The notes under the pieces are model-generated. The model did not search any database, had not been told where the DNA came from, and was given only the letters and a program-made list of their open reading frames with translations. The translations under genes and the position numbers were made by a program. This document shows positions 1 through 64,000 of a DNA stretch of 64,000 bases, in pieces. Position 1 is the stretch's first letter. Every line of letters starts with the position of its first letter. The DNA lies in the NCBI GenBank assembly GCA_037200925.1, contig JBBCGO010000001.1, positions 179,822 to 243,821 on the forward strand, in the 5' to 3' direction. The stretch comes from Candidatus Doudnabacteria bacterium (GTDB lineage: Bacteria; Patescibacteriota; Doudnabacteria; UBA920; O2-02-FULL-48-8).

Positions 1-408
1 GTCAAAGTCATAAATATGCTGCTTGACGAGCATCCAGGCTTTGACATCAGTCAGAATTTTAAAATCACCCGGCAATCCTATATCCAAGGCATGCTGCAGC
101 AGGATCTTTTGCGCAAACGCATGAAAAGTTGAAATTGTAATTTCGGAATAGCCCAAAGGCATGAGCAGATCCACTCGCTCCTCCATTTCGTTCGCTGCTT
201 TTTCCGTGAAAGTCAGGGCCAGAATTTCATCCGGTTTTGCCAGGCCTTGCTCGATCAGCCAAACGATACGGCGGGTCAAAACCGTGGTTTTGCCAGTTCC
301 CGCTCCGGCAATAATTAATAATGGACCATCGCCAAAAGTCACGGCTTTTTCCTGCTGCTCGTTCAAGCCTTCTAAAACTTGGGATTTTTCTTTCAAATTC
401 GCTTTCAT
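1..408 (-). CDS. uvrD: UvrD/PcrA-family DNA helicase, N-terminal part (gene runs off window start)
   Basis: Minus-strand frame from ATG at 408 reads MKANLKEKSQVLEGLNEQQEKAVTFGDGPLLIIAGAGTGKTTVLTRRIVWLIEQGL...; Walker A GAGTGKT and the helicase motif I context are typical of UvrD/PcrA. Not in the ORF track because it has no stop within the window. Confidence 0.8.
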   Translation of the reverse strand, partial: MKANLKEKSQVLEGLNEQQEKAVTFGDGPLLIIAGAGTGKTTVLTRRIVWLIEQGLAKPDEILALTFTEKAANEMEERVDLLMPLGYSEITISTFHAFAQKILLQHALDIGLPGDFKILTDVKAWMLVKQHIYDFD

Positions 409-486
409 ATGGATGATTATAACATTTTTGGCAAAAGAAAAAGGATCGGTATAAACCCAATCCTGTTTTAGTATTTTGGTATCTTT

Positions 487-1122
487 TCAGTTCATTTTAG
501 GCTGGCGCACGAGCTTGCCGTTGACGGGTACGAATTCGGCCATCGTTTGGGCGATGGCCGCATCATAGGCCGCCGTGTGCTCAAAAGCCTTGCGCATCAT
601 CTCGAACCGGAATTCCAAGCGCACACCACCGGGCAGATCGCTTTCAAACAAGAACCTCGGATAATCCAACGGATCGACCAGAACCACGACATCGCGGGAG
701 TTTTTGGCCGCCGCGCGTAAGAGCGTGGGACCGCCGATGTCGATATTCTCAATGAGATCGTCGTATCCGGCGTCAGGCTTGGCCGCCGTCTGCAAAAACG
801 GGTAGAGGTTCACCACGACCAGGTCGATCGCCCCCATGTTGAGCTTTTCTTCCAGCTGTTTCATGTCCTGGGGATTATCGCGGCGGGCCAGAATGCCGCC
901 TGCGATCTTGGGATGGATCGTTTTTACCCGTCCACCCAGCATTTCAGGCACGCCAGTGATGGATTCGATCTTGACCACCGGCACTTTCGCAACAGCCAGT
1001 GCTTCCTTGGTCCCGCCGGTGGAGATGATCATCCATTCTCTGGCCGTCAGCGCCCGGCCAAGCTCCGGCACTCCGGTCTTGTCCGAAACGCTGATGAGCG
1101 CGCGTCGCACTGATCCTCCCAT
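487..1122 (-). CDS. purH: Stand-alone IMP cyclohydrolase (PurH N-terminal MGS-like domain only)
   Basis: RALISVSDKTG...ISTGGT...GGRVKTIHPKIAGGILARRD...DLVVVNLYPF matches the IMPCH half of PurH. Only ~212 aa, no AICAR transformylase domain. ATG at 1122 preceded by AAGGAGGAG; the track's longer form starts at a TTG. Confidence 0.75.
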   Translation of the reverse strand: MGGSVRRALISVSDKTGVPELGRALTAREWMIISTGGTKEALAVAKVPVVKIESITGVPEMLGGRVKTIHPKIAGGILARRDNPQDMKQLEEKLNMGAIDLVVVNLYPFLQTAAKPDAGYDDLIENIDIGGPTLLRAAAKNSRDVVVLVDPLDYPRFLFESDLPGGVRLEFRFEMMRKAFEHTAAYDAAIAQTMAEFVPVNGKLVRQPKMN

Positions 1123-1205
1123 AGCTCCTCCTTGCAAAGTTGAATGTATACTAACATCTTTGGCCAAAATAAAAAACAGCCGAAGCTGTTCTTTATTTGA
1201 GTTCC

Positions 1206-1282
1206 TGGTGCGCCTGGCAGGAATCGAACCGGCAGCCTTCTCCTTCGGAGGGAGACGCTCTATCCATTGAGCTACAGGCGCT
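1206..1282 (-). tRNA. tRNA-Arg (anticodon CCG)
   Basis: Minus-strand GCGCCTGTAGCTCAATGGATAGAGCGTCTCCCTCCGAAGGAGAAGGCTGCCGGTTCGATTCCGGCAGGCGCACCA; anticodon loop CU-CCG-AA; GTTCGATTC T-loop; encoded CCA. Confidence 0.8.
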
Positions 1283-1323
1283 CGTCAAAATGAATATTCT
1301 TGTACGCGCTTTGATTTTGTAAA

Positions 1324-1839
1324 CTATCTTTTACCTCTGTTATTCCTTATCGGCATCAGGTACTTGCGCGGGTCAGTATCCAGGTCCAAATAACTGTCCA
1401 CAAGGTCCCGCATCTTGGTTGAAGTGCTTTTGCCGAACGAGACCAATTCCACTCTTTGACCCAAAACCTGTAAGTATTCCAGAAGCGGAATAAAGTCGCC
1501 GTCGCCGGAAGCCAAAACCACCACATCCAGTTTCGGGTTCATTTTAATGATATCCATGACTATCCCGACATCCCAGTCGCCTTTTTTCGCTCCGCCGTAA
1601 AAACTCTGCAGGTCTTTCAGCCTGACCTCAAACCCGGCTTTTTCCAGAGCATCAAAAAATTTCTGCTCCTCAGGCATATCGGCCTTGATGCCGTATGCGA
1701 TCGCTTTGACCAAGGGCCGTTCGCCCACTGCGTCCCTTAAAATATTGGTAAAATTCACCCGCGCGTTATAAACATTTCGCGCCGTATAATAAAGATTCTG
1801 CACATCCACAAACACTCCAACTCTCTGCTCGGCTTTCAT
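1324..1839 (-). CDS. NYN-domain (LabA-like, PIN-like) protein
   Basis: 171 aa; VVLASGDGDFIPLLEYLQ and upstream acidic residues fit the NYN/LabA fold. Confidence 0.6.
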   Translation of the reverse strand: MKAEQRVGVFVDVQNLYYTARNVYNARVNFTNILRDAVGERPLVKAIAYGIKADMPEEQKFFDALEKAGFEVRLKDLQSFYGGAKKGDWDVGIVMDIIKMNPKLDVVVLASGDGDFIPLLEYLQVLGQRVELVSFGKSTSTKMRDLVDSYLDLDTDPRKYLMPIRNNRGKR

Positions 1840-1857
1840 TTATTTTGAGTTAATTAT

Positions 1858-2874
1858 TTATAAAAGTTTATCCATGCTTGCTTGGGGCAATTCTTCCGTC
1901 TTTGTATCTAACTGCAGATTGGAAGCGTTCGTAATCTGGTTTTTCAACTTAGCATAGCTGTCAGTCACGGTGCCCATGGTATTATTGGTGTTTTTCACAT
2001 GATTGGCAAGCGTGTCCAGGGTCCTATTAAATTTATCGCTCTCCTGCTTGATGCCGTTGATCATGGCCAAAACCTGCTGGGCTGCCTTGCTGATCTGCTG
2101 GCCTTTCAGCGACAAAAGGATGGCCCGCAAATTTATGTTCAAAGTATTCGGGCCCACGATCACGACTTTTTTGCCTCGCGCATAAGCCTGGGCATCCATA
2201 TCTTCCGCCACCTCCATATATACTCCCTCGCTCGGAATGAACATAAAAGCATAGTCCAAAGTGCCTTCCTGGGGCAGGATGTATTTTTTATGAATTTCAT
2301 CAATGCGCCTTTTTACATCTTTCAGGAATGATTTTTTCAGGCTATCCGCCGCTTCGTCTGTCTTGGCCTCTTTGTAAAGCCTATAATTCTCCATGGAAAA
2401 CTTGCTGTCGATCGGGATGAGAATATCCCCGACCACCAGGGCTGCGTCCACGACATCGCCGTTCTTGAACCGATACTGGAATTTGCACAGTTCTTTCGGG
2501 AAAACATCGGTCAGAAGATTTTCCAAAATTTCTTCGCCAAAGTTGCCGCGCAGCTTGGGCGAAGTTAAAGTTTCCGTCAACCTGCGGATGTCCGGCCCTA
2601 TCTGCGACACTCCGCCCAGTTCCTTGGTCAGCTGGGCGATCACTCGGCCCGCATTATCCAGCCGTTCATTGATCGCTTTGTTCGTTTCATCAATGCTTTT
2701 TTGCATGCCGACGCGGGTCGTTTCGGTTCCCTGCTTTATTTCCTTCATCCATTCCATCATGACCTTCAGCGAGTCGTCCTCTTTCTTTATTTCGTCTTTT
2801 TTCCGGAATTGCAAATATGCCAGGAAGGCAAATCCGGCAATAACCACGATTAGAAGTAAATTTGATTGGTTCAT
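1858..2874 (-). CDS. rmuC: DNA recombination protein RmuC
   Basis: 338 aa; N-terminal TM helix, long coiled coil, then C-terminal RmuC nuclease-like region (FMFIPSEGVY...VVIVGPNTL). Confidence 0.75.
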   Translation of the reverse strand: MNQSNLLLIVVIAGFAFLAYLQFRKKDEIKKEDDSLKVMMEWMKEIKQGTETTRVGMQKSIDETNKAINERLDNAGRVIAQLTKELGGVSQIGPDIRRLTETLTSPKLRGNFGEEILENLLTDVFPKELCKFQYRFKNGDVVDAALVVGDILIPIDSKFSMENYRLYKEAKTDEAADSLKKSFLKDVKRRIDEIHKKYILPQEGTLDYAFMFIPSEGVYMEVAEDMDAQAYARGKKVVIVGPNTLNINLRAILLSLKGQQISKAAQQVLAMINGIKQESDKFNRTLDTLANHVKNTNNTMGTVTDSYAKLKNQITNASNLQLDTKTEELPQASMDKLL

Positions 2875-3566
2875 AAAACTATTTCCTGCGCCTCCGAATT
2901 AATAAGTTCAACGATTTTCGCGGCTACATCCTCGGGTTGATCCACCGAAGGCATGCCGCCGGGGCGCTTGGTGAAATCAGGTCTTTGGCCTACGGAATTG
3001 GCGCCAAAATCCGTCGCAGTCATTTTCGGCAGAATCGCGCTGACAATAATTTTATCCTCCGCCAGTTCGGCGCGGGCGGTGAAAGTCAGGGCATTCAGCG
3101 CGTGTTTGGTGGAGGCATATGCTGAAAGACCGGGAATAAACATTCGTGAGAGGCCGGAGCTGACATTTACAATCATCCCGCCGCCTTGCTTGCGCATCAG
3201 CGGTATCACAGCCTGCATCATTTCGACTACCGCAAAAATATTTAATTCCATGACCTGCCGGAAGTCATCTACATTGATGTTTTCTAAATTACCGTAAATC
3301 CCCTGTCCCGCGTTATTAATCAAAATATCAACCCGGCCAAATTTCTCGATTGTTTTTGCCGCTAAGTTTTTAATGTCCTTGAGTTTGCGCAAATCCGAAG
3401 GTACTGCCAAAGAACCAGACAGTTCCGCCTGGAGTTTCTGAAGTTTATCTGCAGAACGAGCCGCCAGAACAACTTTGGCTCCTGCCTGGCTTAGGATCTT
3501 TGCCGTGGCCAAACCGATCCCTTGCGAAGCACCCGTAATAATAATGACTTTGTCTTTTATTTGCAT
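2871..3566 (-). CDS. SDR-family short-chain dehydrogenase/reductase
   Basis: TGASQGIG Rossmann motif, NNAG, catalytic YASTK; 231 aa. Confidence 0.85.
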   Translation of the reverse strand: MQIKDKVIIITGASQGIGLATAKILSQAGAKVVLAARSADKLQKLQAELSGSLAVPSDLRKLKDIKNLAAKTIEKFGRVDILINNAGQGIYGNLENINVDDFRQVMELNIFAVVEMMQAVIPLMRKQGGGMIVNVSSGLSRMFIPGLSAYASTKHALNALTFTARAELAEDKIIVSAILPKMTATDFGANSVGQRPDFTKRPGGMPSVDQPEDVAAKIVELINSEAQEIVL

Positions 3567-3678
3567 GGGCTAATTATACTTGATTTTGTGAACTAAGAGT
3601 AGTATAATCACAAAGCTACAGGATTTCGATTTTCGAGGTGACATAGGAAATCCGAACCTGTTTTTGTTTTAATAACGA

Positions 3679-3753
3679 CGCGGGGTAGAGAAATGGCATC
3701 TCGCAAGGCTCATAACCTTGAGATTGTGGGTTCGAGTCCCACCCCCGCAACCA
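3679..3753 (+). tRNA. tRNA-Met (CAT), probable initiator tRNA (C1:A72 mismatch)
   Basis: CGCGGGG-TA-GAGA/TCTC D-arm, anticodon stem CAAGG/CCTTG with loop CTCATAA, T-arm GTGGG-TTCGAGT-CCCAC, 3' CCCCGCA-A-CCA. Position 1 C faces A72, the hallmark of bacterial initiator tRNA. Confidence 0.65.
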
Positions 3754-3817
3754 AAAAATAGAATACATAGGTTATAATATTTACGGAATAACTGAGTCGC
3801 AGGCCGAAGGCGATAAC

Positions 3818-3893
3818 GGCTGGGTAGCTCAATCGGTAGAGCGTGGGACTCATAAGCCCGAGGTAGTGGGTTCGAAACCCACCCCAGCCACCA
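3818..3893 (+). tRNA. tRNA with CAT anticodon (elongator Met or Ile2/lysidine)
   Basis: GGCTGGG...GCTCAATCGGTAGAGC...CTCATAA...GTGGGTTCGAAACCCAC-CCCAGCC-A-CCA; G1:C72 intact. Confidence 0.65.
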
Positions 3894-3894
3894 T

Positions 3895-3972
3895 GGGTCC
3901 GTGGTGTAGCCCGGTTAACACGTCCCCCTGTCACGGGGAAGATCGAGGGTTCAAATCCCTTCGGACCCGCCA
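3895..3972 (+). tRNA. tRNA-Asp (GTC)
   Basis: GGGTCCG...anticodon stem TCCCC/GGGGA with loop CTGTCAC...GGGTTCAAATCCC...CGGACCC-G-CCA. Begins 1 nt after the preceding tRNA. Confidence 0.8.
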
Positions 3973-4047
3973 CAAAGAGCATCTCATTTATTTTGAGGTG
4001 TTTTTTGTTCAATATTCTGCTCGTACGAGCAGAAAGTGGGACAAAAA

Positions 4048-5427
4048 TCATTTCAAATAGGCGCGAAGTTCCTTCTCATTCTTTATTTTGCCTAAGACAA
4101 TTTGGATTTTTACATCTTCAATTTTTTGTCCAACCTCAATACCGGGCTTAAGCTTGGTGTATTTCATGATCAAACCTCCCCGAGCCAGCTTATCTATTAT
4201 TGCTTGCTTGCTTGCGACAAGACCAAAAAGTTTCTTACCAATTGTATAAGCTGACGAAACTTGATTCAAAAGCTTGCCTCTGATCGAACGCGTATTTGCC
4301 AGAGAGTCTACCCGCCACAATTCCAAAAGCAACTCAATGTTCGGAACCATCAAATATTTAAGCTGCTGACTCTCATTCCAACTTTTAAACGGGGATCTGT
4401 CATCGTGATGCTTAATAAGCCAGCTGGTCAAATTCGCTTGTTTGCTTGGAAACCTGAATTTCAACGCAAATTTATCAAAAATTTCTTTAGATAAATCAAT
4501 ATGCCCGATAAAAGAAAACCTTGTTTCATTATCTTTAAACACTTTCGTCGGCTTGATGATTTTTCCCGTATCATGGAATAGCGTTGCGTAAATAAGCTCG
4601 GTCGGGCTATTGTCCGGCAAGAGCTCCAATGCTCTATTCGTATGCGTAAGCACATCTCCTTCCAAATGATGGAGCTTGGATCTGTGCTGAACAGTTTTCA
4701 GTTTTTCAAATTGCGGGATAATAAATCTCAGCAACCCGCTTTTATCCAACAATCTCAGCCCTTCGACTCGGTTCTCTGAAAGCAAAATTTTATCCAATTC
4801 CGCTTTTACCCGCTCACCCGATATTTCCTGGATATATTTAGCCCGCGTTTTGACCGCGGCGAACGAATTTTTTTCCAGTTTGAAGCCAAGCTGAGTTGCC
4901 AATCTGACCCCACGAAGCATGCGCAAAGCATCTTCGTCAATGCGTTTCTTGGGATCACCCACAAATCGCAATATTTTGCCTTTCAAATCCTTCAATCCGT
5001 TTGCCGGATCATAAAGCTCTTTTTTGACCGGGTCAAAATATAAAGCATTGATGGTAAAATCCCGCCTTTTTGCATCATCCAAATATTCCCGGATAAATTG
5101 CACCTGGTCAGGGTGGCGTTTATCGGAATACCGCCCTTCGGAGCGGAATGTTGTGATCTCAATAGGAAACGAGTCAACAATTGCTAAAATCGAACCGAAT
5201 TGTTTGCCGACAGGTTTAGTTTTTATGCCTGTCGCTTGAAGCGTTTTTTCGATCTCATCCGGCAGAGCGTCAGTGGCAATATCAACATTATCACTTTCGC
5301 GCTTCAGCATAATATTGCGGACAATTCCTCCAACCCAAAAGGCCTGAAAGTTGTTTGCGTGGAGGAACTTTACAACTTTCAGGCCTGCTTTATCTAATTC
5401 ATTTCTTAATTTGAAACTGATTTTCAT
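4048..5427 (-). CDS. cca: CCA-adding tRNA nucleotidyltransferase / poly(A) polymerase family with HD domain
   Basis: 459 aa; GGIVRN...DVDIATDA nucleotidyltransferase head, central RNA-binding region, HD-like C-terminus (HDTGK...HH). Confidence 0.8.
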   Translation of the reverse strand: MKISFKLRNELDKAGLKVVKFLHANNFQAFWVGGIVRNIMLKRESDNVDIATDALPDEIEKTLQATGIKTKPVGKQFGSILAIVDSFPIEITTFRSEGRYSDKRHPDQVQFIREYLDDAKRRDFTINALYFDPVKKELYDPANGLKDLKGKILRFVGDPKKRIDEDALRMLRGVRLATQLGFKLEKNSFAAVKTRAKYIQEISGERVKAELDKILLSENRVEGLRLLDKSGLLRFIIPQFEKLKTVQHRSKLHHLEGDVLTHTNRALELLPDNSPTELIYATLFHDTGKIIKPTKVFKDNETRFSFIGHIDLSKEIFDKFALKFRFPSKQANLTSWLIKHHDDRSPFKSWNESQQLKYLMVPNIELLLELWRVDSLANTRSIRGKLLNQVSSAYTIGKKLFGLVASKQAIIDKLARGGLIMKYTKLKPGIEVGQKIEDVKIQIVLGKIKNEKELRAYLK

Positions 5428-5870
5428 TATTCTTTCAGTACTCCTGATTCCAGATTCTGATGCGTATGCGTGCGGTGCTTTCTGGCCACGCGCAGGCGCG
5501 CGCTGTTTTTTGAGAGCTCGGCCGCTGCTCCCGCAAATGCTGTTTCATCTCTAACGGTTTTCTGCATCAATTTTTTGGCCGCTTCTCTTGCCTGTTCCGC
5601 TCTTTGAATATCTATTTCCGGGCCAAACTCCGCAGTGTCAGCCAAAACCACGACCTCGTTGCCGTTCTTGACCTCTATCACGCCCCCGGAGACCACGAAA
5701 AAATTCTCTTTGCCCCCGGATCTGTATCGGATCTCGCCTGCGGCCAAATTCGCCACCAAAGGAATATGATGAGGCAGGATCGTGATCTCTCCCATGGTTG
5801 TAGGCAAAGTTAAAGACTCAACCTCGGTTTCCAGCATGATGCGCTCTGGTGTGGCTATTTTGAATTTCAT
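5427..5870 (-). CDS. atpC: F1 ATP synthase epsilon subunit
   Basis: 147 aa; beta-sandwich N-domain (LPTTMGEITILPHHIPL...GGVIEV) and helical C-terminus; sits downstream of atpD. Confidence 0.8.
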   Translation of the reverse strand: MKFKIATPERIMLETEVESLTLPTTMGEITILPHHIPLVANLAAGEIRYRSGGKENFFVVSGGVIEVKNGNEVVVLADTAEFGPEIDIQRAEQAREAAKKLMQKTVRDETAFAGAAAELSKNSARLRVARKHRTHTHQNLESGVLKE

Positions 5871-5872
5871 AG

Positions 5873-5968
5873 AATTTTTCTGTCATTCCCGCGAAAGCGG
5901 GGATCCAGTTATTAAGCCTAATATCTGGATCCCGGATCATGTCCGGGATGACATGCTTCGCATGTCAT
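5873..5968. repeat. Intergenic palindromic element (nested hairpins) between atpC and atpD
   Basis: tgtcattcccgcgaaagcggggatccag...ctggatcccggatcatgtccgggatgacatgcttcgcatgtcatc. cccgc-gaaa-gcggg hairpin, ggatccag/ctggatcc inverted repeat, and gatgacatgc/gcatgtcatc inverted repeat. Confidence 0.6.
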
Positions 5969-5969
5969 C

Positions 5970-7346
<1,377 letters not shown>

Positions 7347-7443
7347 TTAATTTTATCATATATTGCCATGAAACAAATTGCGGATGAACGACGTTTCAAT
7401 AATATGGCAAGCGCAGCCAAAGCACAATTTCATGGAGGTTCCT

Positions 7444-7725
7444 ATGGCCAGTAAAGCCCCCGCCGGCCCCCTCGATAATTTCTGCCGGAAGTTGGCGGCG
7501 GCAGAAGGAAGCAAATCCACTCCCGAGAAATACCGTCAGGCTCTCGACGATATATTCGACGCTGCGGGACGCGATCCGCAGATCGAATTGGTGGTCATGC
7601 TCCGCAAAGGAAATGATGTCACTCTTCTGGGGGTAAAAAAGGGTGAGGTAATCGCCAACGACAGCAGCGAATTCAGGAAGATCCTTCGGCCGATCCTTAC
7701 CCGGCTCATCGACGAGACCTTCTGA
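7444..7725 (+). CDS. Hypothetical small protein (93 aa) encoded antisense inside the ATP synthase operon
   Basis: ORF 7378..7725. Internal ATG at 7444 preceded by GGAGGT with 6-nt spacing; possible TTGCGG-N16-TAATAT promoter upstream; GC ~53% against ~45% locally; terminator follows. No family recognised. Confidence 0.5.
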   Translation: MASKAPAGPLDNFCRKLAAAEGSKSTPEKYRQALDDIFDAAGRDPQIELVVMLRKGNDVTLLGVKKGEVIANDSSEFRKILRPILTRLIDETF

Positions 7726-7729
7726 CCTT

Positions 7730-7786
7730 AGGGCGCGGTTCGATTTTGGCTTTCAAAGCCATCAATCCTCTGCGCCTATTTTTTTA
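7730..7786 (+). terminator. Rho-independent terminator after the antisense small gene
   Basis: gggcgcgg...ggctttcaaagcc...ctgcgcc hairpin followed by tattttttt. Confidence 0.5.
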
Positions 7787-7795
7787 CAAAAGAAC

Positions 7796-8665
7796 TCACT
7801 CTTCCATCGCCAATTTAGCTGCGGAGATCTCAGATAATTCTCTTGTAATCCCCGCCTGTCTGGCCTGGTTAAAACTTAACGACAGATCTTCGATGAGATC
7901 CGCGGCCGCATCATTGGCGTTGCGCATGGCCACCATGCGGGCGGAATGTTCGGAAGCAGCCGCCTCAACCAGTGTCTGGTAAACCGCAAATTCTACGGTC
8001 CTGGTTATCAAACTTTCCAGCACTTCAGCAGGACTCGGCTCAAACAGCAGATCCTGCTTTATCTCCTCCCCTTCGGATGAAAACGGCAAAAGCTGGAGAA
8101 TATTCGGGCGCTGAACCAGAGTTGAAACGAAATCCGTATAGATTATGAAAACTTTTTCGTATTTGAACGCCAAAAAATCCTGGATGGCGATCTGCGCGAT
8201 GGCCTTTGAATCAGTGAAGCTGACCTTGTCTTTGGCCGGGAACGCGGCCACGATATTGTGCCCTGACCTTCTGATCGCATCCGCGCCTTTTTTGCCGATC
8301 GTGATAAAATCGAATTTTTCGGAACCGTTCTCTTTCAAAAGATCTAAAGCTTTACCGATGACATTGGCATTGAACGCTCCCGCCAGACCGCGGTCTGAGG
8401 AAACCAGAATGGCCAGGATCTTTTGGACCGGGATTTTTTGATCATCAGGCAAAACGCGGTTGATCAGCGGATTGCTGCTCAGATCGGATTTTGCCGCCAG
8501 ATTTTTCAAAAGCTGGGACGACAAAGTCGCATACGGACGGGAAGAAGTGGCCGCAACCTGTGCTTTGCGCATTTTGGCGGCCGATACTAATTCCATAGCT
8601 TTGGTTATCTGGCCGATGCTGGTGACGGATTTTATCCGGCGTTTGATCTCCTTGGAATTAGCCAT
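7796..8665 (-). CDS. atpG: F1 ATP synthase gamma subunit
   Basis: 289 aa; [36 protein letters not shown] is the canonical gamma N-terminus. Confidence 0.9.
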
Positions 8666-10151
8666 AAGATTTTTTAAACTCCTCGATCGCTTTCTTTAAT
8701 TGCGTTTCGCTCTTTTCATTCAATTCCTTTTCAGTGGCAATTGATCGAAGCAGATCTTTTTTCTGGATATCCAGGAATTTGTGGAAATTAGTTTCCCAAT
8801 CTTTGACCTTATCAACAGGGACGTCATCCAAAAGGCCGTTAACACCGGCATAAAGAACGGCTACCTGATGTTCCACCGGCATTGGCTGGTACTGATCTTG
8901 TTTCAAAATTTCGGTCATGCGCAATCCGAGCTCAATGCGGGCCCTGGTCTGCGGGTCCAGGTCCGAGGCAAATTGCGCAAAAGCCGCAAATGCACGGTAT
9001 TGGGCCAGATCCAGGCGAAGTTTGCCTGCGACTTTTTTGATCGCCTTGATCTGTGCGGCCGATCCTACACGTGAGACCGACAAGCCTACGTTTACCGCAG
9101 GCCTGATGCCCTGGTAAAACAGGTCGGTTTCCAGATAGATCTGGCCGTCGGTGATCGAAATGACGTTTGTGGGAATGTATGCTGACATATCCCCGGCCTG
9201 TGTTTCAATGATCGGCAAAGCCGTGAGTGAGCCGCCGCCTTTGGCCTTGCTCATTTTGGCCGCGCGCTCAAGAAGGCGCGAATGCAGATAGAAAACATCG
9301 CCGGGATATGCTTCGCGGCCCGGAGGGCGGCGGAGCAACAGAGAAATCTCGCGGTAAGCCACGGCATGCTTGGACAGGTCATCGTAAATTATCAGGGCAT
9401 GTTTGCCCTGATCCATGAAGTATTCGCCCATAGCACAGCCCGCAAACGGCGCGATGTACGAGAGAGCCGCGGGGTCAGAAGCGCCGGCCAGCACAATTAT
9501 CGTGTGTTTGAGAGCATCGTGCTTTTCAAGTTCCGCCATGATCCTTGCAACTTTTGATTCCTTCTGCCCGATGGCAACATAAATGCAGATGACATCATTG
9601 CCTTTTTGGTTGATGATGGTGTCAATCGCGATGGCGGTCTTTCCGGTTTGCCTATCGCCAATTATCAATTCTCTTTGTCCTTTGCCGATGGGGATCATGG
9701 CATCGATCGCTTTAATGCCGGTCTGCAACGGCTCATTGACCGATTGTCTTTCAATAACCCCAGGCGCGATCTTCTCCACAGGATAGCGCTTATCGGCTTT
9801 TATCCCGCCTTTATTGTCCAAAGGCTCGCCCAGAGGATTCACAACGCGCCCAACCAAGGCCTCGCCCACAGGTACTGACAGGAGTTTGCCCGTGGCAGTG
9901 ACCTTATCCCCTTGCTTGATGCTCGTGTCTGAACCAAGCAAGATCACGCCGATCGAATCCTGATCCAGGTTCAGGGCAACTCCGACAATACCTCCGGGAA
10001 ACTCCAGCATTTCGGAGGCCTTAACGTTTGAAAGGCCCGCGACCTTGGCGATACCGTCACCGACGCTTAAAACAGTGCCTACTGTTTCCAGTTTGGCATT
10101 GGTCTGAAAATCTTCTATCCGGTTTTTAAGTTGTGCGATGATGTCGGGCAT
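8658..10151 (-). CDS. atpA: F1 ATP synthase alpha subunit
   Basis: 497 aa; GDRQTGKT Walker A; alpha-type N-terminal barrel. Confidence 0.95.
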
Positions 10152-10152
10152 A

Positions 10153-10551
10153 TTATTTGTTTAATTCATTCTTTAATTGTTCTAAATTATTTTTCACCGA
10201 AGCGTCGATCATTTTGTCGTCAAATTTTATGACCACGCCGCCTACCAACTGCTCATCCACCTTCTTTTTTAATTCGTAATGCCCTTTAGCGAGTTTGTTC
10301 AGTTCATCCAAGATCTGCTCTTCGTTTTCTTTGTTCAAAGGTTTAGCGCTGGTCACGTCCACTTCTTTGATCCCTTTTTTTGCCAGTTCCAGTTTATGAA
10401 ACTCCGAAGCAATGTCATCAAACATCCTTAAATCATTGTTTTCCGACATGGCAGCGACGAAATTATCGAGAATTATATCTATGTGCTTGGGATCTGTGTC
10501 TTCCAATGATTCAAATAAAGCTTCGGCGTATTGCTTGGCTGTAAATTTCAT
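10153..10551 (-). CDS. atpH: F1 ATP synthase delta (OSCP) subunit, short form
   Basis: 132 aa between atpF and atpA; C-terminal [26 protein letters not shown] is delta-like. Shorter than the typical ~180 aa. Confidence 0.7.
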
Positions 10552-10587
10552 AAATGCTTATTAATTTGCTTTGATATGCACTGCATA

Positions 10588-11079
10588 TCAAAGCCCTTTC
10601 ATGCTGCCTTCGATCAGCTCGTGGTCTTTTTTCGGGTCGAGCTTGCCGCGCAGGATTTTCTCCGATGCCGCTACGACCAAAGTCGCCAGTTCCGTCTTGG
10701 CTTCTTTCATCATCTGGACTTTCTCGCTCTCAATGTTGGACTTCGCCTGCTCCAAAACTTTATTGGCCTGATTTTGCGCTTCCACGATCGTTTCCTGCTT
10801 GATCTTATTCGCCGTATCAGTGGTGGTCCGCAAAATATGATCGGCTTCGCTGCGGACTTTTTTCATTTCAGATGTTTTCCATTCCTCGAATTTCTTTTTC
10901 TCCGCTTCCATATGTTCGGCATTCTTCAAGCCTTGTTCGATCTTTTCTGTTCTTTTCGTCAGAGTTGCTCCCAAAGGCTTGACCACCCATTTCCAGAAAA
11001 CAAATAAAACGATGGCGAAGTTAACCAACTGCGCTAAAAATAATTTCCAATCTATTCCCAATGTGCCTAATACTGACAT
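10588..11079 (-). CDS. atpF: Fo ATP synthase subunit b
   Basis: 163 aa; one N-terminal TM helix then a long charged helix. Confidence 0.8.
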   Translation of the reverse strand: MSVLGTLGIDWKLFLAQLVNFAIVLFVFWKWVVKPLGATLTKRTEKIEQGLKNAEHMEAEKKKFEEWKTSEMKKVRSEADHILRTTTDTANKIKQETIVEAQNQANKVLEQAKSNIESEKVQMMKEAKTELATLVVAASEKILRGKLDPKKDHELIEGSMKGL

Positions 11080-11147
11080 ATTTATCCTAATAATTTTTAA
11101 ACCTAGCCTTACCCAGCTCTTGCACGCAAGGGCTGGGCAAAAAAGAT

Positions 11148-11435
<288 letters not shown>

Positions 11436-11444
11436 TCAAATTAA

Positions 11445-12281
11445 TTAATGTGCATTCTCCGGCGCCAGAGTTTCTACGTTTGAGTCATGTCCGTGAAGCG
11501 GGGCTGTGGCCATGGTCAGATAAACCAAGGTCAGCATCGCAAACACTGTGGCTTGGACCAACCCGACCAACAGCTCCAGAAACATAAACGGCAGCGGCAC
11601 GAGGAAAGCGATCAGGCTTGCCAGCACGGTCAACAGGACCTCGCCGGCAAAGACGTTGCCGAATAAACGCAAAGAGAGCGACACGACTTTTGCGACTTCG
11701 GAGAAGATCTCGATCAGGCCAACCGCGAATTCAATGAAAGCGACCATGATGCTGATGCCGCCTTTACTGAAAGATTTTACGATATCGCCAAGTTTGATAA
11801 ATTTATTTGCGTAACGGAAAAACCCGATCGCCATGATCCCGAGAATGTGGGATGCGGCCACCGCAAATACCGCCATAGCCAGCGTCATGTTCAGGTCAGT
11901 GTTTGCCGGCCGGAACAAGGGCACTAATTCCATATGGCCCTCAACCAGCAAATGGCGGCCGATGGAACCCGTACCCGGAACCAAACCGATCCAGTTGGAA
12001 AACAGGATAAATAAAAATAATCCGCCCACGATGGGCAAGAATTTCAATGATTTTTTTCGGTCTTTCGTCACGCCATCCACATAGCCCAGGATAAATTCCA
12101 GGATCCCTTCAGCCACATTCTGTATGCCTCTGGGAATGAGCGCTGTTTTATTGCGGAGGATCAATCCCATGATGAAGAAAAAGACCACAGCCAAACACGA
12201 ATTGATATACGTGTTAGTGACCGCGAAATTCCCGAGGTGAAAAATTGGTTCCGCGACTAGCGGCGGCAAAGCAAACATCAT
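11445..12281 (-). CDS. atpB: Fo ATP synthase subunit a
   Basis: 278 aa polytopic protein; conserved Arg in LSLRLFGN. Confidence 0.85.
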   Translation of the reverse strand: MMFALPPLVAEPIFHLGNFAVTNTYINSCLAVVFFFIMGLILRNKTALIPRGIQNVAEGILEFILGYVDGVTKDRKKSLKFLPIVGGLFLFILFSNWIGLVPGTGSIGRHLLVEGHMELVPLFRPANTDLNMTLAMAVFAVAASHILGIMAIGFFRYANKFIKLGDIVKSFSKGGISIMVAFIEFAVGLIEIFSEVAKVVSLSLRLFGNVFAGEVLLTVLASLIAFLVPLPFMFLELLVGLVQATVFAMLTLVYLTMATAPLHGHDSNVETLAPENAH

Positions 12282-12514
12282 TTGATCAAGTCTTTAATTT
12301 TTCTGGTCAGCCAGATCGTGGTTGAAGTAATGGCTAGAAGTATTCCTAAAAGCGTAAACCAAGGCGTGGAATTATGCATTCTCGCATCCAGCCATTTGCC
12401 GCCAAGCGCAAATACGAGTAAAGGCAAGGCAATAATAAAGCCCATTTCAGTAGCTAAGCTCACCAATGCCCACTTGTTGGGTGTGTTATCAGGTTTAGGC
12501 TTTAAATCTGGCAT
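12278..12514 (-). CDS. AtpI/AtpZ-like small membrane protein at head of atp operon
   Basis: 78 aa, two TM helices, 4-nt overlap with atpB start; position typical of atpI/atpZ. Confidence 0.55.
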   Translation of the reverse strand: MPDLKPKPDNTPNKWALVSLATEMGFIIALPLLVFALGGKWLDARMHNSTPWFTLLGILLAITSTTIWLTRKIKDLIK

Positions 12515-12594
12515 GTCATTTTAAAGAAGCGCGTATACTTTAACAAAAAAAGCCACATTTGGCAAGCCGGGGGAAAAATAGGGGTCTTGACTTT

Positions 12595-12999
12595 TTACAT
12601 CACTCTTCCGGGTCCGTTATCGTTTCCTTCATCATCAGAGTCATTCTCGACATCTTCAGTTGTTTTCTTATCACCATGCAGGCCGGTTCCGCCATGAGCA
12701 TGTTTGCCGCCGGTGGTGGCATAATCCTCAATGACCTTGCAGGCATTGTCAAAAAGATTAGCATCAAAAACGCCGTATTTATCCGCCAACTCTTTTGAAA
12801 GATCAGAGATATTAACTTCGCCTTTTTCCAAAAGTCTTTTAATGATCTCAATTTTGTAAATAGCGTCAAATTGGGCTTCCGGCGCCTTAAATCTGTCCAA
12901 TCGTCCCATATACTCCTCAAGCTTGCGCGCTATAACTTCCCGGTCTTCTGTTATTCTTATTATTGGCGGCTGTTCTAAACTGCTTTCTGGATTTTTCAT
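12595..12999 (-). CDS. Hypothetical protein (134 aa)
   Basis: ORF 12595..13095, but its first 32 codons are the tRNA-Thr gene (AGVAQLVEQ tRNA-translation artefact). Start reassigned to MKNPESS at 12999. Acidic C-terminus; no family recognised. Confidence 0.45.
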   Translation of the reverse strand: MKNPESSLEQPPIIRITEDREVIARKLEEYMGRLDRFKAPEAQFDAIYKIEIIKRLLEKGEVNISDLSKELADKYGVFDANLFDNACKVIEDYATTGGKHAHGGTGLHGDKKTTEDVENDSDDEGNDNGPGRVM

Positions 13000-13013
13000 G
13001 TTTTTGGTAATTC

Positions 13014-13090
13014 TGGAGCCGGCGGACAGGATCGAACTGTCGACCTCTGCTTTACGAAAGCATTGCTCTACCAACTGAGCTACGCCGGCC
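13014..13090 (-). tRNA. tRNA-Thr (CGT)
   Basis: Minus-strand GCCGGCGTAGCTCAGTTGGTAGAGCA-ATGCT-TTCGTAA-AGCAG...GGTCGACAGTTCGATCCTGTCCGCCGGC-T-CCA. Confidence 0.8.
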
Positions 13091-13118
13091 AACAACTAAT
13101 TATATTTTATATCTGGAC

Positions 13119-13535
13119 TTAATTCAAGATTTTAAAGTACCTTTCAAGTGTTTCAAAATAAGCGGCGGGATTCCTATTCATTTGTGTAAAATTATCCTTA
13201 TTTACCCATTGGTATTCTTCGTGCTCTTCACTTAATTGTACTTCGCCGGAAAGGTACTTACATTTGTATCCAACCAGATAAATCTGCTGGCCTGGCCTTT
13301 TTTTATGGTCAGCTGGATATTCAAATAGCCAAGTAGCAAACGGTGACCCGACTTCAATCTCCAAACCCGTTTCTTCTCTAACCTCTCTCTTTAGAGATTC
13401 AACAAAATCCTTCTCACCCTCCTGCACTTTGCCGCCAGGAAAATCCAATCCCACAGGAGTGATCAAAATCAGCACCTCGCCATTTTTTTCAATAAAAGCT
13501 TTTTGTCCTACGAAAAATAATTTATCTTCTGGCAT
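13119..13535 (-). CDS. NUDIX hydrolase
   Basis: Nudix box GGKVQEGEKDFVESLKREVREETGLEI. Start set to MPEDK at 13535; the track's longer N-terminus runs through a GC-rich tRNA-derived segment and is Arg-rich. Confidence 0.8.
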   Translation of the reverse strand: MPEDKLFFVGQKAFIEKNGEVLILITPVGLDFPGGKVQEGEKDFVESLKREVREETGLEIEVGSPFATWLFEYPADHKKRPGQQIYLVGYKCKYLSGEVQLSEEHEEYQWVNKDNFTQMNRNPAAYFETLERYFKILN

Positions 13536-13540
13536 ATTTA

Positions 13541-13560
13541 TGGAGCGGGATACGGGAATC
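13541..13560. repeat. 20-bp duplicate of the tRNA-Gly 3' end (att-like direct repeat)
   Basis: tggagcgggatacgggaatc is identical to 13697..13716 (CCA, discriminator, acceptor 3' strand and T-arm 3' half of tRNA-Gly). The intervening 136 bp is ~62% GC. Confidence 0.7.
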
Positions 13561-13696
13561 TCAGGCTCGCGCTTACGCGCTCGCGTCCGGGGCAGCGCCG
13601 GAAGCTGCGTTCCTCGCTCCCGTCGGCGTTCGCCATGCACTTATGTGCCGGCTCACTGCTGCCCGTTCGATTCCGATTGTTACTTAGTGAATTCTC

Positions 13697-13770
13697 TGGA
13701 GCGGGATACGGGAATCGAACCCGTGTCTAAACCTTGGGAAGGTCTCATACTACCATTGTACTAATCCCGC
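13697..13770 (-). tRNA. tRNA-Gly (CCC)
   Basis: GCGGGAT...anticodon stem AGACC/GGTTT with loop TTCCCAA...GGGTTCGATTCCCGT-ATCCCGC-T-CCA; U73 discriminator typical of Gly. Confidence 0.75.
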
Positions 13771-13898
13771 TCGTCGCAGTTAGTAGACGCTCCATCCCGA
13801 TTCTGATCGGGACTACGGTCTACACACTGCTCCTCTCGAAAAAATTGTTCTCGACCCTGCGGGTCTGCGACTCAATTTTTTCGTGTTAATATTATATT

Positions 13899-14738
13899 CT
13901 ATTTTATATGCCAGACCCAAAACCCTTTTAGCTTCGGGTTTAGCCAGTTGTCAAATCCCTTGGTTTCAACGAAAATATGTTTGACATGCCAGTTTTTCAC
14001 TCCGTTTATATCCGCTGATTCAACAGGATAAATAATATGATAACCAAGCCTGCTGACCACTATATTGGGATCAACCTGACCCAGGCTGGCATTCATCACC
14101 GCTTTTTCCAATTCCGGCAGCAGCTGGCCTCGGCTTACAAACCCCAGATCGCCTCCCAACTGGCCTGTGACCTTGTCATCGCTTTCGGTTTTTGCCAGCT
14201 GGTCGAAAGACTGGCCGTTTTTGATCTGCGTTAAAATACTCGCCGCTTTGGCATAAGCATCAGCATTGGCGGTAAAATCGGAGTTATATTTCATCCGCAG
14301 CAACGCATCGTATACTTCCGGCTTAACTACAAATTGCGTAAACAAATTCTCGTTTGAATTGAAATCTTTTTCAAGCAAATTTTTGTATTGCTGCTCTTTA
14401 CCCGTTTTGTAAAAGTTCAATTCATCATTTTGGTTCGGGCTGCTATAAGAAACTTTCAGACTATCAAGTAACAGGCTTTCTTCTTTAACTTTTACTAGCT
14501 GGTCTGAAACTTTTTGCGCACTGGCATTTGTGTCCAATCTTTGGGCAATAATATGGGCTTGATCCCAGTAAGCAACGGAGATCTGGCCGCTGCCTATGAT
14601 AACTTGCGGATAGAGGTTTTTGAATAAAACCGAGACCGGATCGGAAAAATTGGTTCCATACGCCAAGAGCAGGGAAAGCAAAACCGCAGCAATTGCAACT
14701 GCGACCGGGTAGTGGATTTTTAAACGTTTTTTCTTCAT
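13899..14738 (-). CDS. PpiC-type (parvulin) peptidyl-prolyl cis-trans isomerase, membrane-anchored SurA/PrsA-like
   Basis: N-terminal TM; TGQLGGDLGFVSRGQLLPELEKAV...LGYHII parvulin motifs. Confidence 0.75.
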   Translation of the reverse strand: MKKKRLKIHYPVAVAIAAVLLSLLLAYGTNFSDPVSVLFKNLYPQVIIGSGQISVAYWDQAHIIAQRLDTNASAQKVSDQLVKVKEESLLLDSLKVSYSSPNQNDELNFYKTGKEQQYKNLLEKDFNSNENLFTQFVVKPEVYDALLRMKYNSDFTANADAYAKAASILTQIKNGQSFDQLAKTESDDKVTGQLGGDLGFVSRGQLLPELEKAVMNASLGQVDPNIVVSRLGYHIIYPVESADINGVKNWHVKHIFVETKGFDNWLNPKLKGFWVWHIK

Positions 14739-15112
14739 CGCCCGGACGTCTGGCTGAAAAAATAATTAAACCATTTTTTATAATTAGAGCCGCTGCCGGT
14801 CTTGGTTTGAGTGCTTGGATTTGTTTCATCTTGCTGAGGCAAACCGACCACATATTCGCCGTTTTTTTGCAGGCTCAATTTTTCCCGCGCGGCTTTTTCC
14901 TCATAATCCTGCGAACCGTAATATTGGATAAGAGAGCTCAACTGCTGGTTATCCTGTTTGATCTTTTGGACCTGATTTTCCAGCTTGGCGGTTTCTTTAT
15001 CCACTTGGTATTTCTGGATCAGGATTTTCGCCGCGAACACCATTACAAGCAACAGAACAATGCTCATGCCCCAGGTGGTCAGCCGCGATTTGAAAAAACC
15101 GTTCCAACTCAT
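14735..15112 (-). CDS. ftsB: Septum formation initiator (FtsB/DivIC family)
   Basis: 125 aa; N-terminal TM plus coiled coil (KLENQVQKIKQDNQQLSSLIQYYGSQDYEEKAAREKL). Confidence 0.7.
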   Translation of the reverse strand: MSWNGFFKSRLTTWGMSIVLLLVMVFAAKILIQKYQVDKETAKLENQVQKIKQDNQQLSSLIQYYGSQDYEEKAAREKLSLQKNGEYVVGLPQQDETNPSTQTKTGSGSNYKKWFNYFFSQTSGR

Positions 15113-15208
15113 GAGAAAAACGGGATTAATGTGAACAAGATCATGGCCAGGATCATGAATACTGCAAATATTATTATTACTTTTTGGAATTTTTTTCGAT
15201 TGAGCACG

Positions 15209-16981
15209 TTATTTTTTTAGAATGGCCAAAAATGCTTCTTGCGGGATGTCGACCTGGCCGATGCGCTTCAGGCGCTTTTTACCTTTTTTCTGCTTTTCCA
15301 AATGCTTCATTTTGCGCGTTACGTCCCCGCCATACAAACCCTTGGTCACATCCTTGCGCATGGCCGGGATCGTCTCACGGGCTATGATCTTACCGCCGAT
15401 CGCGGCCTGAACGGCAATTTCGAACTGCTGGCGGGGAATCAGGCTTTTTAATTTTTCGGCCAATGACCTTCCCTCACTTTCCGCTATGTCCCGATGAACT
15501 AGCATGGACAATGCATCGACTTTTTCGCCGGCCACCAAAATATCCAGCTTCACCAGATCTCCGATCCTATAGTCAAGCAACTCGTAATTCAGCGAGGCAT
15601 AACCTGAAGATACGCTCTTCAGCTTATCATAGAAATCTATGATGATGTTGGCAAGCGGCATTTCCGCTGTGATCAAAACCCGCTCATTGCTCAGATATTC
15701 CATATTCTTATAAATGCCGCGCCGGCCGGTGATCAAATCCAGGATGCCGCCGATATACTTTTGTGGCGCCAATATTTCTATATCGACCCAGGGCTCCTCA
15801 ATGCTTTCAAACAAAGACGGGTCAGGCAATTCGGCCGGCGTGTGGATGATCTTTGATCTGTGATTTTTCAGATTGATCTTGTATTCAACCGATGGCGCGG
15901 TCAAAACCAGATCCAAACCGTACTCGCGCGTTAATCTCTCCTGCACAATGTCCATATGCAAAAGCCCCAGAAAACCCGTGCGGAAGCCAAAGCCCAAAGC
16001 CGGGATATTTTCCGGTTCAAATTCCAACGCCGCGTCATTGAGTTTCAGCTTATCTATGGCATCGCGCAGCAGCGGATAATCATCGCCTGCAGTCGGAAAG
16101 ATAGACGCATAGACCATGGGTTTGATCTGCTTGTATCCCGGTAGCGGTTCAACTTTTGCCCCGGCAGTTGAGATAGTATCGCCAACGCGGGCTTTTCTGA
16201 CATCGCGAAGACCTGTGACAATATAGCCGACCTCGCCTGTGTTCAATTCTTTTGACGGAAAATATTTCGGATGGAAAAATCCGACTTCCAAAGCCTCTGC
16301 CGTGGTTTTGGTTCCGAAAGTTTGGATCTTCTCATTTTTTATTAATTTGCCGTCGACCACGCGCACAAATGTCACCACGCCGCGGTGCTGATCGTAAGTG
16401 GAATCAAAGATCAAAGCGCGCAAGGGCTTATCAGGATTTCCCGTCGGAGCGGGAACTTTGGCAATAACCGCTTCCAGAATCTTTTCCACTCCCTCGCCGG
16501 TTTTGCCCGAGGCATACAAAATTTCTTCATCCGTGAAGCCGAACGCTTTTTTGATCTCCTCCGCGGTTTTTTCACGGTCAGAATTCGGCAGATCAATTTT
16601 ATTTACCACCGGAATGATTTTCAAATTATGGGCCTGGGCCAAATGAATGTTGGCCAAAGTCTGCGCTTCAATTCCTTGAGTAGAATCAACCACCAAAATC
16701 GCGCCTTCACACGCTGCTAAGGAGCGGGAAACCTCGTACGTAAAATCCACGTGCCCTGGAGTATCAATCAGATTCAGAATATAACCCTTCCATTCCATGC
16801 GTACCGGCTGCAACTTGATGGTGATTCCCCGCTCGCGCTCCAGATCCATGGTATCCAGCAGCTGCTCTTTCATGTTCCGTTTTTCTACAGTTGAAGTAAA
16901 TTCCAAGAACCGGTCAGCCAATGTGGACTTGCCGTGGTCTATGTGCGCGATGATACAAAAATTGCGGATCTTGTCTTGCAT
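15209..16981 (-). CDS. lepA: Elongation factor 4 (LepA)
   Basis: IRNFCIIAHIDHGKSTLADR G-domain and LepA-specific C-terminus. Start taken at MQDKIRNF, not the upstream M of the 599-aa ORF. Confidence 0.95.
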   Translation of the reverse strand: MQDKIRNFCIIAHIDHGKSTLADRFLEFTSTVEKRNMKEQLLDTMDLERERGITIKLQPVRMEWKGYILNLIDTPGHVDFTYEVSRSLAACEGAILVVDSTQGIEAQTLANIHLAQAHNLKIIPVVNKIDLPNSDREKTAEEIKKAFGFTDEEILYASGKTGEGVEKILEAVIAKVPAPTGNPDKPLRALIFDSTYDQHRGVVTFVRVVDGKLIKNEKIQTFGTKTTAEALEVGFFHPKYFPSKELNTGEVGYIVTGLRDVRKARVGDTISTAGAKVEPLPGYKQIKPMVYASIFPTAGDDYPLLRDAIDKLKLNDAALEFEPENIPALGFGFRTGFLGLLHMDIVQERLTREYGLDLVLTAPSVEYKINLKNHRSKIIHTPAELPDPSLFESIEEPWVDIEILAPQKYIGGILDLITGRRGIYKNMEYLSNERVLITAEMPLANIIIDFYDKLKSVSSGYASLNYELLDYRIGDLVKLDILVAGEKVDALSMLVHRDIAESEGRSLAEKLKSLIPRQQFEIAVQAAIGGKIIARETIPAMRKDVTKGLYGGDVTRKMKHLEKQKKGKKRLKRIGQVDIPQEAFLAILKK

Positions 16982-17141
16982 GTTCCTTTTTAATGAATAG
17001 TGAGGCACTTTGCAAAATTAGCCTTCGCTTCCTTTTCCCCTTCAGCGAGGGCGACGCTTTGCAAAAGAATTGCGAGGCCTTTCAATGGCCGAGCACTTAG
17101 TCCGTATAAACGGACGTCTTTTCAAAGCGGTGCCCGAGCGC

Positions 17142-18755
17142 CTAGCTCCACCAGTTCCAAATTATATTGATCGGACGGCCGATCTTGTTTCCGGTCGTTC
17201 TAAGAAGTTTAACCAAATCATGGGTTTCTGCCAAGCCTTCGAGCCAGCCAATCCCCAAGTATGCCCCGGCGCCAATCAGGCCTGCACTGACTCCCTGTAT
17301 CAGCACGCCCCAATAGGTATGCATATTCACCAGAGGAGCTATCATATACAAAGAAACATAAGCCACTGCTCCGCCGATCAGGGACGCAATAATGATCTTC
17401 ATACAATTCTCGATCAGATATTCGTCGTGGATATTGCCCAAGCGGCGGTGCAGTTCCATGATCAGAAGCGCAAGATTGATGATGTTGGTCACCGAATAGG
17501 CCAGAGCCATGCCCGCGATACCCAGCCTGCCGACCAGATAATAAGTTACCAGAACATTTGATGCGATAGTGATAAACCCGATGACCACGGGAGTGACGGT
17601 ATTGTGCATGGCATAGAACGCCCGGGTGAACAAAGGGACCAGAGCCTGGGCAAAAAGCGAAATGCAAAACAATCCCAAAGATTCGGCCACGAGTCTGGTG
17701 TCGTCAAAAGTAAAGTGCGTGCCGGCGCCGATGCCCAAAACCAAGCGGACCACCTGGGCGCGCAGAACCAGCAGCAGGACGGACAACGGGATCATAAAAA
17801 ATAAGATCTGGACCGTGGTTTTAGCAAAGACATCCTTGAACGAGGCGTTGTCTTTTGTGTTGAACAGATCCGAAAGCAAAGGAAACACGGCAATTGCAAA
17901 CGGGATGGCAAAAACTCCAAGAAAAACAGCTTGCAGATTATTGGCATAATAAAACGCGGCAAGGGCGCCGGTGCCCAGAAATGAGCCGAATATCGTGACG
18001 ATCAAAGCGCTGATCGGCTCCGTGCCCATGGAAAATATCCGCGGCCAGTAAAGTTTCCAGAACTTGATGAACCCGGCATCGTGTCCGTTGATCCCGAAAG
18101 AGAACTTGAACCCTAGGCGGAAGATCTGAGGCACCTGGATCACAAACATGATCAAAGCTCCCAATACCACTCCCCAGCCTAAACCCGCAGGCCCAAAACG
18201 CGGATACAGGAACAACGCGCCAAAAATGATCGAAACATTATAAAACAAAGGAGCTGCGGCCATCAGGGCAAAGCGCTTATAAGTATTAAGCATGCTGGAA
18301 ACGATGGAAGACAGGGTCAAAAACAAAGGCGACAGCAGAAAAATTTTGGTAAAGAGCTTGGTCAGCTCAAAATCCGCACCCTTAAATCCGGGGGCGATCA
18401 GATGCACCAGCGGATTGATAAAAATATAAGCGACCGCGGTTAGGGCCAGCATCATCAGGATAGTGGTGTTTATGATGCTGGAAGCGATCTCGTCCGCTCT
18501 TTTCTTGTCCTGCAGAAGGTATTCGGAAAAAATCGGAATGAAAGCCACGGAAAAAGTTCCCAGAACCAGCAAATTATAAATAAAATCCGGGATGCGAAAC
18601 GCTGCAAAATAGACCCCGATGATCCTCCCTAAGGCGAACTGGTGGGCAAACACCGCGTCGCGGACAAAACCCATGATCTTCGTTAAAAGTGAAAACACCG
18701 CGATGATCACGGTGGCGGTTCCTATCTTATTGTCTTGCAGGGATTTAATATTCAA
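17142..18755 (-). CDS. murJ: Lipid II flippase MurJ (MviN)
   Basis: 537 aa, ~14 TM; N-terminal MGFVRDAVFAHQFALG...AFRIPDFIYNLLVLG signature. Confidence 0.9.
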   Translation of the reverse strand: MNIKSLQDNKIGTATVIIAVFSLLTKIMGFVRDAVFAHQFALGRIIGVYFAAFRIPDFIYNLLVLGTFSVAFIPIFSEYLLQDKKRADEIASSIINTTILMMLALTAVAYIFINPLVHLIAPGFKGADFELTKLFTKIFLLSPLFLTLSSIVSSMLNTYKRFALMAAAPLFYNVSIIFGALFLYPRFGPAGLGWGVVLGALIMFVIQVPQIFRLGFKFSFGINGHDAGFIKFWKLYWPRIFSMGTEPISALIVTIFGSFLGTGALAAFYYANNLQAVFLGVFAIPFAIAVFPLLSDLFNTKDNASFKDVFAKTTVQILFFMIPLSVLLLVLRAQVVRLVLGIGAGTHFTFDDTRLVAESLGLFCISLFAQALVPLFTRAFYAMHNTVTPVVIGFITIASNVLVTYYLVGRLGIAGMALAYSVTNIINLALLIMELHRRLGNIHDEYLIENCMKIIIASLIGGAVAYVSLYMIAPLVNMHTYWGVLIQGVSAGLIGAGAYLGIGWLEGLAETHDLVKLLRTTGNKIGRPINIIWNWWS

Positions 18756-18765
18756 GTGGATTCAT

Positions 18766-20856
18766 TCATTTAGTTATGACAAGCGGCCAAAAATCATCGG
18801 TGTTGGTCGCGGATTGAAAATTTATATTACTGCCTGAAGACTGAACTCCGGGCCCCAGCCATTTCGTCTGAAATTGGCCTAAGGATATACTCCCGGTGAA
18901 GCTGTAAGGCTTTGATCCTGATTGTTTTTGAACCAGCAGACTGTAAGACTGGGCATTGCTCAAAGCATCAGCGTTAATTTTAAACGGGAGCATATACGTC
19001 AGCGTGATGCTGCGCTCTTCCCCGGGGTCCGTGGCCAGCCAGCCTGCAAATTCCGTTTTTCCGGCTTCGGTCCTGACATAAACATTGGAATGCATTTCCC
19101 CGACGTCCCAAGCTGCCAGGTCAGGATCCGTGCGCATGCCCTTCGCAGTAGAGTCAAAATACTGGTAATCGTCAAAGCCCTGCGCTGAAACAAATTGGCT
19201 TCCCCTTGGCACCAGCACGCGCAAATAATCTTTGTTGCTGGCGTCCGCAGAGTTTTTCCGGTCAATTGTCAGAGTATTGATGATCGACCCGTCTGACAAG
19301 ATCTTGCTTTTCAGGTCAACGTTCTGATCCATGCTCAGATCGGTTTTAGTTCCGCCCAAATTGGAATTATTTACGGACAAATAATCGTAGTCCGTGGCCA
19401 GGACCTGACCGCCGAACCCCAGATCCTCGATCTGTTTTTCGGTAGCCTGATCTTTGGTATACAGGAGAACATTTCTTTGCCGCAAATTATCTTCAAAGAT
19501 CTGCAGGATCTGGATCCACTGGTCTTTGTTCATGCCCATCAACCGGTCCAAAAGTTGCGGGGCCGCGTCAGCCAGGAACTTTTTCGGCTGGTTCAAGATT
19601 TTATCATAGTCAACGGAAGTTTTAAACTGCACCAGCTGCTGAAAATTATCCGCGGTGAGCGCAACTCCGTAAGATGGCATATCGATAGGTCCGGTGAGCC
19701 TCAAGATGTCTTCAAACATTTTCGGCGTGGCCGTGATCACGCCATCGGCAGTTTCTCCGCCTTTTTCAAAAAAATACAGAAGTTTTTGGGCTGAAGTCGG
19801 AAAGTCGGCAAACCAGTTAGCGTCGCGGGTTCCCCAGCGCTTGATCAGCGGCTGCATGGGCCCCGGAGCCGCTATCTGCTCGTAGATCTGACCGTCGAGC
19901 TGGTAAATACTTTCGATCTTAAGTTTGGTGATCGCCCCGTTATCCGTTCCCAAAACCCCATAAGTCCCGATAAACCCGCCGGTGGCCCTTTCCTCATCGT
20001 AATTTTGGAAGATCAACAGGTAGGTTTTTTGCTTGCTGAATAAACCCAAGTACAGATCCTCCAGACCGATGAGCTTGTCCAGGATCGAATTAAGGTCCGA
20101 GACCTGCTGTTTGGCAGCCTCCAGCGTTCCCGAATAATCCTGAGGAACACTCCCGGCCTGATTAAATTGCCCGGAAGCGGAAACGACCAGATCGCGGCTG
20201 GCACTCAGCAGCTCACGGTTGGTTTTTATCTTATCGTTAAAATTCGCTGTTTCCACCCCTTTGCTGGAAACCTTCAGCTCATCGAACAAATTCAGAGCAT
20301 CGCTTAATTTGTTTCCGGCATTCGCCAATAATCCGGCCCCAGCCAGAACATGGTTCGCGGAATCGGCTACAGGCGCAACCCAGCTCAAAGCGCGGAAATC
20401 GTTCAATTTTTCCTGCGCCAGATTTACGTTGCCGCTGGCCGCATCAAACAATTGCTGAGCCGCGGCGAAGTTTTGCGTGCTCAAATTCTGTTCCGCCGTA
20501 TGCAGGTCTGTGTATGCGGAAGTGGCCGCGCCCAAAATCTCGCCGGAAGCTTTTTTTGCCTGCGACAGATAAACCAGGCCCTGCAGAACACCGATCAAAA
20601 TAATCCCGGCAAGGGCAAAAGAACTTATTTGGAACATTTGCCGGCTGTAATTCTTCCATTCAAACCGCTGTTTGGCAGTGAAGATCTTCGGTTTTATCAA
20701 TGCAGCCGCGGCTGTTTTTTCTCTGGCCCGGCTGACGGCGTACATGAGTTCGGAACTCATAACTTCCCGCTTAATGACATTCCGAACTTTGGCGGCAGGC
20801 TTGGCCTTCCGCTTCATGGGCCCCATGTCAGTTTTAGAGAATCTTCTGGCGTTCAT
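18766..20856 (-). CDS. Large membrane-anchored extracytoplasmic protein, DUF4012-like
   Basis: 696 aa; basic cytoplasmic N-terminus, single TM, Gly-rich core NYDEERATGGFIGTYGVLGTDNG reminiscent of DUF4012. The family label is from memory, not a search. Confidence 0.5.
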   Translation of the reverse strand: MNARRFSKTDMGPMKRKAKPAAKVRNVIKREVMSSELMYAVSRAREKTAAAALIKPKIFTAKQRFEWKNYSRQMFQISSFALAGIILIGVLQGLVYLSQAKKASGEILGAATSAYTDLHTAEQNLSTQNFAAAQQLFDAASGNVNLAQEKLNDFRALSWVAPVADSANHVLAGAGLLANAGNKLSDALNLFDELKVSSKGVETANFNDKIKTNRELLSASRDLVVSASGQFNQAGSVPQDYSGTLEAAKQQVSDLNSILDKLIGLEDLYLGLFSKQKTYLLIFQNYDEERATGGFIGTYGVLGTDNGAITKLKIESIYQLDGQIYEQIAAPGPMQPLIKRWGTRDANWFADFPTSAQKLLYFFEKGGETADGVITATPKMFEDILRLTGPIDMPSYGVALTADNFQQLVQFKTSVDYDKILNQPKKFLADAAPQLLDRLMGMNKDQWIQILQIFEDNLRQRNVLLYTKDQATEKQIEDLGFGGQVLATDYDYLSVNNSNLGGTKTDLSMDQNVDLKSKILSDGSIINTLTIDRKNSADASNKDYLRVLVPRGSQFVSAQGFDDYQYFDSTAKGMRTDPDLAAWDVGEMHSNVYVRTEAGKTEFAGWLATDPGEERSITLTYMLPFKINADALSNAQSYSLLVQKQSGSKPYSFTGSISLGQFQTKWLGPGVQSSGSNINFQSATNTDDFWPLVITK

Positions 20857-20859
20857 GAT

Positions 20860-21972
20860 CTAATCAATTTGTGAATTTGAAAAACGTGAAATATTCAGCA
20901 GGATCCCCATTGAGGCCAAACTGATCAGCAGCGAGGTTGAACCGTATGAGATAAATGTCAGGGGGATGCCGGTCAAAGGGATCAAACCGGTAATGCCTCC
21001 GACATTGATCAAAGCCTGCAAAATAAGCCAGCTGGTGATGCCCGCGGCCAAAAGCTTGCCGAATGTATCAGGCGCTGTGCGGGCGACTTTAAAACCCCGG
21101 TACCCCAAAAACAGAAACAGCAGCAGGATGACGCAAACCCGGATGAAGCCCAATTCTTCGGCCATGATGGCAAAGATGGAATCGCCTATCGGCTCCGGCA
21201 AATAACCGTATTTCTGCCGTGACTGGCCAAATCCCAGCCCCCACCACCCGCCTGAACCTATTGCCAGTTTGGCCTGCTGGATTTGATAAGAAATACCCTG
21301 AGTATCCGCGGTCGGGTCCAAGAATGCCAAAAATCTTTTTGCCCGATAAGGGGCGGCCTTCACCAATATCCACAATACCAGCAATGCAGAAGCTGCCGTG
21401 GCAAAAATATACCGCAAGCGCACTCCTCCGATAAAAAACATCACCGCTGCGATAGACGCTAAGACCAGCATGGTGCCGATGTCAGGCTCCAAAATGATCA
21501 ATCCCGCCACCACTCCGACGATCGCCAGGCTGGGCAAAAATCCGTAATACAGATCCTGGGCGTGGTGCTGGCGCTTATCAAACCAGCTGGCCAGATATAT
21601 GATCATCGCCAGTTTTATAAATTCTGTGGGCTGAAAAAGAAATGAACCGAAGTTGATCCAGCGCCGAGCTCCACCGACTTTAAATCCGATACCCGGGATA
21701 AGCACGGCCACAAGCAGGCCGATTCCGGCCAAAATAAGGAACGGCGCGATCTTTTGCCAAAAATGATAATCCAGCCTGGCAAAGATGTACATAAAGATCA
21801 AACCGGGCACTGCGCCCAGCAAGACCTGGCGGATAAAATAATAGTAGTTGTTGTGAAAGCGCTGATAGGACAATACTGTGGAAGCGGAAGACAAGGTCAA
21901 AAGCCCGATGGTCAGCAGGATCAGCACCAGCCACATAATATACTTGTCAACTTTTGGCAATGTTTTCGTCAT
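20860..21972 (-). CDS. ftsW: SEDS-family peptidoglycan glycosyltransferase FtsW/RodA
   Basis: 370 aa, 10 TM; conserved GGARRWI and periplasmic loop motifs. Confidence 0.85.
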   Translation of the reverse strand: MTKTLPKVDKYIMWLVLILLTIGLLTLSSASTVLSYQRFHNNYYYFIRQVLLGAVPGLIFMYIFARLDYHFWQKIAPFLILAGIGLLVAVLIPGIGFKVGGARRWINFGSFLFQPTEFIKLAMIIYLASWFDKRQHHAQDLYYGFLPSLAIVGVVAGLIILEPDIGTMLVLASIAAVMFFIGGVRLRYIFATAASALLVLWILVKAAPYRAKRFLAFLDPTADTQGISYQIQQAKLAIGSGGWWGLGFGQSRQKYGYLPEPIGDSIFAIMAEELGFIRVCVILLLFLFLGYRGFKVARTAPDTFGKLLAAGITSWLILQALINVGGITGLIPLTGIPLTFISYGSTSLLISLASMGILLNISRFSNSQID

Positions 21973-23192
21973 TTGCTGATTTCTTTTACAAATTGCTCGG
22001 CGCGTTCAGTCTCATTCTTGAACATGTCAAAACTGGAAGTTGCAGGAGAAAACAAGATCGTATCCCCGCTCACTGCCAAGGATCTTGCCTGAGTTAGGAT
22101 TTCCTGCATATTTTTGGCTCCTGTCAGAATTTTGCCGACAAAGCCTTTCGCGGCATTTAAAATTTTATCAGTCACCGCGCCTATCACAACCAGACCTTTC
22201 AGATTTTTGGCAGACTTTATTTTTTCCCCCAAAGCGCCGAAGTCCAAGCCTTTATCAAACCCGCCGACGATCAATATCAAAGGGGCATTGATGGCATCGA
22301 TCGCGGCGATCGTCGGGTCAATATTCGTACTGTAGCCATCATCGATAAAACTCACTCCGTTTATTTCCTTTACTTTGTTCAGCCGGTGCGGCAATGGTTC
22401 GAATTCGGCAACGGCTCTTCGAATGATCGGTTCCTCAATTCCCAAAAGCTTGGCGCAAGCAGCCGCCGCAGAAATATTTTCCAAATTGTGAGGCCCCAAA
22501 AGTTTTGTCGGATAGTCTGCGACATCCTTGCCTTCAAAAAAAATCTTCCTGCTCCCGCCCAGATCCTTAAACCATTTCGGCAGATTTTCGTGGAGAATAG
22601 CGAAATCTTTCTCCGACTGGAAAGCTATAATTGATGATTTCGCCGTAATATATTCCTCAACCGACTGGTGGTGATTCAGATGATCGGAAGTGATATTTAG
22701 AACAATTGCGATATGCGGGCTAAGATGCAGGTCCTGAAGCTGAAAACTGGACAATTCCAGGACAACGTAATCATTGAACTTCACGGAATCCAGGAATTCA
22801 AACGGATCGCGGCCGATGTTGCCGCCCAGCCAGACTTTTTTGCCGGCTGTTTCCAAAATTTTGGCGATCAAACTGGACGTTGTTCCTTTACCTTTGGTTC
22901 CCGTAACACCGATGATGGTTGCCGGACAAAGCTGGAAAAATAATTTGGTCTGGCTCGATATCTCAACGCCTTTTTTTTGGGCCTCCTGCACAGCATTTGA
23001 GAGCAAGGGAAGGCCGGGTGTGCGAAAAATCAAATTATAGTGGTCAAGCCGCCCTATAAGTTCATCCGGGTCCTTCCAGCCGTCGATCACGTCATAAGCT
23101 ACGTTGTTGATTGTCAGATATTCCGCCAATTTTTTATTGTTTACGCCCAAACCGACAACTGCTATTCTTTTGCCTTGCAAATTTTCCAGCAT
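21969..23192 (-). CDS. murD: UDP-N-acetylmuramoylalanine--D-glutamate ligase
   Basis: GVTGTKGKGTTSSL P-loop and Mur ligase central/C-terminal domains. Confidence 0.9.
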   Translation of the reverse strand: MLENLQGKRIAVVGLGVNNKKLAEYLTINNVAYDVIDGWKDPDELIGRLDHYNLIFRTPGLPLLSNAVQEAQKKGVEISSQTKLFFQLCPATIIGVTGTKGKGTTSSLIAKILETAGKKVWLGGNIGRDPFEFLDSVKFNDYVVLELSSFQLQDLHLSPHIAIVLNITSDHLNHHQSVEEYITAKSSIIAFQSEKDFAILHENLPKWFKDLGGSRKIFFEGKDVADYPTKLLGPHNLENISAAAACAKLLGIEEPIIRRAVAEFEPLPHRLNKVKEINGVSFIDDGYSTNIDPTIAAIDAINAPLILIVGGFDKGLDFGALGEKIKSAKNLKGLVVIGAVTDKILNAAKGFVGKILTGAKNMQEILTQARSLAVSGDTILFSPATSSFDMFKNETERAEQFVKEISK

Positions 23193-24748
23193 CAGCGTCT
23201 GATCACCGTTCCGGCTGTGCTTAAAATCTGTTTTGGGGTATAGCTTATCCGGCCGTTCACCACAACCATATCAATGCCTTCCGAGAACAGATCGGGATTG
23301 ACGTAATCAGCCTTGTCTGTGACCGTCTGCGGATCAAATACCACAATATCGGCAATGTTGCCTTTTGCGATCACTCCCCGATCAGCAATTCCGAGCAGGC
23401 TCGCGGGCTCGCTGGTCAATTTTTTGACCGCGCTTTCCCATTTCAGCAGTTTTTTCTCGCGGACCATTTTCAAAAACCTCGGCATGGTGCCGAAGCATCT
23501 GGGATGGAACAGCCCGGTTGATCTTTGGTTGATCCCGGCGCCGTCAGTGGCGATCATGGACAGAGGCGAGGCGCAAAACAGTTCAACCTGCTCCTGGGAC
23601 AAATTATGGTCAAAAATAGTGACCTGGGCCTTGGTTGCCGTGATAACGTTCAACAAAGCTTCTTCCGCTGAGACATTTTGATTCTGGGCGATAAGGCCAA
23701 GGGTTTTGCCCACAAAATTATTGTTGTTCCAAGCCTCAGCTACAATGATGTTCTTGAAATCCTGATCCTGGTCGCGCAGATAATCAGTAATTTTTCGCCG
23801 AGATATGGGGTCGATGGCCATTTTTAGGATCTGGTCTCTGCCACCTTCGTATGCCCATTTCGGCAAATAGGTATAAAGCACTGACCATGATGTGCTGTAC
23901 GGATAAACATCAAAGCTGATCTTCAGGCCTTTTTGATAAGCCGCCTCGAGCTTGCCTAACACGCTGTCAAACAGCGGCCAGTTCTTTTTGCCCCGGACTT
24001 TGATGTGCGAGATCTTGATCGGGATCTGATTCGCCGCGGCCAGCTCAATCACTTCATCAATGCTTTCAAGGATATGACTGGCTTCCGAGCGCAAGTGCAC
24101 GCTCAGATATTTGTTGGTTGGTTTTAAATTTCCCACGATTTCCTGAAGTTCTGCTATCGAAGAATTAACCTCGTGCGCGTAGATCAAACCCAAAGACAAG
24201 CCCAAAGCCCCGGCTGACAGCGCATCCTGCAAAGTTTTATCCATAATTTTAATTTCATCGCCGGTAAGCGATCGTACCTGATCGCCGGCGAGCCCCCGCC
24301 GCAGTGTTGCGTGCCCGACCAAGGTGCCTACATTCACGCCCAGCGGCATTGCGGACAGTATCTGCAAAAATTCAGGCATGGATGCCCAGTTCAGATTGAT
24401 GCCGGACAAATTATGCCATTTCTGAATGGTCTTGATCGATTCAGTATTCAGAAGCGGGGCCAATGATGCGCCGCAATTTCCGATGATGATCGAAGTTATC
24501 CCTTGCGACAGAAGGCTGGCCTGCTCCGGCTGGTCAAACAGGGTCCAGTAGGAATCCGAGTGGTTCTGGATATCAATGAAGCCCGGGGTCACGAATCTGT
24601 CCTGGGCATTGATCGTCTGCAGCGCTTTGCCGGATATATCCGCAGCCACCTCAACGATCTTTCCTTTTTCCACAGCCACATCCATTTTTTTCCCGGGCGC
24701 TCCTGTGCCGTCGATGACCGTGCCATTTTTGATGAGAATATCGTACAT
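23192..24748 (-). CDS. N-acyl-D-amino-acid deacylase (D-aminoacylase) family amidohydrolase
   Basis: 518 aa; IKNGTVIDGTG...DV.V..GKI..V...A...I.A..RFVTPGFIDIQNHSD metal-binding N-terminus and amidohydrolase-3 body. Translationally coupled to mraY and murD. Confidence 0.75.
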   Translation of the reverse strand: MYDILIKNGTVIDGTGAPGKKMDVAVEKGKIVEVAADISGKALQTINAQDRFVTPGFIDIQNHSDSYWTLFDQPEQASLLSQGITSIIIGNCGASLAPLLNTESIKTIQKWHNLSGINLNWASMPEFLQILSAMPLGVNVGTLVGHATLRRGLAGDQVRSLTGDEIKIMDKTLQDALSAGALGLSLGLIYAHEVNSSIAELQEIVGNLKPTNKYLSVHLRSEASHILESIDEVIELAAANQIPIKISHIKVRGKKNWPLFDSVLGKLEAAYQKGLKISFDVYPYSTSWSVLYTYLPKWAYEGGRDQILKMAIDPISRRKITDYLRDQDQDFKNIIVAEAWNNNNFVGKTLGLIAQNQNVSAEEALLNVITATKAQVTIFDHNLSQEQVELFCASPLSMIATDGAGINQRSTGLFHPRCFGTMPRFLKMVREKKLLKWESAVKKLTSEPASLLGIADRGVIAKGNIADIVVFDPQTVTDKADYVNPDLFSEGIDMVVVNGRISYTPKQILSTAGTVIRR

Positions 24749-24750
24749 GT

Positions 24751-25797
24751 TTATCTTCCGATTAAATTCACTGCAACTCCGATCAGCCCTCCGACTGCGG
24801 CAATCACCCAGAACCTCATAGTGACTTTTGTTTCGGGCCAGCCTTCGGCTTCAAAGTGATGATGCAGAGGAGAGGATAAAAATATTTTCTTGCCGGTCAG
24901 TTTGCGTGAAAGCACCTGCAACAGGGTTGAGCCTGATTCAAGCACCAAAACAATACCGATAATGGGCAAAACCGCCACGGAATTGGTCAGGAAAGCAATA
25001 ACGGCGAGCACAGTACCTAAAGACATGGCGCCTGTATCGCCCATGAAAAACCGCGCCGGAAAAATGTTAAACCAAAGGAATGCCAAAAGGCTTCCGGACA
25101 AAACCGCGGTCAGAGCGGCCAACTCGAACTTTCCCTGCATAAATGCGATCAAACCGTAGGATAAAAATGCTATAGCCAAAACTCCGCCGGCCAGGCCGTC
25201 CAAACCATCGGTTTGATTGACCGAAAAACTTGTGGCTACCACTATAAAAATAAATAAAGGCACATACCACCATCCGATCGTAAAATTGCCAAGGCCCGGA
25301 ATATGCAAAGAATCAAACTGCAATTTGTAATAAAACCAATAAGCCCCGATCACTGCCACGAGCGTGTACAATAAGATCCGATGCCTCATGCGCAGGCCTC
25401 CCCCTTTGCCTCCGCCGGTTCCCTTCACACCCAAATAGTCATCCAGCAAACCAAGCAAGGCGGCAGCGCCCAGTGCTCCCAAAGGCAAAAGAGTTTGCAT
25501 ACGCGTCAGAAAATTCAGCCGGTGGAAAAAACTGACGTGTGCAACGCGGTCCAGAAACCAAAAAACCGCAGCCATAGCAACAGTGGTAAGCCAGACCAGA
25601 ATACCGCCCATGGTCGGGGTCCCGGCTTTTTTCTCATGTAATTTGCTGTAAAAAGGCGTGTCGCCTTCAGCCCGGATCTTTTTACCGAATTTGTGTTCGT
25701 AGACAAAATTGGTAAAGATCGGGGTCAAACTCATCGCAACAATAAAGGAAATTGCAGCCAGGCTGAAGATCTTAATTACCGCCTCATTTATGGTCAT
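24751..25797 (-). CDS. mraY: Phospho-N-acetylmuramoyl-pentapeptide transferase
   Basis: 348 aa polytopic; TPTMGG, DD...D and HHH..EG motifs of MraY. Confidence 0.9.
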   Translation of the reverse strand: MTINEAVIKIFSLAAISFIVAMSLTPIFTNFVYEHKFGKKIRAEGDTPFYSKLHEKKAGTPTMGGILVWLTTVAMAAVFWFLDRVAHVSFFHRLNFLTRMQTLLPLGALGAAALLGLLDDYLGVKGTGGGKGGGLRMRHRILLYTLVAVIGAYWFYYKLQFDSLHIPGLGNFTIGWWYVPLFIFIVVATSFSVNQTDGLDGLAGGVLAIAFLSYGLIAFMQGKFELAALTAVLSGSLLAFLWFNIFPARFFMGDTGAMSLGTVLAVIAFLTNSVAVLPIIGIVLVLESGSTLLQVLSRKLTGKKIFLSSPLHHHFEAEGWPETKVTMRFWVIAAVGGLIGVAVNLIGR

Positions 25798-25862
25798 TTT
25801 GTGTTTCTAAATATCAAATTAGCTCATCAATTATACCACAAACTGTCAGTATTGACAAAATC

Positions 25863-25891
25863 ACAAAAAAGGAGTAAAATTATAAATTAGT
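25863..25891 (+). promoter_or_regulatory. Near-consensus sigma70 promoter (TTGACA-N17-TAAAAT) for the small GC-rich gene
   Basis: ttgacaaaatcacaaaaaaggagtaaaat. Followed by GGAGGAGGAGG and a GTG start at 25924. Confidence 0.6.
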
Positions 25892-25923
25892 ATCGTAGGC
25901 ATAGTTTCTGGAAGGAGGAGGAG

Positions 25924-26271
25924 GTGCGAAACCTTGTATTGGTTTCTCTGACAGTTCTGGTTGTGTCGTCGTTCTTCACGGCACTGTTTTCTCGCAAGAG
26001 GACAGAAGAAAGCAATTGGGCTTCGATCGTGTTCTGCGCCGACCTGTTCTTCGCCTTCGTTGGCATGATCATCGTTGGCTGGGCCAACGCTGCGGCGACA
26101 AACCAGTTCGCGAAGTACCAGGAAGGTTTCCCCGACGTGGACATGGGCGGCCTTCCAGTCGACGTCATCATCGGCAACATGCTGATCTTCTGTACTCCTC
26201 TGATCATATGGGGACTCGGCCGGCTCATAGGCGGCAGATTGAGACGCTCGCCGAGAACGATTACGATCTAG
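25924..26271 (+). CDS. Hypothetical small membrane protein (115 aa, ~3 TM), GC-rich
   Basis: GTG start with a strong Shine-Dalgarno site. GC ~55% with GC3-rich codons against the ~45% background. Own promoter and terminator. Confidence 0.55.
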   Translation: MRNLVLVSLTVLVVSSFFTALFSRKRTEESNWASIVFCADLFFAFVGMIIVGWANAAATNQFAKYQEGFPDVDMGGLPVDVIIGNMLIFCTPLIIWGLGRLIGGRLRRSPRTITI

Positions 26272-26312
26272 ACAAGCCTATCGACTGACCGCTCGGCCGC
26301 AACCTAGCACAA

Positions 26313-26348
26313 CCCGACGACATCTTGTCGCCGGGTTTTTCTTTTTGT
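26313..26348 (+). terminator. Rho-independent terminator
   Basis: cccgacgacatcttgtcgccggg hairpin followed by tttttctttttg. Confidence 0.6.
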
Positions 26349-26354
26349 TTCAAT

Positions 26355-27263
26355 TTACCACTTATAAACCGCAAACACCCAGTCCAAAAGCTTTTGAGTG
26401 TCTGCTTCCCGATTGTCGCTTCCCAGCACCACGGTCACGATCTGGTTGCCCCCGTGGTTATCCAGAATGATCAAGTTACCCATGGCTTTGGAAGTGAAGC
26501 CGGTCTTAATACCGGTTACTTCCGGGTCATCCAGCAAAAGTTTGTTCGTGGTCAAAAGCTGGTGCACGTATTTGCCGTCCAGGGAAGAAACCGAAGCCTG
26601 GCGCGTACCTACGATCTTGCGCAGTTCATCGTGCTTCAGAAATTCCTGCACGATCTTGATGAGGTCAAGCGAGTTGGAAAAATTCGCCTGGCTGTCGAAT
26701 GTATCCCAGCCCACGGGATTGGAAAAATGCGTATTCGCCAAATTCAGGTCTGTAGCTTCCTGATTCATCATTTCCGCAAATTTTTCGGGAGTGCCGGCCA
26801 CAAAATTGGCAAGCGCCAAAGCCGCGTCATTGCCGGAAGGGATAAGCATGGCGGCCAGCAGGTCGGAAACGGTGATCTTTTCGCCCTCAACCAGCCCCAC
26901 TGTGCTGCCGATCGGGGTTTCGTCGGCTTTTATTATCGTCACTACAGCATTGGGACCGACGTGATTGACCACGGTTAAGGCAGTCATCAGCTTGGTCAGG
27001 CTGGCTATGGGCAATTTTTCATCCAGATTATTGGAATAAAGAACAGTGCCCGAATCCAGATCATAAGCCAAAGCGGCACGGGCGGTCAGCTGCGGCTGGC
27101 TTAAATTGACTGCCATTTCCGGCGCAGTCTTTAAAGCATTATCGGCCGCTTGCGTGGAAATGCCGGCAACCACAGGTGTTTTTACTGCCTCTTTAGCAGG
27201 GTGAGGAAAAAATATCAAAGCCAGACTGATCCCCAGAGTTGTGTATAAAATTTTGTTTAACAC
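26355..27263 (-). CDS. D-alanyl-D-alanine carboxypeptidase (S11, PBP5/6-like)
   Basis: Signal/TM segment; SLTK (SxxK), SGN and KTG motifs in canonical order. Confidence 0.85.
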   Translation of the reverse strand: MLNKILYTTLGISLALIFFPHPAKEAVKTPVVAGISTQAADNALKTAPEMAVNLSQPQLTARAALAYDLDSGTVLYSNNLDEKLPIASLTKLMTALTVVNHVGPNAVVTIIKADETPIGSTVGLVEGEKITVSDLLAAMLIPSGNDAALALANFVAGTPEKFAEMMNQEATDLNLANTHFSNPVGWDTFDSQANFSNSLDLIKIVQEFLKHDELRKIVGTRQASVSSLDGKYVHQLLTTNKLLLDDPEVTGIKTGFTSKAMGNLIILDNHGGNQIVTVVLGSDNREADTQKLLDWVFAVYKW

Positions 27264-27373
27264 TTTGTTTCAGTTTTTAACTTCAACACCATTATTTTAG
27301 CATATTTTTGACAAAACATCCTTCAGAACTCTATAATACCCAGAGTTACTTAAGGCGGACGGAAAGGAAAAAC

Positions 27374-27700
27374 ATGGAAGTTACTCTAACAGACGCTAAC
27401 TTTGAAGCCGAAGTTTTGAAAGCGGACAAACCGGTACTTGTGGATTTTTGGGCGGAATGGTGCGGCCCCTGCAAAATGGTTTCCCCGGCAGTTTCGCAGA
27501 TAGCCGAAGAGATGAAAGATCACCTGAAAGTCGGCAAACTCAATGTGGATGAAAATCCCAAAACCACTCAAACATATCAGATATTCAGCATTCCGGCCCT
27601 GAAAGTTTATAAAAACGGGAAAATTCTGGGCGAAATGGTGGGCGCAATGCCCAAAGCCGTGATTGAAATGAAATTGAAGGCCATACTTGGGATAAGTTAA
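27374..27700 (+). CDS. trxA: Thioredoxin
   Basis: WCGPC active site; 108 aa from MEVTL. Confidence 0.95.
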   Translation: MEVTLTDANFEAEVLKADKPVLVDFWAEWCGPCKMVSPAVSQIAEEMKDHLKVGKLNVDENPKTTQTYQIFSIPALKVYKNGKILGEMVGAMPKAVIEMKLKAILGIS

Positions 27701-27721
27701 AGGCAAAAGATCAAAAAATAA

Positions 27722-27805
27722 ATCGCATTTGCGAGGAGTGAAACGACGAAGCAATCTGACCTTGGAATAGACTGCTTCGCTTCGCTCGCAGATGCGATTA
27801 TTTTA
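27722..27805. terminator. Long bidirectional stem-loop terminator between convergent trxA and the DUF458-like gene
   Basis: atcgcatttgcgag...ctcgcagatgcgat 14-bp arms with an inner gaagca/tgcttc hairpin; T-runs flank it on both strands. Confidence 0.5.
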
Positions 27806-27819
27806 TTTATTTTTACTTT

Positions 27820-28344
27820 CTATGTATGTCTATCAGCAACCGACGAGGCCCCGTAAGAATCCGGTTTGGTCTTGACCGCAAACCCGTTGCCTTTTATCAT
27901 GCCGACTATTTCGTGCATCATTTTCTTGGTCGCTCCGTTTGGTCCCACATCCACATGAATGGTCAGGTGAAAATCCGTTACATTCAAAATTTTAAGGCGC
28001 TCGATCAATTGTTCCGCCAGTTTTAAAGAATGGGTTGCTTCCTGAAATATCCGCTGGCGCAATGTGTGCAGTTTAGTTTCGTGCCTTTTTGACCAAAAAT
28101 AAATTCCGCCGCGGTTTTTGCGGTGGACTACTATAGCAGACACAAATTCCGCTTCCTCGCCTGCGGGCATGGAGTCAGTGCCGATTATAAGTTCGTATTC
28201 CAAAGCAGGTTCGTTCCCGATATATTCCAAAAGTTTTTCCAAAACTTTATCAAAATCCAACTGGCCGTGGGTCGGGCTTTTGAAGTCATTAAAAAAGAGA
28301 GTTTCCTCCCTTACTTCCACAGGCTTCATTTTAAGCATATTCAT
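27820..28344 (-). CDS. RNase H-fold protein, DUF458 (YkuK-like) family candidate
   Basis: LIIGTDS...AIVVHRKNRGGIYF...HLTIHVDVGPNGATK pattern recalled from DUF458; not verified. Confidence 0.4.
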   Translation of the reverse strand: MNMLKMKPVEVREETLFFNDFKSPTHGQLDFDKVLEKLLEYIGNEPALEYELIIGTDSMPAGEEAEFVSAIVVHRKNRGGIYFWSKRHETKLHTLRQRIFQEATHSLKLAEQLIERLKILNVTDFHLTIHVDVGPNGATKKMMHEIVGMIKGNGFAVKTKPDSYGASSVADRHT

Positions 28345-28415
28345 ATATTATTACTTTTCGGATTTTTTGGCAAAAAAAATGACCACTTTTCTGGCCGAAA
28401 AATGGTCAAACACGG

Positions 28416-28835
28416 TTAAGCCTCCTGACGCTCTTGCTTCCCGGCAGTCTCCCGCTCTTCTTCGCAGTCCACACATCGAACGGCGAATGGTAATGCACGA
28501 AGACGCTTCTCCTCGATTTCTTCTCCGCACTCCAGACAGTAACCGTAAGCATCTTTCTCGAGCCTGGCAATCGCTTCATCGATCTTGGCCAGCGTTTCCG
28601 TTTTCTGCTGAACAAGCGCGAACTCGAGCTCTTCGGCCATGTTATCTGACGCTGCGTCGAAGTTATCGGCGGACTTTGCGCCGCCTTGTTCTATTCGGCC
28701 GCGCCGCTGTGCTCCGACTATCAGTTGCAGCTCGTCACGGCGGCCGGTGAGGATCTTCCGAAGTTCTTCTTGTCGAGTCGAAAGTCCCTTTGGTTGAGTC
28801 CGCGGTATTTCCTTTGCCTTAGGATGCTTTGCCAT
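28416..28835 (-). CDS. DksA/TraR-family C4 zinc-finger protein
   Basis: Coiled-coil region then CLECGEEI...CVDCEE four-Cys finger. GC ~54%. SD GAGGTGAT. Confidence 0.75.
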   Translation of the reverse strand: MAKHPKAKEIPRTQPKGLSTRQEELRKILTGRRDELQLIVGAQRRGRIEQGGAKSADNFDAASDNMAEELEFALVQQKTETLAKIDEAIARLEKDAYGYCLECGEEIEEKRLRALPFAVRCVDCEEERETAGKQERQEA

Positions 28836-28841
28836 ATCACC

Positions 28842-29264
28842 TCATTCCGGTCTTGGCCTGAACAACGGCAGATCGCGTGAGACATAGCCTTCGTGCAACT
28901 GCCGGGCCAGTCTCTGGGCCAGCTTCTTTTGCTCCAGCAGATGACAGGCACCGCATCGTTTGAGCAAAGGCTGCACGGCCAGGTCTTCCAGACGCAGTTC
29001 TAACAGATGGCATTTTTTGCACTTGCCGTACTTACCGGTCTGCAGGTCGCCCTGCGCTTTTACCAGCTCTGCCAGCTTGCCGGCAAGTGCGGTGAGTAAG
29101 GCCCGGCGCCCCTCCGGTTTTGAAGCGTAAGGGTTTTGACCCTGCTCAATCAGCCAAATTTCCCGTTCGGTATCTGCAACGGCCTGGTGGAGTATTATGC
29201 ACAAGGCCTTGAAACGGCGCTCCTCCATAGGCGGAGGAAACGCAAAACAACCTGCTATTTGCAT
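28842..29264 (-). CDS. Hypothetical zinc-ribbon protein with duplicated C-x2-C-H-L-L-E motifs
   Basis: Start reset to MQIAGCF at 29264, preceded by GGGAGGA; the ORF-track listing runs to 29321 from an upstream start. CKKCHLLE...CGACHLLE. GC-rich. 6 nt upstream of the dksA-like gene, so a likely operon. Confidence 0.5.
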   Translation of the reverse strand: MQIAGCFAFPPPMEERRFKALCIILHQAVADTEREIWLIEQGQNPYASKPEGRRALLTALAGKLAELVKAQGDLQTGKYGKCKKCHLLELRLEDLAVQPLLKRCGACHLLEQKKLAQRLARQLHEGYVSRDLPLFRPRPE

Positions 29265-29292
29265 GGTTTCCTCCCCTATGCTGTGAAAAGCC

Positions 29293-29321
29293 ATTATATA
29301 TATTAAAACCGAGCATTGCAA
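29293..29321 (-). promoter_or_regulatory. Near-consensus sigma70 promoter (TTGCAA-N17-TATAAT) for the zinc-ribbon / DksA-like pair
   Basis: Minus strand: ttgcaatgctcggttttaatatatataat, ~25 nt upstream of the SD/ATG. Confidence 0.55.
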
Positions 29322-29357
29322 GCATTCGGCAAAATCAAAAAAGACCTTTGATAGTCG

Positions 29358-29663
29358 CTACTTTATTTCACTCAGTTGCTTTCTTAGGCTAGCCAAAGTT
29401 TCATCAATTTTTTCAATCTCTTTTTTAGTTTCTGCCTGCTTGCCGGTAGTGTCGTTCCGGATATTTTCCAGATATTGCGGGCTCAACTGCTCAAAGTTAT
29501 CGCCGATATTGCTTTGTTTTTCGTTCTCTATATACTCCAGCAGACGTTCTTTTTCGGCTTTATTGTTTACGTTAGCTTCAATTGCATTTTCTAGATCCTT
29601 TTTTTCTTTTTCTCTGGAAGAGATGTCCTCCGGATTATTTTGTCCTTCATTAAATTCTGGCAT
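29358..29663 (-). CDS. Hypothetical coiled-coil protein (101 aa)
   Basis: Highly charged E/K-rich helical sequence; no family recognised. Confidence 0.4.
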   Translation of the reverse strand: MPEFNEGQNNPEDISSREKEKKDLENAIEANVNNKAEKERLLEYIENEKQSNIGDNFEQLSPQYLENIRNDTTGKQAETKKEIEKIDETLASLRKQLSEIK

Positions 29664-29700
29664 TTTTGTAGGTTAATATTAAATAAACTATAAATTACTT

Positions 29701-30933
29701 TTACTCATACCGCAACGCTTCTATCGGACTTAATTTCGAAGCCTTGTTCGCAGGGTAAATCCCGAAGCCTAGGCCGAATAAAGCTGAGACGCCGACAGCC
29801 AGCAGGATGCCGTAAACTGGCACGGTCGGGCTCCAATTCCCGATCTTGGCAATAGCGATCGAGCCCAGGAATCCCAAAACCACGCCGATGATCCCGCCGA
29901 TAATGGTCAGGGTGACCGCTTCAAACAAAAACTGCTGCAAAATATCTTTGCGCTTGGCGCCGATGGCTTTGCGCAGGCCGATCTCCCTGGTGCGTTCCGT
30001 GACCGAAACCAGCATGATATTCATGATGCCGATCCCGCCGACGACCAAAGAAATGCCGGCAATAGCCCCTAAGAACAGGGTCAGAGCAGAAGTAATGGTG
30101 CTCAAAAGAGTCAGCGCATCCTGCTGGTTGCGGATTGTGAAGTCATCCTTGTTCGGGTCTGTGATGTGATGGTTGCTGCGCAAAACTTTCGTCACTTCAT
30201 CCTCTGCTGCGGGAAGCGAGGATGCGTCTTTGACCTGGATTTGGATCAGGCTGTAATAGTTGATGCCTAAAATAATTTTTTGCGCGGTGGATACGGGCAC
30301 GGTGACCTGGCTGTCCTGATCCACTCCTCCCGGCCCGAGACCTTTTGGTTCAGCCACTCCGATGACGCGGAAGCTTAACTGTTTGATCTTTATCAGCTGG
30401 CCAATAGGATCCTGGTTGCCGAACAGATCGTCTTTGATGGTTGCGCCCAGGATAGCCACCTGCCCGAACCCGTCCACTTCCGACTTGGTAAACCACTCAC
30501 CTTCACTCAGCGTGATTTGCCTGACAATGCCGAAATTTTCATCCTCTCCCGCCACCGCTGCCGTTTCATCCTGATTTCCAAAACCTACATCAAACTGGCC
30601 ACGGACTTCGGGACTGACGTATTGCAGGTGGGGAGCCAGGTCTTTGTTTTGCAGAGCTTTCACATCCTCAGACGTAAGACTGGTGACTGTTGCCCCGGAA
30701 GCCTGCGCCGGAGCTGAAAATTGGCTTTTGCCGCTGCCTCCGGGAATGACAAACAACAAATTCGAGCCAATGCCTTCAACCTGATTGATGATCAGGGATT
30801 TGGCGCCGTTGCCGGCTGAGATCAGAATTATCACTGCTGTAATACCGATAATTATGCCGAGCATTGTCAAAAACGTCCTGGTCTTGTTCAGAAGCAGTGC
30901 CTTGAACGACATCTTTATGGTTTGCAGCATCAT
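29701..30933 (-). CDS. ABC transporter permease, MacB/FtsX family
   Basis: 410 aa; N-terminal TM, large MacB-type periplasmic domain, C-terminal FtsX 3-TM bundle. Confidence 0.85.
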   Translation of the reverse strand: MMLQTIKMSFKALLLNKTRTFLTMLGIIIGITAVIILISAGNGAKSLIINQVEGIGSNLLFVIPGGSGKSQFSAPAQASGATVTSLTSEDVKALQNKDLAPHLQYVSPEVRGQFDVGFGNQDETAAVAGEDENFGIVRQITLSEGEWFTKSEVDGFGQVAILGATIKDDLFGNQDPIGQLIKIKQLSFRVIGVAEPKGLGPGGVDQDSQVTVPVSTAQKIILGINYYSLIQIQVKDASSLPAAEDEVTKVLRSNHHITDPNKDDFTIRNQQDALTLLSTITSALTLFLGAIAGISLVVGGIGIMNIMLVSVTERTREIGLRKAIGAKRKDILQQFLFEAVTLTIIGGIIGVVLGFLGSIAIAKIGNWSPTVPVYGILLAVGVSALFGLGFGIYPANKASKLSPIEALRYE

Positions 30934-31619
30934 GACCGTTTTTTATCCTCAACTATTGCGCCGTCTTTGAGCCTGATCACGCGTTTGGCATAATCCGCAA
31001 TATCTTCCTCGTGGGTCACGAAGATCAAACTATGGCCCTCTTTGTTCAATTTGTTGAATAACATCATTATCTCCAAAGATGATTTGGAATCCAAATTTCC
31101 CGTCGGTTCATCCGCGAAGATCACCTTAGGATTATTGATGAGCGCGCGGGCGATGGCCACTCGCTGCTGCTGCCCGCCTGACAGTTCCGAAGGATGATGA
31201 CCGACCCGTTCCGACAGACCCACGGCAGCCAGCATTTTCAAGCCTGCCTCTTTCATCTCAGCGTCAGACCGTTTGTTCTCATAAAGCATGGGTAAGATGA
31301 CATTGTCCAGAGAACTTGTGCGCGGCAGCAGGTTGAACGCCTGGAACACAAATCCGATCTCCTGATTCCTGATGTCAGCCAGATCGTTATCCGAAAGAGA
31401 AGTAACATCTTTATTTTCAAAAATATACTTACCCGAACTGGGCCGGTCCAAAAAACCCATGACATGCATGAGCGTGGATTTTCCCGAGCCGGACGGACCC
31501 ATGATCGCAACGAATTCCCCCTGCTCAATGGTCAGGTTGATGTGGTTTATAGCGGCAACTTCATTATCCGAGCCGGGATAATAAACTTTCTGCAGATTTT
31601 CCAGTTTTATCAGGGACAT
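30930..31619 (-). CDS. ABC transporter ATP-binding protein (MacB/LolD-type)
   Basis: GPSGSGKST Walker [16 protein letters not shown] signature, [11 protein letters not shown] Walker B. Confidence 0.9.
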
Positions 31620-31620
31620 T

Positions 31621-33117
31621 TTATTTGCTCACGACAACTACAGTATCGCCCTCGGACAAGCCGGAAATCACTTCCGAATAATTATCCCCGACCAGTCCGG
31701 TCTGGATCTCAATATCCTGCGGTTTGGAATTTTTCAGGACTGTCACGATCTTTTTATCGCCGTTGGTGTTTATCAGCCGGTTCGGAATAGCCAAAGTGTC
31801 GCTCTTTTCCGCAATTAGAATGCTTAAATTCACAGTCATGCCCGGTTTGATGCTCGGATCAACAGGCAATGATGAGATGACCCGGAACTCTATCACGCCT
31901 GAATCCACGATGGAGGCGGGATCAATAGATATAACTTGCCCGGTTAAATGCTTATCAGGTCCAAATGCGTCCAGGGTCATATCAATGCTCTGATCGGGCT
32001 GGACCAGATCTATAGACGATTCGGGAATATCTGATTCCACATGCAAAGAATTCTCATCCAGCAGAACGATAGCTTCTTTCAAAGCCGTGACCTGTTCTCC
32101 AAGTTTGATATCAACTGAGGTGATTTGCCCTGATATCGGCGCGCTGATGATATTATTCGAATAAGTATTGCGTGCGATCTGAAGAGAAGCTTGGGCTTGA
32201 GCCAGGCTTGCTTGCGCTGCATTCACATCCTCGGGACGGGCCTGAGCTTTTTTCTGATCAAGCGCAGCCTGGGCGGTTTTAACCGCCGAATCTGCAGAAG
32301 ACACAGCCGAACTTTGCGTCTGAAGTGCAGACTGGTAAGCGTTGGAGTTCGCTGTGTAATTTGCCGCTTGAGTGTTGGGAATTTGCACAGTCCATATTGT
32401 TGAACTGGATATGGTGCCGGAGGCGCCAAAAGTTATGAACAGCCCCTTGCCGATAGGCTGCGGGACTCCGCGGGAAATAAGCCCGCTGTCGGCGCCAAGC
32501 CCCGAAACATTGTAATATTGCCCGCTGGGTACATCAGATACGGCAATTGTAAAACTTCCTTCCTGGGGGCCTTCGTAACTGCCGCTTATTGCGGCTTGCA
32601 CCGTTGAAGTGGAATCGGATGGAGTTGCGGCAGGTGTGGAATTAAGCAAAGCTGAAAAAGCATTTGCAACTGATGTTGCCTGCTGCTGAACTGTATTGGT
32701 ATAAGAAGCCTTGGCATTATCAAGCGCCACTTGAGCCACGTTGATATCGGGGCTGGATGCTCCACTTATTACTTTGTCCAAATTTGCCTGAGCCGACAAA
32801 ACTTGGGCATTGGCCTGGGCAATTGAAGCGGATGCGTCTTTTTCGTCGAGCATGGCCAATGTCTGTCCGGATCTGACCTTATCTCCGACCTTAACATTGA
32901 TTTGGGTTAAAATACCCGTGCCTTTGAACCCTAGACTTAAATTTGACTGCGAAGTAACCGTACCGGTTGAAATTACGGTTTCTTTTACGTCCTGTTTTGC
33001 AACCGTGTAAGACTCTTTATAAACTACGGGCTTCGGACGGAATATCAAATACCCAATGAATACTGCGGCGAGTATGACAATGGTCCAGATGATGTATTTT
33101 TTGGTAAAAAATCTCAT
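31621..33117 (-). CDS. Efflux periplasmic adaptor (HlyD/MacA-like membrane fusion protein) with extended low-complexity linker
   Basis: 498 aa; N-terminal TM, biotinyl-lipoyl-like hairpins (GQTLAMLD...), long S/A/Q-rich middle, C-terminal beta-barrel. Confidence 0.75.
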   Translation of the reverse strand: MRFFTKKYIIWTIVILAAVFIGYLIFRPKPVVYKESYTVAKQDVKETVISTGTVTSQSNLSLGFKGTGILTQINVKVGDKVRSGQTLAMLDEKDASASIAQANAQVLSAQANLDKVISGASSPDINVAQVALDNAKASYTNTVQQQATSVANAFSALLNSTPAATPSDSTSTVQAAISGSYEGPQEGSFTIAVSDVPSGQYYNVSGLGADSGLISRGVPQPIGKGLFITFGASGTISSSTIWTVQIPNTQAANYTANSNAYQSALQTQSSAVSSADSAVKTAQAALDQKKAQARPEDVNAAQASLAQAQASLQIARNTYSNNIISAPISGQITSVDIKLGEQVTALKEAIVLLDENSLHVESDIPESSIDLVQPDQSIDMTLDAFGPDKHLTGQVISIDPASIVDSGVIEFRVISSLPVDPSIKPGMTVNLSILIAEKSDTLAIPNRLINTNGDKKIVTVLKNSKPQDIEIQTGLVGDNYSEVISGLSEGDTVVVVSK

Positions 33118-33533
33118 AAATTAAATTTATTATATAGCTTTTCTATGATCCTGATAAGAGTTGCCCTTTCAACCGAGGTCAGATCAGCCAAAGCTGCACG
33201 GATCTTTTTCTTAAAAAATTGAGACCCGTTCTTTAATAATATCTGTCCTTTTTTTGTCAATTTCAGCTGCACGATCCTGCGGTCATTGCGCACCGCTGAT
33301 CGGGCTATCAACCCTGATTTTACCATACCCTCGATCAATGAGGTAGCGGAAGGAGGGGTAACCCCGAACAGGTCCGCTATGTCTTTCATCACAGTCGGAT
33401 GATTGTTCGAGATAAAATGCAGGACGCGCAAATGCAGAGGCGAATATGAAAAGCGGTGCTTGGGAACGTCATGTCCCAGCTTCTTTGCTTCAAACATCAG
33501 GTTGATTATCTGGTCGGTCTGGCTATCCGGCAT
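33114..33533 (-). CDS. MarR-family transcriptional regulator
   Basis: 139 aa winged HTH (LRVLHFISNNHPTVMKDIADLFGVTPPSATSLIEGMVKSGLI). Confidence 0.8.
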   Translation of the reverse strand: MPDSQTDQIINLMFEAKKLGHDVPKHRFSYSPLHLRVLHFISNNHPTVMKDIADLFGVTPPSATSLIEGMVKSGLIARSAVRNDRRIVQLKLTKKGQILLKNGSQFFKKKIRAALADLTSVERATLIRIIEKLYNKFNL

Positions 33534-33667
33534 ATATAGTTAGGTAGTCTAAATATTAACTAGTCTAAGTATATAAGCTATAGCTGATTTTGTCAAGGAT
33601 AAATCAAAAAAACACTGATCTTAAAATCGGTGCTTTGATTACTCAAACAATCTTTTAAAAGTTTCTT

Positions 33668-33742
33668 TGGCTGGGGAGGAAGGATTCGGACCTTCGAATG
33701 TCGCCTCCAAAGGGCGATGCCTTACCGCTTGGCTACTCCCCA
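33668..33742 (-). tRNA. tRNA-Gln (TTG)
   Basis: Minus-strand TGGGGAGTAGCCAAGCGGTAAGGCA-TCGCC-CTTTGGA-GGCGA...GAAGGTCCGAATCCTTC-CTCCCCA-G-CCA; U1:A72 and G73 fit glutamine identity. T-loop has C at position 55 (unusual). Confidence 0.6.
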
Positions 33743-33793
33743 ACATGAACTTAACCCATAAAATATAACAGTTTATACGGGTTTACTCAAACC

Positions 33794-35278
33794 TTATTCT
33801 ATTTCGCCGCCCAGGATCTTCAGCGCTGATTCAACTGTTTCATTCGGCTGCCCTTCGCTTGCAGCTTTAGGCCAGTCTTTGGCTATTACAGGCCTGACCA
33901 TAAGTTTTACGCCTGTCACTTCTTCAATTACCTGGTCTACGATTATCCGGTTCTTCCGTGCTTCAATCGCATCCTTGTGGAATTTGTAGGGAAAAACCAG
34001 GATCAGTTCCTTGCCTTCAATAGCCGTGGGCACGGCAAGGTTCAAGCTTGAGATGAGGGAATGGTTGTAATCCTTGATCTTATCTAAAATTTGCGGCCAG
34101 CTTGCAATGACTTTTGATAATAACTCCCCCGCATTATCTGGAGCGTTTTCATCCCCTCTTACATTAAGAGGAGTTGGCGCGATAGCGCCAGTGGAGTTAC
34201 TCTCCCAGGTCGCTTCAACCGCAGCCAGTTCCAAAGGCAGGCTTTGCACCACAGTCCATTTGATCTCTCCTTCCGCTTTCTGGAAGATATGGATGATCTT
34301 CGTTAAACGCGGTAAGGCAAGCGCTTCAGCTTGGCGCTTCAAAATTTCCTGCACGTCCTTTGTGAACCCAAAGTCAGAAATAGTGCCCACTTTTATCAGC
34401 AGGATTTTCCGCAGATATTCCAAAAAATCTTTTTCAAACTGGAAAAGATCGCGGCCGGCATACATCAGATCACTGATAAATCCGACGGCTTCCTGGGTTT
34501 TATTCTCAATGATCAGGTTCAGAAATTTGCTGGTCGTTCGAACTCCGGTCAGACCCAAAACCTGCTCAACCAGCTCTTCAGTAACCTCTCCTTCCGCATA
34601 ATTGATGACCTGGTCCAGAAGCGACAAACCGTCCCGGAAACTGCCGTCTGCGGCGGTTGCGATCTCCATCAGAGCGCCTTCAGAAATGACGATTTTATTA
34701 TCTTCTCCCACATATTTTAGGAGCCTGGTCAGATCCGCCACGCTGACCTTTTTAAAGTCAAACCGCTGCGTACGGGAAATTATGGTAGCCGGTACTTTGT
34801 TGATCTCAGTTGTGGCCAAAATAAACACGGCATGTTTGGGAGGCTCTTCCAAAGTCTTGAGCAAGGCGTTAAATGCGCCTTTGGACAGCATATGGACTTC
34901 GTCTATAATGATAACTTTGTAAGTGGCTTTGGTCGGCGCAAACTGCAAATGTTCTATCAGTTCGCGGATATTGTCCACGCCGGTATGGGACGCAGCATCG
35001 ATCTCCAGCAAATCCAGGCTGGTGGCTTCAAAAAACGATTTGCACACATCGCATTGGTTGCAAGGTTCGCTTCCTTGGCGGTTCGTGCAATTGATGGCCC
35101 GCGCAAAAATCCGGGCCAATGTAGTTTTGCCCACGCCCCTAGGACCCGTGAACAGATAGGCGTGTCCCACGCGGTTGTTAGCCACGGCATTGGCAAGGGT
35201 GGATTTGATGTGCTCTTGATTTACGACAGAAGCGAAATTGAGCGGGCGATATTTACGATATAAAACTAAATTAGACAT
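33794..35278 (-). CDS. dnaX: DNA polymerase III gamma/tau subunit
   Basis: GPRGVGKTT Walker A, zinc module CNQCDVC, SRT sensor. Confidence 0.9.
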   Translation of the reverse strand: MSNLVLYRKYRPLNFASVVNQEHIKSTLANAVANNRVGHAYLFTGPRGVGKTTLARIFARAINCTNRQGSEPCNQCDVCKSFFEATSLDLLEIDAASHTGVDNIRELIEHLQFAPTKATYKVIIIDEVHMLSKGAFNALLKTLEEPPKHAVFILATTEINKVPATIISRTQRFDFKKVSVADLTRLLKYVGEDNKIVISEGALMEIATAADGSFRDGLSLLDQVINYAEGEVTEELVEQVLGLTGVRTTSKFLNLIIENKTQEAVGFISDLMYAGRDLFQFEKDFLEYLRKILLIKVGTISDFGFTKDVQEILKRQAEALALPRLTKIIHIFQKAEGEIKWTVVQSLPLELAAVEATWESNSTGAIAPTPLNVRGDENAPDNAGELLSKVIASWPQILDKIKDYNHSLISSLNLAVPTAIEGKELILVFPYKFHKDAIEARKNRIIVDQVIEEVTGVKLMVRPVIAKDWPKAASEGQPNETVESALKILGGEIE

Positions 35279-35346
35279 ATATTTGGCTCCTTATTTTACC
35301 ATAAAACAAAAACAGACCAAAATGGTCTGCTCAACTCAAAATTTAA

Positions 35347-35781
35347 CTATTTTTTGAAAACAAAAAGCTTATAGCCGATGAAATTCCAGATGAGGCTGAT
35401 GCCGGTCGCGGCTAGTGCCGCAACGTTCAGCCAAAGATGCTGCGACAGACCGAACATGGGAGAAATATGGGTTGTGATCAGGTAAACCGTGCCGGAGTTG
35501 ATTCCGGCGCCAATGATGCTGACTATCAAAAACAGGCTGAACTTGCGCCCGGTATCGGTATGGGTTTGATCTTTAAAAGACCAGCGCTTGTTCCAGATAT
35601 AGCTGTTGGTCGTGGCCACGGCAAAAGCCACAACAGCCAAGGGAATGATCTTGCCGCCGCTTGTTATGCCGGTTATCGCCGACAAAATATTTAAAATAAT
35701 AAAATTGATCGCGGTATTGATGACTCCGACCACGACAAACTTCAAAAATTGATTGATCGTTGATTTGTATTTCTCGTACAT
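35347..35781 (-). CDS. GtrA-family membrane protein (polysaccharide synthesis-associated)
   Basis: 144 aa, 4 TM; FLKFVVVGVINTAINFIILN start and C-terminal YKLFVFKK typical of GtrA-like proteins. Confidence 0.7.
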   Translation of the reverse strand: MYEKYKSTINQFLKFVVVGVINTAINFIILNILSAITGITSGGKIIPLAVVAFAVATTNSYIWNKRWSFKDQTHTDTGRKFSLFLIVSIIGAGINSGTVYLITTHISPMFGLSQHLWLNVAALAATGISLIWNFIGYKLFVFKK

Positions 35782-35801
35782 GTTTTTGCAACACCCCAGC
35801 C

Positions 35802-36404
35802 TCAGATCTCGTCAAGCTCTGTTTCATCAGAAGCATCTGCCCGTGTCAGCGGTGCCAAAGACTGCCCAGCCTGGTCTTTTTTGATGACATTCTCAACCGC
35901 GCCCCAGTTCGCATCCCGGTCCTTGGGCAATACTATTGTCACCTGGTCTCCGGGCTCCGCCTTAAAGTAAGTCAGACTGGCCAGGAGGACTTTGAAAGGT
36001 TTGCCTTCAGCCACGACCTTATATTCGCCTTTTTCATCCTGGACCAAAACGCCCAAAATTTTGCGCCGTTCGATGGGCCCGATCTGTTTGTAGATGAACG
36101 AGCCGTCATCCGCAATGGTCAGTTTCAGCACATCGCCTTCCACCAGTTTACTTTTTGACGCATAATTTGCCGGCACCGGATACTGCTTGCCGTCAGGCCC
36201 GATCATATTTTGGCCGTCAAACATGCCCTCTACGACCTTGCCGCCGTCGGAAACATTCAGAACTTGCGCTCTTTTCATGATATCGGAAGAAACTTCAGCC
36301 TTGCCTCCCATCATTTCACGCAATAAAGCGCGGGCCGACTGAATATTCTTTTCAGCTGACTCGATCATCTGGGCAACAAGTGCAAGATTAGAAAGATTGT
36401 CCAT
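35802..36404 (-). CDS. Hypothetical protein (200 aa)
   Basis: Clean ORF with helical N-terminus and a beta-rich body; no family recognised. Confidence 0.45.
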   Translation of the reverse strand: MDNLSNLALVAQMIESAEKNIQSARALLREMMGGKAEVSSDIMKRAQVLNVSDGGKVVEGMFDGQNMIGPDGKQYPVPANYASKSKLVEGDVLKLTIADDGSFIYKQIGPIERRKILGVLVQDEKGEYKVVAEGKPFKVLLASLTYFKAEPGDQVTIVLPKDRDANWGAVENVIKKDQAGQSLAPLTRADASDETELDEI

Positions 36405-36559
36405 ATTCGTTTTAATTTCTGAGGCTGGGTATAAGATTACCTGGCAATTTTAACGATTTATCCACAGCCTGTCAAGGTTGATTTTCCCGAAAGTTTATAC
36501 GATTTAAAGTTGTTTTTGGTTTCCTAAACGCTCTAAAAACAAATATATTATAGCAGACT

Positions 36560-36757
36560 CTATTTATCGTCTGCAAGCAGGGTTTTTACCCAGGCGATAA
36601 AGACCTGTAATGCCTGCTGGAAATTATTGTCGTGCGGATTTTCCAGCATTTCAATGCCCTGATCGTAGTGCTCGTCTTTTACTTCAGGGACCTCAAGCTT
36701 TTTTTCTACAGGCTGTTCGCGCTCCAGTTCGGTTTCCAATTTTTCCGGAGTGTTCAT
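36560..36757 (-). CDS. Hypothetical acidic small protein (65 aa)
   Basis: 4-nt ATGA overlap with the upstream 138-aa ORF suggests translational coupling. Confidence 0.35.
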   Translation of the reverse strand: MNTPEKLETELEREQPVEKKLEVPEVKDEHYDQGIEMLENPHDNNFQQALQVFIAWVKTLLADDK

Positions 36758-37170
36758 ATTTTATCTTTTTCCAAAAATTGATTGAATTTGGGAAAATCTT
36801 TACGCAGATCCTCGGCTTTTATCTCTTCGCGGATAGCTTCCTGGAGGATTTCCAGGGCCATCTTCGTATCCTGCGGCAGAATATCAGCTACAAATTCCCG
36901 GACCTTCTCTTCCAGCTGTTTGCGCTGGGAGATTTGAATGCCGAATTGGATCCGCTCTTCCAGCTGGAACAGTTCGTCAAAATCGGAAGACAGATCCTTG
37001 ATCAGCCGCAAAAAATCCTGTTCTGTGTCGATCAGATTGATGTTATCAACGACTTTCTGGGCAATTTCGGCAGCCCGGCTAAGGCTGATCTTCCGGATGC
37101 GCAGTTCCTCTGCCAAAAAATAGCACACTGATTTGGCATATTCATTTTTCTTTTCGGCAGCTGTGGTCAT
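36754..37170 (-). CDS. Hypothetical helical protein (138 aa)
   Basis: Lies 11 nt downstream of the coupling-protein-like ATPase gene on the same strand. Confidence 0.45.
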   Translation of the reverse strand: MTTAAEKKNEYAKSVCYFLAEELRIRKISLSRAAEIAQKVVDNINLIDTEQDFLRLIKDLSSDFDELFQLEERIQFGIQISQRKQLEEKVREFVADILPQDTKMALEILQEAIREEIKAEDLRKDFPKFNQFLEKDKI

Positions 37171-37181
37171 TAAATAAATAC

Positions 37182-39722
37182 TTACGCTGTTTTTTCAACC
37201 ACGGCAGGACCCGCGGCCAGCGGCGAACCGAGTTTGGTCCGTTCCAGGATCTCAGCTTCAATTTCGCTCCGGGCGCGGCCAAACTTCAAGCGCGACAAAT
37301 TCCGGATAACCGCCGCAACCGTCAGATCAGCGCCCGGCGGTTTTGGATAAGTTTCCATATTGAACGGACGGGACGCGGTCCCATGGATCATAAGCTTGAC
37401 GTAAGCGTTGTACCGGTCGATATTTATCACATCAAATTCGTTAAAAACAGGCGCAAATTCCTTGGCCATGATCTCCGCGTCCTCAACGCCGATCCGAAAA
37501 CAGATCATGGTGCCGGTGTTGCCGAAGACGGCATTCTTCATTGAGGAATCAAGCGCAGATGAGCCTTCCTTTTCCACGGCCAGCTGGGAAATGAACTGAT
37601 GGGCCATGATCAAATTCAGCCGGTATTTTCGGGCTTCGGACAGGATCGTGGCAAAACTGTCGGTCACAAAATTTTGGAACTCATCTACATACAGATAGAA
37701 ATCCCGCCGCTGATCCTCGGGAATGTCGGCGCGCGCCAAAGCAGCCATCTGGATCTTGGAGACGATTATCAATCCCAAAAGCTTGGCATTGATCTCGCCG
37801 GTCTTGCCTTTGGACAAATTTATCAGCAGGATCTTGCCTTCATCCATGACCTTCCTCAGATCGAACGCGCTTTGCGTCTGGCCGATGATATTGCGCATCA
37901 TTTCGTTTTCCACGAACCGGCCGACTTTCGAGATCAGATAACCCAGCATTTCCGATTTGTGAAAATCGGATGTCTTAGCCATTTCTTTTTCCCAAAAGCT
38001 GCGCACGATAGGGTCTTTGACCTTGGACACTTTGTATTTCTGAAAATCCGTATCCGTGAACATGCGCGGGATGTCCGCCAGCGTGCCCGGATACTGTTTG
38101 TCTTCCATCAGGGTCAGCATGACATTGCGCATGTTATGCTCGAACATGGGACCGATCATTTCCGGCGGGAAAAGTTTCATAAAGATCGCGATCATTTCCT
38201 GCACCGCAAAATCTTTTTGCTCGGGACCTGCAACTTGCAGCATGTTCAGGCCCAGAGGGCGCTCCATATCGAACGGTTCGAACAAGATCACGTCTTCCGC
38301 CCGCTCCTTGGGGATGTACTGCAGAACATCCTCGACCAGATCGCCGTGCGGGTCAACGACGCAGACTCCCTCGCCGGCGCGGATATCCTGGATGACCATA
38401 TTTTTCAGCATCTCTGTCTTCCCTGTACCGGTGCGGCCGATTATGTACTGGTGCCGCCTGCGGTCGTCGCGCTCCAGATAAATCTTGGTTTCAATGCCGC
38501 GGTAAAAATTCCGCCCCAAAAGCACGCCTGTCGTCGGCGTATTCACCGGCGCGGGAGCTTTTTTTGCGGACAGCCATTTAATGTTCGGGGTATCCAGGAA
38601 TCTGGTCGGCAAATGCCAGAGGCTGGCCAGCTCCTCGGTATTGAGGATCATCTTCGTGTTGCGGAAAACGCGGAAAATATAATCGGTCATCACAACCGAT
38701 TGTTTTTTATTCAGGACTTTAAATCCGTTGAACGGCGGCATGGTGTATTGCATGAATGACGCCAGAATATTGCGCAGGTTTGCGTCTGCGGTCATTTGAT
38801 CAGCGGAAGATGCGACCACCCGCAGATTGAACTTAAAACCCGATTTGGACGCTTTCTCTTCAAATTTCTTGATGATCTCCTGCTGCATCGGCGTCAGCTG
38901 CAGCGGCTTGTTCATGCCGGACTGGTCCATGTAGCCCGCGTGTTCCTGCTGCTTGTTCTTGGAAGAAAACAGCTGATCGAACGCGCTTCCCAAAAGGCGG
39001 AAGAAGCCATTGAAGATCTTTGAAGCGGTTGAGGAGGTGACAATATCGGGATGGCGGCCTTGCTGGATCTGAAGCGCGTATCCGCGGGGTTTTGACTGCC
39101 AGTGCTCGGAAGCCGGGCTGATCAAAAGCTGGATGGCCGCGCCTTCCTCCGCTGATAATTTCGACAAGCTGTTCGTCAGCGAGCTCAGCGGATCGGTTTC
39201 CATGGATTTGTACGTGCGCAGGGGGAACGAATAGTTTTTCTGCAAACTCAGTTCACTGGCTGCGACAAATGATTTCGGAGAAAAAATATTATACGGCCTG
39301 ATGACGTCGATCTGGGCATCGGGATATTGCCCCTGCAGCTGCTTCTCCACGAGGTTCTGGAGTCTTTTCGGGACATTGATGTAAAACGAGATCTTTCTTT
39401 CGTGGGCAGCGATCTCAAAACTTATATATTCATTTATCCCCAAAAAATGCTTTAGGTCGCCGCCTTCGGTTGTGCCGATGGTGGCGAAGAACTGCTCCGC
39501 AATGCCAATGATGTCTTTTTCCTCTTTTTGCGCCTGCTGTTCCGGGTCGGAATTTTCCTTGGGGATCATAACTTCCAAAAATACGGAATCGAGCATCCGC
39601 GGGGCCCAGGTTTTTTTGCGCAGAGTATCCATAGCCAAAAAATACAAAAGCAGGCCGACGAGGCCCAGGATGGCTATAAGTATCAGCCAGAATAAAATTA
39701 GCGAACCGTTGAACAAACTCAT
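37182..39722 (-). CDS. Membrane-anchored VirD4/TraG/TraD-type (type IV coupling protein-like) P-loop ATPase
   Basis: 846 aa; N-terminal TM helix, ~400-aa unknown domain, Walker A IIGRTGTGKT, VVDPHGD Walker B region, YLYVDEFQNF...LIMAHQFISQL C-terminal motif of T4CP/TraG-family ATPases. Confidence 0.6.
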   Translation of the reverse strand: MSLFNGSLILFWLILIAILGLVGLLLYFLAMDTLRKKTWAPRMLDSVFLEVMIPKENSDPEQQAQKEEKDIIGIAEQFFATIGTTEGGDLKHFLGINEYISFEIAAHERKISFYINVPKRLQNLVEKQLQGQYPDAQIDVIRPYNIFSPKSFVAASELSLQKNYSFPLRTYKSMETDPLSSLTNSLSKLSAEEGAAIQLLISPASEHWQSKPRGYALQIQQGRHPDIVTSSTASKIFNGFFRLLGSAFDQLFSSKNKQQEHAGYMDQSGMNKPLQLTPMQQEIIKKFEEKASKSGFKFNLRVVASSADQMTADANLRNILASFMQYTMPPFNGFKVLNKKQSVVMTDYIFRVFRNTKMILNTEELASLWHLPTRFLDTPNIKWLSAKKAPAPVNTPTTGVLLGRNFYRGIETKIYLERDDRRRHQYIIGRTGTGKTEMLKNMVIQDIRAGEGVCVVDPHGDLVEDVLQYIPKERAEDVILFEPFDMERPLGLNMLQVAGPEQKDFAVQEMIAIFMKLFPPEMIGPMFEHNMRNVMLTLMEDKQYPGTLADIPRMFTDTDFQKYKVSKVKDPIVRSFWEKEMAKTSDFHKSEMLGYLISKVGRFVENEMMRNIIGQTQSAFDLRKVMDEGKILLINLSKGKTGEINAKLLGLIIVSKIQMAALARADIPEDQRRDFYLYVDEFQNFVTDSFATILSEARKYRLNLIMAHQFISQLAVEKEGSSALDSSMKNAVFGNTGTMICFRIGVEDAEIMAKEFAPVFNEFDVINIDRYNAYVKLMIHGTASRPFNMETYPKPPGADLTVAAVIRNLSRLKFGRARSEIEAEILERTKLGSPLAAGPAVVEKTA

Positions 39723-39756
39723 TTTTATTTTTGATTTCCTAAAATAACTTTTCGGG

Positions 39757-40113
39757 TTATCCCAAAATCTCTCTTAAGGCCTCAGTCTGATCATTCCCGC
39801 TGGCTCCGGAGTTCATCATATCTTCGATCGCTTTCCTCTTCTGAGCTTCGGTTTTATATTCGATTTTCAGAGGCATACCTGCTTCGTTATGAACTTCTTC
39901 CGCGGATTGCTCTTTACTCGCATCAGGCGAAATGATTTTTTGAACCTTATCGGCGTTTTGTTCCCGTTCGGCTTCGGTCGGCCACGAGCGAGTGGTCTTG
40001 TCGCGTTGGCTATCCAAAAATTCCCCTGCCTCCTGATTGGGTTTCAAGGATTTTGTTTCCATATTTTCCGGGATATGCCCGGTTTCAATTGGTTTTTCAG
40101 GTATTTCTGCCAT
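39757..40113 (-). CDS. Hypothetical acidic, probably disordered, protein (118 aa)
   Basis: Immediately upstream (34 nt) of the coupling-protein-like gene on the same strand. Confidence 0.35.
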   Translation of the reverse strand: MAEIPEKPIETGHIPENMETKSLKPNQEAGEFLDSQRDKTTRSWPTEAEREQNADKVQKIISPDASKEQSAEEVHNEAGMPLKIEYKTEAQKRKAIEDMMNSGASGNDQTEALREILG

Positions 40114-40233
40114 ATTTGTAATTAGTTTATAAGTTAACTGCTAAGTTTACTACATATTCAGGATTTTGACAAGGGTTGGTTTCAGATCCAAGATTTATAA
40201 AAGTAGCTATATTATAACATAAATTTCATGATT

Positions 40234-40262
40234 TTGACGAATTGGCGAACAAATGGTAAAAT
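40234..40262 (+). promoter_or_regulatory. sigma70-type promoter (TTGACG-N17-TAAAAT) upstream of the corA-like gene
   Basis: ttgacgaattggcgaacaaatggtaaaat, ~33 nt before the ATG at 40295. Confidence 0.55.
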
Positions 40263-40294
40263 TTAGGCATTCCGGTCGGTTATTTTGAAACAAA

Positions 40295-41227
40295 ATGTCA
40301 CTGAAAATCATACATACGAAAAATTTGCGCTGGGTTGATATAGTCAATCCCGATGAAAAGGATTTGAACTATCTTAAGGAAAATTTTAAATTCCACCCCT
40401 TGGATTTCGATGATATCGTGGTTTCAGCCACGCGCACGAAAATCGATGAATACGACCACTACCACTTTCTGGTCTTGCTTTTTCCGCTCCTCAACCGCGA
40501 GACCGGCGAGATCAGACCTGCGGAAGTGGATTTTTTTGTCGGCAAAGATTTTTTGGTGACAATACATGACGGGTCCATGCGCACGCTGAACAACCTTGTT
40601 CACAATGTGCATCAATATGACAACAGCCGCATAAGCTATCTATCCGCAGGGCCGGGCTATCTTCTGTTCTCAGTTCTGGAAATACTTTTTAAAAGAAGTT
40701 CCCCCATCCTGGACAGGATCAATCATGACGTTAACGAGGCCGGTAAAAATATTTTTCAGCTGGATATCCAAACCCTGCAAAAGCTGTCGGAACTGAAGAA
40801 AAATATAATTATTTATCGGCGCATCATGAAAATGCATGCGTATGTTCTGGTCAAGCTGGAGCGGAGCCGGAAAGACTACATGCAGTTCAAGGATTCCAAA
40901 GGTTATTTCCAGGGCCTGATAGAATACGCGGATAATAACTGGGAAGTGCTTTCTTCCGACAAGGAAAGCGTGGAAAGCTTTGAGCAGACCAATCAGTCGC
41001 TGGGCACGCACAAGCTCAATGACATCGTGCAGGTCTTAACCGTGCTTTCGGTCATTATTTCCGTGCTGGCCCTGGTCACTGACATCCTGATATTTTTTGA
41101 ACGCACAAATATTGAAAAAAATTACGGGCTTTCCACGGATTTTCAGCTGTTCCTGTTTATCACAACAGTGCTCGTTGTCATAACGACCGTAATGCTGAGT
41201 TTCTTTAAGAGTCGCAAATGGCTATAA
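40295..41227 (+). CDS. CorA-family divalent cation transporter-like protein (no canonical GMN motif seen)
   Basis: 310 aa; CorA-like cytoplasmic N-domain (LRWVDIVNPDEKDLNYLKENFKFHPLDFDDIV) and two C-terminal TM helices. The loop reads FFERTNIEKNYGL rather than YGMNF. Confidence 0.55.
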   Translation: MSLKIIHTKNLRWVDIVNPDEKDLNYLKENFKFHPLDFDDIVVSATRTKIDEYDHYHFLVLLFPLLNRETGEIRPAEVDFFVGKDFLVTIHDGSMRTLNNLVHNVHQYDNSRISYLSAGPGYLLFSVLEILFKRSSPILDRINHDVNEAGKNIFQLDIQTLQKLSELKKNIIIYRRIMKMHAYVLVKLERSRKDYMQFKDSKGYFQGLIEYADNNWEVLSSDKESVESFEQTNQSLGTHKLNDIVQVLTVLSVIISVLALVTDILIFFERTNIEKNYGLSTDFQLFLFITTVLVVITTVMLSFFKSRKWL

Positions 41228-41234
41228 TGAGCCC

Positions 41235-42638
41235 ATGCTCAAGCTTTATAACTCGCTGACCCGCAAAATTGAAGAATTCAAGCCTATCAAAGCTGATGAG
41301 GTCGGTTTTTATATTTGCGGCCCTACGGTTTACGACAATGCGCACATCGGCAACCTGCGGACCATGATCATGGGTGATCTCATGCGCCGGACTTTGGAAT
41401 ACAACGGATTCCGGGTCAATCAGGTCATGAATATTACGGATGTAGGCCACCTGACGTCTGACGGAGATGTCGGCGAGGATAAAATGGAAAAAAACGCCAA
41501 AAACCTGGAAGAATATTTGGCCGTTGCACAAAAATACACAGACAGCTTTTTAAGCGACTTAAAAGCGCTTAATATTGAACTGCCGTCTGTGATGCCTAAG
41601 GCTTCGGAGCACGTCAATGAGCAGATCGGCATGATCAAAACCTTGATCGAAAAAGGATTTGCATACGAATCAGATGAAGCAGTTTACTTTGATGTTTCCA
41701 AATTCCCCGCTTACAACAAGCTCACCGGCCAGAAACTTGTTGATATGAAACTTGGGGCTCGGCAGGATGTGGTAATGGACATGAAGAAAAAAAATCCTTA
41801 CGATTTTGTTCTTTGGTTCAAGACCATTGGCCGGTACGCCAGCCATATCATGCGCTGGGATTCTCCGTGGGGCGAAGGGTTTCCCGGCTGGCACATTGAA
41901 TGCTCCGCCATGAGCAAAAAATATCTGGGCGACCGCTTTGATATCCATGCCGCGGGCATTGACCTGAAGTTCCCCCACAATACGAATGAGATCGCGCAGT
42001 CAGAAAGCGCCAACGGCAAGCCTTATGTAAATTATTGGGTCCACGGCGAACACTTGCTTTTCGACAAAGCCAAAATGGCCAAGTCTGAAGGCAAAGCTTT
42101 AACTTTGCAAAACCTTATTGACAAAGGATTCAATCCACTGGCTTTCCGCTATCTGGTTTTGACCGCCCATTACCGCTCCAAACTGAATTTCACCTGGGAT
42201 AGCCTGCAGGGAGCCCAGAATGCTCTAAATCATCTCTACGAAGAGGTTTCGGCTTTTGACGCGCCGGAAAATGAAATTGAAGAATTTGAGCAGACATTTC
42301 TGGAAACCGTCAATAATGATCTGGATACCCCGCAGGCTATTGCAGTGATGCAGGATCTGATCAAAGCCGAACAGCCAAGTTCCGCCAAACTCGCCACCCT
42401 GATCAAATTTGATAAAATTTTCGGACTTAAGATCAAGGAGGTATGGCAAACGGCAAAAGTCATCCCGGAAAACGTGCGCAAATTGATTGATGAACGGGAA
42501 CAAGCGCGTAAAGCAAAAGATTTCAAAAAATCCGATGAGCTCCGCCACGCGATCGAATCCGAAGGCTTCGTTGTTGAAGATACGATCGACGGGTTTAGAA
42601 TCAAAAAAAGTTTTGAGACCAAAAAAAAGACGGATTGA
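41235..42638 (+). CDS. cysS: Cysteinyl-tRNA synthetase
   Basis: HIGN (HIGH-type) and KMAKS (KMSKS) class I motifs; CysRS zinc-binding context. Confidence 0.95.
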
Positions 42639-42664
42639 CATTGAAATTCAATTCGTCCCGTACG

Positions 42665-42859
42665 TTACATCCCTCTGTTCGTACCGTAGGTTATAGTCCT
42701 CTGTGAAGTCAGCCTTCGCAGGGTTTTGATTTTTCTCTCGCAGACTTCGCAAACCATGAGATGCAAAGCCGTGGATTGGCGCTCCTGTTCGCCCATCACG
42801 TCGCGGACCAGCCGGCCGAGGTCCTCATCGCTCGGGCATCCCTTGCCGTCGTATGGCAT
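42665..42859 (-). CDS. Small zinc-finger protein with a ZAS-like H-x3-C-x2-C motif (candidate anti-sigma-like)
   Basis: 64 aa; GKGCP...ALHLMVCEVCERK. GC-rich patch. Confidence 0.45.
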   Translation of the reverse strand: MPYDGKGCPSDEDLGRLVRDVMGEQERQSTALHLMVCEVCERKIKTLRRLTSQRTITYGTNRGM

Positions 42860-42868
42860 AGGTTCTCC

Positions 42869-43282
42869 TTAATTGGATTTCTGCCGCTGCGGTTTGTAAT
42901 TGCGCAGATCAATGATCTTGAGTCCCGGACCCATTGTCCGCAACTCACGAACAAGCTTTTCAGCCATCTCTAGAGTGAAGTGAATTTCGTCCGGGTTGGT
43001 ATTCTGATTCGGCATTTGCGCTCGCGCCATATTCCACTTGATCACCAACTGCCTGGTCGCTTCATCCACATCCTCATCCCGAAGCGGCAATCCTGACTGC
43101 TTGATCTGGCGGAAGAGCTCATGGGCGTCCGTGGATTTGAGCGTGTCCTGCTGGATGCCAACCTCGACCATATAACGGCCGTAGACCTGAGACCAGACCT
43201 CACACGAATAGAATCCATCAGCGCCCACGATCCGGCCATGCTTGCGGCAAGTATTGCAGAGCTCAAATTTTGGCCCTGTCAT
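42869..43282 (-). CDS. Hypothetical protein with N-terminal C-x2-C...C cluster (137 aa)
   Basis: CNTCRKHG...YSC; GC ~52%; SD GAGGAGGAA; own consensus promoter. Confidence 0.5.
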   Translation of the reverse strand: MTGPKFELCNTCRKHGRIVGADGFYSCEVWSQVYGRYMVEVGIQQDTLKSTDAHELFRQIKQSGLPLRDEDVDEATRQLVIKWNMARAQMPNQNTNPDEIHFTLEMAEKLVRELRTMGPGLKIIDLRNYKPQRQKSN

Positions 43283-43318
43283 TGTTCCTCCTCACAGAAT
43301 ATAGCGGTATGATACACA

Positions 43319-43348
43319 ATTTTAGACAAAATTAAATTGATTTGTCAA
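43319..43348 (-). promoter_or_regulatory. Near-consensus sigma70 promoter (TTGACA-N18-TAAAAT) for the 137-aa gene
   Basis: Minus strand ttgacaaatcaatttaattttgtctaaaat; its -35 overlaps the divergent plus-strand -35. Confidence 0.55.
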
Positions 43349-43370
43349 AGCTGAAACTTGGGCTTATAAT
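43342..43370 (+). promoter_or_regulatory. Near-consensus sigma70 promoter (TTGTCA-N17-TATAAT) facing dnaB
   Basis: ttgtcaaagctgaaacttgggcttataat. Confidence 0.55.
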
Positions 43371-43376
43371 GACTTT

Positions 43377-43402
43377 GGCGGCAAATTTTGCCGTTTTTTT
43401 TT
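43377..43402 (+). terminator. Intrinsic terminator-like hairpin + T9 immediately downstream of the promoter (leader/attenuator or tiny RNA)
   Basis: ggcggcaaattttgccg followed by ttttttttt, about 7 nt after the -10 and ~85 nt before the dnaB ATG. Confidence 0.5.
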
Positions 43403-43487
43403 GTTATCAACATTGTCCCCAGTGTCCACACCCTTGCGGGAAGCATTTGTATAAACTTATAATAGATTACCTCTTTAAACGACAAAA

Positions 43488-44903
43488 ATGCCAAAAAAAC
43501 AGGCTGAAACCAAGCCTTCTGAGAATTTCATCAACCGCATTCCGCCGCAAAACCTGGAAGCCGAGCAGTCGGTATTGGGTTCTCTTCTGCTTGACCGCGA
43601 AGGGATCATCAAAATTGCCGACCTCATCAGCGCCGATGATTTCTATGACGATCGCCACCGCATCATCTTCATGGGAATCATCAGGCTTTATGACGAGCGC
43701 GCGTCCATTGATATTCTGACGGTCTCCAATGTTCTGGAAGAAGGTCATTCTCTGGAAAAAATCGGCGGAATTTCTTACCTCACCACCTTGGTCAATTCCG
43801 TGCCTTCTGCGGCTCACGTTGTCCACTATGCCAACATTGTCCGGCGCAAAGGAACGCTGCGGAGGTTGATCTCTTCCGCCACTGATATCGTGGGATTGGG
43901 TTATCAGGAAGAGATTGACCTGGAAAGCCTGCTTGACCAGGCTGAACAGAAACTTTTTTCCGTTTCGCAAAAATACCTCAAACAGAACTTTGTGGCGCTG
44001 TCCGAGATCCTCCACGAGACATTTGACCGCATTGACGAACTGCACCGCGAAAAAGGCAAACTGCGCGGCGTGTCCACCGGCTTTGCGGACCTGGACAATA
44101 AATTAGGCGGCCTGCAAAAATCCGATCTGATCATTCTGGCCGCCCGCCCGTCCATGGGCAAAACTTCGCTGGCTCTGGATTTTGTCCGGCATGTGGCCAT
44201 GAATGAACATAAGGCGGTGGGAATTTTTTCGCTTGAAATGAGCAAGGACCAATTGGTCGACCGCCTGCTTGCTGCGGAAGCTGATGTGGACCTGTGGAAA
44301 ATGCGCACCGGCAAGCTCAATGATCTCGGGCCTGACAATGATTTTGAAAGGATCGGACATGCTTTGGGCAGATTATCTGAAGCGCCGATATTTATAGACG
44401 ATTCCGGTGCGGTCAATATCATGGAATTGCGCACCAAAGCCAGAAGACTCCAATCAGAGCATGAGCTGGACCTGATCGTGGTGGATTATTTGCAATTGAT
44501 GCAGGGCCGCAATACGGAAAACCGCGTGCAGGAAGTGTCGGAAATTTCCCGCTCGCTAAAAATACTGGCCAAAGAATTAAATCTGCCTGTTTTGGCCTTA
44601 TCCCAATTATCCCGCGCAGTGGAACAGCGCGGCGGGGACAAAAAACCGCAACTCTCCGACCTTCGCGAATCAGGGTCCATTGAGCAGGATGCGGACGTGG
44701 TTATGTTCATTTACCGCGATGAGATGTACACCGGTAAAGAATCGCGCAAGCCGCATATTGCGGAGATCCTCATCCGCAAGCACCGCAATGGCCCGACCGG
44801 CGACATTGAACTGTTCTTTGATCAGGAAAAAACAAGTTTCAAGAACCTGGCCAAACAACCGCCCTCCATGGAAGAAGCCATGATGAACCAGATAATGGAA
44901 TAA
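43488..44903 (+). CDS. dnaB: Replicative DNA helicase DnaB
   Basis: 471 aa; N-terminal DnaB domain, GARPSMGKTS Walker A, RecA-like C-domain. Confidence 0.95.
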   Translation: MPKKQAETKPSENFINRIPPQNLEAEQSVLGSLLLDREGIIKIADLISADDFYDDRHRIIFMGIIRLYDERASIDILTVSNVLEEGHSLEKIGGISYLTTLVNSVPSAAHVVHYANIVRRKGTLRRLISSATDIVGLGYQEEIDLESLLDQAEQKLFSVSQKYLKQNFVALSEILHETFDRIDELHREKGKLRGVSTGFADLDNKLGGLQKSDLIILAARPSMGKTSLALDFVRHVAMNEHKAVGIFSLEMSKDQLVDRLLAAEADVDLWKMRTGKLNDLGPDNDFERIGHALGRLSEAPIFIDDSGAVNIMELRTKARRLQSEHELDLIVVDYLQLMQGRNTENRVQEVSEISRSLKILAKELNLPVLALSQLSRAVEQRGGDKKPQLSDLRESGSIEQDADVVMFIYRDEMYTGKESRKPHIAEILIRKHRNGPTGDIELFFDQEKTSFKNLAKQPPSMEEAMMNQIME

Positions 44904-44951
44904 GCCGGCCGGTTCTGCTATAATAACTTCAAATATTTAACCATAAACATT

Positions 44952-45167
44952 ATGTTCTTAGGACTTTTTTTGGTGATTTTGGGGGCGCTTTTGCTCTTCA
45001 AAAACCTGGGTCTGATCGTTTTGCCAGCCTCAGTTTGGTCTATTCTTTACCCTGTCATCCTGATCGTGCTGGGGCTTTGGCTCATTTCCATAGTCCAGCG
45101 GGGCCGCGCTTACAAGCACTGGATGATGAACCGCTACTGGGGACGCCGGGACGACGAAGAACAATAA
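44952..45167 (+). CDS. Hypothetical small membrane protein (71 aa, 2 TM)
   Basis: Two hydrophobic helices then a basic/acidic tail. Confidence 0.45.
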   Translation: MFLGLFLVILGALLLFKNLGLIVLPASVWSILYPVILIVLGLWLISIVQRGRAYKHWMMNRYWGRRDDEEQ

Positions 45168-45201
45168 AAAAAGCCGTGCTTGGAAATAATTTCCATACGA
45201 C

Positions 45202-45429
45202 TTAATTGCCAACCCCCTCCTCGCCCAGATAGCCGTCCGGATACGGAGAGTCATCCTCTTGTTCCATCATCCTGAGACGCTCCTGTTCATAGTCGTTCAA
45301 GCGGCAACCGAACAGGCTTCGCGAAGGTCTGCCCTTTAACGACTTGGCGGGTTTTGAACTCGCTATCCTCTGATGCTTTCGGTTTTTCCCCGAATTGATC
45401 TTCGTGCCGTTCGGCCGTTTCTTGCCCAT
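45202..45429 (-). CDS. Possible small basic/acidic protein (76 aa) overlapping the upstream ORF
   Basis: MGKKRPNG... preceded by GGAGGG (short spacing). Overlaps the 108-aa ORF by ~38 nt in another frame. Uncertain. Confidence 0.25.
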   Translation of the reverse strand: MGKKRPNGTKINSGKNRKHQRIASSKPAKSLKGRPSRSLFGCRLNDYEQERLRMMEQEDDSPYPDGYLGEEGVGN

Positions 45430-45466
45430 CGACCCTCCATGGGTTTCTTTTTCAAAAAACCAGTGT

Positions 45467-45793
45467 CTAGTTGAATTGCGGGCCGGGGAATAAAGCACGC
45501 GTACCGAAGCGAGATGAAGCAGCGACTGGCTGCCGGAGAATCTCCCGGAGCCCTTCTTGGAGATCACAAACTACCAATGGCTGAATACCGAAAATGAAAA
45601 GGGCTTTGACCAGAAAATCCACATCGCCGTCGTCATAAACGATGACATCGTCGAACGGCCGATCTTCGCCGGCCTCGGTCGACAGCGTAGCGATGACATC
45701 CTCACGGGGTACCCACCAAAGCTTGATTTTAGCAGGGTTAACTATCGGAAGCTGTTGAAGCTGCCTGACCTGGCAAACGATCAGAATCTTCAT
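45467..45793 (-). CDS. Hypothetical protein (108 aa) in a GC-rich patch
   Basis: ATG preceded by AAGGAGGAG; MKILIVCQ...DDVIVYDDGDVDF; family not recognised (weak PIN-like impression only). Confidence 0.4.
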   Translation of the reverse strand: MKILIVCQVRQLQQLPIVNPAKIKLWWVPREDVIATLSTEAGEDRPFDDVIVYDDGDVDFLVKALFIFGIQPLVVCDLQEGLREILRQPVAASSRFGTRALFPGPQFN

Positions 45794-45827
45794 GTCTCCT
45801 CCTTTTCACTATCGAATACCCGAGCGA

Positions 45828-48155
45828 TTATTTCACTGCATGCCCTCCGAATTGTTCCCGCATGCTGGACACTAGCTTGCCTACAAAACTCTGGGTCTTT
45901 TTTGACTTTACGCGGAACCGGAATGATTGTTCAATGATCTGCGCCGGTATCTTTAATTCTTTGGCTGTTTTGGCGGTCCATTCGCCTTCTCCCGTGTAAC
46001 CGACCACGCCTGTAATTCCTCTTAAATTCTGGCCGCGCATCAGGAAAGCGTCCTTCAGCCAGCCGACCAAACGGGACTCCACCACACTGCCGTGATTATA
46101 CAGGGCCGCGACATCAACCAAGTTTAATTTGAAGGGTGATTTTTTAAGGATGCCAAACCCTTCGGCCAAGGACTGCATCATGCCGTACTCAATGCCGTTG
46201 TGGACCATTTTGACAAAGTGCCCGGACCCGTACCCGGGAAAAAACTTATATCCGCCAAAAACTGAAATGCCTCTGAATAAAGATTCTAATTTCAAATACG
46301 TTTTGCGGTTCCCGCCTATCATGAGGCAGGCTCCCCGGCGCGCCCCGCCGGGGCCGCCGGAAACTCCGATGCCCAAAAATTCTATCCCCCGTTTTTGCAG
46401 AAATTTGCCGCGGCGGATGGAATCTTTATAAAAAGAATTGCCGCCGTCAATGATTATATCCCCGCGCCGCAAGTGCTTGGACAGGCCGTTTTTCCCGAAC
46501 AAGACCTCATCCACACTGGCATGCGGCACCATGAGCCAGACCACCCGCTGTTCCGGCAGGCCTGCCAATAACTGTCCGTAACTTTCCGTTACCGTGAATT
46601 GGGGATTCTGAGAAAGTTCTTTTACCGCTTCCGGCGAATGGTGATTCGTGCTTGTGAGCTGATATCCTTTTTCCATCATCTGCAGGACCAGATTCTTCCC
46701 CATTTTTCCGAGGCCGATCATGGCCAGTTTTTTTGGCCCAGCTGCGACGGCCGGAACACCATCGATACCGAATTTCTCTAAAATTTTATTGTTCTTGCCG
46801 TAAAAATTGAGCGGTGTAAGTTTTTTCTGCCAAGCATTGACGATCGGGTCAATGAACTTCCAGGCGGAAAGAGCCTCGCGGCTGGAAACAAACAAAGTTT
46901 GGTCTCCCACTATCGCGTCCGAGATCAGGCGCGCATATTCCGCCAAATAGCGCTGGGACGGATCGGCTTCGTACGCAAAGTCCAAAGTTTTTTTCTCTAA
47001 TTGCATGCCGGTCCCCGGTTTTTTTGACCAAAACTCGATCACGATCCCGGCGACAGGCTGGATCTTAAAACAGATCCTGTTTTTTAGACCCTGTCCTTTG
47101 AAAGTCACAATGATCTGCTTGTCATTTTCCGGAAAATTCTTGCCTGATTCAATATAGATCGGCACGCCTTTGAAACGATTCCCTTCCAATTCAGTTTTGA
47201 GCTTAAAATATGTCTCGGTGTTGGAGCTGCGTGCCACCCCCGCTTCTTTCCTGTATCCGCGGTACTGGGCGCGGAGAGTATTGGTTCTTATTTCATCCGC
47301 GCTGAGGATATGCAGATTTTCCATGACTTCCGCACGCTTCAAACGGATCCCCGAGCCTGACATCGCACCAGGATCATCCATTGTGACCAAAGCCAGCATC
47401 TGCAATAAATGATTTTGGCCCACATCCAGAAGCGCTCCGACGCCGTCGTAAAATTCGCCGCGGCCCTGCACATCGATCTGTTCAAGCAATTTGATCTCAA
47501 TTTTTTCAATGAACTTATTGTTCCAGATATCCTCCAGGAGGTGGTTGGAAAACCGGAAGGCCATGACATTCTGCAAAACCTCTTTCGCCAGGTAATGATC
47601 AATGCGATAAACTTGATCTTCAGAAAAAAGCTTGGCCAGAAGTTTATCCAATTTTTGCGCATGCGTCAGGTCTTTGCCGAACGGCTTTTCCACCAAGACG
47701 CGGGTCCAGCCCAGCTTGCCTTTATCGGTCAGGCCTGACGCGGACAGCTGGTGGAACAAGTTGTCATTAAAATGCGGCGGGATAGCCAGGTAAAATAATT
47801 TATTGCTGTGGATCTTCAGTTTCCGGTCGAGTCTGCCTAAGCGCACGCTCAGCCTTTGATACGCCTCCGGATCTTCCAGCTGGCCCTGATGGTAGGTGAA
47901 CAACTGCAAAAACTTATTAAGCTTTCTGTCCAAGCCGGAAGGGTAATGCTTTTTAAGCGAACTTCGCAGATGTGCCCGGAAATCCTCATCCGACCAATCG
48001 CGCCTGGAAAAACCCACCACAGAAAATCCCGGCGGCAGATTTTTTTGCTTGAACAAATAATAGATGGCGGGGGTCAGTTTTCTCTCCATCAGATCCCCGG
48101 TTGCGCCGAATACAACAAGTACTGTCGCCTGCTTATTTTTCTTTAAATTTGGCAT
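45828..48155 (-). CDS. Fused glucose-6-phosphate dehydrogenase (Zwf) - 6-phosphogluconate dehydrogenase (short Gnd-type) bifunctional protein
   Basis: N-terminal ~500 aa: VVFGATGDLMERKL and RIDHYLAKE motifs of G6PD. C-terminal ~310 aa: MIGLGKMGKNL Rossmann start and GGNSFYKDS...YGSGHFVKMVHNGIEYGMMQ of 6PGDH. One uninterrupted 818-aa ORF; start chosen at MPNLKK (48155). Confidence 0.75.
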   Translation of the reverse strand: MPNLKKNKQATVLVVFGATGDLMERKLTPAIYYLFKQKNLPPGFSVVGFSRRDWSDEDFRAHLRSSLKKHYPSGLDRKLNKFLQLFTYHQGQLEDPEAYQRLSVRLGRLDRKLKIHSNKLFYLAIPPHFNDNLFHQLSASGLTDKGKLGWTRVLVEKPFGKDLTHAQKLDKLLAKLFSEDQVYRIDHYLAKEVLQNVMAFRFSNHLLEDIWNNKFIEKIEIKLLEQIDVQGRGEFYDGVGALLDVGQNHLLQMLALVTMDDPGAMSGSGIRLKRAEVMENLHILSADEIRTNTLRAQYRGYRKEAGVARSSNTETYFKLKTELEGNRFKGVPIYIESGKNFPENDKQIIVTFKGQGLKNRICFKIQPVAGIVIEFWSKKPGTGMQLEKKTLDFAYEADPSQRYLAEYARLISDAIVGDQTLFVSSREALSAWKFIDPIVNAWQKKLTPLNFYGKNNKILEKFGIDGVPAVAAGPKKLAMIGLGKMGKNLVLQMMEKGYQLTSTNHHSPEAVKELSQNPQFTVTESYGQLLAGLPEQRVVWLMVPHASVDEVLFGKNGLSKHLRRGDIIIDGGNSFYKDSIRRGKFLQKRGIEFLGIGVSGGPGGARRGACLMIGGNRKTYLKLESLFRGISVFGGYKFFPGYGSGHFVKMVHNGIEYGMMQSLAEGFGILKKSPFKLNLVDVAALYNHGSVVESRLVGWLKDAFLMRGQNLRGITGVVGYTGEGEWTAKTAKELKIPAQIIEQSFRFRVKSKKTQSFVGKLVSSMREQFGGHAVK

Positions 48156-48259
48156 ATGAGGACATATTAGCATATTTTGGCAGGAAAAATGAAACAATTT
48201 AACGCCTGCATTCGTTATATATTTACAAACCCAGAAAGCTGCTGTATACTCAAAAAAGC

Positions 48260-48844
48260 ATGAATATCCTAAAAGAACCAACACAAAATCCGACTGACGA
48301 ACATTTGGTGGAAAATTACCTGAACGGCGACTCGCATGCCCTGGATCTCCTGATCCAGAAATATCTGAGCCAGACGTATAATTTTGTTTTCAAATATGTC
48401 CATACGACGCAGGACGCCGAAGACGTGACCCAGGAGGCCTTTGTTAAGGCCTGGAAAAAAATAGATACTTTCAAACGCCAGTATAAATTTAAAACCTGGC
48501 TGTTTACGATCGCCAAAAACACGGCGCTCGACCATCTGAAAAAACGGGGCCTTGTTCCGTTCTCCGCTCTCAATGGTGAAAATGAAGGAGAGGCTTTTGA
48601 GCAAAGTTTGGTGTCTTACGAAACACTGCCGGACGAAGCTTTGGCCAAGATCCAGGATGCGAAAATAATAGGCCACGCAGTCGATAAATTGCCGGATATT
48701 TACCGCCAGGTCATCACACTTTATTACGACGATCAGCTGAACTTTCGGGAGATCGCCGGCCTGCTGAAACAATCCATCAATACAATAAAAACCCGCCATC
48801 GCCGGGCTCTGGCCTATTTGAGGCGCGATTTGCCCAAAAATTGA
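48260..48844 (+). CDS. ECF-subfamily RNA polymerase sigma-70 factor
   Basis: Region 2 (DVTQEAFVKAWKKIDTF...WLFTIAKNTALD) and region 4 HTH (NFREIAGLLKQSINTIKTR). Confidence 0.85.
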   Translation: MNILKEPTQNPTDEHLVENYLNGDSHALDLLIQKYLSQTYNFVFKYVHTTQDAEDVTQEAFVKAWKKIDTFKRQYKFKTWLFTIAKNTALDHLKKRGLVPFSALNGENEGEAFEQSLVSYETLPDEALAKIQDAKIIGHAVDKLPDIYRQVITLYYDDQLNFREIAGLLKQSINTIKTRHRRALAYLRRDLPKN

Positions 48845-48884
48845 ACCATTTGATAGGGGTTGCTCGTAGAAATGGTACGAAACC

Positions 48885-49262
48885 ATGCAACAGCTTACTC
48901 CTTCGCCCCAGCTTTACGGGCGCATTAAAAATCAAATCGAGCTAGAGCAAACCCTTCTGGTGCTAAAAAGAAGGCTGCTTTTATATGGCTTGGGGTTTGC
49001 AATCTCTCTGGCGATTTTTGTAATGGCCTTTAAGAATTTCTTTGTCCAGGCCGATCAGACAGGTTTTTTGCAGCTCTTAAAACTGACCTCTACAGATTTT
49101 ACCCTGCTGTCTTCTCATATGTCCGACTATCTGCTTTCTTTGGCCGAAGCCTTGCCCGCGCTCAGCATGGTTTTGGTCGGAGCTGTATTTTTATTCATAT
49201 TGCTGACCGGCATAAAATTGTTTACTTCGCTGTTTAAAATTAAACACTTGAACGCGAGATAA
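48885..49262 (+). CDS. Putative membrane anti-sigma factor
   Basis: 125 aa, TM helices, directly downstream of the ECF sigma gene. Confidence 0.45.
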   Translation: MQQLTPSPQLYGRIKNQIELEQTLLVLKRRLLLYGLGFAISLAIFVMAFKNFFVQADQTGFLQLLKLTSTDFTLLSSHMSDYLLSLAEALPALSMVLVGAVFLFILLTGIKLFTSLFKIKHLNAR

Positions 49263-49265
49263 GAT

Positions 49266-49721
49266 ATGACTTTTGAAGAATTCCTGAAATCTAAAAATTT
49301 TAAAACGGGCTTTGCCGCGGTTGTTGCCCTGATCATTTTAATTATAGTTTTCGCATCCGGTATGTTTGTCGGGCTGGAGAAAGCACGCTTTTCATATAAC
49401 TGGGGCACCAATTATTACCCTAATTTTGCAGGCCGGCCGGGTCCCGGCGGGCCCTTTCACTTGGACCGCGATTTCATGAATGCCCACGGTCCGGACGGCC
49501 AGATCATAAAAATTGACGGCAATACGATCACGATCAAAGGCAGGAACGGTGTTGAACAGAATATTATTGTTGACGCGCAAACCGCGATAAAGAACAATCA
49601 GGCGAATCTGAAGATCACGGATCTGAAAGTTAATGACAACATAGTCGTGATAGGCTCTCCCGATGATGAAGGCCAGGTTTTGGCCAAGCTGATCCGGGTC
49701 ATGCCCCAGGCTCCTATGTAA
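49266..49721 (+). CDS. Small membrane-anchored beta-rich protein, paralog A
   Basis: N-terminal TM, then IIKIDGNTITIKG...NIVVIGSPDDEGQVLAKLIRV; similar to 53408..53851. Confidence 0.5.
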   Translation: MTFEEFLKSKNFKTGFAAVVALIILIIVFASGMFVGLEKARFSYNWGTNYYPNFAGRPGPGGPFHLDRDFMNAHGPDGQIIKIDGNTITIKGRNGVEQNIIVDAQTAIKNNQANLKITDLKVNDNIVVIGSPDDEGQVLAKLIRVMPQAPM

Positions 49722-49725
49722 ACCA

Positions 49726-51435
49726 ATGACATTTATTCAAAAATTCCTAACTTATATAAAAGCTCATAAAGTCATCACGGTCATTGTCCTGGTCGTGGCG
49801 GCTTTTGGCGGATACCAGTGGTATAAAAAAGCGCATGCTTCCGCAGGTTCGGTCCAGTACATTACCAAAGCCGCGGCGAAAACGACGATCTCCGTATCCG
49901 TCTCCGGCACAGGCCAGGTTTCGGCTCAAAACAGGATCGACCTTAAACCCGGCGGGTCCGGCCAGGTCGCAGCCGAGCTCGTCACGGTCAATGTCAAGCA
50001 AGGCGACCAGGTCAAGGCCGGCCAGGTTATCGCCACTGTGGATCAAAAAAATAATTCAGTCGCTCTGATCCAGGCCAAAGCATCATTGCAAAGCGCGCAG
50101 GCGAATTACGATAAATTGATATCAGGGCTGACTTCTACGGATATGCAAACTGCCCAGCTCGCGGTAACTACGGCACAGCAGGCCTTAGACAAGGCGAACA
50201 GAGATTATGCGAATACCGTCACCACCCAGCAGCAAAACGTGGATAAAGCCTATAGCGCCCTGCTGAATTCCGATCTGCAGCCGGATCCGTCTGATGCCAA
50301 CACCACTGCGGCAGTGACGATCACCGGGAATTATACGGCGAAAGACCCGAGCCAAATAACCGTGAGCTTATCTGAAGTTCCCGCCGGGATGCGTTATCAA
50401 AGCACCGGACTTTCTGGCGACGGTGATCTGATAACGCGGGGCGTTGCCCAGCCGATAGGAGACGGGCTGTTCATTACGTTTGATGCAAGCGGCACCCTGA
50501 ATGCTTCCACGGTTTGGACAATTGATATTCCGAACACAAAATCGTCCGGTTACCTGAACAATAATTTTGCTTATAACTCCGCGCTTCAAAATCAAACTCA
50601 AGCCCTGGCATCCGCCCAGGATACGATCAATTCGGCGCAAAATTCCCTGACCCAGGCCCAGCTGTCCCTGCAATCAAAAACAGCTCCCCCGACCTCGGCT
50701 GATGTAGCGTCGGCCAAAGCCCAGATCGCGCAAGCTCAAGCACAGCTGCAGAACGCGGATGTAAATTACAGCAACAACATCATTAAATCCCCGTTCGACG
50801 GCCAAGTCGCACAATTAAATAACCAGCCGGGCGACCAGGTCACCTCAAGTACGATCATTGCCACGGTCATCACCAACCAAAAACTGGCTGTCATGCCACT
50901 GAACGAAGTCGATGCCGCTAAAGTCTCGGTGGGACAGAAAGTTAACCTGACCTTTGACGCGCTCGACAGTCTGAATGTTGTCGGCACCGTCGCGCAGGTG
51001 GATACTCTCGGCACGGTAAGCCAGGGGGTTGTTACTTATAACGTAAAAATCGGCTTTGATTCTCAGGATGCCCGGATCAAACCCGGCATGAGCGTCACCG
51101 CCGCTATTATTACGGATGTCAAAACTGACATCGTGGCAGTGCCCAGTTCCGCCGTAAAATCAGATTCCAACGGCGATTACGTCCAAGTCCTGAACTCCAA
51201 AGGCGAACCGGAAAATAAAACCGTACAAGTCGGGATCTCCAATGATACTGACACGGAGATCACAAGCGGTTTGAACGAAGGCGACATGGTCGTCACACAA
51301 ACCATCAACTCCGCGGCCAAAACCACAACCGCGACAACCAGGGCCGGCGGCGGGATCATCCCGGGTCTGGGAGGCGGGGGCGGCGCGGTCAGAGGCGCCT
51401 TTACAGGCGGGGGCGGCGGCGGAGGCGGCCGATGA
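49726..51435 (+). CDS. Efflux periplasmic adaptor (HlyD/MacA-like) with long low-complexity linker and Gly-rich tail
   Basis: 569 aa; paralog of 31621..33117; ends [20 protein letters not shown]. Confidence 0.75.
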   Translation: MTFIQKFLTYIKAHKVITVIVLVVAAFGGYQWYKKAHASAGSVQYITKAAAKTTISVSVSGTGQVSAQNRIDLKPGGSGQVAAELVTVNVKQGDQVKAGQVIATVDQKNNSVALIQAKASLQSAQANYDKLISGLTSTDMQTAQLAVTTAQQALDKANRDYANTVTTQQQNVDKAYSALLNSDLQPDPSDANTTAAVTITGNYTAKDPSQITVSLSEVPAGMRYQSTGLSGDGDLITRGVAQPIGDGLFITFDASGTLNASTVWTIDIPNTKSSGYLNNNFAYNSALQNQTQALASAQDTINSAQNSLTQAQLSLQSKTAPPTSADVASAKAQIAQAQAQLQNADVNYSNNIIKSPFDGQVAQLNNQPGDQVTSSTIIATVITNQKLAVMPLNEVDAAKVSVGQKVNLTFDALDSLNVVGTVAQVDTLGTVSQGVVTYNVKIGFDSQDARIKPGMSVTAAIITDVKTDIVAVPSSAVKSDSNGDYVQVLNSKGEPENKTVQVGISNDTDTEITSGLNEGDMVVTQTINSAAKTTTATTRAGGGIIPGLGGGGGAVRGAFTGGGGGGGGR

Positions 51436-52151
51436 TCGAATGCCATCATATCAATAAATCCTATTTCAACGGCGATGTCGAGACTAAAGTTTTAAAAGAC
51501 GTAACCTTCACGATCAAAGACGGCGAATTCGTGGCGATCATGGGCCCGTCGGGATCCGGCAAATCCACTCTGATGCACATCATTGGAGCGCTGGATACGC
51601 CCACGCACGGAAAATATATCCTGGACGGCAAGGACGTCTCGACTCTGTCTGACGACGAACTGGCCGCCATCCGCCGGCAAAAAATAGGTTTTGTATTCCA
51701 GTCGTTCAACCTGCTTCCCCGCGCCACCGTGCTCCGCAATGTGGCTCTGCCTTTGGTTTACGCCGAGATCGATAAAACGAACCGCGATGAACTGGCCAAA
51801 AAAGCCTCTTTACAGGCGGGTCTGGATGAATCGCGGTTTTATCATTTATCAAACCAGCTCTCCGGCGGACAGATGCAAAGGGTGGCCATTGCAAGGGCTC
51901 TTGTAAATAACCCTTCGCTTCTTCTGGCCGATGAACCGACGGGCAATTTGGATACCAAGACCGGCGACATCGTGCTTCACACATTTCAAAAGTTGAACGA
52001 GCAAGGCCATACGATCGTACTGATTACTCACGAACCTTACGTGGCCGAACACGCATCACGCATCATTCATATCCGTGACGGCGAGATTTTGAAAGACGAA
52101 ACTAATCTGAACCGCAGAATAGTAGATACCAACAAGATCCATGAAGACTAG
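51432..52151 (+). CDS. ABC transporter ATP-binding protein (MacB/LolD-type)
   Basis: [35 protein letters not shown]. Confidence 0.9.
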
Positions 52152-53379
52152 AGATCTATTTGATGAAAGCTACAGCGCCTTGACGGTCAACAAGGTCAGG
52201 TCCAGCCTGACCATGCTTGGAATTATTATCGGCATCGGCTCCGTGATAGCGTTGATCTCAATCGGCCAAGGTGCCGCGGGGTCGATCCAGGCCAACATCC
52301 AGTCCATCGGCTCAAATCTGATCATAGTCACGCCGGGCGCTCCCAGAGGAGCAGGAGCCGCCGTATCCACTGGCCGCGGCAGCGCCGAGACCCTGACCAT
52401 GGATGACGAACTCTATCTGCAGAGCAACCTGACTGATGCTAAAGCCGTGGAACCGGAACTGTCGAAACGCTACCAGGTAACGGCCAAAGGCACCAATACC
52501 AATACCCAGGTCGTCGGCACCAGCAGCAATTATACTACTGTGCGAAATGTGAATATTGATGGCGGGTCATTTATTACTGACCAACAAGTTACAAATTTGG
52601 CCAAAGTCGCGGTCTTGGGTCCCACGACCCGGGACGATCTGTTCGGCGTTGGAGCTGATGCCGTGGGCCAGACCATCCGGATAAATTCCGTTGTTTTCAA
52701 TGTCATCGGAGTTACCGCAAGCAAGGGCGGCAGCGGATTTTTTAACCAGGATGATATTATTTTCATTCCGATATCAGTTGCCCAGCATTACCTGGTCGGG
52801 CCCAATGCGGACGGAAAAGATTATGTCACTACCATTGGTATCTCGGCTCAGAGCCCTGACGTCATGACCACGGTACAGCAGGAAACAACTGACGATTTGC
52901 TTTCCCTCCACCAGATCGGCAATCCGGCCCAGGCTGATTTCCAGGTCCAGAACCAGGCTGACATTGTCTCGGCCGCATCCTCGGTCACCGGCACGTTTAC
53001 GATCCTTTTAGCTTCCATTGCCGGCATTTCCCTGGTTGTCGGCGGCATCGGCATCATGAACATGATGCTGACGACCGTGACTGAGCGGACGCGGGAGATC
53101 GGCCTGCGCAAAGCAATCGGCGCAACCCGTCAGGATATCAATCTGCAATTCCTGATGGAAGCGATCATGCTGACTTTTTTGGGCGGTTTGATCGGCGTGG
53201 TCGCCGGCTGGCTGGCCTCGATCGCTGCGACCCACTTTGCCGGCATCCCCTCCAAGATCACCTCGTCATCGGTTCTGCTGGCTTTCGGCGTCTCGGCTGC
53301 AATTGGCGTGGTCTTCGGCTACTACCCGGCGCAAAAAGCTTCAAAGCTGAACCCAATTGAAGCTTTAAGATTTGAATAA
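52141..53379 (+). CDS. ABC transporter permease, MacB/FtsX family
   Basis: 412 aa; paralog of 29701..30933. Confidence 0.85.
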   Translation: MKTRDLFDESYSALTVNKVRSSLTMLGIIIGIGSVIALISIGQGAAGSIQANIQSIGSNLIIVTPGAPRGAGAAVSTGRGSAETLTMDDELYLQSNLTDAKAVEPELSKRYQVTAKGTNTNTQVVGTSSNYTTVRNVNIDGGSFITDQQVTNLAKVAVLGPTTRDDLFGVGADAVGQTIRINSVVFNVIGVTASKGGSGFFNQDDIIFIPISVAQHYLVGPNADGKDYVTTIGISAQSPDVMTTVQQETTDDLLSLHQIGNPAQADFQVQNQADIVSAASSVTGTFTILLASIAGISLVVGGIGIMNMMLTTVTERTREIGLRKAIGATRQDINLQFLMEAIMLTFLGGLIGVVAGWLASIAATHFAGIPSKITSSSVLLAFGVSAAIGVVFGYYPAQKASKLNPIEALRFE

Positions 53380-53407
53380 TTAACTAGTCAATAATTAAAT
53401 AAATTTT

Positions 53408-53851
53408 ATGGACAAAAAACATACTATTACTGTGGTCGCGGTCGCAATCGTGTTCGCAGCAGGAGGATTTTTTGGAGGAATGAAGTATGCTCAAGGTAAA
53501 ACGGCGCAAATGCGCCAACAGCGCGTTGCCGGAGCCGGGTTTGGGGCAGGCGGTGGAGCCCGGGGTGCGCGGGGCGGAGCCGGCGGAACGGCAGGCGGAG
53601 GATTTACGGGCGGTCAGATAGTTTCCAAAGATGACAAAAGCATCACTATAAAGACCATGGACGGCGGGTCAAAGATCGTTTTCCTGGGAGCTTCAACCCA
53701 GATCGCCAAATCAGCTTCCGGCACGCCGGATGATCTGACCCAGGGCGAAAACGTGGTTGTCACAGGCACAGCCAACTCCGACGGAAGCCTCACCGCTCAG
53801 ATGATCCAGATCCGGCCGGCAATGACAACTCAACCGGCACCGGCTCAGTAA
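53408..53851 (+). CDS. Small membrane-anchored beta-rich protein, paralog B
   Basis: TM, Gly/Ala/Arg-rich spacer, then QIVSKDDKSITIKTMDG...NVVVTGTANSDGSLTAQMIQI, aligning with paralog A. Confidence 0.5.
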   Translation: MDKKHTITVVAVAIVFAAGGFFGGMKYAQGKTAQMRQQRVAGAGFGAGGGARGARGGAGGTAGGGFTGGQIVSKDDKSITIKTMDGGSKIVFLGASTQIAKSASGTPDDLTQGENVVVTGTANSDGSLTAQMIQIRPAMTTQPAPAQ

Positions 53852-53916
53852 ATTATTATAAGAAAAAACGCCAATGAAAATTGGCGTTTTTTCAATATCT
53901 GACCAAATCCCTAAAT

Positions 53917-54369
53917 TTATTCACCTCCTAATTTCTCAATCATCTCAAACTCTTCCTTCGTCACCGGCTGGACCGAGAGGCGCGGGATTTTCAGCAGTAT
54001 CATATCCTTAAGTCTTTTATTTGCCTTGATCTGCCCCAAAGTGACCAAGCGTTTGAACTTGCCGACAAATGCAACTTTCGGCGCTATCCATGGATTTTTT
54101 TCTTTGCTTGCTTTCGGATCATAGTAATCGTCATTTTTATCCAAAGCCGTGATGTCCGGTAAATTCGGCTCTAAAATCTTGCCGGTTCCAACAACGCCTT
54201 TCTGATCGCCCGAATGATAAAACAAAAACAAATCGCCGGACTTCATCTCGTCCCGCATGATGTTCCGGGCACGGTAATTCCGAATGCTGTTCCAGGTCGT
54301 TGTTTTGTCCCGCAACAGATCCTCGATCGAATAGCTCTCAGGCTCAGATTTCATTAACCAATAGTTCAT
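53917..54369 (-). CDS. EVE (PUA-like) domain protein
   Basis: MNYWLMKSEPESYSIEDL...LFLFYHSG...VVG is the canonical EVE start. Confidence 0.8.
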   Translation of the reverse strand: MNYWLMKSEPESYSIEDLLRDKTTTWNSIRNYRARNIMRDEMKSGDLFLFYHSGDQKGVVGTGKILEPNLPDITALDKNDDYYDPKASKEKNPWIAPKVAFVGKFKRLVTLGQIKANKRLKDMILLKIPRLSVQPVTKEEFEMIEKLGGE

Positions 54370-54432
54370 ATTTAGATGATAACAGTTTTAAGCTTGCTTT
54401 TTCAAGGCAATTTGATTAAGATTTATTAGCTT

Positions 54433-55041
54433 ATGTCCATACTCCCGAAATCAATTCAAAATCTTATCAACGAATTTTCCAAACTTCCCGGCATCGGGCC
54501 GAAGACCGCTTCGCGCCTGACTTTTTATTTGCTGAAAAATCCGAACATGGATCTGCAAAGTTTTGCCCAGGCCGTAGCCAATCTGCAAAAAGATATAATC
54601 TTCTGCTCGATATGTTTTAACATGACCGAGTCTGACCCGTGCAAGATCTGCATCGACAACAAGCGCGATCAAAACCTTATCTGCGTCGTGGAAGACGCGC
54701 TTGATGTCGTGGCCATGGATCAGATTTCCGACTTCAACGGGGTGTATCATGTGCTGGGCGGAGTTATTTCTCCGCTTGACGGAGTAGGGCCTGATGATCT
54801 TAAGATCGGGGAACTGCTCAAGCGGTTATCAGAACCCGGCGAAAAAGAAATTATCCTGGCCACCAATCCATCAATGGAAGGCGAAGCGACTGCCATGTAC
54901 CTGGCCAAACAGCTGAAACAGCCCCAATTTGCGCAAATAAAAGTAACCAGACTGGCCCGGGGTCTTCCGTCCGGCGCAGACCTGGAATATGCGGACGAGT
55001 ACACATTAAGCAAAGCCTTAGAAGGCAGAAGGGAGTACTAA
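54433..55041 (+). CDS. recR: Recombination protein RecR
   Basis: HhH (LPGIGPKTASRL), C4 zinc finger (CSICFNMTESDPCKIC), Toprim domain. Confidence 0.9.
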   Translation: MSILPKSIQNLINEFSKLPGIGPKTASRLTFYLLKNPNMDLQSFAQAVANLQKDIIFCSICFNMTESDPCKICIDNKRDQNLICVVEDALDVVAMDQISDFNGVYHVLGGVISPLDGVGPDDLKIGELLKRLSEPGEKEIILATNPSMEGEATAMYLAKQLKQPQFAQIKVTRLARGLPSGADLEYADEYTLSKALEGRREY

Positions 55042-55586
55042 TGCCGGAAAATGAAAATCGTTTTGAAGAAGAGCCGGAAATAACCGAACTTCAAAAAATT
55101 GAATCGGAGGCTGCAAGGATAGAACAAGAGCTGAAACAGCATATATCTGCTGAGCAAGCCGCAGAAATTACACGGAAGTTCTTTGAGGCTGCCTTTGGAA
55201 TCAATGAGATAAATCGCCAAATTTTGGCTGATCCGTTAGTTATTAAAAACTACATACGAGACGGGAATAAATTAAGAAAACGAAGTAATCCGGAAGCTTT
55301 CTCAACTCTGCCGGACGCAAGCTTTCTGTTGAAAGCATATGTTACCGCCGATTACCCGGACAACACGGCAGCATTCTTAAAATGGTTGGACTTTCAAAAA
55401 GAGCTGGCTGAAGATAGGCTGATAAAACTGCGATCTGAGGGAGACATCGCTATAGTCAGCAGGGACATGGTCAAAGAAACTGTAGAGTTCCGCGAAGAGC
55501 TGAAAAAAAATGAAATAGAAAAATATTTTGACCAACTCATGAAAGAGGAAAAAGACGAAAATGATGATGATAAGTCAAGATCCTAA
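55041..55586 (+). CDS. Hypothetical acidic protein (181 aa), translationally coupled to recR
   Basis: TAATG stop/start overlap; helical, E/K-rich; no family recognised. Confidence 0.45.
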   Translation: MPENENRFEEEPEITELQKIESEAARIEQELKQHISAEQAAEITRKFFEAAFGINEINRQILADPLVIKNYIRDGNKLRKRSNPEAFSTLPDASFLLKAYVTADYPDNTAAFLKWLDFQKELAEDRLIKLRSEGDIAIVSRDMVKETVEFREELKKNEIEKYFDQLMKEEKDENDDDKSRS

Positions 55587-55903
55587 AGGCACCTGAATTA
55601 AATTATTTTCACTCCCCGCCCAAGCTTCAGGCTGTAGCGGGGATTTTATTTAAAAGAAAAAGCTCCAAATTACAGGAGCTTTGTAAGCCAGATTTTTAGC
55701 CAGAGTGTCAGTCTGTACAAGTACGCGTACTTGAGAATATCTAACAGTAAGTACGTCAAAATGATTATTCTCAAGGTCCGCTTACTTGCAAACAGAGACA
55801 ATTTGTGAGTAGTCAACCAGGTGCGGACCCCGGTTTCAAAACTAAGGAAGGAATTCCTGAACCGCAGTATCACGAATTTCCTCCTCGCAACATAGGACGA
55901 GAG

Positions 55904-56134
55904 TTACTTCACACCGTGGATATCACGCGCATAATGCGCCCGGCAATCGACTTCGGCGAGCCGCCCTGCCGCGTGTTTGGCCGCCTCGGTCAAAATGGCA
56001 CGGGCTTCAGCGTCAGTGCGGGAGTATAGGACCTGCGGGTCGTGTCCGTGTTCGACCAGAAACGCCTCAATCAAGGAACGCTCAAGCACAGCGCTCGGGT
56101 GTTCAAGCGGCCGGACATCGGGATCAATTTTCAC
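55904..56134 (-). CDS. Hypothetical small protein (76 aa), GC-rich, strong SD
   Basis: AAGGAGG-TTTT-GTG start; GC ~58%; lies between the rplU terminator and a palindrome-rich 218-bp region. Confidence 0.5.
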   Translation of the reverse strand: MKIDPDVRPLEHPSAVLERSLIEAFLVEHGHDPQVLYSRTDAEARAILTEAAKHAAGRLAEVDCRAHYARDIHGVK

Positions 56135-56167
56135 AAAACCTCCTTAAGAATCCTGAACAGAGAGCCT

Positions 56168-56204
56168 ACAAACAAAAAGAAACCGCAAAAACTATTGCGC
56201 GGTT
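56168..56204 (-). terminator. Rho-independent terminator after rplU
   Basis: Minus strand aaaccgc-gcaatagttttt-gcggttt followed by ctttttgtttg. Confidence 0.6.
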
Positions 56205-56215
56205 TTTTCTTGTTT

Positions 56216-56524
56216 CTAAGCTATAGATTCTATCTCAACCACTGTTTCCGCCTGCCGGTGTCCTTGTTTCCTGCGGTAGCGGGATTTGGCGCGGTATTTG
56301 AAAACCACTAATTTTTCGCCGCGGCCCTGTGACAAAACCTTGCCTGTGACTTTGGCGCCTGAAAGGTATGGCTTGCCCAAATTTACATTTGAATCATCCG
56401 CGACCAGCAAAACTTTATCAAAACTCACAGTGTCGCCCTGCTGAACATCGAGTTTTTCAATTGTTACGCGGTCTTTCGGCGCAACCAGGTACTGCTTGCC
56501 GCCTGTTTCTATTACTGCTTGCAT
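56216..56524 (-). CDS. rplU: 50S ribosomal protein L21
   Basis: AVIETGGKQY...GHRQ motifs; ~103 aa. Confidence 0.9.
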   Translation of the reverse strand: MQAVIETGGKQYLVAPKDRVTIEKLDVQQGDTVSFDKVLLVADDSNVNLGKPYLSGAKVTGKVLSQGRGEKLVVFKYRAKSRYRRKQGHRQAETVVEIESIA

Positions 56525-56587
56525 AAAATTCATTAATCACTACATGTTAATTTAGCAAAAATTGTTAAATCGGTCAAGCATTCCCTT

Positions 56588-58198
56588 CTACGGCCCGACT
56601 TCCCTGATGATCGGGGTCTTGCCTGTGGAGGAATTGACAATGATGTTCGGGGCTGAGCCTGAGAAGCTTTTGGCTGAAGAATCAGTGTAATGGATGGTAA
56701 AGGTATTGGTCACCACTTCCTGGATATCGGCGGATGCGGTGCTGACATTGGCATCATAGGTAATGATCCAGTTATTGGTCACATCCTTGTTGCCTGAGAT
56801 GTTAAACAGGTAATTACCGGAGCAGGTAGGGCTGTTGGCTGTCAGTCCCCCATTAACAGAGCCCGGGCCTGTAACCGTCAGGTTCCTAAGATTGGTCAGG
56901 TTGGAAGAGACAGTGTCGCAGATGTAGTTGACCGTGGCTGCAGAAGGGCCGGAATTGACCAGGGTGATCTGGTAGGTCAGGGTATCCCCGTTATTGACTG
57001 AAGTGCTGGGACTATAGGGGTTGCCGTTGACCTTACTGACAAACTTCGTTGTATTGGCAAAGTTGGCAGAACAGACAACGTTCATGATGCTCTTCTCGTT
57101 TGACTGGCTGTTGCCCCCGGCATTGAAGGCCTGGACCACATAGAAATAGGTCACTCCGGTGGAAGGAGGGGTATCCAGGTAAGTGCCAAAGGTGCCTGTG
57201 CCGCTCTGGGCAGGCAGGTTGCCTGAGATATTGGCATACCCTGAGCCTGATGTGGTTGATCGCAGGACTATGAAGCCGGTTTCATTGCCGGAGTTATCAG
57301 TCCAGGTTACTTTCAGCTTAGAACAGGGCACCGAAGCATCGGTATTGATATTATCCACTTTGGTCAGGGTCGGGGCTGTGGGAGCTACTACATATGCTGC
57401 CTGGGAGTAGTAGGTTGCCTGACTATAATAGGTTGCTTGAGAGTAGTATGCTGATTGGGCGTAGTAGGCTGACTGACTATAGTATGCCGATTGACTGTAG
57501 TAGGATGATTGGGAATAGTATGCTGCCTGGGAATAGCACGCAGGAAGACCGCTACAGTTCGAATTGACTGTACAGTTTGTGGTATTGCCGATGGTGCATT
57601 CGCTGCCAGCCGGAATACAACCGCATGACCCGCTCCAGCGATAGTATTGCGGTTCGGAGTATGGAGTCGCATAGTATGACGATTGGGAATAGTAGGAGGA
57701 TTGGGAGTAATAAGAAGCTTGACTATAACAACTAAAAAAACAGGAACTGCTTGCGCTTATGCTCCCATTCCATTGAACTGTGTTAAGTGCGGGAGAAAAA
57801 AATTGAATCGTATCAAAATTAGCATTTCCCGGTACGCCCATGCTATTGGCATAGAATCCGCGATTATTCCACTGATCCACCTGACACCATGTTTGATAGT
57901 CCCCTGTAGTCTCACCAACGTATTCTGCCCAGGCGCAAACCGTAAAATAACCTTGACCTTGAGCCCCGCCGCTGACAGAATAACTCACTGAGCCGCTGCC
58001 CGGATTAATATGATTGGGAAAGCCCGGTTGATAGTAATCAGGGCCACACGTGACAAAACTGCTTCCGGTATTGGAACAAGAGAATGCCTGGGCTTTATGA
58101 AAGTATGCAAAACAGCTTCCTGCCAAAAGAAGCAGAAACAATAATAATATAGATTTATTGTTCGGGTAGGAATCCCGAAGGAAATTCCAAAGACGCAT
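56588..58198 (-). CDS. Secreted/surface protein with tandem YYSQ(S/A) repeats, an FN3-like domain and a DUF11-like C-terminal domain
   Basis: Signal peptide (LLLFLLLLAGSCFAYFHKAQA); about 12 tandem 5-aa YYSQS/YYSQA units encoded by 15-bp repeats; TWTDNSGNETGFIVLRS FN3-like; C-terminal LTYQITLVNSGPSAATVNY. Start at 58198 or 58216. Confidence 0.6.
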   Translation of the reverse strand: MRLWNFLRDSYPNNKSILLLFLLLLAGSCFAYFHKAQAFSCSNTGSSFVTCGPDYYQPGFPNHINPGSGSVSYSVSGGAQGQGYFTVCAWAEYVGETTGDYQTWCQVDQWNNRGFYANSMGVPGNANFDTIQFFSPALNTVQWNGSISASSSCFFSCYSQASYYSQSSYYSQSSYYATPYSEPQYYRWSGSCGCIPAGSECTIGNTTNCTVNSNCSGLPACYSQAAYYSQSSYYSQSAYYSQSAYYAQSAYYSQATYYSQATYYSQAAYVVAPTAPTLTKVDNINTDASVPCSKLKVTWTDNSGNETGFIVLRSTTSGSGYANISGNLPAQSGTGTFGTYLDTPPSTGVTYFYVVQAFNAGGNSQSNEKSIMNVVCSANFANTTKFVSKVNGNPYSPSTSVNNGDTLTYQITLVNSGPSAATVNYICDTVSSNLTNLRNLTVTGPGSVNGGLTANSPTCSGNYLFNISGNKDVTNNWIITYDANVSTASADIQEVVTNTFTIHYTDSSAKSFSGSAPNIIVNSSTGKTPIIREVGP

Positions 58199-58637
58199 AG
58201 TTGATGTCCGTGGCAACTGCCTTATTTGTGTTAAACAGATCTTCTTTGGTTTGGATCTTCATTATTCTGGTTCCGGCTTTCAGGTCCGACATCGAACCTG
58301 CTACAACTTTTGTCTCAGGATAAAACCCGACACCGGATTTTACATCAGCAGGAGCGATCAGTGCGATCTTCTCAATTGTGGTCTGTGGGCTTATGGAGAA
58401 TTGAATGACCCTGCTATCCGTCCGATCATCTCCGGGCTTGGTTGACCGGATCGATCCTTTAACAGTGATCAAACTGCCTTCTACTTTCTGGATATCACCT
58501 GACATCAGATAATCATCAGTTGCGGTGATTGGTGTTTGCTGAACCGCGATTTGTTTTAAACGATCCTTTAAAAATAAAACGAATAACAATAGTACGATAA
58601 GTAAAACTACTAATATTCTCAAAGCTTTTTTATTCAT
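58155..58637 (-). CDS. Hypothetical membrane-anchored protein (160 aa), distant relative of paralogs A/B
   Basis: N-terminal TM; GDIQKVEGSLITVKGSIRST...TRIMKIQTKED resembles the 49266/53408 family. 3' end overlaps the next gene by ~44 nt. Confidence 0.45.
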   Translation of the reverse strand: MNKKALRILVVLLIVLLLFVLFLKDRLKQIAVQQTPITATDDYLMSGDIQKVEGSLITVKGSIRSTKPGDDRTDSRVIQFSISPQTTIEKIALIAPADVKSGVGFYPETKVVAGSMSDLKAGTRIMKIQTKEDLFNTNKAVATDINYASLEFPSGFLPEQ

Positions 58638-58683
58638 ATTCCTTATGCTCTTGTATGGTAGACTATAACATGAAAACCTGTTT

Positions 58684-58719
58684 TAAGACAAAGAAAAAGG
58701 CTGGCTCAAGTTGAGTCAG
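58684..58719 (-). terminator. Rho-independent terminator after the GC-rich lipoprotein gene
   Basis: Minus strand ggctgactcaac-ttgagccagcc followed by tttttctttgtctt. Confidence 0.55.
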
Positions 58720-58730
58720 CCAAAAGCGCA

Positions 58731-59273
58731 TTACTGCGGCCTCTGCCAGCCGATCTGTTCGTCATTCACGATCGCCGGGTCCGCCGTCGGTCTCGGTGTG
58801 CCTGGACCAAGAAACGGATCGTTTCCGGGCTTGAGCCATACTGAATAGCGAAAGTACGGCAAATTCGGCGTCGCTGCATTGACCGTACCGTTTGCCCCGC
58901 CCATACCCAAGGTGTAGGCACATTGGTTCGTGCCTCCCTCTGTGCCAGTGCCTATTGCGCCGGCAATCGGGGGCGTGTCGGGACCGTTAGTGAAGGCGGT
59001 CAGAATGAGAAATCGGTAGCCGTCCGGGGCGCTGCATCGAAGCTCAATGTCATAGGGTTGGCCCATGACAAGCTGAGCGTACCTGCCCGGATTGATGGCG
59101 GAGATCCACCAGTAGAACGTCTGTGTGGTTCCCGGGATCGGAACCGAGTGAGCATCAGCAGGGGGCGGGGTTTGTGTGGACGGACTCGTCGGCGACGAGT
59201 GGTTGCAGGCGCCGGTCATCGGAAGACCAGCGCATACAAGTGCCGCTGCGAAAAGACGCAGGGTGTTGCGCAT
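58731..59273 (-). CDS. Secreted protein / putative lipoprotein (180 aa), ~60% GC
   Basis: Signal peptide with Cys (LVCAGLPMTGAC); Pro/Gly/Thr-rich; strongest compositional outlier in the window; GGGGAGGA SD. Confidence 0.55.
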   Translation of the reverse strand: MRNTLRLFAAALVCAGLPMTGACNHSSPTSPSTQTPPPADAHSVPIPGTTQTFYWWISAINPGRYAQLVMGQPYDIELRCSAPDGYRFLILTAFTNGPDTPPIAGAIGTGTEGGTNQCAYTLGMGGANGTVNAATPNLPYFRYSVWLKPGNDPFLGPGTPRPTADPAIVNDEQIGWQRPQ

Positions 59274-59356
59274 GTTGTCCTCCCCTTTTTGTTATCAATT
59301 ACCGGCCTTTTAAGGGCCTATTGGTTCACGTTCCGTTACCACTATGGTAACTCAAG

Positions 59357-59385
59357 ATTTTACTATTTAACAATGCGTTTGTCAA
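59357..59385 (-). promoter_or_regulatory. Consensus sigma70 promoter (TTGACA-N17-TAAAAT) for the GC-rich lipoprotein gene
   Basis: Minus strand ttgacaaacgcattgttaaatagtaaaat; 5' UTR has two small hairpins before the SD. Confidence 0.55.
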
Positions 59386-59439
59386 GAGTTTTTTTAAAAA
59401 GGGCTGATTATAACCAAATCAAATGCCTATATTTCAACT

Positions 59440-59901
59440 CTATCGGATGACAGTAACTTCGTCCCCGACCTTAATATTATTCTTAGCCGTCCAGCCGGCA
59501 TTGACCTCGATCGTGGAATCGATCGATTCCTCCGGCGCGTAAGTCCGCAGAGATGCGTCGGGCACATTTGGTTCAGTCGGAACGTTTGGAGTAATTTCCA
59601 CGATCTTGCCCTCTCTGATCCAAATGAAATCTAGAGGGATCAAAGTATCTTTCATCCAAAATCCCATGCGTCCAACCTCTGGAAAAACAAATAGCATGGC
59701 GTCATTTTCAGCCAAAGAATTTCTTCCTCCCAGCCCCTTTTCCTGAGCTTGTGGAGTCTCAGCGATCTGAACATTCAATTTGTGCCCGTTGATCGTCACA
59801 GATCCAGTTCCAAAAGAAATTTTAGTCTCAGGCGCTTTTTGAGTGCAGCCCGCCGCCAAAAATATCAGCGGGACAAAAATCAAAAAAATTTTGATCTTCA
59901 T
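59440..59901 (-). CDS. DUF192-domain protein (lipoprotein-like)
   Basis: Signal with LAAGC lipobox; ...MLFVFPEVGRMGFWMKDTLIPLDFIWI... matches DUF192. Confidence 0.7.
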   Translation of the reverse strand: MKIKIFLIFVPLIFLAAGCTQKAPETKISFGTGSVTINGHKLNVQIAETPQAQEKGLGGRNSLAENDAMLFVFPEVGRMGFWMKDTLIPLDFIWIREGKIVEITPNVPTEPNVPDASLRTYAPEESIDSTIEVNAGWTAKNNIKVGDEVTVIR

Positions 59902-60968
59902 GGTTCTCGGCTCCTTTTTTGTCTGTATACATTGTATATCGAAGTGATGATCGCCAGCATTACCAGGATCAAAATGATCAAGGCGATTAGTTTGCCGCGC
60001 GATTGCAAAAACAGGGCCGATACGCCGAAAATTGCCGTCAAAGCATATAAAAGTATCACGGCCTGGGGTTCGGAAAGTCCGATCTCAGACAGTTTGAAAT
60101 GCAAATGCTTGCGATCGCCGATGAACGGCGATTGTCCGGATACCAGCCGCTGCAAAATTACCCACGCCATATCCAAAAGCGGGATGCCCATGACCAGCAA
60201 AGCTGTGGCGATTTTGCCTCCGGACACGATCGCCAGCACAGCCAGCATAAAGCCTGCGAATGTGGAACCGCCCTCGCCCAGAAAGATCTTTGCCGGGTAA
60301 AAATTCAATATCAAAAATCCGAAAAGACTGCCGGCAAACGTCACGGCCAGCAGTGCGGTCTGGGGCTGCATGACCTGCGGCGTCAGCGATAACCCGAATA
60401 AGATCAGGGCGGCGATGGCGGAAATTCCCGTGACCAGGCCGTCCAGGCCGTCCAAAAGCTTGGTCGTGTACGTCATGGTCATGGTCCAAAAAAATACGAC
60501 AACGCCGGACACTAAAGGCAGGCCAAACAGCTTGAGATTATCAAGCAGTATTGTGGAGCCAGTAAAGGGATTATGAACGCTGACCGCGCTGATCCCGGAT
60601 AGCACGATCACCAAACTCGCCAGGATGGGAAAAACAACCGAATATTTCGCGGTCATGCGATATCTATCATCCAGATACCCGCCGATCATCAGAATAGCTC
60701 CTCCTGACCAGAGCGCGAAAATCTGCCTGATGGGAATATTGCCGTTCAACAGATGTCTGCCGAATATCCCAACTCCCAAAGTCACCAAAAAGAAACTGCC
60801 GAATACCGCAATTCCTCCCAGGGTCGGCGTAGCCTGCTTGTGGAACCGGCGCTCAGAATCAGGAATGTCCAAAATGCGTTTGCGGACAGCGATGCGCAAA
60901 ATCAAAAAAGTCCCCAAAAAGGAGATAACAAAAGCCAAGGCGAATGAAGCAAAATAAAGCAGTCTCAT
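59898..60968 (-). CDS. Polyprenyl-phosphate N-acetylhexosamine-1-phosphate transferase (WecA/TagO/MraY-like GT4 family)
   Basis: 356 aa polytopic; GGYLDDRY aspartate-rich motif; MraY/WecA superfamily topology. Confidence 0.75.
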   Translation of the reverse strand: MRLLYFASFALAFVISFLGTFLILRIAVRKRILDIPDSERRFHKQATPTLGGIAVFGSFFLVTLGVGIFGRHLLNGNIPIRQIFALWSGGAILMIGGYLDDRYRMTAKYSVVFPILASLVIVLSGISAVSVHNPFTGSTILLDNLKLFGLPLVSGVVVFFWTMTMTYTTKLLDGLDGLVTGISAIAALILFGLSLTPQVMQPQTALLAVTFAGSLFGFLILNFYPAKIFLGEGGSTFAGFMLAVLAIVSGGKIATALLVMGIPLLDMAWVILQRLVSGQSPFIGDRKHLHFKLSEIGLSEPQAVILLYALTAIFGVSALFLQSRGKLIALIILILVMLAIITSIYNVYRQKRSREP

Positions 60969-60979
60969 GCAAATTAAAT

Positions 60980-62623
60980 TTAATTCCGTATCGGGCTCGG
61001 ATCGGTTAAATGCACTTCATGTTTGCGGATCTTCGGCGTGACATAAAATTCCATGTATTTGCCGAACATCATCCTGGTTTGGGCGTCAATTGCCGGCATG
61101 GACCCGAACACTGACGAGACGATCGGACTGAAGATCCATTGCCAGATCATGGAAAGCGACTTCCACCAGCTGACCCCTTTTGGCCTCGGCGGCAGCAGAA
61201 CCAAGCTGACGTACATGGAAAAGATCAGGAAAAAAGTTGCAATGCTCATGATAGCGCGGGTCAGTACCGGCAGATTTAAGGCCAGTACCGTGGTCCCGAA
61301 CCTGTCTCCGCCAAATACCAGGGGCAGCCATCCTAAGACCGCGATCATTATCGAAGCCGTGGCCCAAAAGTAATGGCCTTCTATCAAACGTTCGCCCCAA
61401 ACCAGTTTTTTCCAAAGCGGAATTTTTTTATTTTTTATAAGTTCCGGAAAAACCATGGGGATCTCGGTGCAGCCCCAGGCCCACCGGCGCTTCTGCTTAT
61501 ACTGCGCGACCAATGTTCCAAGATAACTATCACTCAGCACCGCGTCCATGGAGACCACGGAAAATAGAGGCCTGCTCCTGTAATCGCCGTTAAAGTGCAG
61601 GAAGCACTGCCAGAAAATATGGGAATCGTCCGGGATGATATCCGTACGCCAAAACCCGACATCGACCAGAGTTTTAAAACTCATGGCATGCGAAGAAAAA
61701 GTGATCAGCCTGTCGGGCCGCGATGCTTCCACCAGCTGCCAGAACGAGGAAGAAGTCGCAATGACCCTGGCAATAGCGGGAGTGTCCCAGATATTGTTGT
61801 GGTACATGGGCATCGGCTGATAGCTTGACCGCAATGGCTTGGCGCAGGTCAAAAAATCATAAGTTAAATGCGCAAAATAACTCGGCGAGATGGTGGTATC
61901 CGAGTCAAAAGCGGAAATGATGACGTCTTCATACCGGACAGCAAGTTCATCGAGCATTTTTTGCGCAAGCCTGGCCGCATACGTGATATTTGCGCCTTTG
62001 ACCTTCGCCTCACCTTCAATGCCGTCCGGATGTTTGGAGATCAGGAACTTAAAAAAACTTTGATGGTATTTTTCGTAAAGTTTTTGGGCTTTGAGTTCCG
62101 CTTCGGCTCCGGCCCGCTCTTCGGTGGCCAGAACAAAAATAATCTTGGAATGATCATAATCAGCCTTTGCATAAGAAGAGATCGAACTGTCGAGAACTTC
62201 AAAACTCTCGTTATAAGTTGCCAAAATCACCAAATGAATGATCCTTGTCCAGTCCAAATTGCGGCTTTGCGGAAGGGTTTCCAGACAATCGATCTGCTGA
62301 CGGTATAGGTTGCGCAAACGGCGTTTCGGCTCATTGTCCGCCAATCGGGCCAGATAGGATCGGAAAGTTGCCGTTTCTTTCAAGCGTTTGATCCAGTCAA
62401 ACCAATCGATCTGTTTGTGTATTTTTAGTTCATAATACGAATGCATCAGATGCAAAGCCACATTTGCGCCTTTGAGGAACCAGTAAAGATCGAACAGAAT
62501 GATATAGACCGAGATCCAGACCGGATGGTAGAAAGCCAGGATGGGCGCGCCCAACAAAGTTGCCCAGGTCAGAACCCCGGGGAAAATTTCCAGAAAACGG
62601 TTTAAAGCGGTTTTTCGGGTCAT
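60980..62623 (-). CDS. Processive family-2 glycosyltransferase (cellulose-synthase-like, QxxRW)
   Basis: 547 aa; TM-flanked cytoplasmic GT-A domain (LATYNES, SAFDSD) and QYKQKRRWAWG (Q-x-x-R-W). Confidence 0.75.
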   Translation of the reverse strand: MTRKTALNRFLEIFPGVLTWATLLGAPILAFYHPVWISVYIILFDLYWFLKGANVALHLMHSYYELKIHKQIDWFDWIKRLKETATFRSYLARLADNEPKRRLRNLYRQQIDCLETLPQSRNLDWTRIIHLVILATYNESFEVLDSSISSYAKADYDHSKIIFVLATEERAGAEAELKAQKLYEKYHQSFFKFLISKHPDGIEGEAKVKGANITYAARLAQKMLDELAVRYEDVIISAFDSDTTISPSYFAHLTYDFLTCAKPLRSSYQPMPMYHNNIWDTPAIARVIATSSSFWQLVEASRPDRLITFSSHAMSFKTLVDVGFWRTDIIPDDSHIFWQCFLHFNGDYRSRPLFSVVSMDAVLSDSYLGTLVAQYKQKRRWAWGCTEIPMVFPELIKNKKIPLWKKLVWGERLIEGHYFWATASIMIAVLGWLPLVFGGDRFGTTVLALNLPVLTRAIMSIATFFLIFSMYVSLVLLPPRPKGVSWWKSLSMIWQWIFSPIVSSVFGSMPAIDAQTRMMFGKYMEFYVTPKIRKHEVHLTDPSPIRN

Positions 62624-62626
62624 TAT

Positions 62627-63007
62627 TTACTGGGCATTTGCGATGATCAAGACAGCGCTGGCGACCAAAAAGATCAATTGGACGGCAATGGAAGAAATGT
62701 TCAAAAAATAAGCGGCTAATTTTTCCTTTTTATAAAAAATGCTGGCCACTGAAGCGTTGATCAAAAGTAAAATTAAAGCCAGCAACGGGATCCAATAGAT
62801 GTATTGGCTTTTGGAAATCAGATCCGGTCCTAAAACTACATTGTAATGAAGCAATATCTGAGTTTTTGAAGGCTTAATCTTGCTGAACAATATCAGCCAA
62901 TGTATAATATTTAAAAGGCCGGCAATCCCCAAACTGACGTAATTCAGAGGGTCGGCTAAAAAAGACTTTTTTGAGGATAAAACCTCATTTAACTTTGCAA
63001 CAAACAT
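62627..63007 (-). CDS. Hypothetical integral membrane protein (126 aa)
   Basis: 4 predicted TM helices; 3 nt downstream of the GT2 gene. Confidence 0.4.
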   Translation of the reverse strand: MFVAKLNEVLSSKKSFLADPLNYVSLGIAGLLNIIHWLILFSKIKPSKTQILLHYNVVLGPDLISKSQYIYWIPLLALILLLINASVASIFYKKEKLAAYFLNISSIAVQLIFLVASAVLIIANAQ

Positions 63008-63019
63008 CCTTTAGATTAT

Positions 63020-64000
63020 AATGAAAAACTTCATAAAAAACAACTGGATTTTGCTGTGCATTTTAGCTCTGGCATTGTTCTTCCGTTTTTGGCAGATCAA
63101 CCATCTTCCCGGAGGCTTATTCCCTGACGAAGCGGCGAACGGCCTGGACATCAATTCTATGTTCCATGGGCATATTCAGCCTTTTTACGAACGGGGCAAC
63201 GGCCGTGAAGCGCTGTTTTTTTATTTTGAGGCATTGTCAGTTCTGCTGTTCGGCCGCGGCGTCTGGCAGTTCCACATCGTCTCAGCCGCATTCGGATTTG
63301 CGGCGGTCATCGCCTGCTATCTTTTGGCAAAAAGGCTGTTCGGAAAGCGCGTAGCGCTGCTTTCCGCTTTTTTTATGGCAGTCTCAAGTTATGCGGTTAC
63401 AGTCACGCGCACGGCGTTTCGGGCAACCACGGTGCCGCTGTTGGCCACACTAACACTGCTGTTTCTGGTTAGATTCTTTCAGGCAAAAGACAGCAAAACG
63501 AAATACTGGTCAGCTGCGTGGGCGGGTATTTTTTTTGGCTTGGGATTTTACACTTACACTTCATTCCGCATGATGCTGCCTCTGGTCGTAGGATTCCTGT
63601 TTTTGCTGTTTTTGGGATACCGCAGCCGGTGGCGCGAGATCTATAAGAACTATAAAAAATACAAACTGACGTTTGGCGCGGCCTTCCTCATCACCATCTC
63701 CTGGATCGCGGTTTATTTTATCCAGCACCCAAAAAGTTTTGTAGGCCGCGCCGGCGAAGTTTCGGTTTTTAACAAAACTTTGAATCAGGGCGACCTGATC
63801 GGGACTGTGATCGACGTTTTCAAAAAAACCATCCTCAGCTTTTTTACTAACGGAGATCTGAACTGGCGGCAAAATGTCTCGGGTTTTCCTTTCTTAACGC
63901 CTCTGATCAGCCCGTTCTTTGCCCTGGCGGTGATTATTTTCACTATCGCGATCTTCCGCCTCCTGTGGCAGGCTTGGCGCCAAAAGATCGAGGTCAACAC
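63020..64000 (+). CDS. ArnT/PMT-family (GT83/GT39-like) polyprenyl-phosphate-sugar glycosyltransferase, N-terminal part (runs off window end)
   Basis: MKNFIKNNWILLCILALALFFRFWQINHLPGGLFPDEAANGL... with the DE motif in the first loop; many TM segments; no stop before 64000, hence absent from the ORF track. Confidence 0.65.

What the first reader, a model, noticed from the sequence alone, without database searches (positions are those of the whole stretch)
7444..59385. Dispersed class of GC-rich small genes, several with a near-consensus sigma70 promoter and most with a strong Shine-Dalgarno site
At least seven loci stand out at 52-60% GC against a ~45% background: 7444-7725, 25924-26271, 28416-29264, 42665-43282, 45202-45793, 55904-56134 and 58731-59273. 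They encode small proteins (membrane, zinc-finger/DksA-like, lipoprotein, unknown). Most have strong SD sites (GGAGG cores). Where checked, several also have near-perfect -35/-10 promoters with 17-18 nt spacers: 25863-25891, 29293-29321, 43319-43348 and 59357-59385. One sits antisense inside the ATP synthase operon. Several have private terminators. The combination of foreign-looking composition with native AT-rich strong expression signals is unusual. It may mark a mobile or recently acquired gene class (moron-like cargo) or a functionally related stress regulon.
Basis: seen in the sequence. Interest (0 to 1): 0.55.

Follow-up and report, generated by a model that had tools for sequence, protein, structure and literature searches.

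The report
Small GC-rich inserted accessory genes
In this tiny-genome (CPR/Parcubacteria-type) bacterium, about eight unrelated small genes sit as self-contained units between conserved housekeeping genes; they are GC-rich and are almost the only genes here with a strong ribosome-binding site, which marks them as a separate accessory layer and not one mobile element.

Summary
The seven loci are 52-60% GC, although the background is 48.2%, not 45%. Each has a strong Shine-Dalgarno (SD) site and its own terminator, and four have near-consensus promoters.

- **SD contrast:** ordinary genes in this window have no SD signal above chance (mean -2.2 kcal/mol against -2.5 at random ATGs). The candidates average -10.5.
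- **Inserted position:** the candidates checked (D, E, F, G) sit inside a gene order (cysS-dnaB-recR-rplU-DUF192-GT4) that is conserved in about 65 related metagenomic loci, where these slots are usually empty or hold other genes.

Homologues in other CPR genomes are also GC-rich and mostly SD-led, whatever their location. One family (F) also occurs in 68%-GC non-CPR soil bacteria.

The genes are not related to each other, apart from the DksA-like pair. They share no flank motif and have no phage, plasmid or defence-system matches. About two thirds of the extra GC comes from amino-acid composition. The promoters are ordinary for this genome.

Best reading: a fast-evolving, patchily distributed layer of accessory genes built like phage morons, acquired at various times and dependent on SD-led translation in an SD-poor genome. 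A stress regulon is untested.

The parts
7326..7359 (+). Candidate promoter of unit A. Either TTGACA-17-TAATTT or TTGATT-16-TATCAT (9/12), so it is weak. It overlaps the atpD start codon on the other strand.
7444..7725 (+). Gene A, 93 aa, 55.7% GC. Its SD is GGAGG at 7434-7438 (-10.5 kcal/mol). It is convergent with atpG and lies between atpG and atpD. The predicted fold is alpha-alpha-beta3-alpha with no PDB analogue.
7731..7787 (+). Intrinsic terminator of A: a compound hairpin (-23.6 kcal/mol) followed by T7. It has no T-run in the atpG direction.
25852..25880 (+). Promoter of B, TTGACA-17-TAAAAT (11/12).
25924..26271 (+). Gene B, 115 aa, a membrane protein at 54.6% GC with a GTG start. Its SD is GGAAGGAGGAGGAG (-12.3 kcal/mol). 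It is antisense to the flanking mraY-like and dacB-like genes.
26311..26348 (+). Terminator of B: hairpin plus T5CT5.
29293..29321 (-). Promoter of unit C, TTGCAA-17-TATAAT (10/12).
28842..29264 (-). Gene C2, 140 aa, with a CxxC...CxxC pattern. It is a weak paralogue of C1 (E = 4e-4). SD is GGGGAGGAA (-11.0 kcal/mol).
28416..28835 (-). Gene C1, 139 aa, a DksA/TraR-type C4 zinc-finger protein. PF01258 scores 47.4 bits against a cutoff of 24.9. SD is -6.6 kcal/mol.
28372..28408 (-). Terminator of unit C: 12-bp stem plus T8.
43319..43348 (-). Promoter of unit D, TTGACA-18-TAAAAT (11/12). It is divergent from, and overlaps, the dnaB promoter at 43342-43370.
42869..43282 (-). Gene D2, 137 aa, from a family with an FxxCxxCGKHGRI motif. 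SD is GAGGAGGAA (-11.5 kcal/mol). It is antisense to the flanking cysS and dnaB.
42665..42859 (-). Gene D1, 64 aa, with an HxxxCxxC motif like zinc-binding anti-sigma factors. The HMM match is weak (E = 0.0077). It evolves fast (39% identity to the L006 orthologue).
42619..42659 (-). Terminator of unit D. Its T8 run is encoded by the C-terminal Lys codons of cysS.
45467..45793 (-). Gene E2, 108 aa. SD is AAAAGGAGGAG (-11.8 kcal/mol). It lies 34 nt downstream of the zwf-gnd fusion gene, and no promoter of its own was found.
45202..45429 (-). Gene E1, 75 aa, using the start at 45429. SD is GGAGGG (-9.8 kcal/mol). No homologue was found beyond itself.
45166..45201 (-). Terminator of unit E: hairpin plus T7.
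55904..56134 (-). Gene F, 76 aa, 59.7% GC, with a GTG start. SD is AAGGAGG (-12.0 kcal/mol). It is predicted as a three-helix protein. The family is large (about 75 clusters) and includes members in GC-rich non-CPR bacteria.
55670..55873 (-). Gene F2, 67 aa, a hydrophobic protein at 42.6% GC. SD is GAGGAGGAA (-11.6 kcal/mol). It is co-transcribed with F.
55650..55682 (-). Terminator of unit F: 8-bp stem plus T5CT4.
59357..59385 (-). Promoter of G, TTGACA-17-TAAAAT (11/12).
58731..59273 (-). Gene G, 180 aa, a predicted lipoprotein at 60.4% GC. SD is GGGGAGGAC (-11.1 kcal/mol). It is the first gene of a conserved module, G-p160-p542.
58690..58721 (-). Terminator after G: hairpin plus T5CT3.
487..1122 (-). 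Additional member H, 211 aa, a truncated PurH-like protein (MGS domain plus the start of AICARFT_IMPCHas). It is about 57% GC with SD AAGGAGGAG (-11.2 kcal/mol). It sits next to tRNA-Arg and has a terminator at 442-464.

Best explanation
The loci are about eight independent and mutually unrelated expression units. Each has a sigma70-type promoter where one is needed, a strong SD, one or two small ORFs, and an intrinsic terminator. They were inserted, at different times, between genes of a conserved Parcubacteria-type (CPR) backbone.

They form an accessory layer rather than a single element. Their small protein families evolve fast, are patchily distributed among CPR genomes, and in at least one case (F) are shared with GC-rich non-CPR bacteria.

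Backbone genes in this genome start translation without an SD, from AT-rich and weakly structured start regions. The inserted genes have GC-rich coding sequence. About two thirds of the excess comes from Gly/Ala/Arg/Pro-rich protein composition and about one third from synonymous codon choice. Their start regions are more structured, and they are translated through a strong SD that selection keeps in orthologues.

**Shown:** composition, SD contrast, unit architecture, insertion into the backbone, conservation of both features across genomes, and purifying selection on the proteins.

**Inferred:** horizontal origin for most units, a working anti-SD in this organism, and SD dependence as the reason the motif is kept.
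For: **Source and reality of the sequence.** The window is part of a 964-kb contig of GCA_037975565.1. The same genes appear in an independent Logan assembly of the same sample, which argues against assembly chimeras.

**SD contrast.** Ordinary genes average -2.2 kcal/mol and random ATG contexts -2.5 (p = 0.87). All 10 candidates are <= -6.6, and 7 of 10 are <= -10, a level reached by 1.1% of random sites.

**Start regions.** The -30..+40 region folds at -15.2 kcal/mol in candidates against -8.0 in ordinary genes. The first 45 nt are 54% GC against 39%.

**Backbone and insertion.**
- The order dnaB > recR > rplU > DUF192 > GT4 is conserved in about 65 loci.
- Median gaps there are 74 bp (recR-rplU) and 52 bp (rplU-DUF192). 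In the window they are 1174 bp and 2906 bp, and hold F/F2 and G.
- The cysS-dnaB slot differs among relatives with 82-92% identical DnaB. It is empty in L018, holds AT-rich genes in L014, L020 and L022, and holds GC-rich SD-led genes in L016, L019 and L006.
- The atpG-atpD gap is 44 nt in a Nomurabacteria genome and 464 nt here.

**Same signature elsewhere.** Homologues of A, B, D2/D1, E2, F and G in other contigs are 5-22 GC points above their locus. Most have SD energies of -9.4 to -12.4, while their neighbours are at about 0. Across 665 ORFs in 65 related loci, strong SD occurs in 6 of 19 genes with GC excess above 0.09, against 41 of 646 others (p = 0.0012).

**Real proteins.** Each of A, B, D2, E2, F and G has a conserved family, and pN is well below pS.

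**Outside link.** F homologues occur in Vicinamibacterales and in a 67.8%-GC contig carrying exosortase genes, where they match the local GC and lack a strong SD.

**Literature.** The anti-SD motif was detected in only 48% of Parcubacteria 16S genes (PMC9297842). Horizontal transfer is frequent in Patescibacteria and mostly occurs within the phylum (PMC12455944).
Against: - No donor or transfer mechanism has been identified. There are no integrases, repeats or shared border motifs.
- G sits in a three-gene module (G-p160-p542) that is conserved in a distant Parcubacteria contig at another location. Only G is GC-rich and SD-led there, which points to gene-specific selection rather than foreign origin.
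- D2's non-synonymous divergence from its L006 orthologue equals that of the neighbouring cysS, which fits plain vertical descent in that pair.
- The link between a structured start and the need for an SD holds in the window but not across 587 ORFs of related loci (p = 0.62 and 0.22).
- One A homologue (L011) has no strong SD.
- The 16S rRNA 3' end of this genome was not available, so whether the SD works is inferred only from its conservation and from a modest excess of SDs among backbone genes (7 of 59 at <= -8 against 3.2% expected, p = 0.003).
- Start codons of ordinary genes were assigned by rule, not by a trained gene finder.
Confidence: 0.6

Rival explanations
1. Native lineage genes with no horizontal origin. 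The proteins are intrinsically rich in Gly/Ala/Arg/Pro, and may be highly expressed. This makes the DNA GC-rich, and a strong SD is selected for each gene individually. On this view the class is a by-product of protein composition and expression level.
For: - About two thirds of the GC excess comes from amino-acid composition (+0.052 against +0.024 synonymous).
- The families themselves have high GARP/FYMINK ratios.
- Within the conserved G-p160-p542 module, only G has the signature, in two distant genomes.
- Synonymous sites are near saturation for most pairs, and some relatives keep synteny.
- The non-CPR F homologue lacks a strong SD, so the SD arose or was kept within CPR.
Against: - The genes occupy slots that are empty or differently filled in close relatives.
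- Homologues of A and B sit in unrelated contexts in other genomes.
- The A homologue in a 41%-GC Nomurabacteria locus has GC3 of 0.78 against about 0.35 for its neighbours. That is hard to maintain without recent transfer or strong synonymous selection.
- The F family is mostly found in GC-rich non-CPR organisms.
Confidence: 0.2
2. A coordinated regulon of small regulatory or stress proteins. It would include two DksA-like proteins, an anti-sigma-like zinc protein, a lipoprotein and membrane proteins. The shared strong SD and strong promoter would give burst expression under one condition.
For: - C1 is a DksA/TraR-family protein and C2 a weak paralogue.
- D1 carries an HxxxCxxC motif.
- F-family domains occur fused to Usp-like (by sequence inspection) and GGDEF (motif seen in the sequence) domains in other organisms.
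- All units share the same expression design.
Against: - No shared operator or motif was found upstream, apart from generic promoter hexamers and the SD.
- Promoters are no better than at ordinary operon heads.
- The members differ between close relatives, which is not expected for a conserved regulon.
- Most members have no assignable function.
Confidence: 0.1
3. Cargo of one mobile system, such as phage morons, integron-like cassettes or a miniature element, recently delivered to several sites.
For: - The units have moron-like architecture and composition that contrasts with the flanks.
- The slots are variable among relatives.
Against: - tblastn found no phage or plasmid match. No IMG/VR relatives were found for A, D2 or G.
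- The only PHROG match is the generic DksA-like family, and there is no meaningful defence-system match.
- There is no common border sequence, no att-like repeat, and no integrase in the window.
- Neighbours are housekeeping genes.
- Synonymous divergence from orthologues is high.
Confidence: 0.07
4. No class at all: the upper tail of normal GC variation, picked out after the fact.
For: - The GC contrast is modest (+4 to +12 points).
- Some ordinary genes are just as GC-rich: atpD 53%, the gene at 52141-53379 54%, and the gene at 53408-53851 57%.
Against: - SD strength is tightly associated with GC rank among small genes (p = 4e-4).
- The same signature recurs in homologues from other genomes.
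Confidence: 0.03

Closest known systems
Phage 'morons' (autonomous extra genes between conserved phage genes; concept from lambdoid phage genomics, from my own knowledge)
   Same: - Each unit is self-contained with a promoter, ORF(s) and terminator.
- Each is inserted between backbone genes and differs from them in nucleotide composition.
- Presence varies among relatives.
   Different: - The host here is a bacterial chromosome of housekeeping genes, not a prophage.
- No phage homology was found.
- The distinguishing mark is also translational: SD-led genes against an SD-less backbone.
Horizontally transferred genes and genomic islands in Patescibacteria (PMC12455944)
   Same: - These are accessory genes with atypical composition in streamlined CPR genomes.
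- Transfers are mostly within the phylum, with occasional outside partners.
   Different: - These are single-gene or two-gene islets of 0.3-0.9 kb, well below typical island size.
- They lack mobile-element genes.
- The SD dichotomy was not mentioned in the passages of that paper that I read.
SD-poor translation initiation (anti-SD motif undetected in about half of Parcubacteria 16S genes, PMC9297842; low SD use in Bacteroidetes and others, from my own knowledge)
   Same: Most genes lack an SD and have AT-rich, weakly structured start regions.
   Different: In this window nearly all genes with a near-perfect SD are small GC-rich accessory genes, not, for example, ribosomal protein genes (rplU scores -2.3 kcal/mol).
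DksA/TraR C4 zinc-finger family (PF01258). This applies to C1 only, with C2 as a distant relative.
   Same: C1 has the C4 zinc finger plus an N-terminal helical region. It matches PF01258 above the cutoff and TIGR02420 at E = 1e-19.
   Different: - It scores below the equivalog cutoffs (70.7 bits against 115.5).
- It is duplicated in tandem with a very divergent copy.
- RNA polymerase binding is not tested.

Membership tests
Phage moron | Lies within a phage or prophage genome | tested here: not met
   The flanks are atp, mur, dnaB, cysS, rplU and recR genes. No phage DNA or protein matches were found.
Phage moron | Autonomous unit with its own promoter and terminator, inserted between backbone genes | tested here: met
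   All units have a terminator. B, C, D and G have promoters matching at least 10 of 12 positions. Insertion into the backbone is shown. E and F lack a recognisable promoter of their own.
Phage moron | Nucleotide composition distinct from neighbours | tested here: met
   52-60% GC against 48.2%. Homologues are 5-22 points above their loci.
Integron gene cassette | attC-like recombination site at the cassette border, and an integrase nearby | tested here: not met
   No shared flank sequence beyond the SD, promoter hexamers and T-runs. No integrase-like ORF was seen in the window (by inspection).
Horizontally acquired genomic islet | Patchy presence among close relatives at an otherwise conserved locus | tested here: met
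   The cysS-dnaB, recR-rplU and rplU-DUF192 slots vary among relatives.
Horizontally acquired genomic islet | An identified donor lineage, or a gene tree that conflicts with the species tree | tested here: inconclusive
   Only F has clear non-CPR, GC-rich homologues. No trees were built. G, A and B homologues whose source could be read are CPR or CPR-like.
DksA/TraR family (C1) | C4 zinc finger matching PF01258 above the gathering score | tested here: met
   47.4 bits against a cutoff of 24.9.
DksA/TraR family (C1) | Equivalog-level match to DksA (TIGR02420 / NF033459) | tested here: not met
   70.7 bits against 115.5, and 65.5 against 105. C1 is a family member but not a demonstrated DksA orthologue.
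Zinc-binding anti-sigma factor (D1) | HxxxCxxC motif and an HMM match above the cutoff | tested here: inconclusive
   The motif HLMVCEVC is present. NF052368 scores 16 bits against a cutoff of 50.
Zinc-binding anti-sigma factor (D1) | A co-transcribed sigma factor partner | tested here: not met
   The upstream gene D2 has no sigma-factor domain and no Pfam or NCBIfam hit.
Toxin-antitoxin pair (two-gene units C, D, E, F) | At least one partner matching a known toxin or antitoxin family | tested here: not met
   No Pfam, NCBIfam or PADLOC toxin or antitoxin hits.
SD-dependent translation initiation | A GGAGG-type motif 4-9 nt upstream of the start, conserved in orthologues | tested here: met
SD-dependent translation initiation | A complementary anti-SD (CCUCC) at the 16S rRNA 3' end of this organism | not testable with these tools
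   No 16S gene is present in the window or in any fetched locus.

The most novel reading that the evidence does not exclude
In SD-poor Parcubacteria, the SD/anti-SD interaction may survive mainly as a dedicated translation channel for a fast-turning-over layer of small accessory proteins. That would be a two-tier initiation system separating the core proteome from the accessory one.

Such a system could let the cell tune the whole accessory layer at once, for example through anti-SD accessibility or ribosome heterogeneity. It would also make 'strong SD plus GC-rich ORF' a sequence-only marker of accessory or acquired genes across the CPR.

A narrower possibility concerns family A. Members were found beside or inside the ATP synthase operon in two of the three genomes examined, so it might be a CPR-specific ATP-synthase-associated factor.
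Probability: 0.2. Interest if true: 0.75.

Novelty: new variant of a known kind. Interest (0 to 1): 0.5.

Why it matters
CPR/Patescibacteria make up a large share of bacterial diversity. They are mostly uncultured, and a large share of their genes are small proteins of unknown function.

If SD-led, GC-rich small units reliably mark the accessory or acquired layer of these genomes, there are three consequences:
- There would be a simple sequence-only way to separate core genes from accessory genes in metagenome-assembled genomes.
- It would show that the anti-SD is still in use in lineages where most genes have dropped the SD.
- It would give a short list of candidate host-interaction or regulatory proteins (DksA-like, anti-sigma-like, lipoprotein) for experiments.

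It also bears on gene calling. Gene finders trained on the SD-less majority may mis-start or miss these genes.

Tried and rejected
- **Paralogy.** All-against-all BLASTP of the 11 proteins found only C1-C2 related.
- **Shared border or upstream motifs.** Only the SD, promoter hexamers and T-runs are shared.
- **Phage, plasmid or defence origin.** tblastn against the phage and plasmid collections found nothing. PHROGs matched only the DksA-like family. PADLOC gave nothing meaningful. IMG/VR scans for A, G and D2 found nothing. A BFVD fold search for A found nothing.
- **Structured RNA instead of protein.** Rfam matched only 7 tRNAs, none overlapping the loci. pN is well below pS.
- **ATP-synthase linkage of family A.** It holds in the window and in a Nomurabacteria genome but not in a third context (L011). 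It is kept only as a low-probability lead.
- **'GC-rich start needs an SD' as a general rule.** It is supported in the window but not across 587 ORFs of related loci.
- **Technical dead ends.**
  - The genome-contig scan with the family-A alignment returned one locus.
  - A concatenated query returned nothing in the search for homologous proteins.
  - The afdb50 library was unavailable.
  - Alignments A1 and A3 were too divergent for locus scans.
  - No paper mentions the source sequencing run.

Full report
**Source of the window.** An exact protein look-up places the window on a 964-kb contig (JBBCBH010000057.1) of assembly GCA_037975565.1. The same genes occur on separate contigs of an independent Logan assembly of run SRR28211699, so the GC-rich segments are not assembly chimeras. 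The gene content is typical of a reduced CPR/Parcubacteria-type genome: an ATP synthase operon, mur/ftsW genes, lepA, dnaB, cysS, recR, rplU, MacB-type transporters and 7 tRNAs. Named homologues come from Candidatus Nomurabacteria and a 'Parcubacteria group bacterium'.

**Checking the observation.**
- Window GC is 48.2%, not ~45%. The seven intervals are 52.4-60.4% GC, roughly the 90th to above the 99th percentile of same-size windows.
- I resolved them into ten ORFs (A, B, C2-C1, D2-D1, E2-E1, F, G), plus an AT-rich partner F2 and an eighth locus H at 487-1122.
- Every ORF has a GGAGG-type motif 4-7 nt before its start.
- Three of the four stated promoters are exact and one is 11 nt off.
- Every unit ends in a hairpin followed by a T-run.
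- Gene A lies between atpG and atpD on the opposite strand.
- GC1, GC2 and GC3 are all raised: 0.604/0.425/0.639 against 0.518/0.354/0.556.
- Near-consensus promoters are not special to the class. Of nine sites matching at least 11 of 12 positions in 60 kb, three serve candidates and most of the others serve ordinary operon heads (trxA, dnaB, mraY-like, marR-like and others). At the 10-of-12 level the count is 4 of 6 candidate heads against 7 of 23 ordinary heads, p = 0.16.

**The distinctive feature is the Shine-Dalgarno site.**
- Anti-SD duplex energies of ordinary genes average -2.2 kcal/mol. This is indistinguishable from the region upstream of random ATGs in the window (-2.5; p = 0.87).
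- The candidates average -10.5. Seven of ten are <= -10, a level reached by 1.1% of random sites.
- If ordinary genes are given the best SD among all starts in their first 30 codons, they still reach only -4.4.
- Ranking genes under 200 aa by GC alone, 9 of the 11 with GC >= 52% have SD <= -8, against 4 of 24 below that GC (p = 4e-4).
- A modest SD excess among backbone genes (7 of 59 at <= -8 against 3.2% expected, p = 0.003) suggests the anti-SD still works.
- The literature reports that the anti-SD motif was detected in only 48% of Parcubacteria 16S genes (PMC9297842). The 16S of this genome could not be reached.
- In the window, ordinary genes start with AT-rich (39% GC), weakly folded regions (-8.0 kcal/mol). 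The candidates start with 54% GC and -15.2 kcal/mol.

**The candidates are real, unrelated protein genes.**
- An exhaustive profile-free search with the concatenated proteins found small families for A (15 clusters), B (4), D2 (24), E2 (3), F (about 75) and G (26). D1, E1 and F2 matched only themselves.
- Only C1 and C2 resemble each other.
- C1 is a DksA/TraR zinc-finger protein. D1 has an HxxxCxxC motif with a weak anti-sigma match. The rest have no family assignment.
- Orthologue pairs show pN well below pS, for example D2 at 0.17 against 0.64, but non-synonymous rates 2-8 times those of neighbouring backbone genes.
- AlphaFold2 models of A and F are confident but have no informative PDB or viral analogues.

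**The candidates are insertions into a conserved backbone.**
- A DnaB-anchored scan of metagenomes returned 80 loci with 58-97% DnaB identity.
- Across them the order (cysS) > dnaB > recR > rplU > DUF192 > GT4 is conserved. Median gaps are 74 bp (recR-rplU) and 52 bp (rplU-DUF192).
- In the window those gaps are 1174 bp (p181, F2, F) and 2906 bp (p542, p160, G). The dnaB-recR gap has grown to 9.5 kb and includes E1/E2.
- The cysS-dnaB slot differs among the closest relatives. It is empty in L018, holds AT-rich genes in L014, L020 and L022, and holds GC-rich SD-led genes in L016, L019 and L006. D2 is recognisable only in L006 (75% identity) and L019 (45%).
- atpG and atpD are 44 nt apart in a Nomurabacteria genome and 464 nt apart here. 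A's insertion leaves atpD with a plausible extended -10 of its own.

**The signature travels with the gene.** Homologues in other contigs are GC-rich relative to their locus and mostly SD-led, while their neighbours have essentially no SD.

| Homologue | Locus | Gene GC vs locus GC | SD (kcal/mol) |
|---|---|---|---|
| A | L010, Nomurabacteria | 62% vs 41% (GC3 0.78 vs about 0.35) | -5.9 |
| B | L096, between grpE and rpsI | 57% vs 48% | -11.8 |
| D2 / D1 | L006 | 54.6% / 53.6% vs 45.6% | -10.8 / -11.1 |
| E2 | L009 | 51% vs 50% | -11.8 |
| F | L008 | 61% vs 50.5% | -12.4 |
| G | L005 | 58.6% vs 48.9% | -9.4 |
| G | L097 | 55.4% vs 45.5% | -11.9 |

L010 also holds a second, unrelated GC-rich zinc-ribbon gene with SD -11.0. 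One A homologue (L011) lacks a strong SD. Across 665 ORFs in 65 related loci, strong SDs are 7.1% overall (interior control 1.8%) but 6 of 19 among genes more than 9 GC points above their locus (p = 0.0012).

**Origin.** Family F is mostly found in GC-rich organisms.
- One member is annotated from Vicinamibacterales.
- Another lies, as a tandem pair, in a 67.8%-GC contig with exosortase genes. There it matches local composition and has no strong SD.

This links at least one unit to transfer between phyla. It also shows that the SD is a feature gained or kept inside CPR. Against a purely foreign origin:
- Two thirds of the GC excess is amino-acid composition (+0.052 against +0.024 synonymous, though all ten synonymous parts are positive).
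- D2 diverges like its neighbour cysS.
- G belongs to a module G-p160-p542 that is conserved in a distant Parcubacteria contig at another location, and only G carries the signature there.

No phage, plasmid, defence-system or recombination-site evidence was found. Horizontal transfer, mostly within the phylum, is already documented for Patescibacteria (PMC12455944).

**Verdict.** It describes a set of stand-alone, moron-like units carrying small, fast-evolving accessory proteins. They sit in variable slots of a conserved, SD-poor backbone and are marked by GC-rich coding sequence and a strong, conserved SD. It is not one mobile element and not phage cargo. A regulon remains possible but is unsupported. 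The proposed mechanistic link, that GC-rich structured starts need an SD, fits the window but did not generalise in a noisier test on related loci. Checking the 16S anti-SD and running a whole-genome test of core against accessory genes are the decisive next steps.

Noticed in passing
window 45828-48284 (-): A single ORF fuses glucose-6-phosphate dehydrogenase (PF00479/PF02781) with 6-phosphogluconate dehydrogenase (PF03446/PF00393). The fusion region is also conserved (84% identity) in contig L009.
   Followed up: partly
window 56588-59273 (-); L097 8001-10887: A three-gene module is conserved at a different genomic place in a distant Parcubacteria contig. It consists of lipoprotein G, a membrane-anchored 160-aa protein, and a 516-542-aa secreted protein with SYYSQ(S/A) tandem repeats (PKD domains in the L097 counterpart). 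Only G is GC-rich and SD-led.
   Followed up: partly
window 7332-7443 and 7726-7795: Gene A splits the ATP synthase operon. atpD has a plausible extended -10 of its own (TGATAAAAT) about 25 nt upstream of its GTG start. A's terminator works in one direction only, so atpG read-through would run antisense across A.
   Followed up: partly
L010 7974-8240 (Nomurabacteria) and L011 6001-6255: Family A homologues lie immediately upstream of the atp operon in a Nomurabacteria genome, but next to a TrmB-like regulator in another contig. Two of three contexts are therefore atp-linked. The predicted fold (alpha-alpha-beta3-alpha) has no PDB analogue.
   Followed up: partly
window 42619-42723: cysS and D1 are convergent with interleaved terminators. 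The T8 run of D1's terminator is encoded by the C-terminal Lys codons of cysS. The cysS terminator hairpin (42699-42723) lies inside the D1 ORF.
   Followed up: no
window 43319-43370: Two divergent, overlapping near-consensus promoters (11/12 each) share a palindromic TTGACAAA/TTTGTCAA core. One serves D2 and the other dnaB.
   Followed up: no
window 27308-27337: A perfect 12/12 sigma70 consensus promoter (TTGACA-18-TATAAT) lies upstream of thioredoxin.
   Followed up: no
L014-L093 (metagenomic loci): The gene order cysS-dnaB-recR-rplU-DUF192-GT4 is conserved across loci whose DnaB identity runs from 97% down to 58%. It makes a convenient scaffold for mapping gene gain and loss in this CPR clade.
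   Followed up: yes
L010 583-927: A GC-rich (59% against 41%) SD-led small gene in a Nomurabacteria genome. Its product ends in a CxxCG...CxxCG zinc ribbon. It has its own promoter-like site and a downstream T-rich stretch, and it is unrelated to any window candidate.
   Followed up: partly
window 487-1122 (-): A truncated PurH-like gene (MGS domain plus only the first ~60 residues of AICARFT/IMPCHase). It is 57% GC with a strong SD and lies directly downstream of tRNA-Arg(CCG).
   Followed up: partly

Follow-up and report, generated by a model that had tools for sequence, protein, structure and literature searches.

Two genes, one for an amidohydrolase of the D-aminoacylase family and one for a protein with a DUF4012 domain, are built-in and conserved members of a cell-wall operon in a tiny-genome bacterium, Candidatus Doudnabacteria (CPR), which is the source of the 64-kb stretch of DNA analysed here (the window). 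The explanation that we consider best, and to which we give a probability of roughly 45%, is that the locus represents the ancestral operon for wall synthesis in a CPR lineage, the view of it as a disrupted dcw cluster being rejected, in which the amidohydrolase would release a D-amino acid and the DUF4012 protein would be LCP-like. The retention of two uncharacterised genes in a CPR wall operon points to steps of wall building that are still unknown. The initial annotation of this DNA had proposed lineage-specific peptidoglycan chemistry or an alternative to MurG-coupled steps; its observations were partly confirmed and its interpretation was partly supported.

A conserved cell-wall operon

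All six open reading frames lie on the minus strand in the order first described: mraY (phospho-MurNAc-pentapeptide transferase; 24751..25797; TIGR00445, 211.8 bits versus a cutoff of 192), the gene for the 518-aa D-aminoacylase-family amidohydrolase (MEJ0021171.1; 23192..24748; Amidohydro_3), murD (D-glutamate-adding ligase; 21969..23192; TIGR01087, 317.7 bits versus 212), ftsW (SEDS peptidoglycan polymerase; 20860..21972; TIGR02614, 377.4 bits versus 337.5), the gene for the 696-aa DUF4012 protein (MEJ0021168.1; 18766..20856; PF13196 at residues 276-410, 89 bits versus a gathering threshold of 28) and murJ (lipid II flippase; 17142..18755; TIGR01695, 306.5 bits versus 235.6). Five of the six, all but the amidohydrolase, pass the HMM cutoffs, and the assignment to DUF4012, earlier made from the letters alone, is secured by this match. 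The junctions from mraY through murJ are spaced by -4 to +10 nt. Overlaps had been reported at every junction between mraY and ftsW; those of the amidohydrolase gene with murD (1 nt) and of murD with ftsW (4 nt) stand and are the only ones, whereas mraY and the amidohydrolase gene are separated by a gap of 2 nt. The 3-nt gap ahead of the DUF4012 gene holds with the 696-aa start, which is also that of NCBI, and widens to 42 nt if the protein begins, as in the cluster representative, at the 683-aa start.

The conserved block is larger than first noted. It begins with an S11 D-Ala-D-Ala carboxypeptidase gene (PBP5-like; 26355..27263; PF00768, 1.7e-48) upstream of mraY and continues beyond murJ (13899-17008) with lepA (EF4; 15209..17008; TIGR01393, 895 bits), a gene for a divIC/ftsB-like septum formation initiator (14735..15112; PF04977, 4.8e-12) and, closing the block, one for a PrsA-like parvulin PPIase (13899..14738; PF00639, 1.8e-19), all on the minus strand. 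The complete order S11-mraY-amidohydrolase-murD-ftsW-DUF4012-murJ-lepA-divIC-prsA is kept in seven other Doudnabacteria genomes (loci L001, L004, L009, L010, L011, L012 and L013), where the amidohydrolase is 58-70% identical to that of the window, and in one more distant lineage (L031), with identities of 45% for the amidohydrolase and 32% for the DUF4012 protein. A strain-specific insertion of the two genes is thus ruled out, and the recurrence of the order in many independent genomes excludes a chance arrangement. The S11 gene precedes mraY in all Doudnabacteria loci, lepA follows murJ in all of them and in L031, and in the Doudnabacteria loci divIC is conserved after lepA and prsA after divIC. 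More than 120 orthologue clusters were found for each extra gene, with labels that were nearly all Doudnabacteria or Patescibacteria.

Synteny in related lineages extends this association for the amidohydrolase. Its gene also lies between mraY and murD in three Parcubacteria loci (L067, L105 and L106), with the order mraY-amidohydrolase-murD-ftsW-murG and, in L105 and L106, an S11 gene ahead of it, and a Niyogibacteria locus (L092) reads mreC-x-amidohydrolase-ftsW-murG, with no murD beside the amidohydrolase gene. Since the company of wall genes is retained in these different orders, the link to wall synthesis survives rearrangement.

The E. coli dcw cluster (L008), mraZ-rsmH-ftsL-ftsI-murE-murF-mraY-murD-ftsW-murG-murC-ddlB-ftsQAZ, shares with the window a core of mraY, murD and ftsW in equal order and orientation, tightly packed in the window, and three further loci, L019, L045 and L029 (several such loci are likely CPR), keep mraY-murD-ftsW-murG. 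The window differs from the dcw cluster by the amidohydrolase gene between mraY and murD, by DUF4012-murJ in place of murG-murC after ftsW and by the S11 carboxypeptidase gene in place of murF ahead of mraY. Furthermore, alr-ddl-ftsQ is located ~40 kb from the operon, just past the right end of the window, and none of mraZ, rsmH, ftsI, murE and murF was found among the scanned open reading frames of the window.

Architecture and possible role of the DUF4012 protein

The DUF4012 protein had been described as a large, Gly-rich, anchored exoprotein. It carries a single hydrophobic segment (residues 73-100) behind a basic N-terminal tail (20 Lys/Arg versus 5 Asp/Glu), and confident structural models predict a cytoplasmic tail, a transmembrane segment, a helical stalk (residues ~100-273), an alpha/beta DUF4012 core (~276-480) and a beta-sandwich (~490-696). 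The membrane anchor is accordingly upheld, whereas a free exoprotein is not, and a Gly content of 7.2% does not bear out the description as Gly-rich.

Searched with Foldseek, the model resembles the LCP protein 3nxh (E 8.6e-4, probability 0.99), a predicted likeness that we place on the DUF4012 core from secondary-structure content rather than from a superposition. With the LCP proteins taken as reference, namely Cps2A (2XXP), S. aureus LcpA (6UEX) and B. subtilis TagT, TagU and TagV (3MEJ, 6UF6 and 3NXH), the DUF4012 protein shares an N-terminal membrane anchor combined with a predicted extracytoplasmic alpha/beta domain and a genomic association with machinery for polyprenyl-linked glycans, and two methods gave a match of its model to their fold. 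The order of secondary-structure elements is presumably also the same, judging from the models, an LCP alignment and known LCP structures. The DUF4012 protein differs by its extra helical stalk and C-terminal beta-sandwich and by the absence of the LCP arginine signature (GxDxR, RSD, PRD, SRxR and RQxRQ), and the Arg-rich pyrophosphate site of LCP proteins is not recognisably conserved in it. Comparison with a seven-sequence LCP profile (hhalign) was not significant (probabilities of 2.4% and 0.3%), the Pfam LCP model (PF03816) found no match even at E 10, and a sequence search of the PDB likewise found none at E 10.

This lack of a detectable sequence-level relation to LCP enzymes would also suit a protein that is not an enzyme at all but a bitopic scaffold of the division machinery, positioning or regulating FtsW and MurJ much like FtsQ/DivIB, FtsN or a class B PBP pedestal. 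An N-terminal anchor, a long helical stalk and a globular ectodomain resemble those of bitopic divisome proteins, the gene is tightly packed between ftsW and murJ, and divIC is part of the same block. The core of the protein speaks differently: around the invariant motif FQNxDExRxTGGFxGTYG, invariant charged residues (E288, R290, R344, D345, E364 and K425) are clustered in a way more typical of a ligand-binding or catalytic site. Moreover, members of the family from outside the CPR are encoded in polysaccharide clusters and not in division clusters, and we therefore regard a scaffold as possible but doubtful.

These polysaccharide clusters are of the Wzy type; they are found on plasmids of Streptomyces and Rhodococcus and, in Bifidobacterium, in an EPS locus, and in them the DUF4012 gene has a tyrosine kinase and phosphatase, a priming transferase and Wzz as neighbours. 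In streptococcal cps loci, a comparable position is held by an LCP gene (cpsA). The Gram-positive DUF4012 proteins share the Pfam domain PF13196 with that of the window; one of them, BL105A_0406, belongs to the exopolysaccharide cluster of Bifidobacterium longum 105-A (PMC5412050), whereas the gene in the window is fixed between ftsW and murJ. The family was previously delineated as fam000574, enriched in CPR and Gram-positive bacteria and envelope-related (Meheust et al. 2019; PMC6744442). In the literature searched, no report links DUF4012 to a peptidoglycan operon or assigns its fold.

On the preferred, LCP-like reading, the protein would be held in the membrane by its N-terminal anchor and would carry outside the cell a helical stalk, an alpha/beta domain of the LCP phosphotransferase fold and a beta-sandwich. 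Its role would be to bind or process, on the external side of the membrane, a glycan linked to polyprenyl pyrophosphate, and it would act next to the polymerase FtsW and the flippase MurJ, for example in joining a secondary polymer to newly made peptidoglycan.

The amidohydrolase and a possible supply of D-glutamate

The best solved relatives of the amidohydrolase are D-aminoacylases (9g5m, 1.6e-70; 1m7j, 1e-66; 3gip, 4.8e-61), aligned over residues 2-291 and 334-518. The assignment to an N-acyl-D-amino-acid deacylase subfamily thus stands at the level of homology, while its score with the best NCBIfam model, NF006560, is 151 bits and so below the curated cutoff of 340. Subtype V amidohydrolases include the D-aminoacylase of A. 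faecalis (1M7J), the N-acyl-D-Glu deacylase Bb3285 of B. bronchiseptica (3GIP), a D-acylase (9G5M) and the GlcNAc1A deacetylase OngB (9KB1). The amidohydrolase is alike to these enzymes (E-values of 1e-60 to 1e-70) in its beta-site, Asp, YPY motif, Lys and HPR Arg and in a mobile domain inserted after strand 7; it is ~35 residues longer and belongs to a branch of ~520 aa. It is part of a peptidoglycan operon, whereas OngB acts in a catabolic pathway, oxidative chitin degradation (PMC12017989).

The metal ligands, the catalytic Asp and the anchors of the acetamido group and alpha-carboxylate have been described for this family (PMC12017989). Among 59 orthologues from within Doudnabacteria (56-81% identity), nine residues never vary: C92, H218, H248, D402, Y190, K250, Y282, Y284 and R417. 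Placed by alignment to the A. faecalis numbering, they comprise a Cys/His/His beta-metal site and the catalytic Asp; the putative anchors (Y190, K250, the YPY tyrosines Y282 and Y284 and the HPR arginine R417) were equated with residues of OngB and AfDam by motif position. On this mapping, the amidohydrolase retains what an enzyme would need to handle an N-acyl-D-amino acid. The Ser conserved after YPY is not clearly kept. The specificity loop does not align with that of characterised enzymes, which leaves no basis for choosing among the three known specificities (hydrophobic, D-Glu or sugar acid). The protein has neither a signal peptide nor a transmembrane or other hydrophobic segment and is probably a metal hydrolase of the cytoplasm that works with one metal, at the beta-site; its substrate would be N-acylated at a carbon of D configuration that also bears a free alpha-carboxylate.

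Such an enzyme would feed a free D-amino acid into precursor synthesis. The supply of D-Ala is already covered by alr and ddl in the source genome; the product would most likely be D-glutamate, destined for MurD and cut from salvage compounds of the N-acyl-D-Glu or L-Ala-D-Glu type. The comparative evidence comes from glutamate racemase. Homologues of murI, identified by phmmer with the Pfam-confirmed murI of L044 as query, have murD as their immediate neighbour in 11 of 80 MurD-anchored metagenome loci, and in L028 and L044 the gene occupies the slot between mraY and murD (mraY-(x)-murI-murD-ftsW-murG, compared with mraY-amidohydrolase-murD-ftsW in the window). No murI was found within 8-10 kb in any amidohydrolase locus. 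A racemase in the equivalent slot of other lineages suggests, without proving, that the amidohydrolase takes its place beside murD and supplies D-glutamate. The two enzymes are unrelated in family and chemistry, one being a racemase and the other a hydrolase that can act only on a D-Glu derivative already made, pointing to salvage and not synthesis.

This positional parallel is left unexplained if the amidohydrolase edits the stem peptide, as the initial annotation suggested in proposing lineage-specific peptidoglycan chemistry, instead of supplying a building block. As an editor, it would be a cytoplasmic carboxypeptidase or dipeptidase that removes a C-terminal D-Ala from UDP-MurNAc-pentapeptide, D-Ala-D-Ala or a recycled tetrapeptide, or it would cleave the L-Ala-D-Glu bond. 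The Lys/Tyr/Arg anchors and the metal site suit any N-acyl-D-amino-acid terminus, the gene adjoins varied wall genes (mraY, murD, ftsW and mreC) and not murD alone, and a second D-Ala-specific hydrolase (S11) lies within the same block. Cytoplasmic breakdown of what MurD, MurF or Ddl makes would, however, be futile outside a recycling pathway; no such pathway was seen, and no Mpl-like or LdcA-like genes were found nearby among the open reading frames scanned in the window. On comparative grounds, the supply of D-glutamate is the better candidate, and editing appears rather unlikely.

A role outside the wall, with the gene as a passenger of a housekeeping operon that is highly expressed in a compact genome, is distinctly unlikely. 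Mixed operons do occur in compact CPR genomes, and translation genes are likewise part of the conserved blocks (lepA in Doudnabacteria and gltX in Parcubacteria), but the amidohydrolase gene keeps wall neighbours in three arrangements (mraY/murD, mraY/murD with murG and mreC/ftsW), lies always inside the wall genes and never at their edge, and N-acyl-D-amino acids have few uses outside the cell wall.

The mapping of the active site leaves one exception, the first His of the HxH motif of subtype V enzymes, which is replaced by Gln in Doudnabacteria (Q61-N62-H63) and by Thr in Parcubacteria (T-(N/S)-H); across the ~45 representative clusters nearest to the amidohydrolase, the position holds Q, T, L, N or S and never His. 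In OngB, changing either His of HxH to Ala abolishes activity (PMC12017989), so the activity of the amidohydrolase may be altered or lost; of the 45 representative clusters closest to it, 16 furthermore have another residue, in most cases Asn, at the position of D402. These losses would fit a non-catalytic, regulatory pseudoenzyme, for example a sensor of D-amino acids or precursors that binds a Mur enzyme or MraY. We consider this very unlikely, as the invariance of metal ligands, Asp and anchors in the Doudnabacteria orthologues is the pattern expected of a selected active site, and one beta-site metal suffices in the family, the lost His belonging to the dispensable alpha site (PMC12017989).

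Both proposals in their most specific form, taken jointly, are rather unlikely: Doudnabacteria and many Parcubacteria would obtain D-Glu not from a racemase but from scavenged N-acyl-D-Glu or L-Ala-D-Glu-type fragments, for instance from the wall of a host, hydrolysed by the amidohydrolase, and DUF4012 would be a previously unrecognised, sequence-divergent LCP-type branch working with FtsW and MurJ. If this were true, a salvage-dependent step would tie wall synthesis, and hence growth, to a host.

MurG and the edges of the conserved block

As first described, neither murG nor murC follows ftsW, DUF4012 and murJ being found there instead. No GT28/murG or murC was detected among the Pfam-scanned open reading frames of the window (which include all those of at least 230 aa), nor was murG or murC present in the gene calls for the ~8.6 kb beyond its right end (within locus L006). 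A homology search for MurG retrieved no Doudnabacteria sequence, but Parcubacteria filled its results to a degree that would have hidden any. The distance to alr-ddl-ftsQ indicates that peptidoglycan genes are scattered in the source genome, and an operon without murG therefore says little about the genome as a whole. That the extra genes substitute for MurG, giving peptidoglycan made without the GlcNAc transfer step, is scarcely credible beside FtsW, MurJ and the S11 carboxypeptidase, which all imply ordinary lipid II. A Pfam scan found neither Glyco_transf_28 nor Glyco_tran_28_C in either gene, and a location outside the cytoplasm is predicted for the DUF4012 protein, whose model gave no match to a glycosyltransferase-like fold. 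In L067, L092, L105 and L106, a canonical MurG with both GT28 domains follows ftsW; because the amidohydrolase gene shares its operon with this murG in Parcubacteria, the amidohydrolase is no MurG substitute. The proposed alternative to MurG-coupled steps is thus not supported for either gene.

At the upstream edge, a promoter-like site (TTGTCA-17-TATAAT with TG; 25830..25858, minus strand), a pattern match with 11 of 12 consensus positions, lies 33 nt upstream of the mraY start. The conserved block is bordered there by a divergent thioredoxin gene (27308..27700, plus strand; PF00085, 6.7e-32), and a thioredoxin of 106-107 aa is encoded at the same place and in the same orientation in L001, L004, L009, L010 and L011.

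Gene order and conservation of the dcw-type operon

All six open reading frames (ORFs) proposed by the initial annotation are present on the minus strand at 17142-25797, and five of them passed curated family thresholds: mraY (TIGR00445, 211.8 bits versus a cutoff of 192), murD (21969-23192; TIGR01087, 317.7 versus 212 bits), ftsW (TIGR02614, 377.4 versus 337.5 bits), murJ (TIGR01695, 306.5 versus 235.6 bits) and the gene of a 696-aa protein (18766-20856; identical to NCBI MEJ0021168.1) whose assignment to DUF4012 was confirmed by Pfam (89 bits versus a threshold of 28). The sixth, between mraY and murD, encodes a 518-aa amidohydrolase (23192-24748; Amidohydro_3 match; identical to NCBI MEJ0021171.1). 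The genes are tightly packed, with a 2-nt gap at mraY/amidohydrolase, a 1-nt overlap at amidohydrolase/murD, a 4-nt overlap at murD/ftsW, a 3-nt gap at ftsW/DUF4012 and 10 nt at DUF4012/murJ, followed by 133 nt between murJ and lepA; the overlaps first claimed for all three junctions from mraY to ftsW thus hold for two, the mraY/amidohydrolase junction being a gap. The DUF4012 protein had also been called Gly-rich, which is wrong (7.2% Gly). Both NCBI records belong to a Candidatus Doudnabacteria MAG and lie on a contig of 964,444 bp. These small errors aside, the observation is real: the system is a dcw-type operon with two conserved, functionally uncharacterised members, and neither association was described in the literature searched (D-aminoacylase in CPR; DUF4012; racemase in Parcubacteria/CPR).

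Orthologues of the two additional genes fell into more than 120 clusters each (56–100% identity for the amidohydrolase and 42–100% for the DUF4012 protein), nearly all of which, where named, belong to Doudnabacteria or Patescibacteria. Genomic contexts in Doudnabacteria were collected through amidohydrolase orthologues (five) and from a MurD-anchored metagenome scan (two), the latter not presupposing the additional genes. A scan of a genome collection with the single MurD protein, using overly specific patterns, gave one Cyclobacteriaceae match of no relevance. All seven distinct genomes (loci L001, L004, L009, L010, L011, L012 and L013) share one block, consisting of a divergent thioredoxin gene followed by S11 DD-carboxypeptidase, mraY, amidohydrolase, murD, ftsW, DUF4012, murJ, lepA, divIC and a PrsA-like PPIase, with amidohydrolases 58–70% identical to that of the window. 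L031, from a more distant lineage, retains the order mraY-amidohydrolase-murD-ftsW-DUF4012-murJ-lepA at 45% (amidohydrolase) and 32% (DUF4012) identity to the window proteins. Because the same arrangement recurs in the seven Doudnabacteria genomes and the distant L031, a strain-specific insertion is rejected, and the proposal that both genes are built-in members of the operon is supported, the amidohydrolase spanning two CPR groups.

The window MurD is short (407 aa versus 408–457 aa in the other loci examined, 408–432 aa in Doudnabacteria). The Rossmann-like domain at its N-terminus falls short of the Pfam cutoff (MurD-like_N, 24.5 versus 27 bits), and its TIGR01087 match begins only at residue 49. 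A spacer of 557 nt (25798-26354) separates the S11 carboxypeptidase gene from mraY, versus 66–187 nt in relatives. It matches nothing in Pfam or Rfam, resembles none of the loci compared, and contains a strong promoter-like site on each strand (minus, 25858-25830; plus, 25852-25880). Its ORFs of 113 and 115 aa lack a family match; the former (25887-26228), having no counterpart in relatives either, was taken as spurious. An Rfam scan of 13000-29000 returned two tRNAs and nothing else. The lepA of another Doudnabacteria genome (L001/L002, 17534-19753) encodes 739 aa versus the usual 590–599 or so, with a PDDEXK_3 nuclease domain within the GTPase domain, resembling an intragenic mobile insertion.

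The amidohydrolase as a companion of wall-synthesis genes

Beyond Doudnabacteria, the amidohydrolase occurs in the Parcubacteria-type loci L105 and L106 in the order S11-mraY-amidohydrolase-murD-ftsW-murG-gltX-M23 peptidase, and in L067, a shorter contig that begins in mraY and follows this order up to gltX, where it ends. A Niyogibacteria locus (L092) reads mreB-mreC-x-amidohydrolase-ftsW-murG-gltX-M23, and the related Parcubacteria locus L093 lacks the amidohydrolase. The amidohydrolases of these loci share 37–43% identity and motifs with the window protein. The sole difference between the lineages is the gene after ftsW, which is murG in Parcubacteria whereas DUF4012-murJ takes this place in Doudnabacteria and L031. 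Given its wide spread and its wall-gene neighbours in three arrangements, the amidohydrolase is an old, widespread CPR companion of wall-synthesis genes.

The initial annotation had noted that neither murG nor murC follows ftsW, which is correct: DUF4012-murJ stands there, and Pfam scans of the larger ORFs of the 64-kb window, including every ORF of at least 230 aa, revealed no murG, murC, murE, murF or ftsI. The alternative to MurG-coupled steps that it suggested is not supported: in the Parcubacteria-type operons (L067, L105 and L106) the amidohydrolase and a canonical MurG with both GT28 domains occur together, and the amidohydrolase is no substitute for MurG. The flank immediately to the right of the window carries alr-ddl-ftsQ and no murG; with wall genes scattered in this way, absence of murG from the operon does not equal absence from the genome. 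A search with the L067 MurG was saturated by Parcubacteria: each of the 120 matches listed was of Parcubacteria type with an identity of at least 55%, so that a Doudnabacteria MurG could not surface among them.

Among proteins of solved structure, those closest to the amidohydrolase comprise D-aminoacylases together with an N-acyl-D-glutamate deacylase (9g5m, 1.6e-70; 1m7j, 1e-66; 3gip, 4.8e-61). As it contains neither a hydrophobic segment nor a signal peptide, the amidohydrolase is predicted to be cytoplasmic. Active-site positions were transferred by alignment from the numbering of the A. faecalis D-aminoacylase, and their conservation was read on a 59-sequence alignment, in which neither the Cys/His/His metal ligands (C92, H218 and H248) nor the catalytic Asp (D402) vary; the roles of these residues have been described (PMC12017989 and PMC12149444). 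The first His of the HxH motif is changed: the motif reads Q61-N62-H63 in the window protein, with Gln invariant in Doudnabacteria and Thr at this position in Parcubacteria. When 1.84 billion representatives were searched exhaustively (E≤1e-30), 2,885 relatives emerged; in the nearest representative clusters (about 45) L, T, Q, N or S takes the place of the first His, with the remaining catalytic positions mostly kept, and the next 93 or so have the canonical HxH, a distribution that, judged from these alignments, places the window protein in a distinct branch of the family of D-aminoacylase-like proteins of about 520 aa. In D-aminoacylase-type enzymes the beta-site metal is reported to suffice, with inhibition when the alpha (HxH) site is also occupied by a metal, and His-to-Ala mutants of OngB are dead (PMC12017989); from these properties the change could mean either that the enzyme is strictly mononuclear or that its mechanism is altered. 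Mapping of the specificity residue (L298 in AfDam, R295 in BbDam, Q298 in OngB) onto the window protein failed because the loop of the inserted domain that carries it is not alignable to the characterised enzymes, so that the substrate side chain is unreadable from sequence. Domain fusions among 150 amidohydrolase representatives were uninformative, the long proteins being tandem amidohydrolases only.

The position of the gene offers a further lead. Among 80 MurD-anchored loci, glutamate racemase (murI; one Pfam-confirmed Asp_Glu_race gene and its phmmer homologues) directly adjoins murD in 11 (L015, L022, L023, L026, L028, L037, L044, L054, L061, L068 and L069), and two of these metagenome loci of other lineages (L028 and L044) read mraY-(x)-murI-murD-ftsW-murG, with murI in the very slot between mraY and murD that the amidohydrolase fills in the window. 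Conversely, murI is absent within 8–10 kb of the amidohydrolase in every amidohydrolase locus. The window genome encodes alr and ddl. Bb3285, the N-acyl-D-Glu deacylase of B. bronchiseptica, reportedly cleaves L-Xaa-D-Glu dipeptides as well. The position of the gene and the chemistry of the family together favour provision of D-glutamate for MurD as the most likely role: N-acyl-D-Glu or L-Ala-D-Glu-type compounds would be hydrolysed to D-Glu, and the use of such pre-formed compounds would imply salvage. This reading is weakened by the Niyogibacteria gene in L092, which adjoins ftsW and not murD, and by the chance that murI lies elsewhere in genomes with the amidohydrolase; a role in special peptidoglycan chemistry, as first suggested, would be a less favoured candidate. 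The CPR/Patescibacteria account for much of bacterial diversity and are mostly unculturable without hosts; a putative N-acyl-D-amino-acid hydrolase fixed between mraY and murD in two major CPR groups, in a slot taken elsewhere by glutamate racemase, is a specific candidate, accessible to experiment, for a step of wall synthesis that depends on the host.

Fold and possible role of the DUF4012 protein

At its N-terminus the DUF4012 protein carries a basic tail (20 K/R versus 5 D/E in 74 residues), and it has a single hydrophobic segment (residues 73-100). AlphaFold confidently modelled the full protein with a pLDDT of 85.3 and a pTM of 0.78 (90.8 and 0.90 for residues 270-696), predicting a long helical stalk (residues about 100-273), an alpha/beta domain that includes the Pfam DUF4012 region (about 276-480) and an all-beta domain (about 490-696). 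The motif FQNxDExRxTGGFxGTYG is invariant, as are R344, D345, E364 and K425. Foldseek matched the model to the LCP protein YvhJ (3nxh; E 8.6e-4, probability 0.99). The sequence tests were all negative: a DUF4012 profile hmmsearch against the PDB, a Pfam search for LCP at E 10, and hhalign against one LCP and against a seven-sequence LCP profile built from plasmid records, whose best, non-significant segment paired a strand-helix-strand (DGVIa.TPk.FedlL.ltGPI.M with D.yv.inm...lVdAvGgv.v). The modelled core is accordingly described as LCP-like in fold, and the protein was not assigned to the LCP family.

The family had already been reported as enriched in CPR and Gram-positives (Meheust et al. 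2019; PMC6744442). On Streptomyces and Rhodococcus plasmids, DUF4012 genes lie inside Wzy-type polysaccharide clusters, next to genes for a tyrosine autokinase, a low-molecular-weight phosphatase, an O-antigen-ligase-family protein, a flippase-like protein and sugar-nucleotide enzymes; a Eubacterium eligens plasmid gene has no such immediate neighbours, the one polysaccharide-biosynthesis gene of its locus being partial and lying at the edge, about 7.5 kb distant. In streptococcal cps loci an LCP gene (cpsA) occupies the same cluster position as the DUF4012 gene of Bifidobacterium longum. The latter lies between a priming transferase gene and wzz (PMC5412050). With the LCP-like fold, the polysaccharide-cluster context and the place between polymerase and flippase genes, the most economical reading is that the DUF4012 protein may be an ectoprotein binding or processing a polyprenyl-pyrophosphate-linked glycan; a purely structural partner of the divisome is a serious rival. 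The putative LCP-like ectodomain would be the first structural lead for a family widespread in CPR, Actinobacteria and Firmicutes, and the operon puts this family into a clear functional context, next to the flippase and the polymerase of lipid II; should the lead be confirmed, DUF4012 would represent a new class of enzymes handling polyprenyl-linked glycans.

Other genes in the window and nearby

The wall and division genes of this genome are spread over several mini-clusters. A second envelope cluster (59898-62623, continuing past the window's right end into L006) encodes a second GT4 (MraY/WecA-like) transferase, a GT2-like protein and two PMT_2 (GT39-like) membrane glycosyltransferases, with HIT, a UMP-kinase-like gene, ftsQ (POTRA), ddl, alr and serS further upstream. 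In Parcubacteria (L067, L092, L093, L105 and L106), gltX and the M23 peptidase gene always directly follow murG, as far as the contig reaches in L067, forming a second conserved operon that mixes wall and translation genes. Another metagenome locus (L017) carries a Cu-oxidase_4 gene (laccase-like/YfiH-type) between mraY and murD.

Glucose-6-phosphate dehydrogenase (G6PD_N, G6PD_C) and 6-phosphogluconate dehydrogenase (NAD_binding_2, 6PGD) are fused in an 818-aa protein encoded at 45828-48284 (minus), and a similar 809-aa fusion was called in Parcubacteria CP066691.1 (L093). Two paralogous three-gene MacB-type export modules, each with an HlyD-like adaptor, an ABC ATPase and a MacB_PCD/FtsX permease, lie about 17 kb apart in opposite orientations (29701-33117, minus; 49726-53379, plus). 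An 846-aa ATPase resembling type IV secretion coupling proteins (TrwB/VirD4, TraG-D_C) is encoded at 37182-39722 (minus), and other Doudnabacteria conserve it close to this region (L001, with DUF8128).

Follow-up and report, generated by a model that had tools for sequence, protein, structure and literature searches.

A chromosomal coupling-protein-type ATPase with a predicted VirB4-like N-terminal domain in Candidatus Doudnabacteria

Coupling proteins and their patescibacterial homologues

The VirD4/TrwB/TraG coupling proteins (T4CPs), including TrwB of R388, DotL and Cag-beta, carry a membrane anchor at the N-terminus, the T4CP versions of Walker A, Walker B and the QSxSQL-like motif, and an all-helical insert separating the two Walker motifs. 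The anchor usually consists of two transmembrane (TM) helices. An 846-aa protein of Candidatus Doudnabacteria shares the anchor, the motifs and the insert, and passes Pfam T4CP thresholds. Unlike these coupling proteins, however, it has a single TM helix, carries the 360-residue cytoplasmic domain DUF8128 between anchor and motor, and falls far below all NCBIfam equivalog cut-offs. Its gene has no adjacent relaxase or type IV secretion system (T4SS) genes in the analysed stretch of 64,000 nt (GCA_037200925.1 JBBCGO010000001.1:179822-243821; hereafter the window), where the locus occupies positions 35802-40113.

T4CP homologues are known to be widespread in Patescibacteria (Quinonero-Coronel et al. 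2025, PMC12102498). The T4CP and VirB4 passages of that survey report them in 2,918 of 3,035 genomes (96%, versus 80% for VirB4), at about two per genome, with only 148 of 5,713 homologues near virB4. The patescibacterial T4SS is described there as derived from the monoderm MPF-FATA class, and VirB4 is present in one Doudnabacteria-class genome of the dataset. S. epibionticum can dispense with its T4CP homologue but not with its T4SS, and exaptation of T4CP homologues is considered by the authors. The 846-aa protein resembles these homologues in being VirD4-type and chromosomal, and they too are almost always far from virB4. The family studied here may be what the survey's profile counted. The abstract and the T4CP and VirB4 passages make no mention of the N-terminal domain, a VirB4-like fold or an upstream partner gene.

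Domain architecture of the ATPase

An identical database protein (P0001) from Candidatus Doudnabacteria carries the name of a T4SS DNA-binding-domain protein. The TM anchor, the ATPase motifs and the sizes and positions of the five open reading frames (ORFs), all on the minus strand, are as an earlier note on this DNA had described them (Table 1). A hydropathy scan of the ATPase revealed one TM-like segment and no second hydrophobic segment. The basic stretch RKK..R following the TM helix would make both DUF8128 and the ATPase domain cytoplasmic.

Table 1. Features of the locus, in window coordinates.
Feature	Position	Strand	Remarks
118-aa acidic soluble protein ORF	39757..40113	-	pI 4.8; 3' end 34 bp upstream of ATPase gene
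846-aa membrane-anchored T4CP-family ATPase gene	37182..39722	-	TM + DUF8128 + nucleotide-binding domain with all-alpha insert
Single N-terminal TM helix, residues 8-30	39633..39701	-	mean Kyte-Doolittle hydropathy 3.12 (19 residues)
DUF8128 domain (PF26449), residues 41-400	38523..39602	-	predicted VirB4 N-terminal-domain-like fold
T4CP-type ATPase domain, residues 401-846	37185..38522	-	Pfam, sequence relatives, motifs
Walker A, GRTGTGKT, residues 429-436	38415..38438	-	motif in 846-aa protein
VVDPHGD, residues 455-461	38340..38360	-	motif in 846-aa protein
All-helical insert, residues 500-627	about 37842..38225	-	predicted model
Walker B, LYVDEFQNF, residues 677-685	37668..37694	-	motif in 846-aa protein
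AHQFISQL, residues 707-714	37581..37604	-	motif in 846-aa protein
138-aa acidic protein ORF	36754..37170	-	no TM segment; starts 11 bp downstream of ATPase gene
65-aa acidic protein ORF	36560..36757	-	4-bp overlap with 138-aa ORF
200-aa CPR protein ORF	35802..36404	-	155-bp gap before ORF

Three Pfam T4CP models score above their cut-offs, namely TrwB_AAD_bind (PF10412; 45.2 bits versus 20.5, residues 414-715), T4SS-DNA_transf (PF02534; 37.4 versus 20.1) and TraG-D_C (PF12696; 22.7 versus 22). FtsK_SpoIIIE (PF01580; 13.3 versus 24), HerA_C (19.2 versus 22) and the NCBIfam model helicase_HerA (14.9 versus 970) remain below theirs, while DUF87 (24.0 versus 23.2) matches only residues 411-489 around Walker A. 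The closest solved relatives by sequence are TrwB (8.8e-7) and DotL (5e-4), with the Walker B..QSxSQL region aligned. None of the NCBIfam T4CP equivalog thresholds is reached, the best score being that of SXT_TraD (63.9 bits versus 366); conju_CD1115 scores 47.6 versus 250. In the predicted model, the insert that separates the Walker motifs is helical throughout, at moderate local confidence (pLDDT 53-83). At the level of sequence, these comparisons place the ATPase domain with the VirD4/TraG/TrwB coupling proteins rather than with FtsK or, probably, HerA, as the earlier note had proposed.

Matches to defence systems were also recovered over the ATPase domain, with PADLOC models of mad8 (8.6e-17) and DndH (3.3e-6). 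A Mad8-like ATPase of MADS or a DndH-like ATPase is nonetheless scarcely credible here. The matches are confined to the shared P-loop/T4CP-like core and no other defence gene lies nearby, in a housekeeping context and in a family abundant across lineages of the candidate phyla radiation (CPR).

The N-terminal domain, which had been considered unassignable, belongs to Pfam PF26449 (DUF8128). The assignment comes from precomputed matches, which exist for the identical database protein and for all homologues listed; our own Pfam scan gave none, probably because the model is missing from its set. A structural model of the domain (pLDDT 88.6) retrieved VirB4 chains as all of the best 14 Foldseek matches. 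The full-length model, of mediocre quality (pLDDT 66), aligned with VirB4 chains over 790-960 columns, with E-values of 6.6e-12 for TrwK/VirB4, 4.9e-8 for DotL and about 1e-7 for TrwB; the HerA match (6e-6) was weaker than the T4CP matches. Profile comparison with three VirB4 sequences showed no sequence-level likeness of the domain to VirB4. The predicted structure nevertheless shows a VirB4 N-terminal-domain fold, and the 846-aa protein has a VirB4-type N-terminal domain in this structural sense.

Relatives on chromosomes and plasmids

Databases hold more than 5,000 homologues of the protein, under the NCBI name 'type IV secretion system DNA-binding domain-containing protein'. DUF8128 is always N-terminal among 2,201 cluster representatives, and T4CP domains are present in 9/9 distant representatives. 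The order TM, DUF8128 and T4CP is fixed across about 2,200 cluster representatives. The family is chromosomal in Patescibacteria, in a housekeeping context and away from virB4, a pattern already reported for T4CP homologues in the 2025 survey (PMC12102498). Tandem paralogues of the ATPase gene were also seen, and XerC-like recombinase genes adjoin it in seven loci.

Some relatives are encoded within conjugation clusters. An 812-aa protein of an Embleya plasmid (NZ_CP108778.1, locus L171) has the same fused order of TM, DUF8128 and T4CP. Its DUF8128 part is homologous to the N-domain of the window's protein (hmmsearch 2e-15; hhalign 97% probability over 288 columns), and its T4CP part shares 31.6% identity (E 3e-57). 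The gene lies directly downstream of one for a 643-aa 'ATP-binding protein' (database name only) and is followed by a relaxase-like gene, in a cluster that also carries PrgI and NlpC/P60 (cell-wall hydrolase) genes. Three haloarchaeal plasmids (NZ_CP071310.1, NZ_CP135526.1 and NZ_CP085339.1; loci L166, L168 and L169) instead split the protein into separate DUF8128 and T4CP genes after a VirB4-like gene, which matches the CD1110 family (7e-53; family-tested on plasmid L168). The separate DUF8128 protein aligns with the window's N-domain (hhalign E 6.8e-32). On a Pontibacillus megaplasmid, a VirB4/VirB6/pilin cluster lies about 8 kb from a DUF8128 gene. Sequence comparison thus places orthologues in conjugation clusters, fused on the actinobacterial plasmid and split directly after virB4 on the haloarchaeal plasmids, which argues that the family is a monoderm-type T4CP. 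Unlike the Embleya and haloarchaeal genes, which lie within T4SS clusters and adjoin a VirB4-like ATPase (family-tested on L168 only), the window's gene is chromosomal and isolated, with an acidic upstream partner instead.

Given its N-domain fold, the ATPase might instead be the genome's own VirB4, a T4SS assembly ATPase that the models mistake for a T4CP. Its two-domain architecture and its best full-length fold matches would fit. VirB3-VirB4 fusions exist, and the TM segment ahead of the N-domain recalls them. Against this, neither CagE_TrbE_VirB nor AAA_10 (Pfam) nor TIGR00929 or another NCBIfam VirB4 model matches the ATPase at E<=1. By profile comparison, its ATPase domain aligns with the haloarchaeal plasmid T4CPs over 409 columns (hhalign E 4.6e-33), and with the adjacent haloarchaeal VirB4s over 39 columns only, around Walker A (E 7e-4). 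A separate true VirB4 adjoins the DUF8128 and T4CP genes on those plasmids. Unlike VirB4/TrwK, the window's gene has no VirB3-like membrane protein upstream, the 118-aa upstream protein lacking a hydrophobic segment. The profile data already point to a grouping of the ATPase domain with T4CPs, and we consider a misnamed VirB4 highly improbable.

Neighbouring genes and their conservation

The earlier note had seen in the five ORFs a compact, undescribed translocation module. Spacing is indeed tight on one strand, with gaps of 34 and 11 bp and, between the 138-aa and 65-aa ORFs, an overlap of 4 bp. However, the co-directional run extends far beyond the five ORFs into gtrA, dnaX and tRNA-Gln, so a shared strand and close packing do not by themselves indicate an operon. 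A promoter-like site (TTGACA-17-TAAAAT, 36475..36447) falls in the 155 bp that precede the 200-aa ORF, and gtrA is followed by a hairpin resembling a terminator, both recognized by consensus match only. Together they suggest two putative transcription units.

Among the window's larger ORFs, a Pfam scan found housekeeping functions only, including ATP synthase, mur/fts genes, LepA, two MacAB-like pumps, DnaX, CysS, DnaB and RecR, and no VirB4, VirB6, relaxase or integrase. The earlier statement that VirB4, VirB6, relaxase and pilin are absent stands for the first three among these ORFs; a pilin might still be encoded, as the scan covered the larger ORFs and some of the small ones. The four small proteins match no recognizable family, as previously noted. 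None has a TM segment by hydropathy, hence none can be a channel component.

Conservation differs among the small ORFs. A search of 81 related loci at E<=1e-4 gave no sequence homologue of the 118-aa protein, but most of these loci encode, just upstream of the ATPase gene (typically 20-50 bp) and on its strand, an ORF of about 100-150 aa that is mostly acidic. Such an ORF is also present in 65/75 distant loci, with a median gap of 9 bp. In a held-out test of a C-terminal motif, held-out upstream ORFs accounted for eight of the 12 best non-training matches among 8,507 ORFs, while the window's 118-aa ORF reached E 0.49 only. Three families of upstream ORFs share no detectable homology with each other, so a single conserved partner is argued from position and composition. 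The 118-aa gene is the only small ORF keeping its position across lineages, which we interpret as a partner gene with a fast-evolving sequence.

The 138-aa ORF, without a Pfam, NCBIfam or PADLOC family, is a lineage-restricted accessory found in 36/81 Doudnabacteria-level loci and 1/84 distant loci. The 65-aa ORF, without a Pfam or NCBIfam family, is confined to close relatives (11/81 related loci), and a relaxed search of four distant loci gave no match. The 200-aa protein has an N-terminal helix and the conserved core EGVFDG..NYASKSKLVEGD.LKL. It is strongly conserved in CPR, with at least 8,000 homologues, every scored candidate being one, and no Pfam domain among the 120 matches listed. 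Its gene lies downstream of the ATPase in 59/81 related and 15/84 distant loci, and wherever it is missing there, gtrA and dnaX are missing too. The dnaX gene is syntenic with the ATPase gene in 51/81 close loci and, at 35-48% identity, in 17/84 distant loci; in some loci the two are immediate neighbours. The 200-aa protein, GtrA and DnaX appear to be old syntenic neighbours rather than demonstrated machine parts, and membership of the 200-aa protein in any module is doubtful. Genes downstream of the ATPase vary widely among relatives. These conservation data already argue against a self-contained five-ORF membrane translocation system, which is very unlikely given also the soluble small proteins, the abundance of named homologues and the T4CP pattern surveyed previously (PMC12102498).

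A putative secretion motor of Patescibacteria

We suggest that the 846-aa gene probably encodes a patescibacterial monoderm-type T4CP, acting as a T4SS-docked motor with an acidic adaptor. The 64-kb window contains no T4SS gene, so that coupling to a T4SS is an inference. The unmet NCBIfam equivalog thresholds, the structural-only likeness to VirB4 and the mediocre full-length model count against this explanation. So does the higher prevalence of T4CP homologues than of VirB4, and so may the dispensable homologue of S. epibionticum, as given in the survey's passages (PMC12102498).

The same survey data, including the rarity of homologues near virB4 and the exaptation raised by the authors, would fit a T4SS-independent membrane DNA translocase, exapted for a core chromosomal task alone or with the acidic partner. 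Candidate tasks are the uptake of DNA or nucleotide polymers and a process linked to replication or segregation. The purely housekeeping context, the dnaX synteny and the XerC-like neighbours are in line with such a role, as are weak NCBIfam matches to CedB and CedD, ATPases of archaeal DNA import. However, these matches (22.5 and 21 bits) are far below cut-offs, and gene order beside dnaX may be inherited rather than functional. FtsK is reported for at least one CPR bacterium (TM7x), thus a segregation role may already be covered. Orthologues of the same architecture in bona fide conjugation clusters speak further against exaptation, which we retain as a tentative alternative.

As a T4SS-docked coupling protein, the ATPase would form a hexamer anchored in the membrane and work both as an NTP-driven motor and as the receptor for substrates. 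Its N-domain, VirB4-like in fold, would serve as a docking module seating the motor on the membrane platform of a patescibacterial T4SS whose genes would lie elsewhere in the genome; VirB3/VirB6/VirB8-like parts, or the VirB4 hexamer, would form this platform. The small acidic upstream protein might be a fast-evolving adaptor or regulator binding the motor via its C-terminal helices, and the 138-aa and 65-aa proteins might act as lineage-specific accessories. Beyond the earlier account, the locus offers a predicted VirB4-like fold of the N-domain, orthologues in real conjugation clusters and an acidic upstream partner conserved in position. Rather than part of a new five-gene secretion system, the ATPase appears to be a variant of a known machine part that is very common in CPR.

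Domain architecture of the ATPase

The 846-aa protein is a motor of the type IV coupling protein (T4CP) family that combines a membrane anchor with a VirB4 N-domain-like module, and this reading is well supported. A single hydrophobic helix (residues 8-30) is followed by basic residues, so the rest of the protein would be cytoplasmic. The motifs GRTGTGKT (429-436), VVDPHGD (455-461), LYVDEFQNF (677-685) and AHQFISQL (707-714) are present, in agreement with the anchor and the Walker A, VVDPHGD and AHQ..SQL signatures described in an earlier note. The T4CP assignment made there also holds. Pfam gathering scores are passed by TrwB_AAD_bind (45.2), T4SS-DNA_transf (37.4) and TraG-D_C (22.7), and, among solved structures, TrwB and DotL are closest in sequence, with the region from Walker B to SQL aligning with TrwB. 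An identical protein in Candidatus Doudnabacteria is annotated as [quoted passage not shown]. NCBIfam T4CP models match far under their cut-offs, and the Pfam family DUF87 passes marginally, confined to the Walker A region. FtsK_SpoIIIE (13.3) and HerA_C (19.2) stay below their gathering scores and do not outscore the T4CP families. Scores and context led us to reject an FtsK reading and the defence readings Mad8 and DndH, and to put aside HerA as less probable than T4CP. The ATPase core (residues 421-754) matches the PADLOC Mad8 model of MADS defence at 8.6e-17, which presumably reflects a common T4CP-like fold.

The N-terminal part, left unassigned in the earlier note, belongs to PF26449 (DUF8128) and has a predicted VirB4-like fold. 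Among 1.8 billion cluster representatives, a search with residues 1-400 recovered 2,201 relatives, all with the domain at the N-terminus and with full lengths of about 800-1,400 aa. T4CP domains follow it in nine of nine distant representatives. More than 5,000 homologues of the ATPase were scored, and all among those listed encode DUF8128 and then T4CP domains. The full-length structural model is mediocre (pLDDT 66); its best fold matches are TrwK/VirB4 chains spanning both halves (E 6.6e-12), with DotL and TrwB behind. Modelled alone from an alignment of 69 diverse homologues, residues 41-400 reach a pLDDT of 88.6 and a pTM of 0.85. The best 14 Foldseek matches of this model are all TrwK/VirB4 chains, and nothing else falls below E 0.01. 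The 60 listed fold matches include no P-loop ATPase, which suggests that DUF8128 corresponds to the N-terminal domain of VirB4 and not to its ATPase part. The likeness is structural only, as profile-profile comparison of DUF8128 with three VirB4 sequences gave no match. No publication mentioning DUF8128 turned up in the literature search.

Gene order and the upstream acidic gene

The five ORFs lie on the minus strand exactly where the earlier note had placed them (see table). Upstream of the 200-aa ORF lies a promoter-like site and downstream of gtrA a terminator-like hairpin, both recognised by consensus only. The window otherwise encodes housekeeping functions, including ATP synthase, mraY-murD-ftsW-murJ, lepA, two MacAB-like pumps, cysS, dnaB, recR and a G6PD/6PGD fusion. 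Pfam scans of the larger ORFs in the 64-kb window found no VirB4, VirB6, relaxase or integrase, in line with the earlier note for the first three.

Coordinates of the locus, of other features in the window and of the haloarchaeal gene trios
Feature	Sequence	Coordinates	Strand	Remark
118-aa ORF	window	39757..40113	-	ORF call
846-aa ATPase ORF	window	37182..39722	-	ORF call
138-aa ORF	window	36754..37170	-	ORF call
65-aa ORF	window	36560..36757	-	ORF call; 4-bp overlap with 138-aa ORF
200-aa ORF	window	35802..36404	-	ORF call
gtrA	window	35347..35781	-	continues co-directional run past the five ORFs
dnaX	window	33794..35278	-	continues same-strand run, then tRNA-Gln
MacAB-like efflux set	window	29701..33533	-	HlyD-type adaptor, ABC ATPase, MacB/FtsX permease; MarR regulator directly upstream
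MacAB-like efflux set	window	49726..53379	+	HlyD-type adaptor, ABC ATPase, MacB/FtsX permease
Segment within the mraY-murD-ftsW-murJ cluster	window	18766..24748	-	includes the next two features
Amidohydrolase, 518 aa	window	23192..24748	-	
DUF4012 protein, 696 aa	window	18766..20856	-	
818-aa ORF	window	45828..48284	-	G6PD_N/C fused to 6-phosphogluconate dehydrogenase domains; gene call of matching contig 775 aa
542-aa ORF	window	56588..58216	-	no Pfam family at E<=1e-4
Gene trio	L166 (haloarchaeal plasmid)	8666..15595		
Gene trio	L168 (haloarchaeal plasmid)	5495..13054		
Gene trio	L169 (haloarchaeal plasmid)	5582..12734		

Conservation of the neighbours was followed across 81 close loci (ATPase identity 57-100%) and 84 distant loci (35-48%). 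The 65-aa ORF occurs in 11 of the 81 close loci, and the 138-aa ORF in 36 of the close and a single one of the distant loci. The 200-aa ORF is found more broadly (59/81 and 15/84). Its protein is very well conserved, with all 8,000 scored candidates homologous and an invariant core NYASKS..GD.LK. It matches no Pfam, NCBIfam or PADLOC family, and none of its 120 listed homologues carries a Pfam domain. The best PDB match of the family profile, DotY (E 0.55, 13 bits), is not significant and was rejected as a relative; it is a curious coincidence that DotY is one of the subunits of the type IV coupling complex of Legionella. Downstream of the 200-aa gene, gtrA and dnaX usually come next, and long Doudnabacteria-level loci without the 200-aa gene are in every case also without gtrA and dnaX. 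The ATPase gene is immediately followed by dnaX or gtrA in some of the distant loci. The 200-aa gene is therefore part of an old cysS...ATPase...dnaX gene order and not demonstrably a member of an ATPase module. ATPase-dnaX synteny is retained at 35-48% ATPase identity (e.g., loci L088, L096, L109, L119, L131 and L133), often with the 200-aa gene and/or gtrA in between, and cysS and corA are often upstream.

Among the small genes, only the fast-evolving upstream one, conserved by position, remains associated with the ATPase gene. An iterative profile search with the 118-aa ORF retrieved only itself, with no homologue at E<=1e-4. Most close loci nevertheless have, on the same strand and typically 20-50 bp 5' of the ATPase gene, an ORF of about 100-150 aa. 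The encoded proteins are mostly acidic, with a median pI of 4.7, and have low-complexity sequences. A profile of the last 55 residues, trained on one half of these ORFs, was searched against 8,507 ORFs; held-out upstream ORFs made up eight of the 12 best non-training matches, and the 118-aa ORF itself scored E 0.49. Comparable upstream ORFs are present in 65 of 75 distant loci (median gap 9 bp). They comprise at least two further families, upA and upB (21 and 15 loci), with no homology by hhalign among these and the Doudnabacteria-type family.

The idea of five ORFs forming a compact new translocation system is thus unsupported. The 118-, 138-, 65- and 200-aa proteins have no TM segments, the 65- and 138-aa ORFs are lineage-limited, and the 200-aa gene is tied to gtrA-dnaX. 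The ATPase represents a T4CP subfamily characterised by its VirB4-like N-domain and by a position-conserved partner gene, and the locus is no new secretion system.

Relatives in conjugation clusters

In a tblastn search of plasmids, 697 records matched the ATPase domain and 36 the N-domain, the latter mostly haloarchaeal with a few Bacillota. Three haloarchaeal plasmids (NZ_CP071310.1, NZ_CP135526.1 and NZ_CP085339.1) share the order VirB4-like ATPase (CD1110 family, 7e-53, tested on L168), separate DUF8128-like protein (352-391 aa, annotated as hypothetical only) and T4CP-like ATPase. The last of these carries an acidic tail at its N-terminus and a long extension at its C-terminus. The genes overlap at their ends in two of these plasmids; in the third, 83 bp separate the DUF8128 and T4CP genes. 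By hhalign, the N-domain from the candidate phyla radiation (CPR; Patescibacteria) aligns over 269 columns with the stand-alone DUF8128 proteins (E 6.8e-32) and the CPR ATPase domain with the haloarchaeal T4CPs (E 4.6e-33, 409 columns), whereas alignment with the neighbouring VirB4s is limited to the surroundings of Walker A.

The fused layout of TM helix, DUF8128 and T4CP domain recurs in an 812-aa protein of an Embleya plasmid (NZ_CP108778.1). Its DUF8128 is matched at 2e-15 by hmmsearch and with 97% probability over 288 columns by hhalign, and its T4CP domain shows 31.6% identity (E 3e-57). The gene lies directly 3' of a 643-aa gene known by annotation only ("ATP-binding protein") and upstream of a "replication-relaxation" protein gene, in a monoderm conjugation cluster with PrgI and NlpC/P60 genes. 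On a Pontibacillus megaplasmid, the DUF8128 gene is about 8 kb from a cluster with VirB4 (CD1110), VirB6/TrbL and pilin-like genes. These contexts establish the DUF8128-T4CP family as genuine coupling proteins of conjugation systems in monoderms and archaea, in accord with the descent of the patescibacterial type IV secretion system (T4SS) from the MPF-FATA class concluded in the survey by Quinonero-Coronel et al. 2025 (PMC12102498).

Coupling to a T4SS or independent function

T4CPs such as TrwB and VirD4 are hexameric membrane ATPases that take substrates and pass them to the channel, and the N-domain of VirB4 touches the membrane platform. The VirB4-like N-domain, fused or encoded separately as in haloarchaea, plausibly docks the T4CP onto the inner-membrane complex of the T4SS. 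The acidic upstream protein could, by analogy with small T4CP-binding proteins, serve as an adaptor or regulator of the motor. We consider it fairly probable that the CPR ATPase is such a T4SS-coupled motor.

Orphan T4CPs in CPR are already known from the survey counts. There (PMC12102498), 5,713 VirD4-type T4CP homologues are reported in 2,918 of 3,035 Patescibacteria genomes (96%), only 148 of them near virB4. Five of our metagenome loci, including L127, encode a second DUF8128-ATPase paralogue in tandem directly downstream, in keeping with the count of about two T4CP homologues in each genome given by the survey. A Doudnabacteria-class genome in the survey dataset carries VirB4, and the survey authors raise exaptation of patescibacterial T4CP homologues as a possibility. 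An exapted CPR copy working without a T4SS is the main rival reading and seems rather unlikely to us. In its favour are the wider distribution of T4CP homologues than of VirB4 and the dispensable t4cp of S. epibionticum, whose T4SS is essential (both as reported in PMC12102498), as well as the housekeeping context and the persistent dnaX synteny; against it are the conjugative contexts of the orthologues. We regard as improbable the combined proposal that DUF8128-T4CPs are a surviving VirB4/VirD4 intermediate and that the CPR motor and its acidic partner form an autonomous, conserved, T4SS-independent two-gene module. If true, coupling proteins would have arisen from a VirB4-like two-domain ancestor, and the module might serve, for example, host nucleic acid uptake or a dnaX-linked chromosomal process.

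Patescibacteria rely on host cells. Their T4SS is essential in the single species tested, and their T4CP homologues have so far been counted and not dissected (PMC12102498). Our analyses add that the uncharacterised half of the protein is, by structural modelling, a likely VirB4-like domain with a putative docking role, that fused or split DUF8128-T4CP arrangements also occur in actinobacterial and haloarchaeal conjugation clusters, and that an upstream partner gene is conserved by position. A false lead of a new secretion system is removed. The findings bear on the relationship between VirB4 and VirD4 and provide testable hypotheses on the way in which the motor is joined to the machine and recognizes its substrates.
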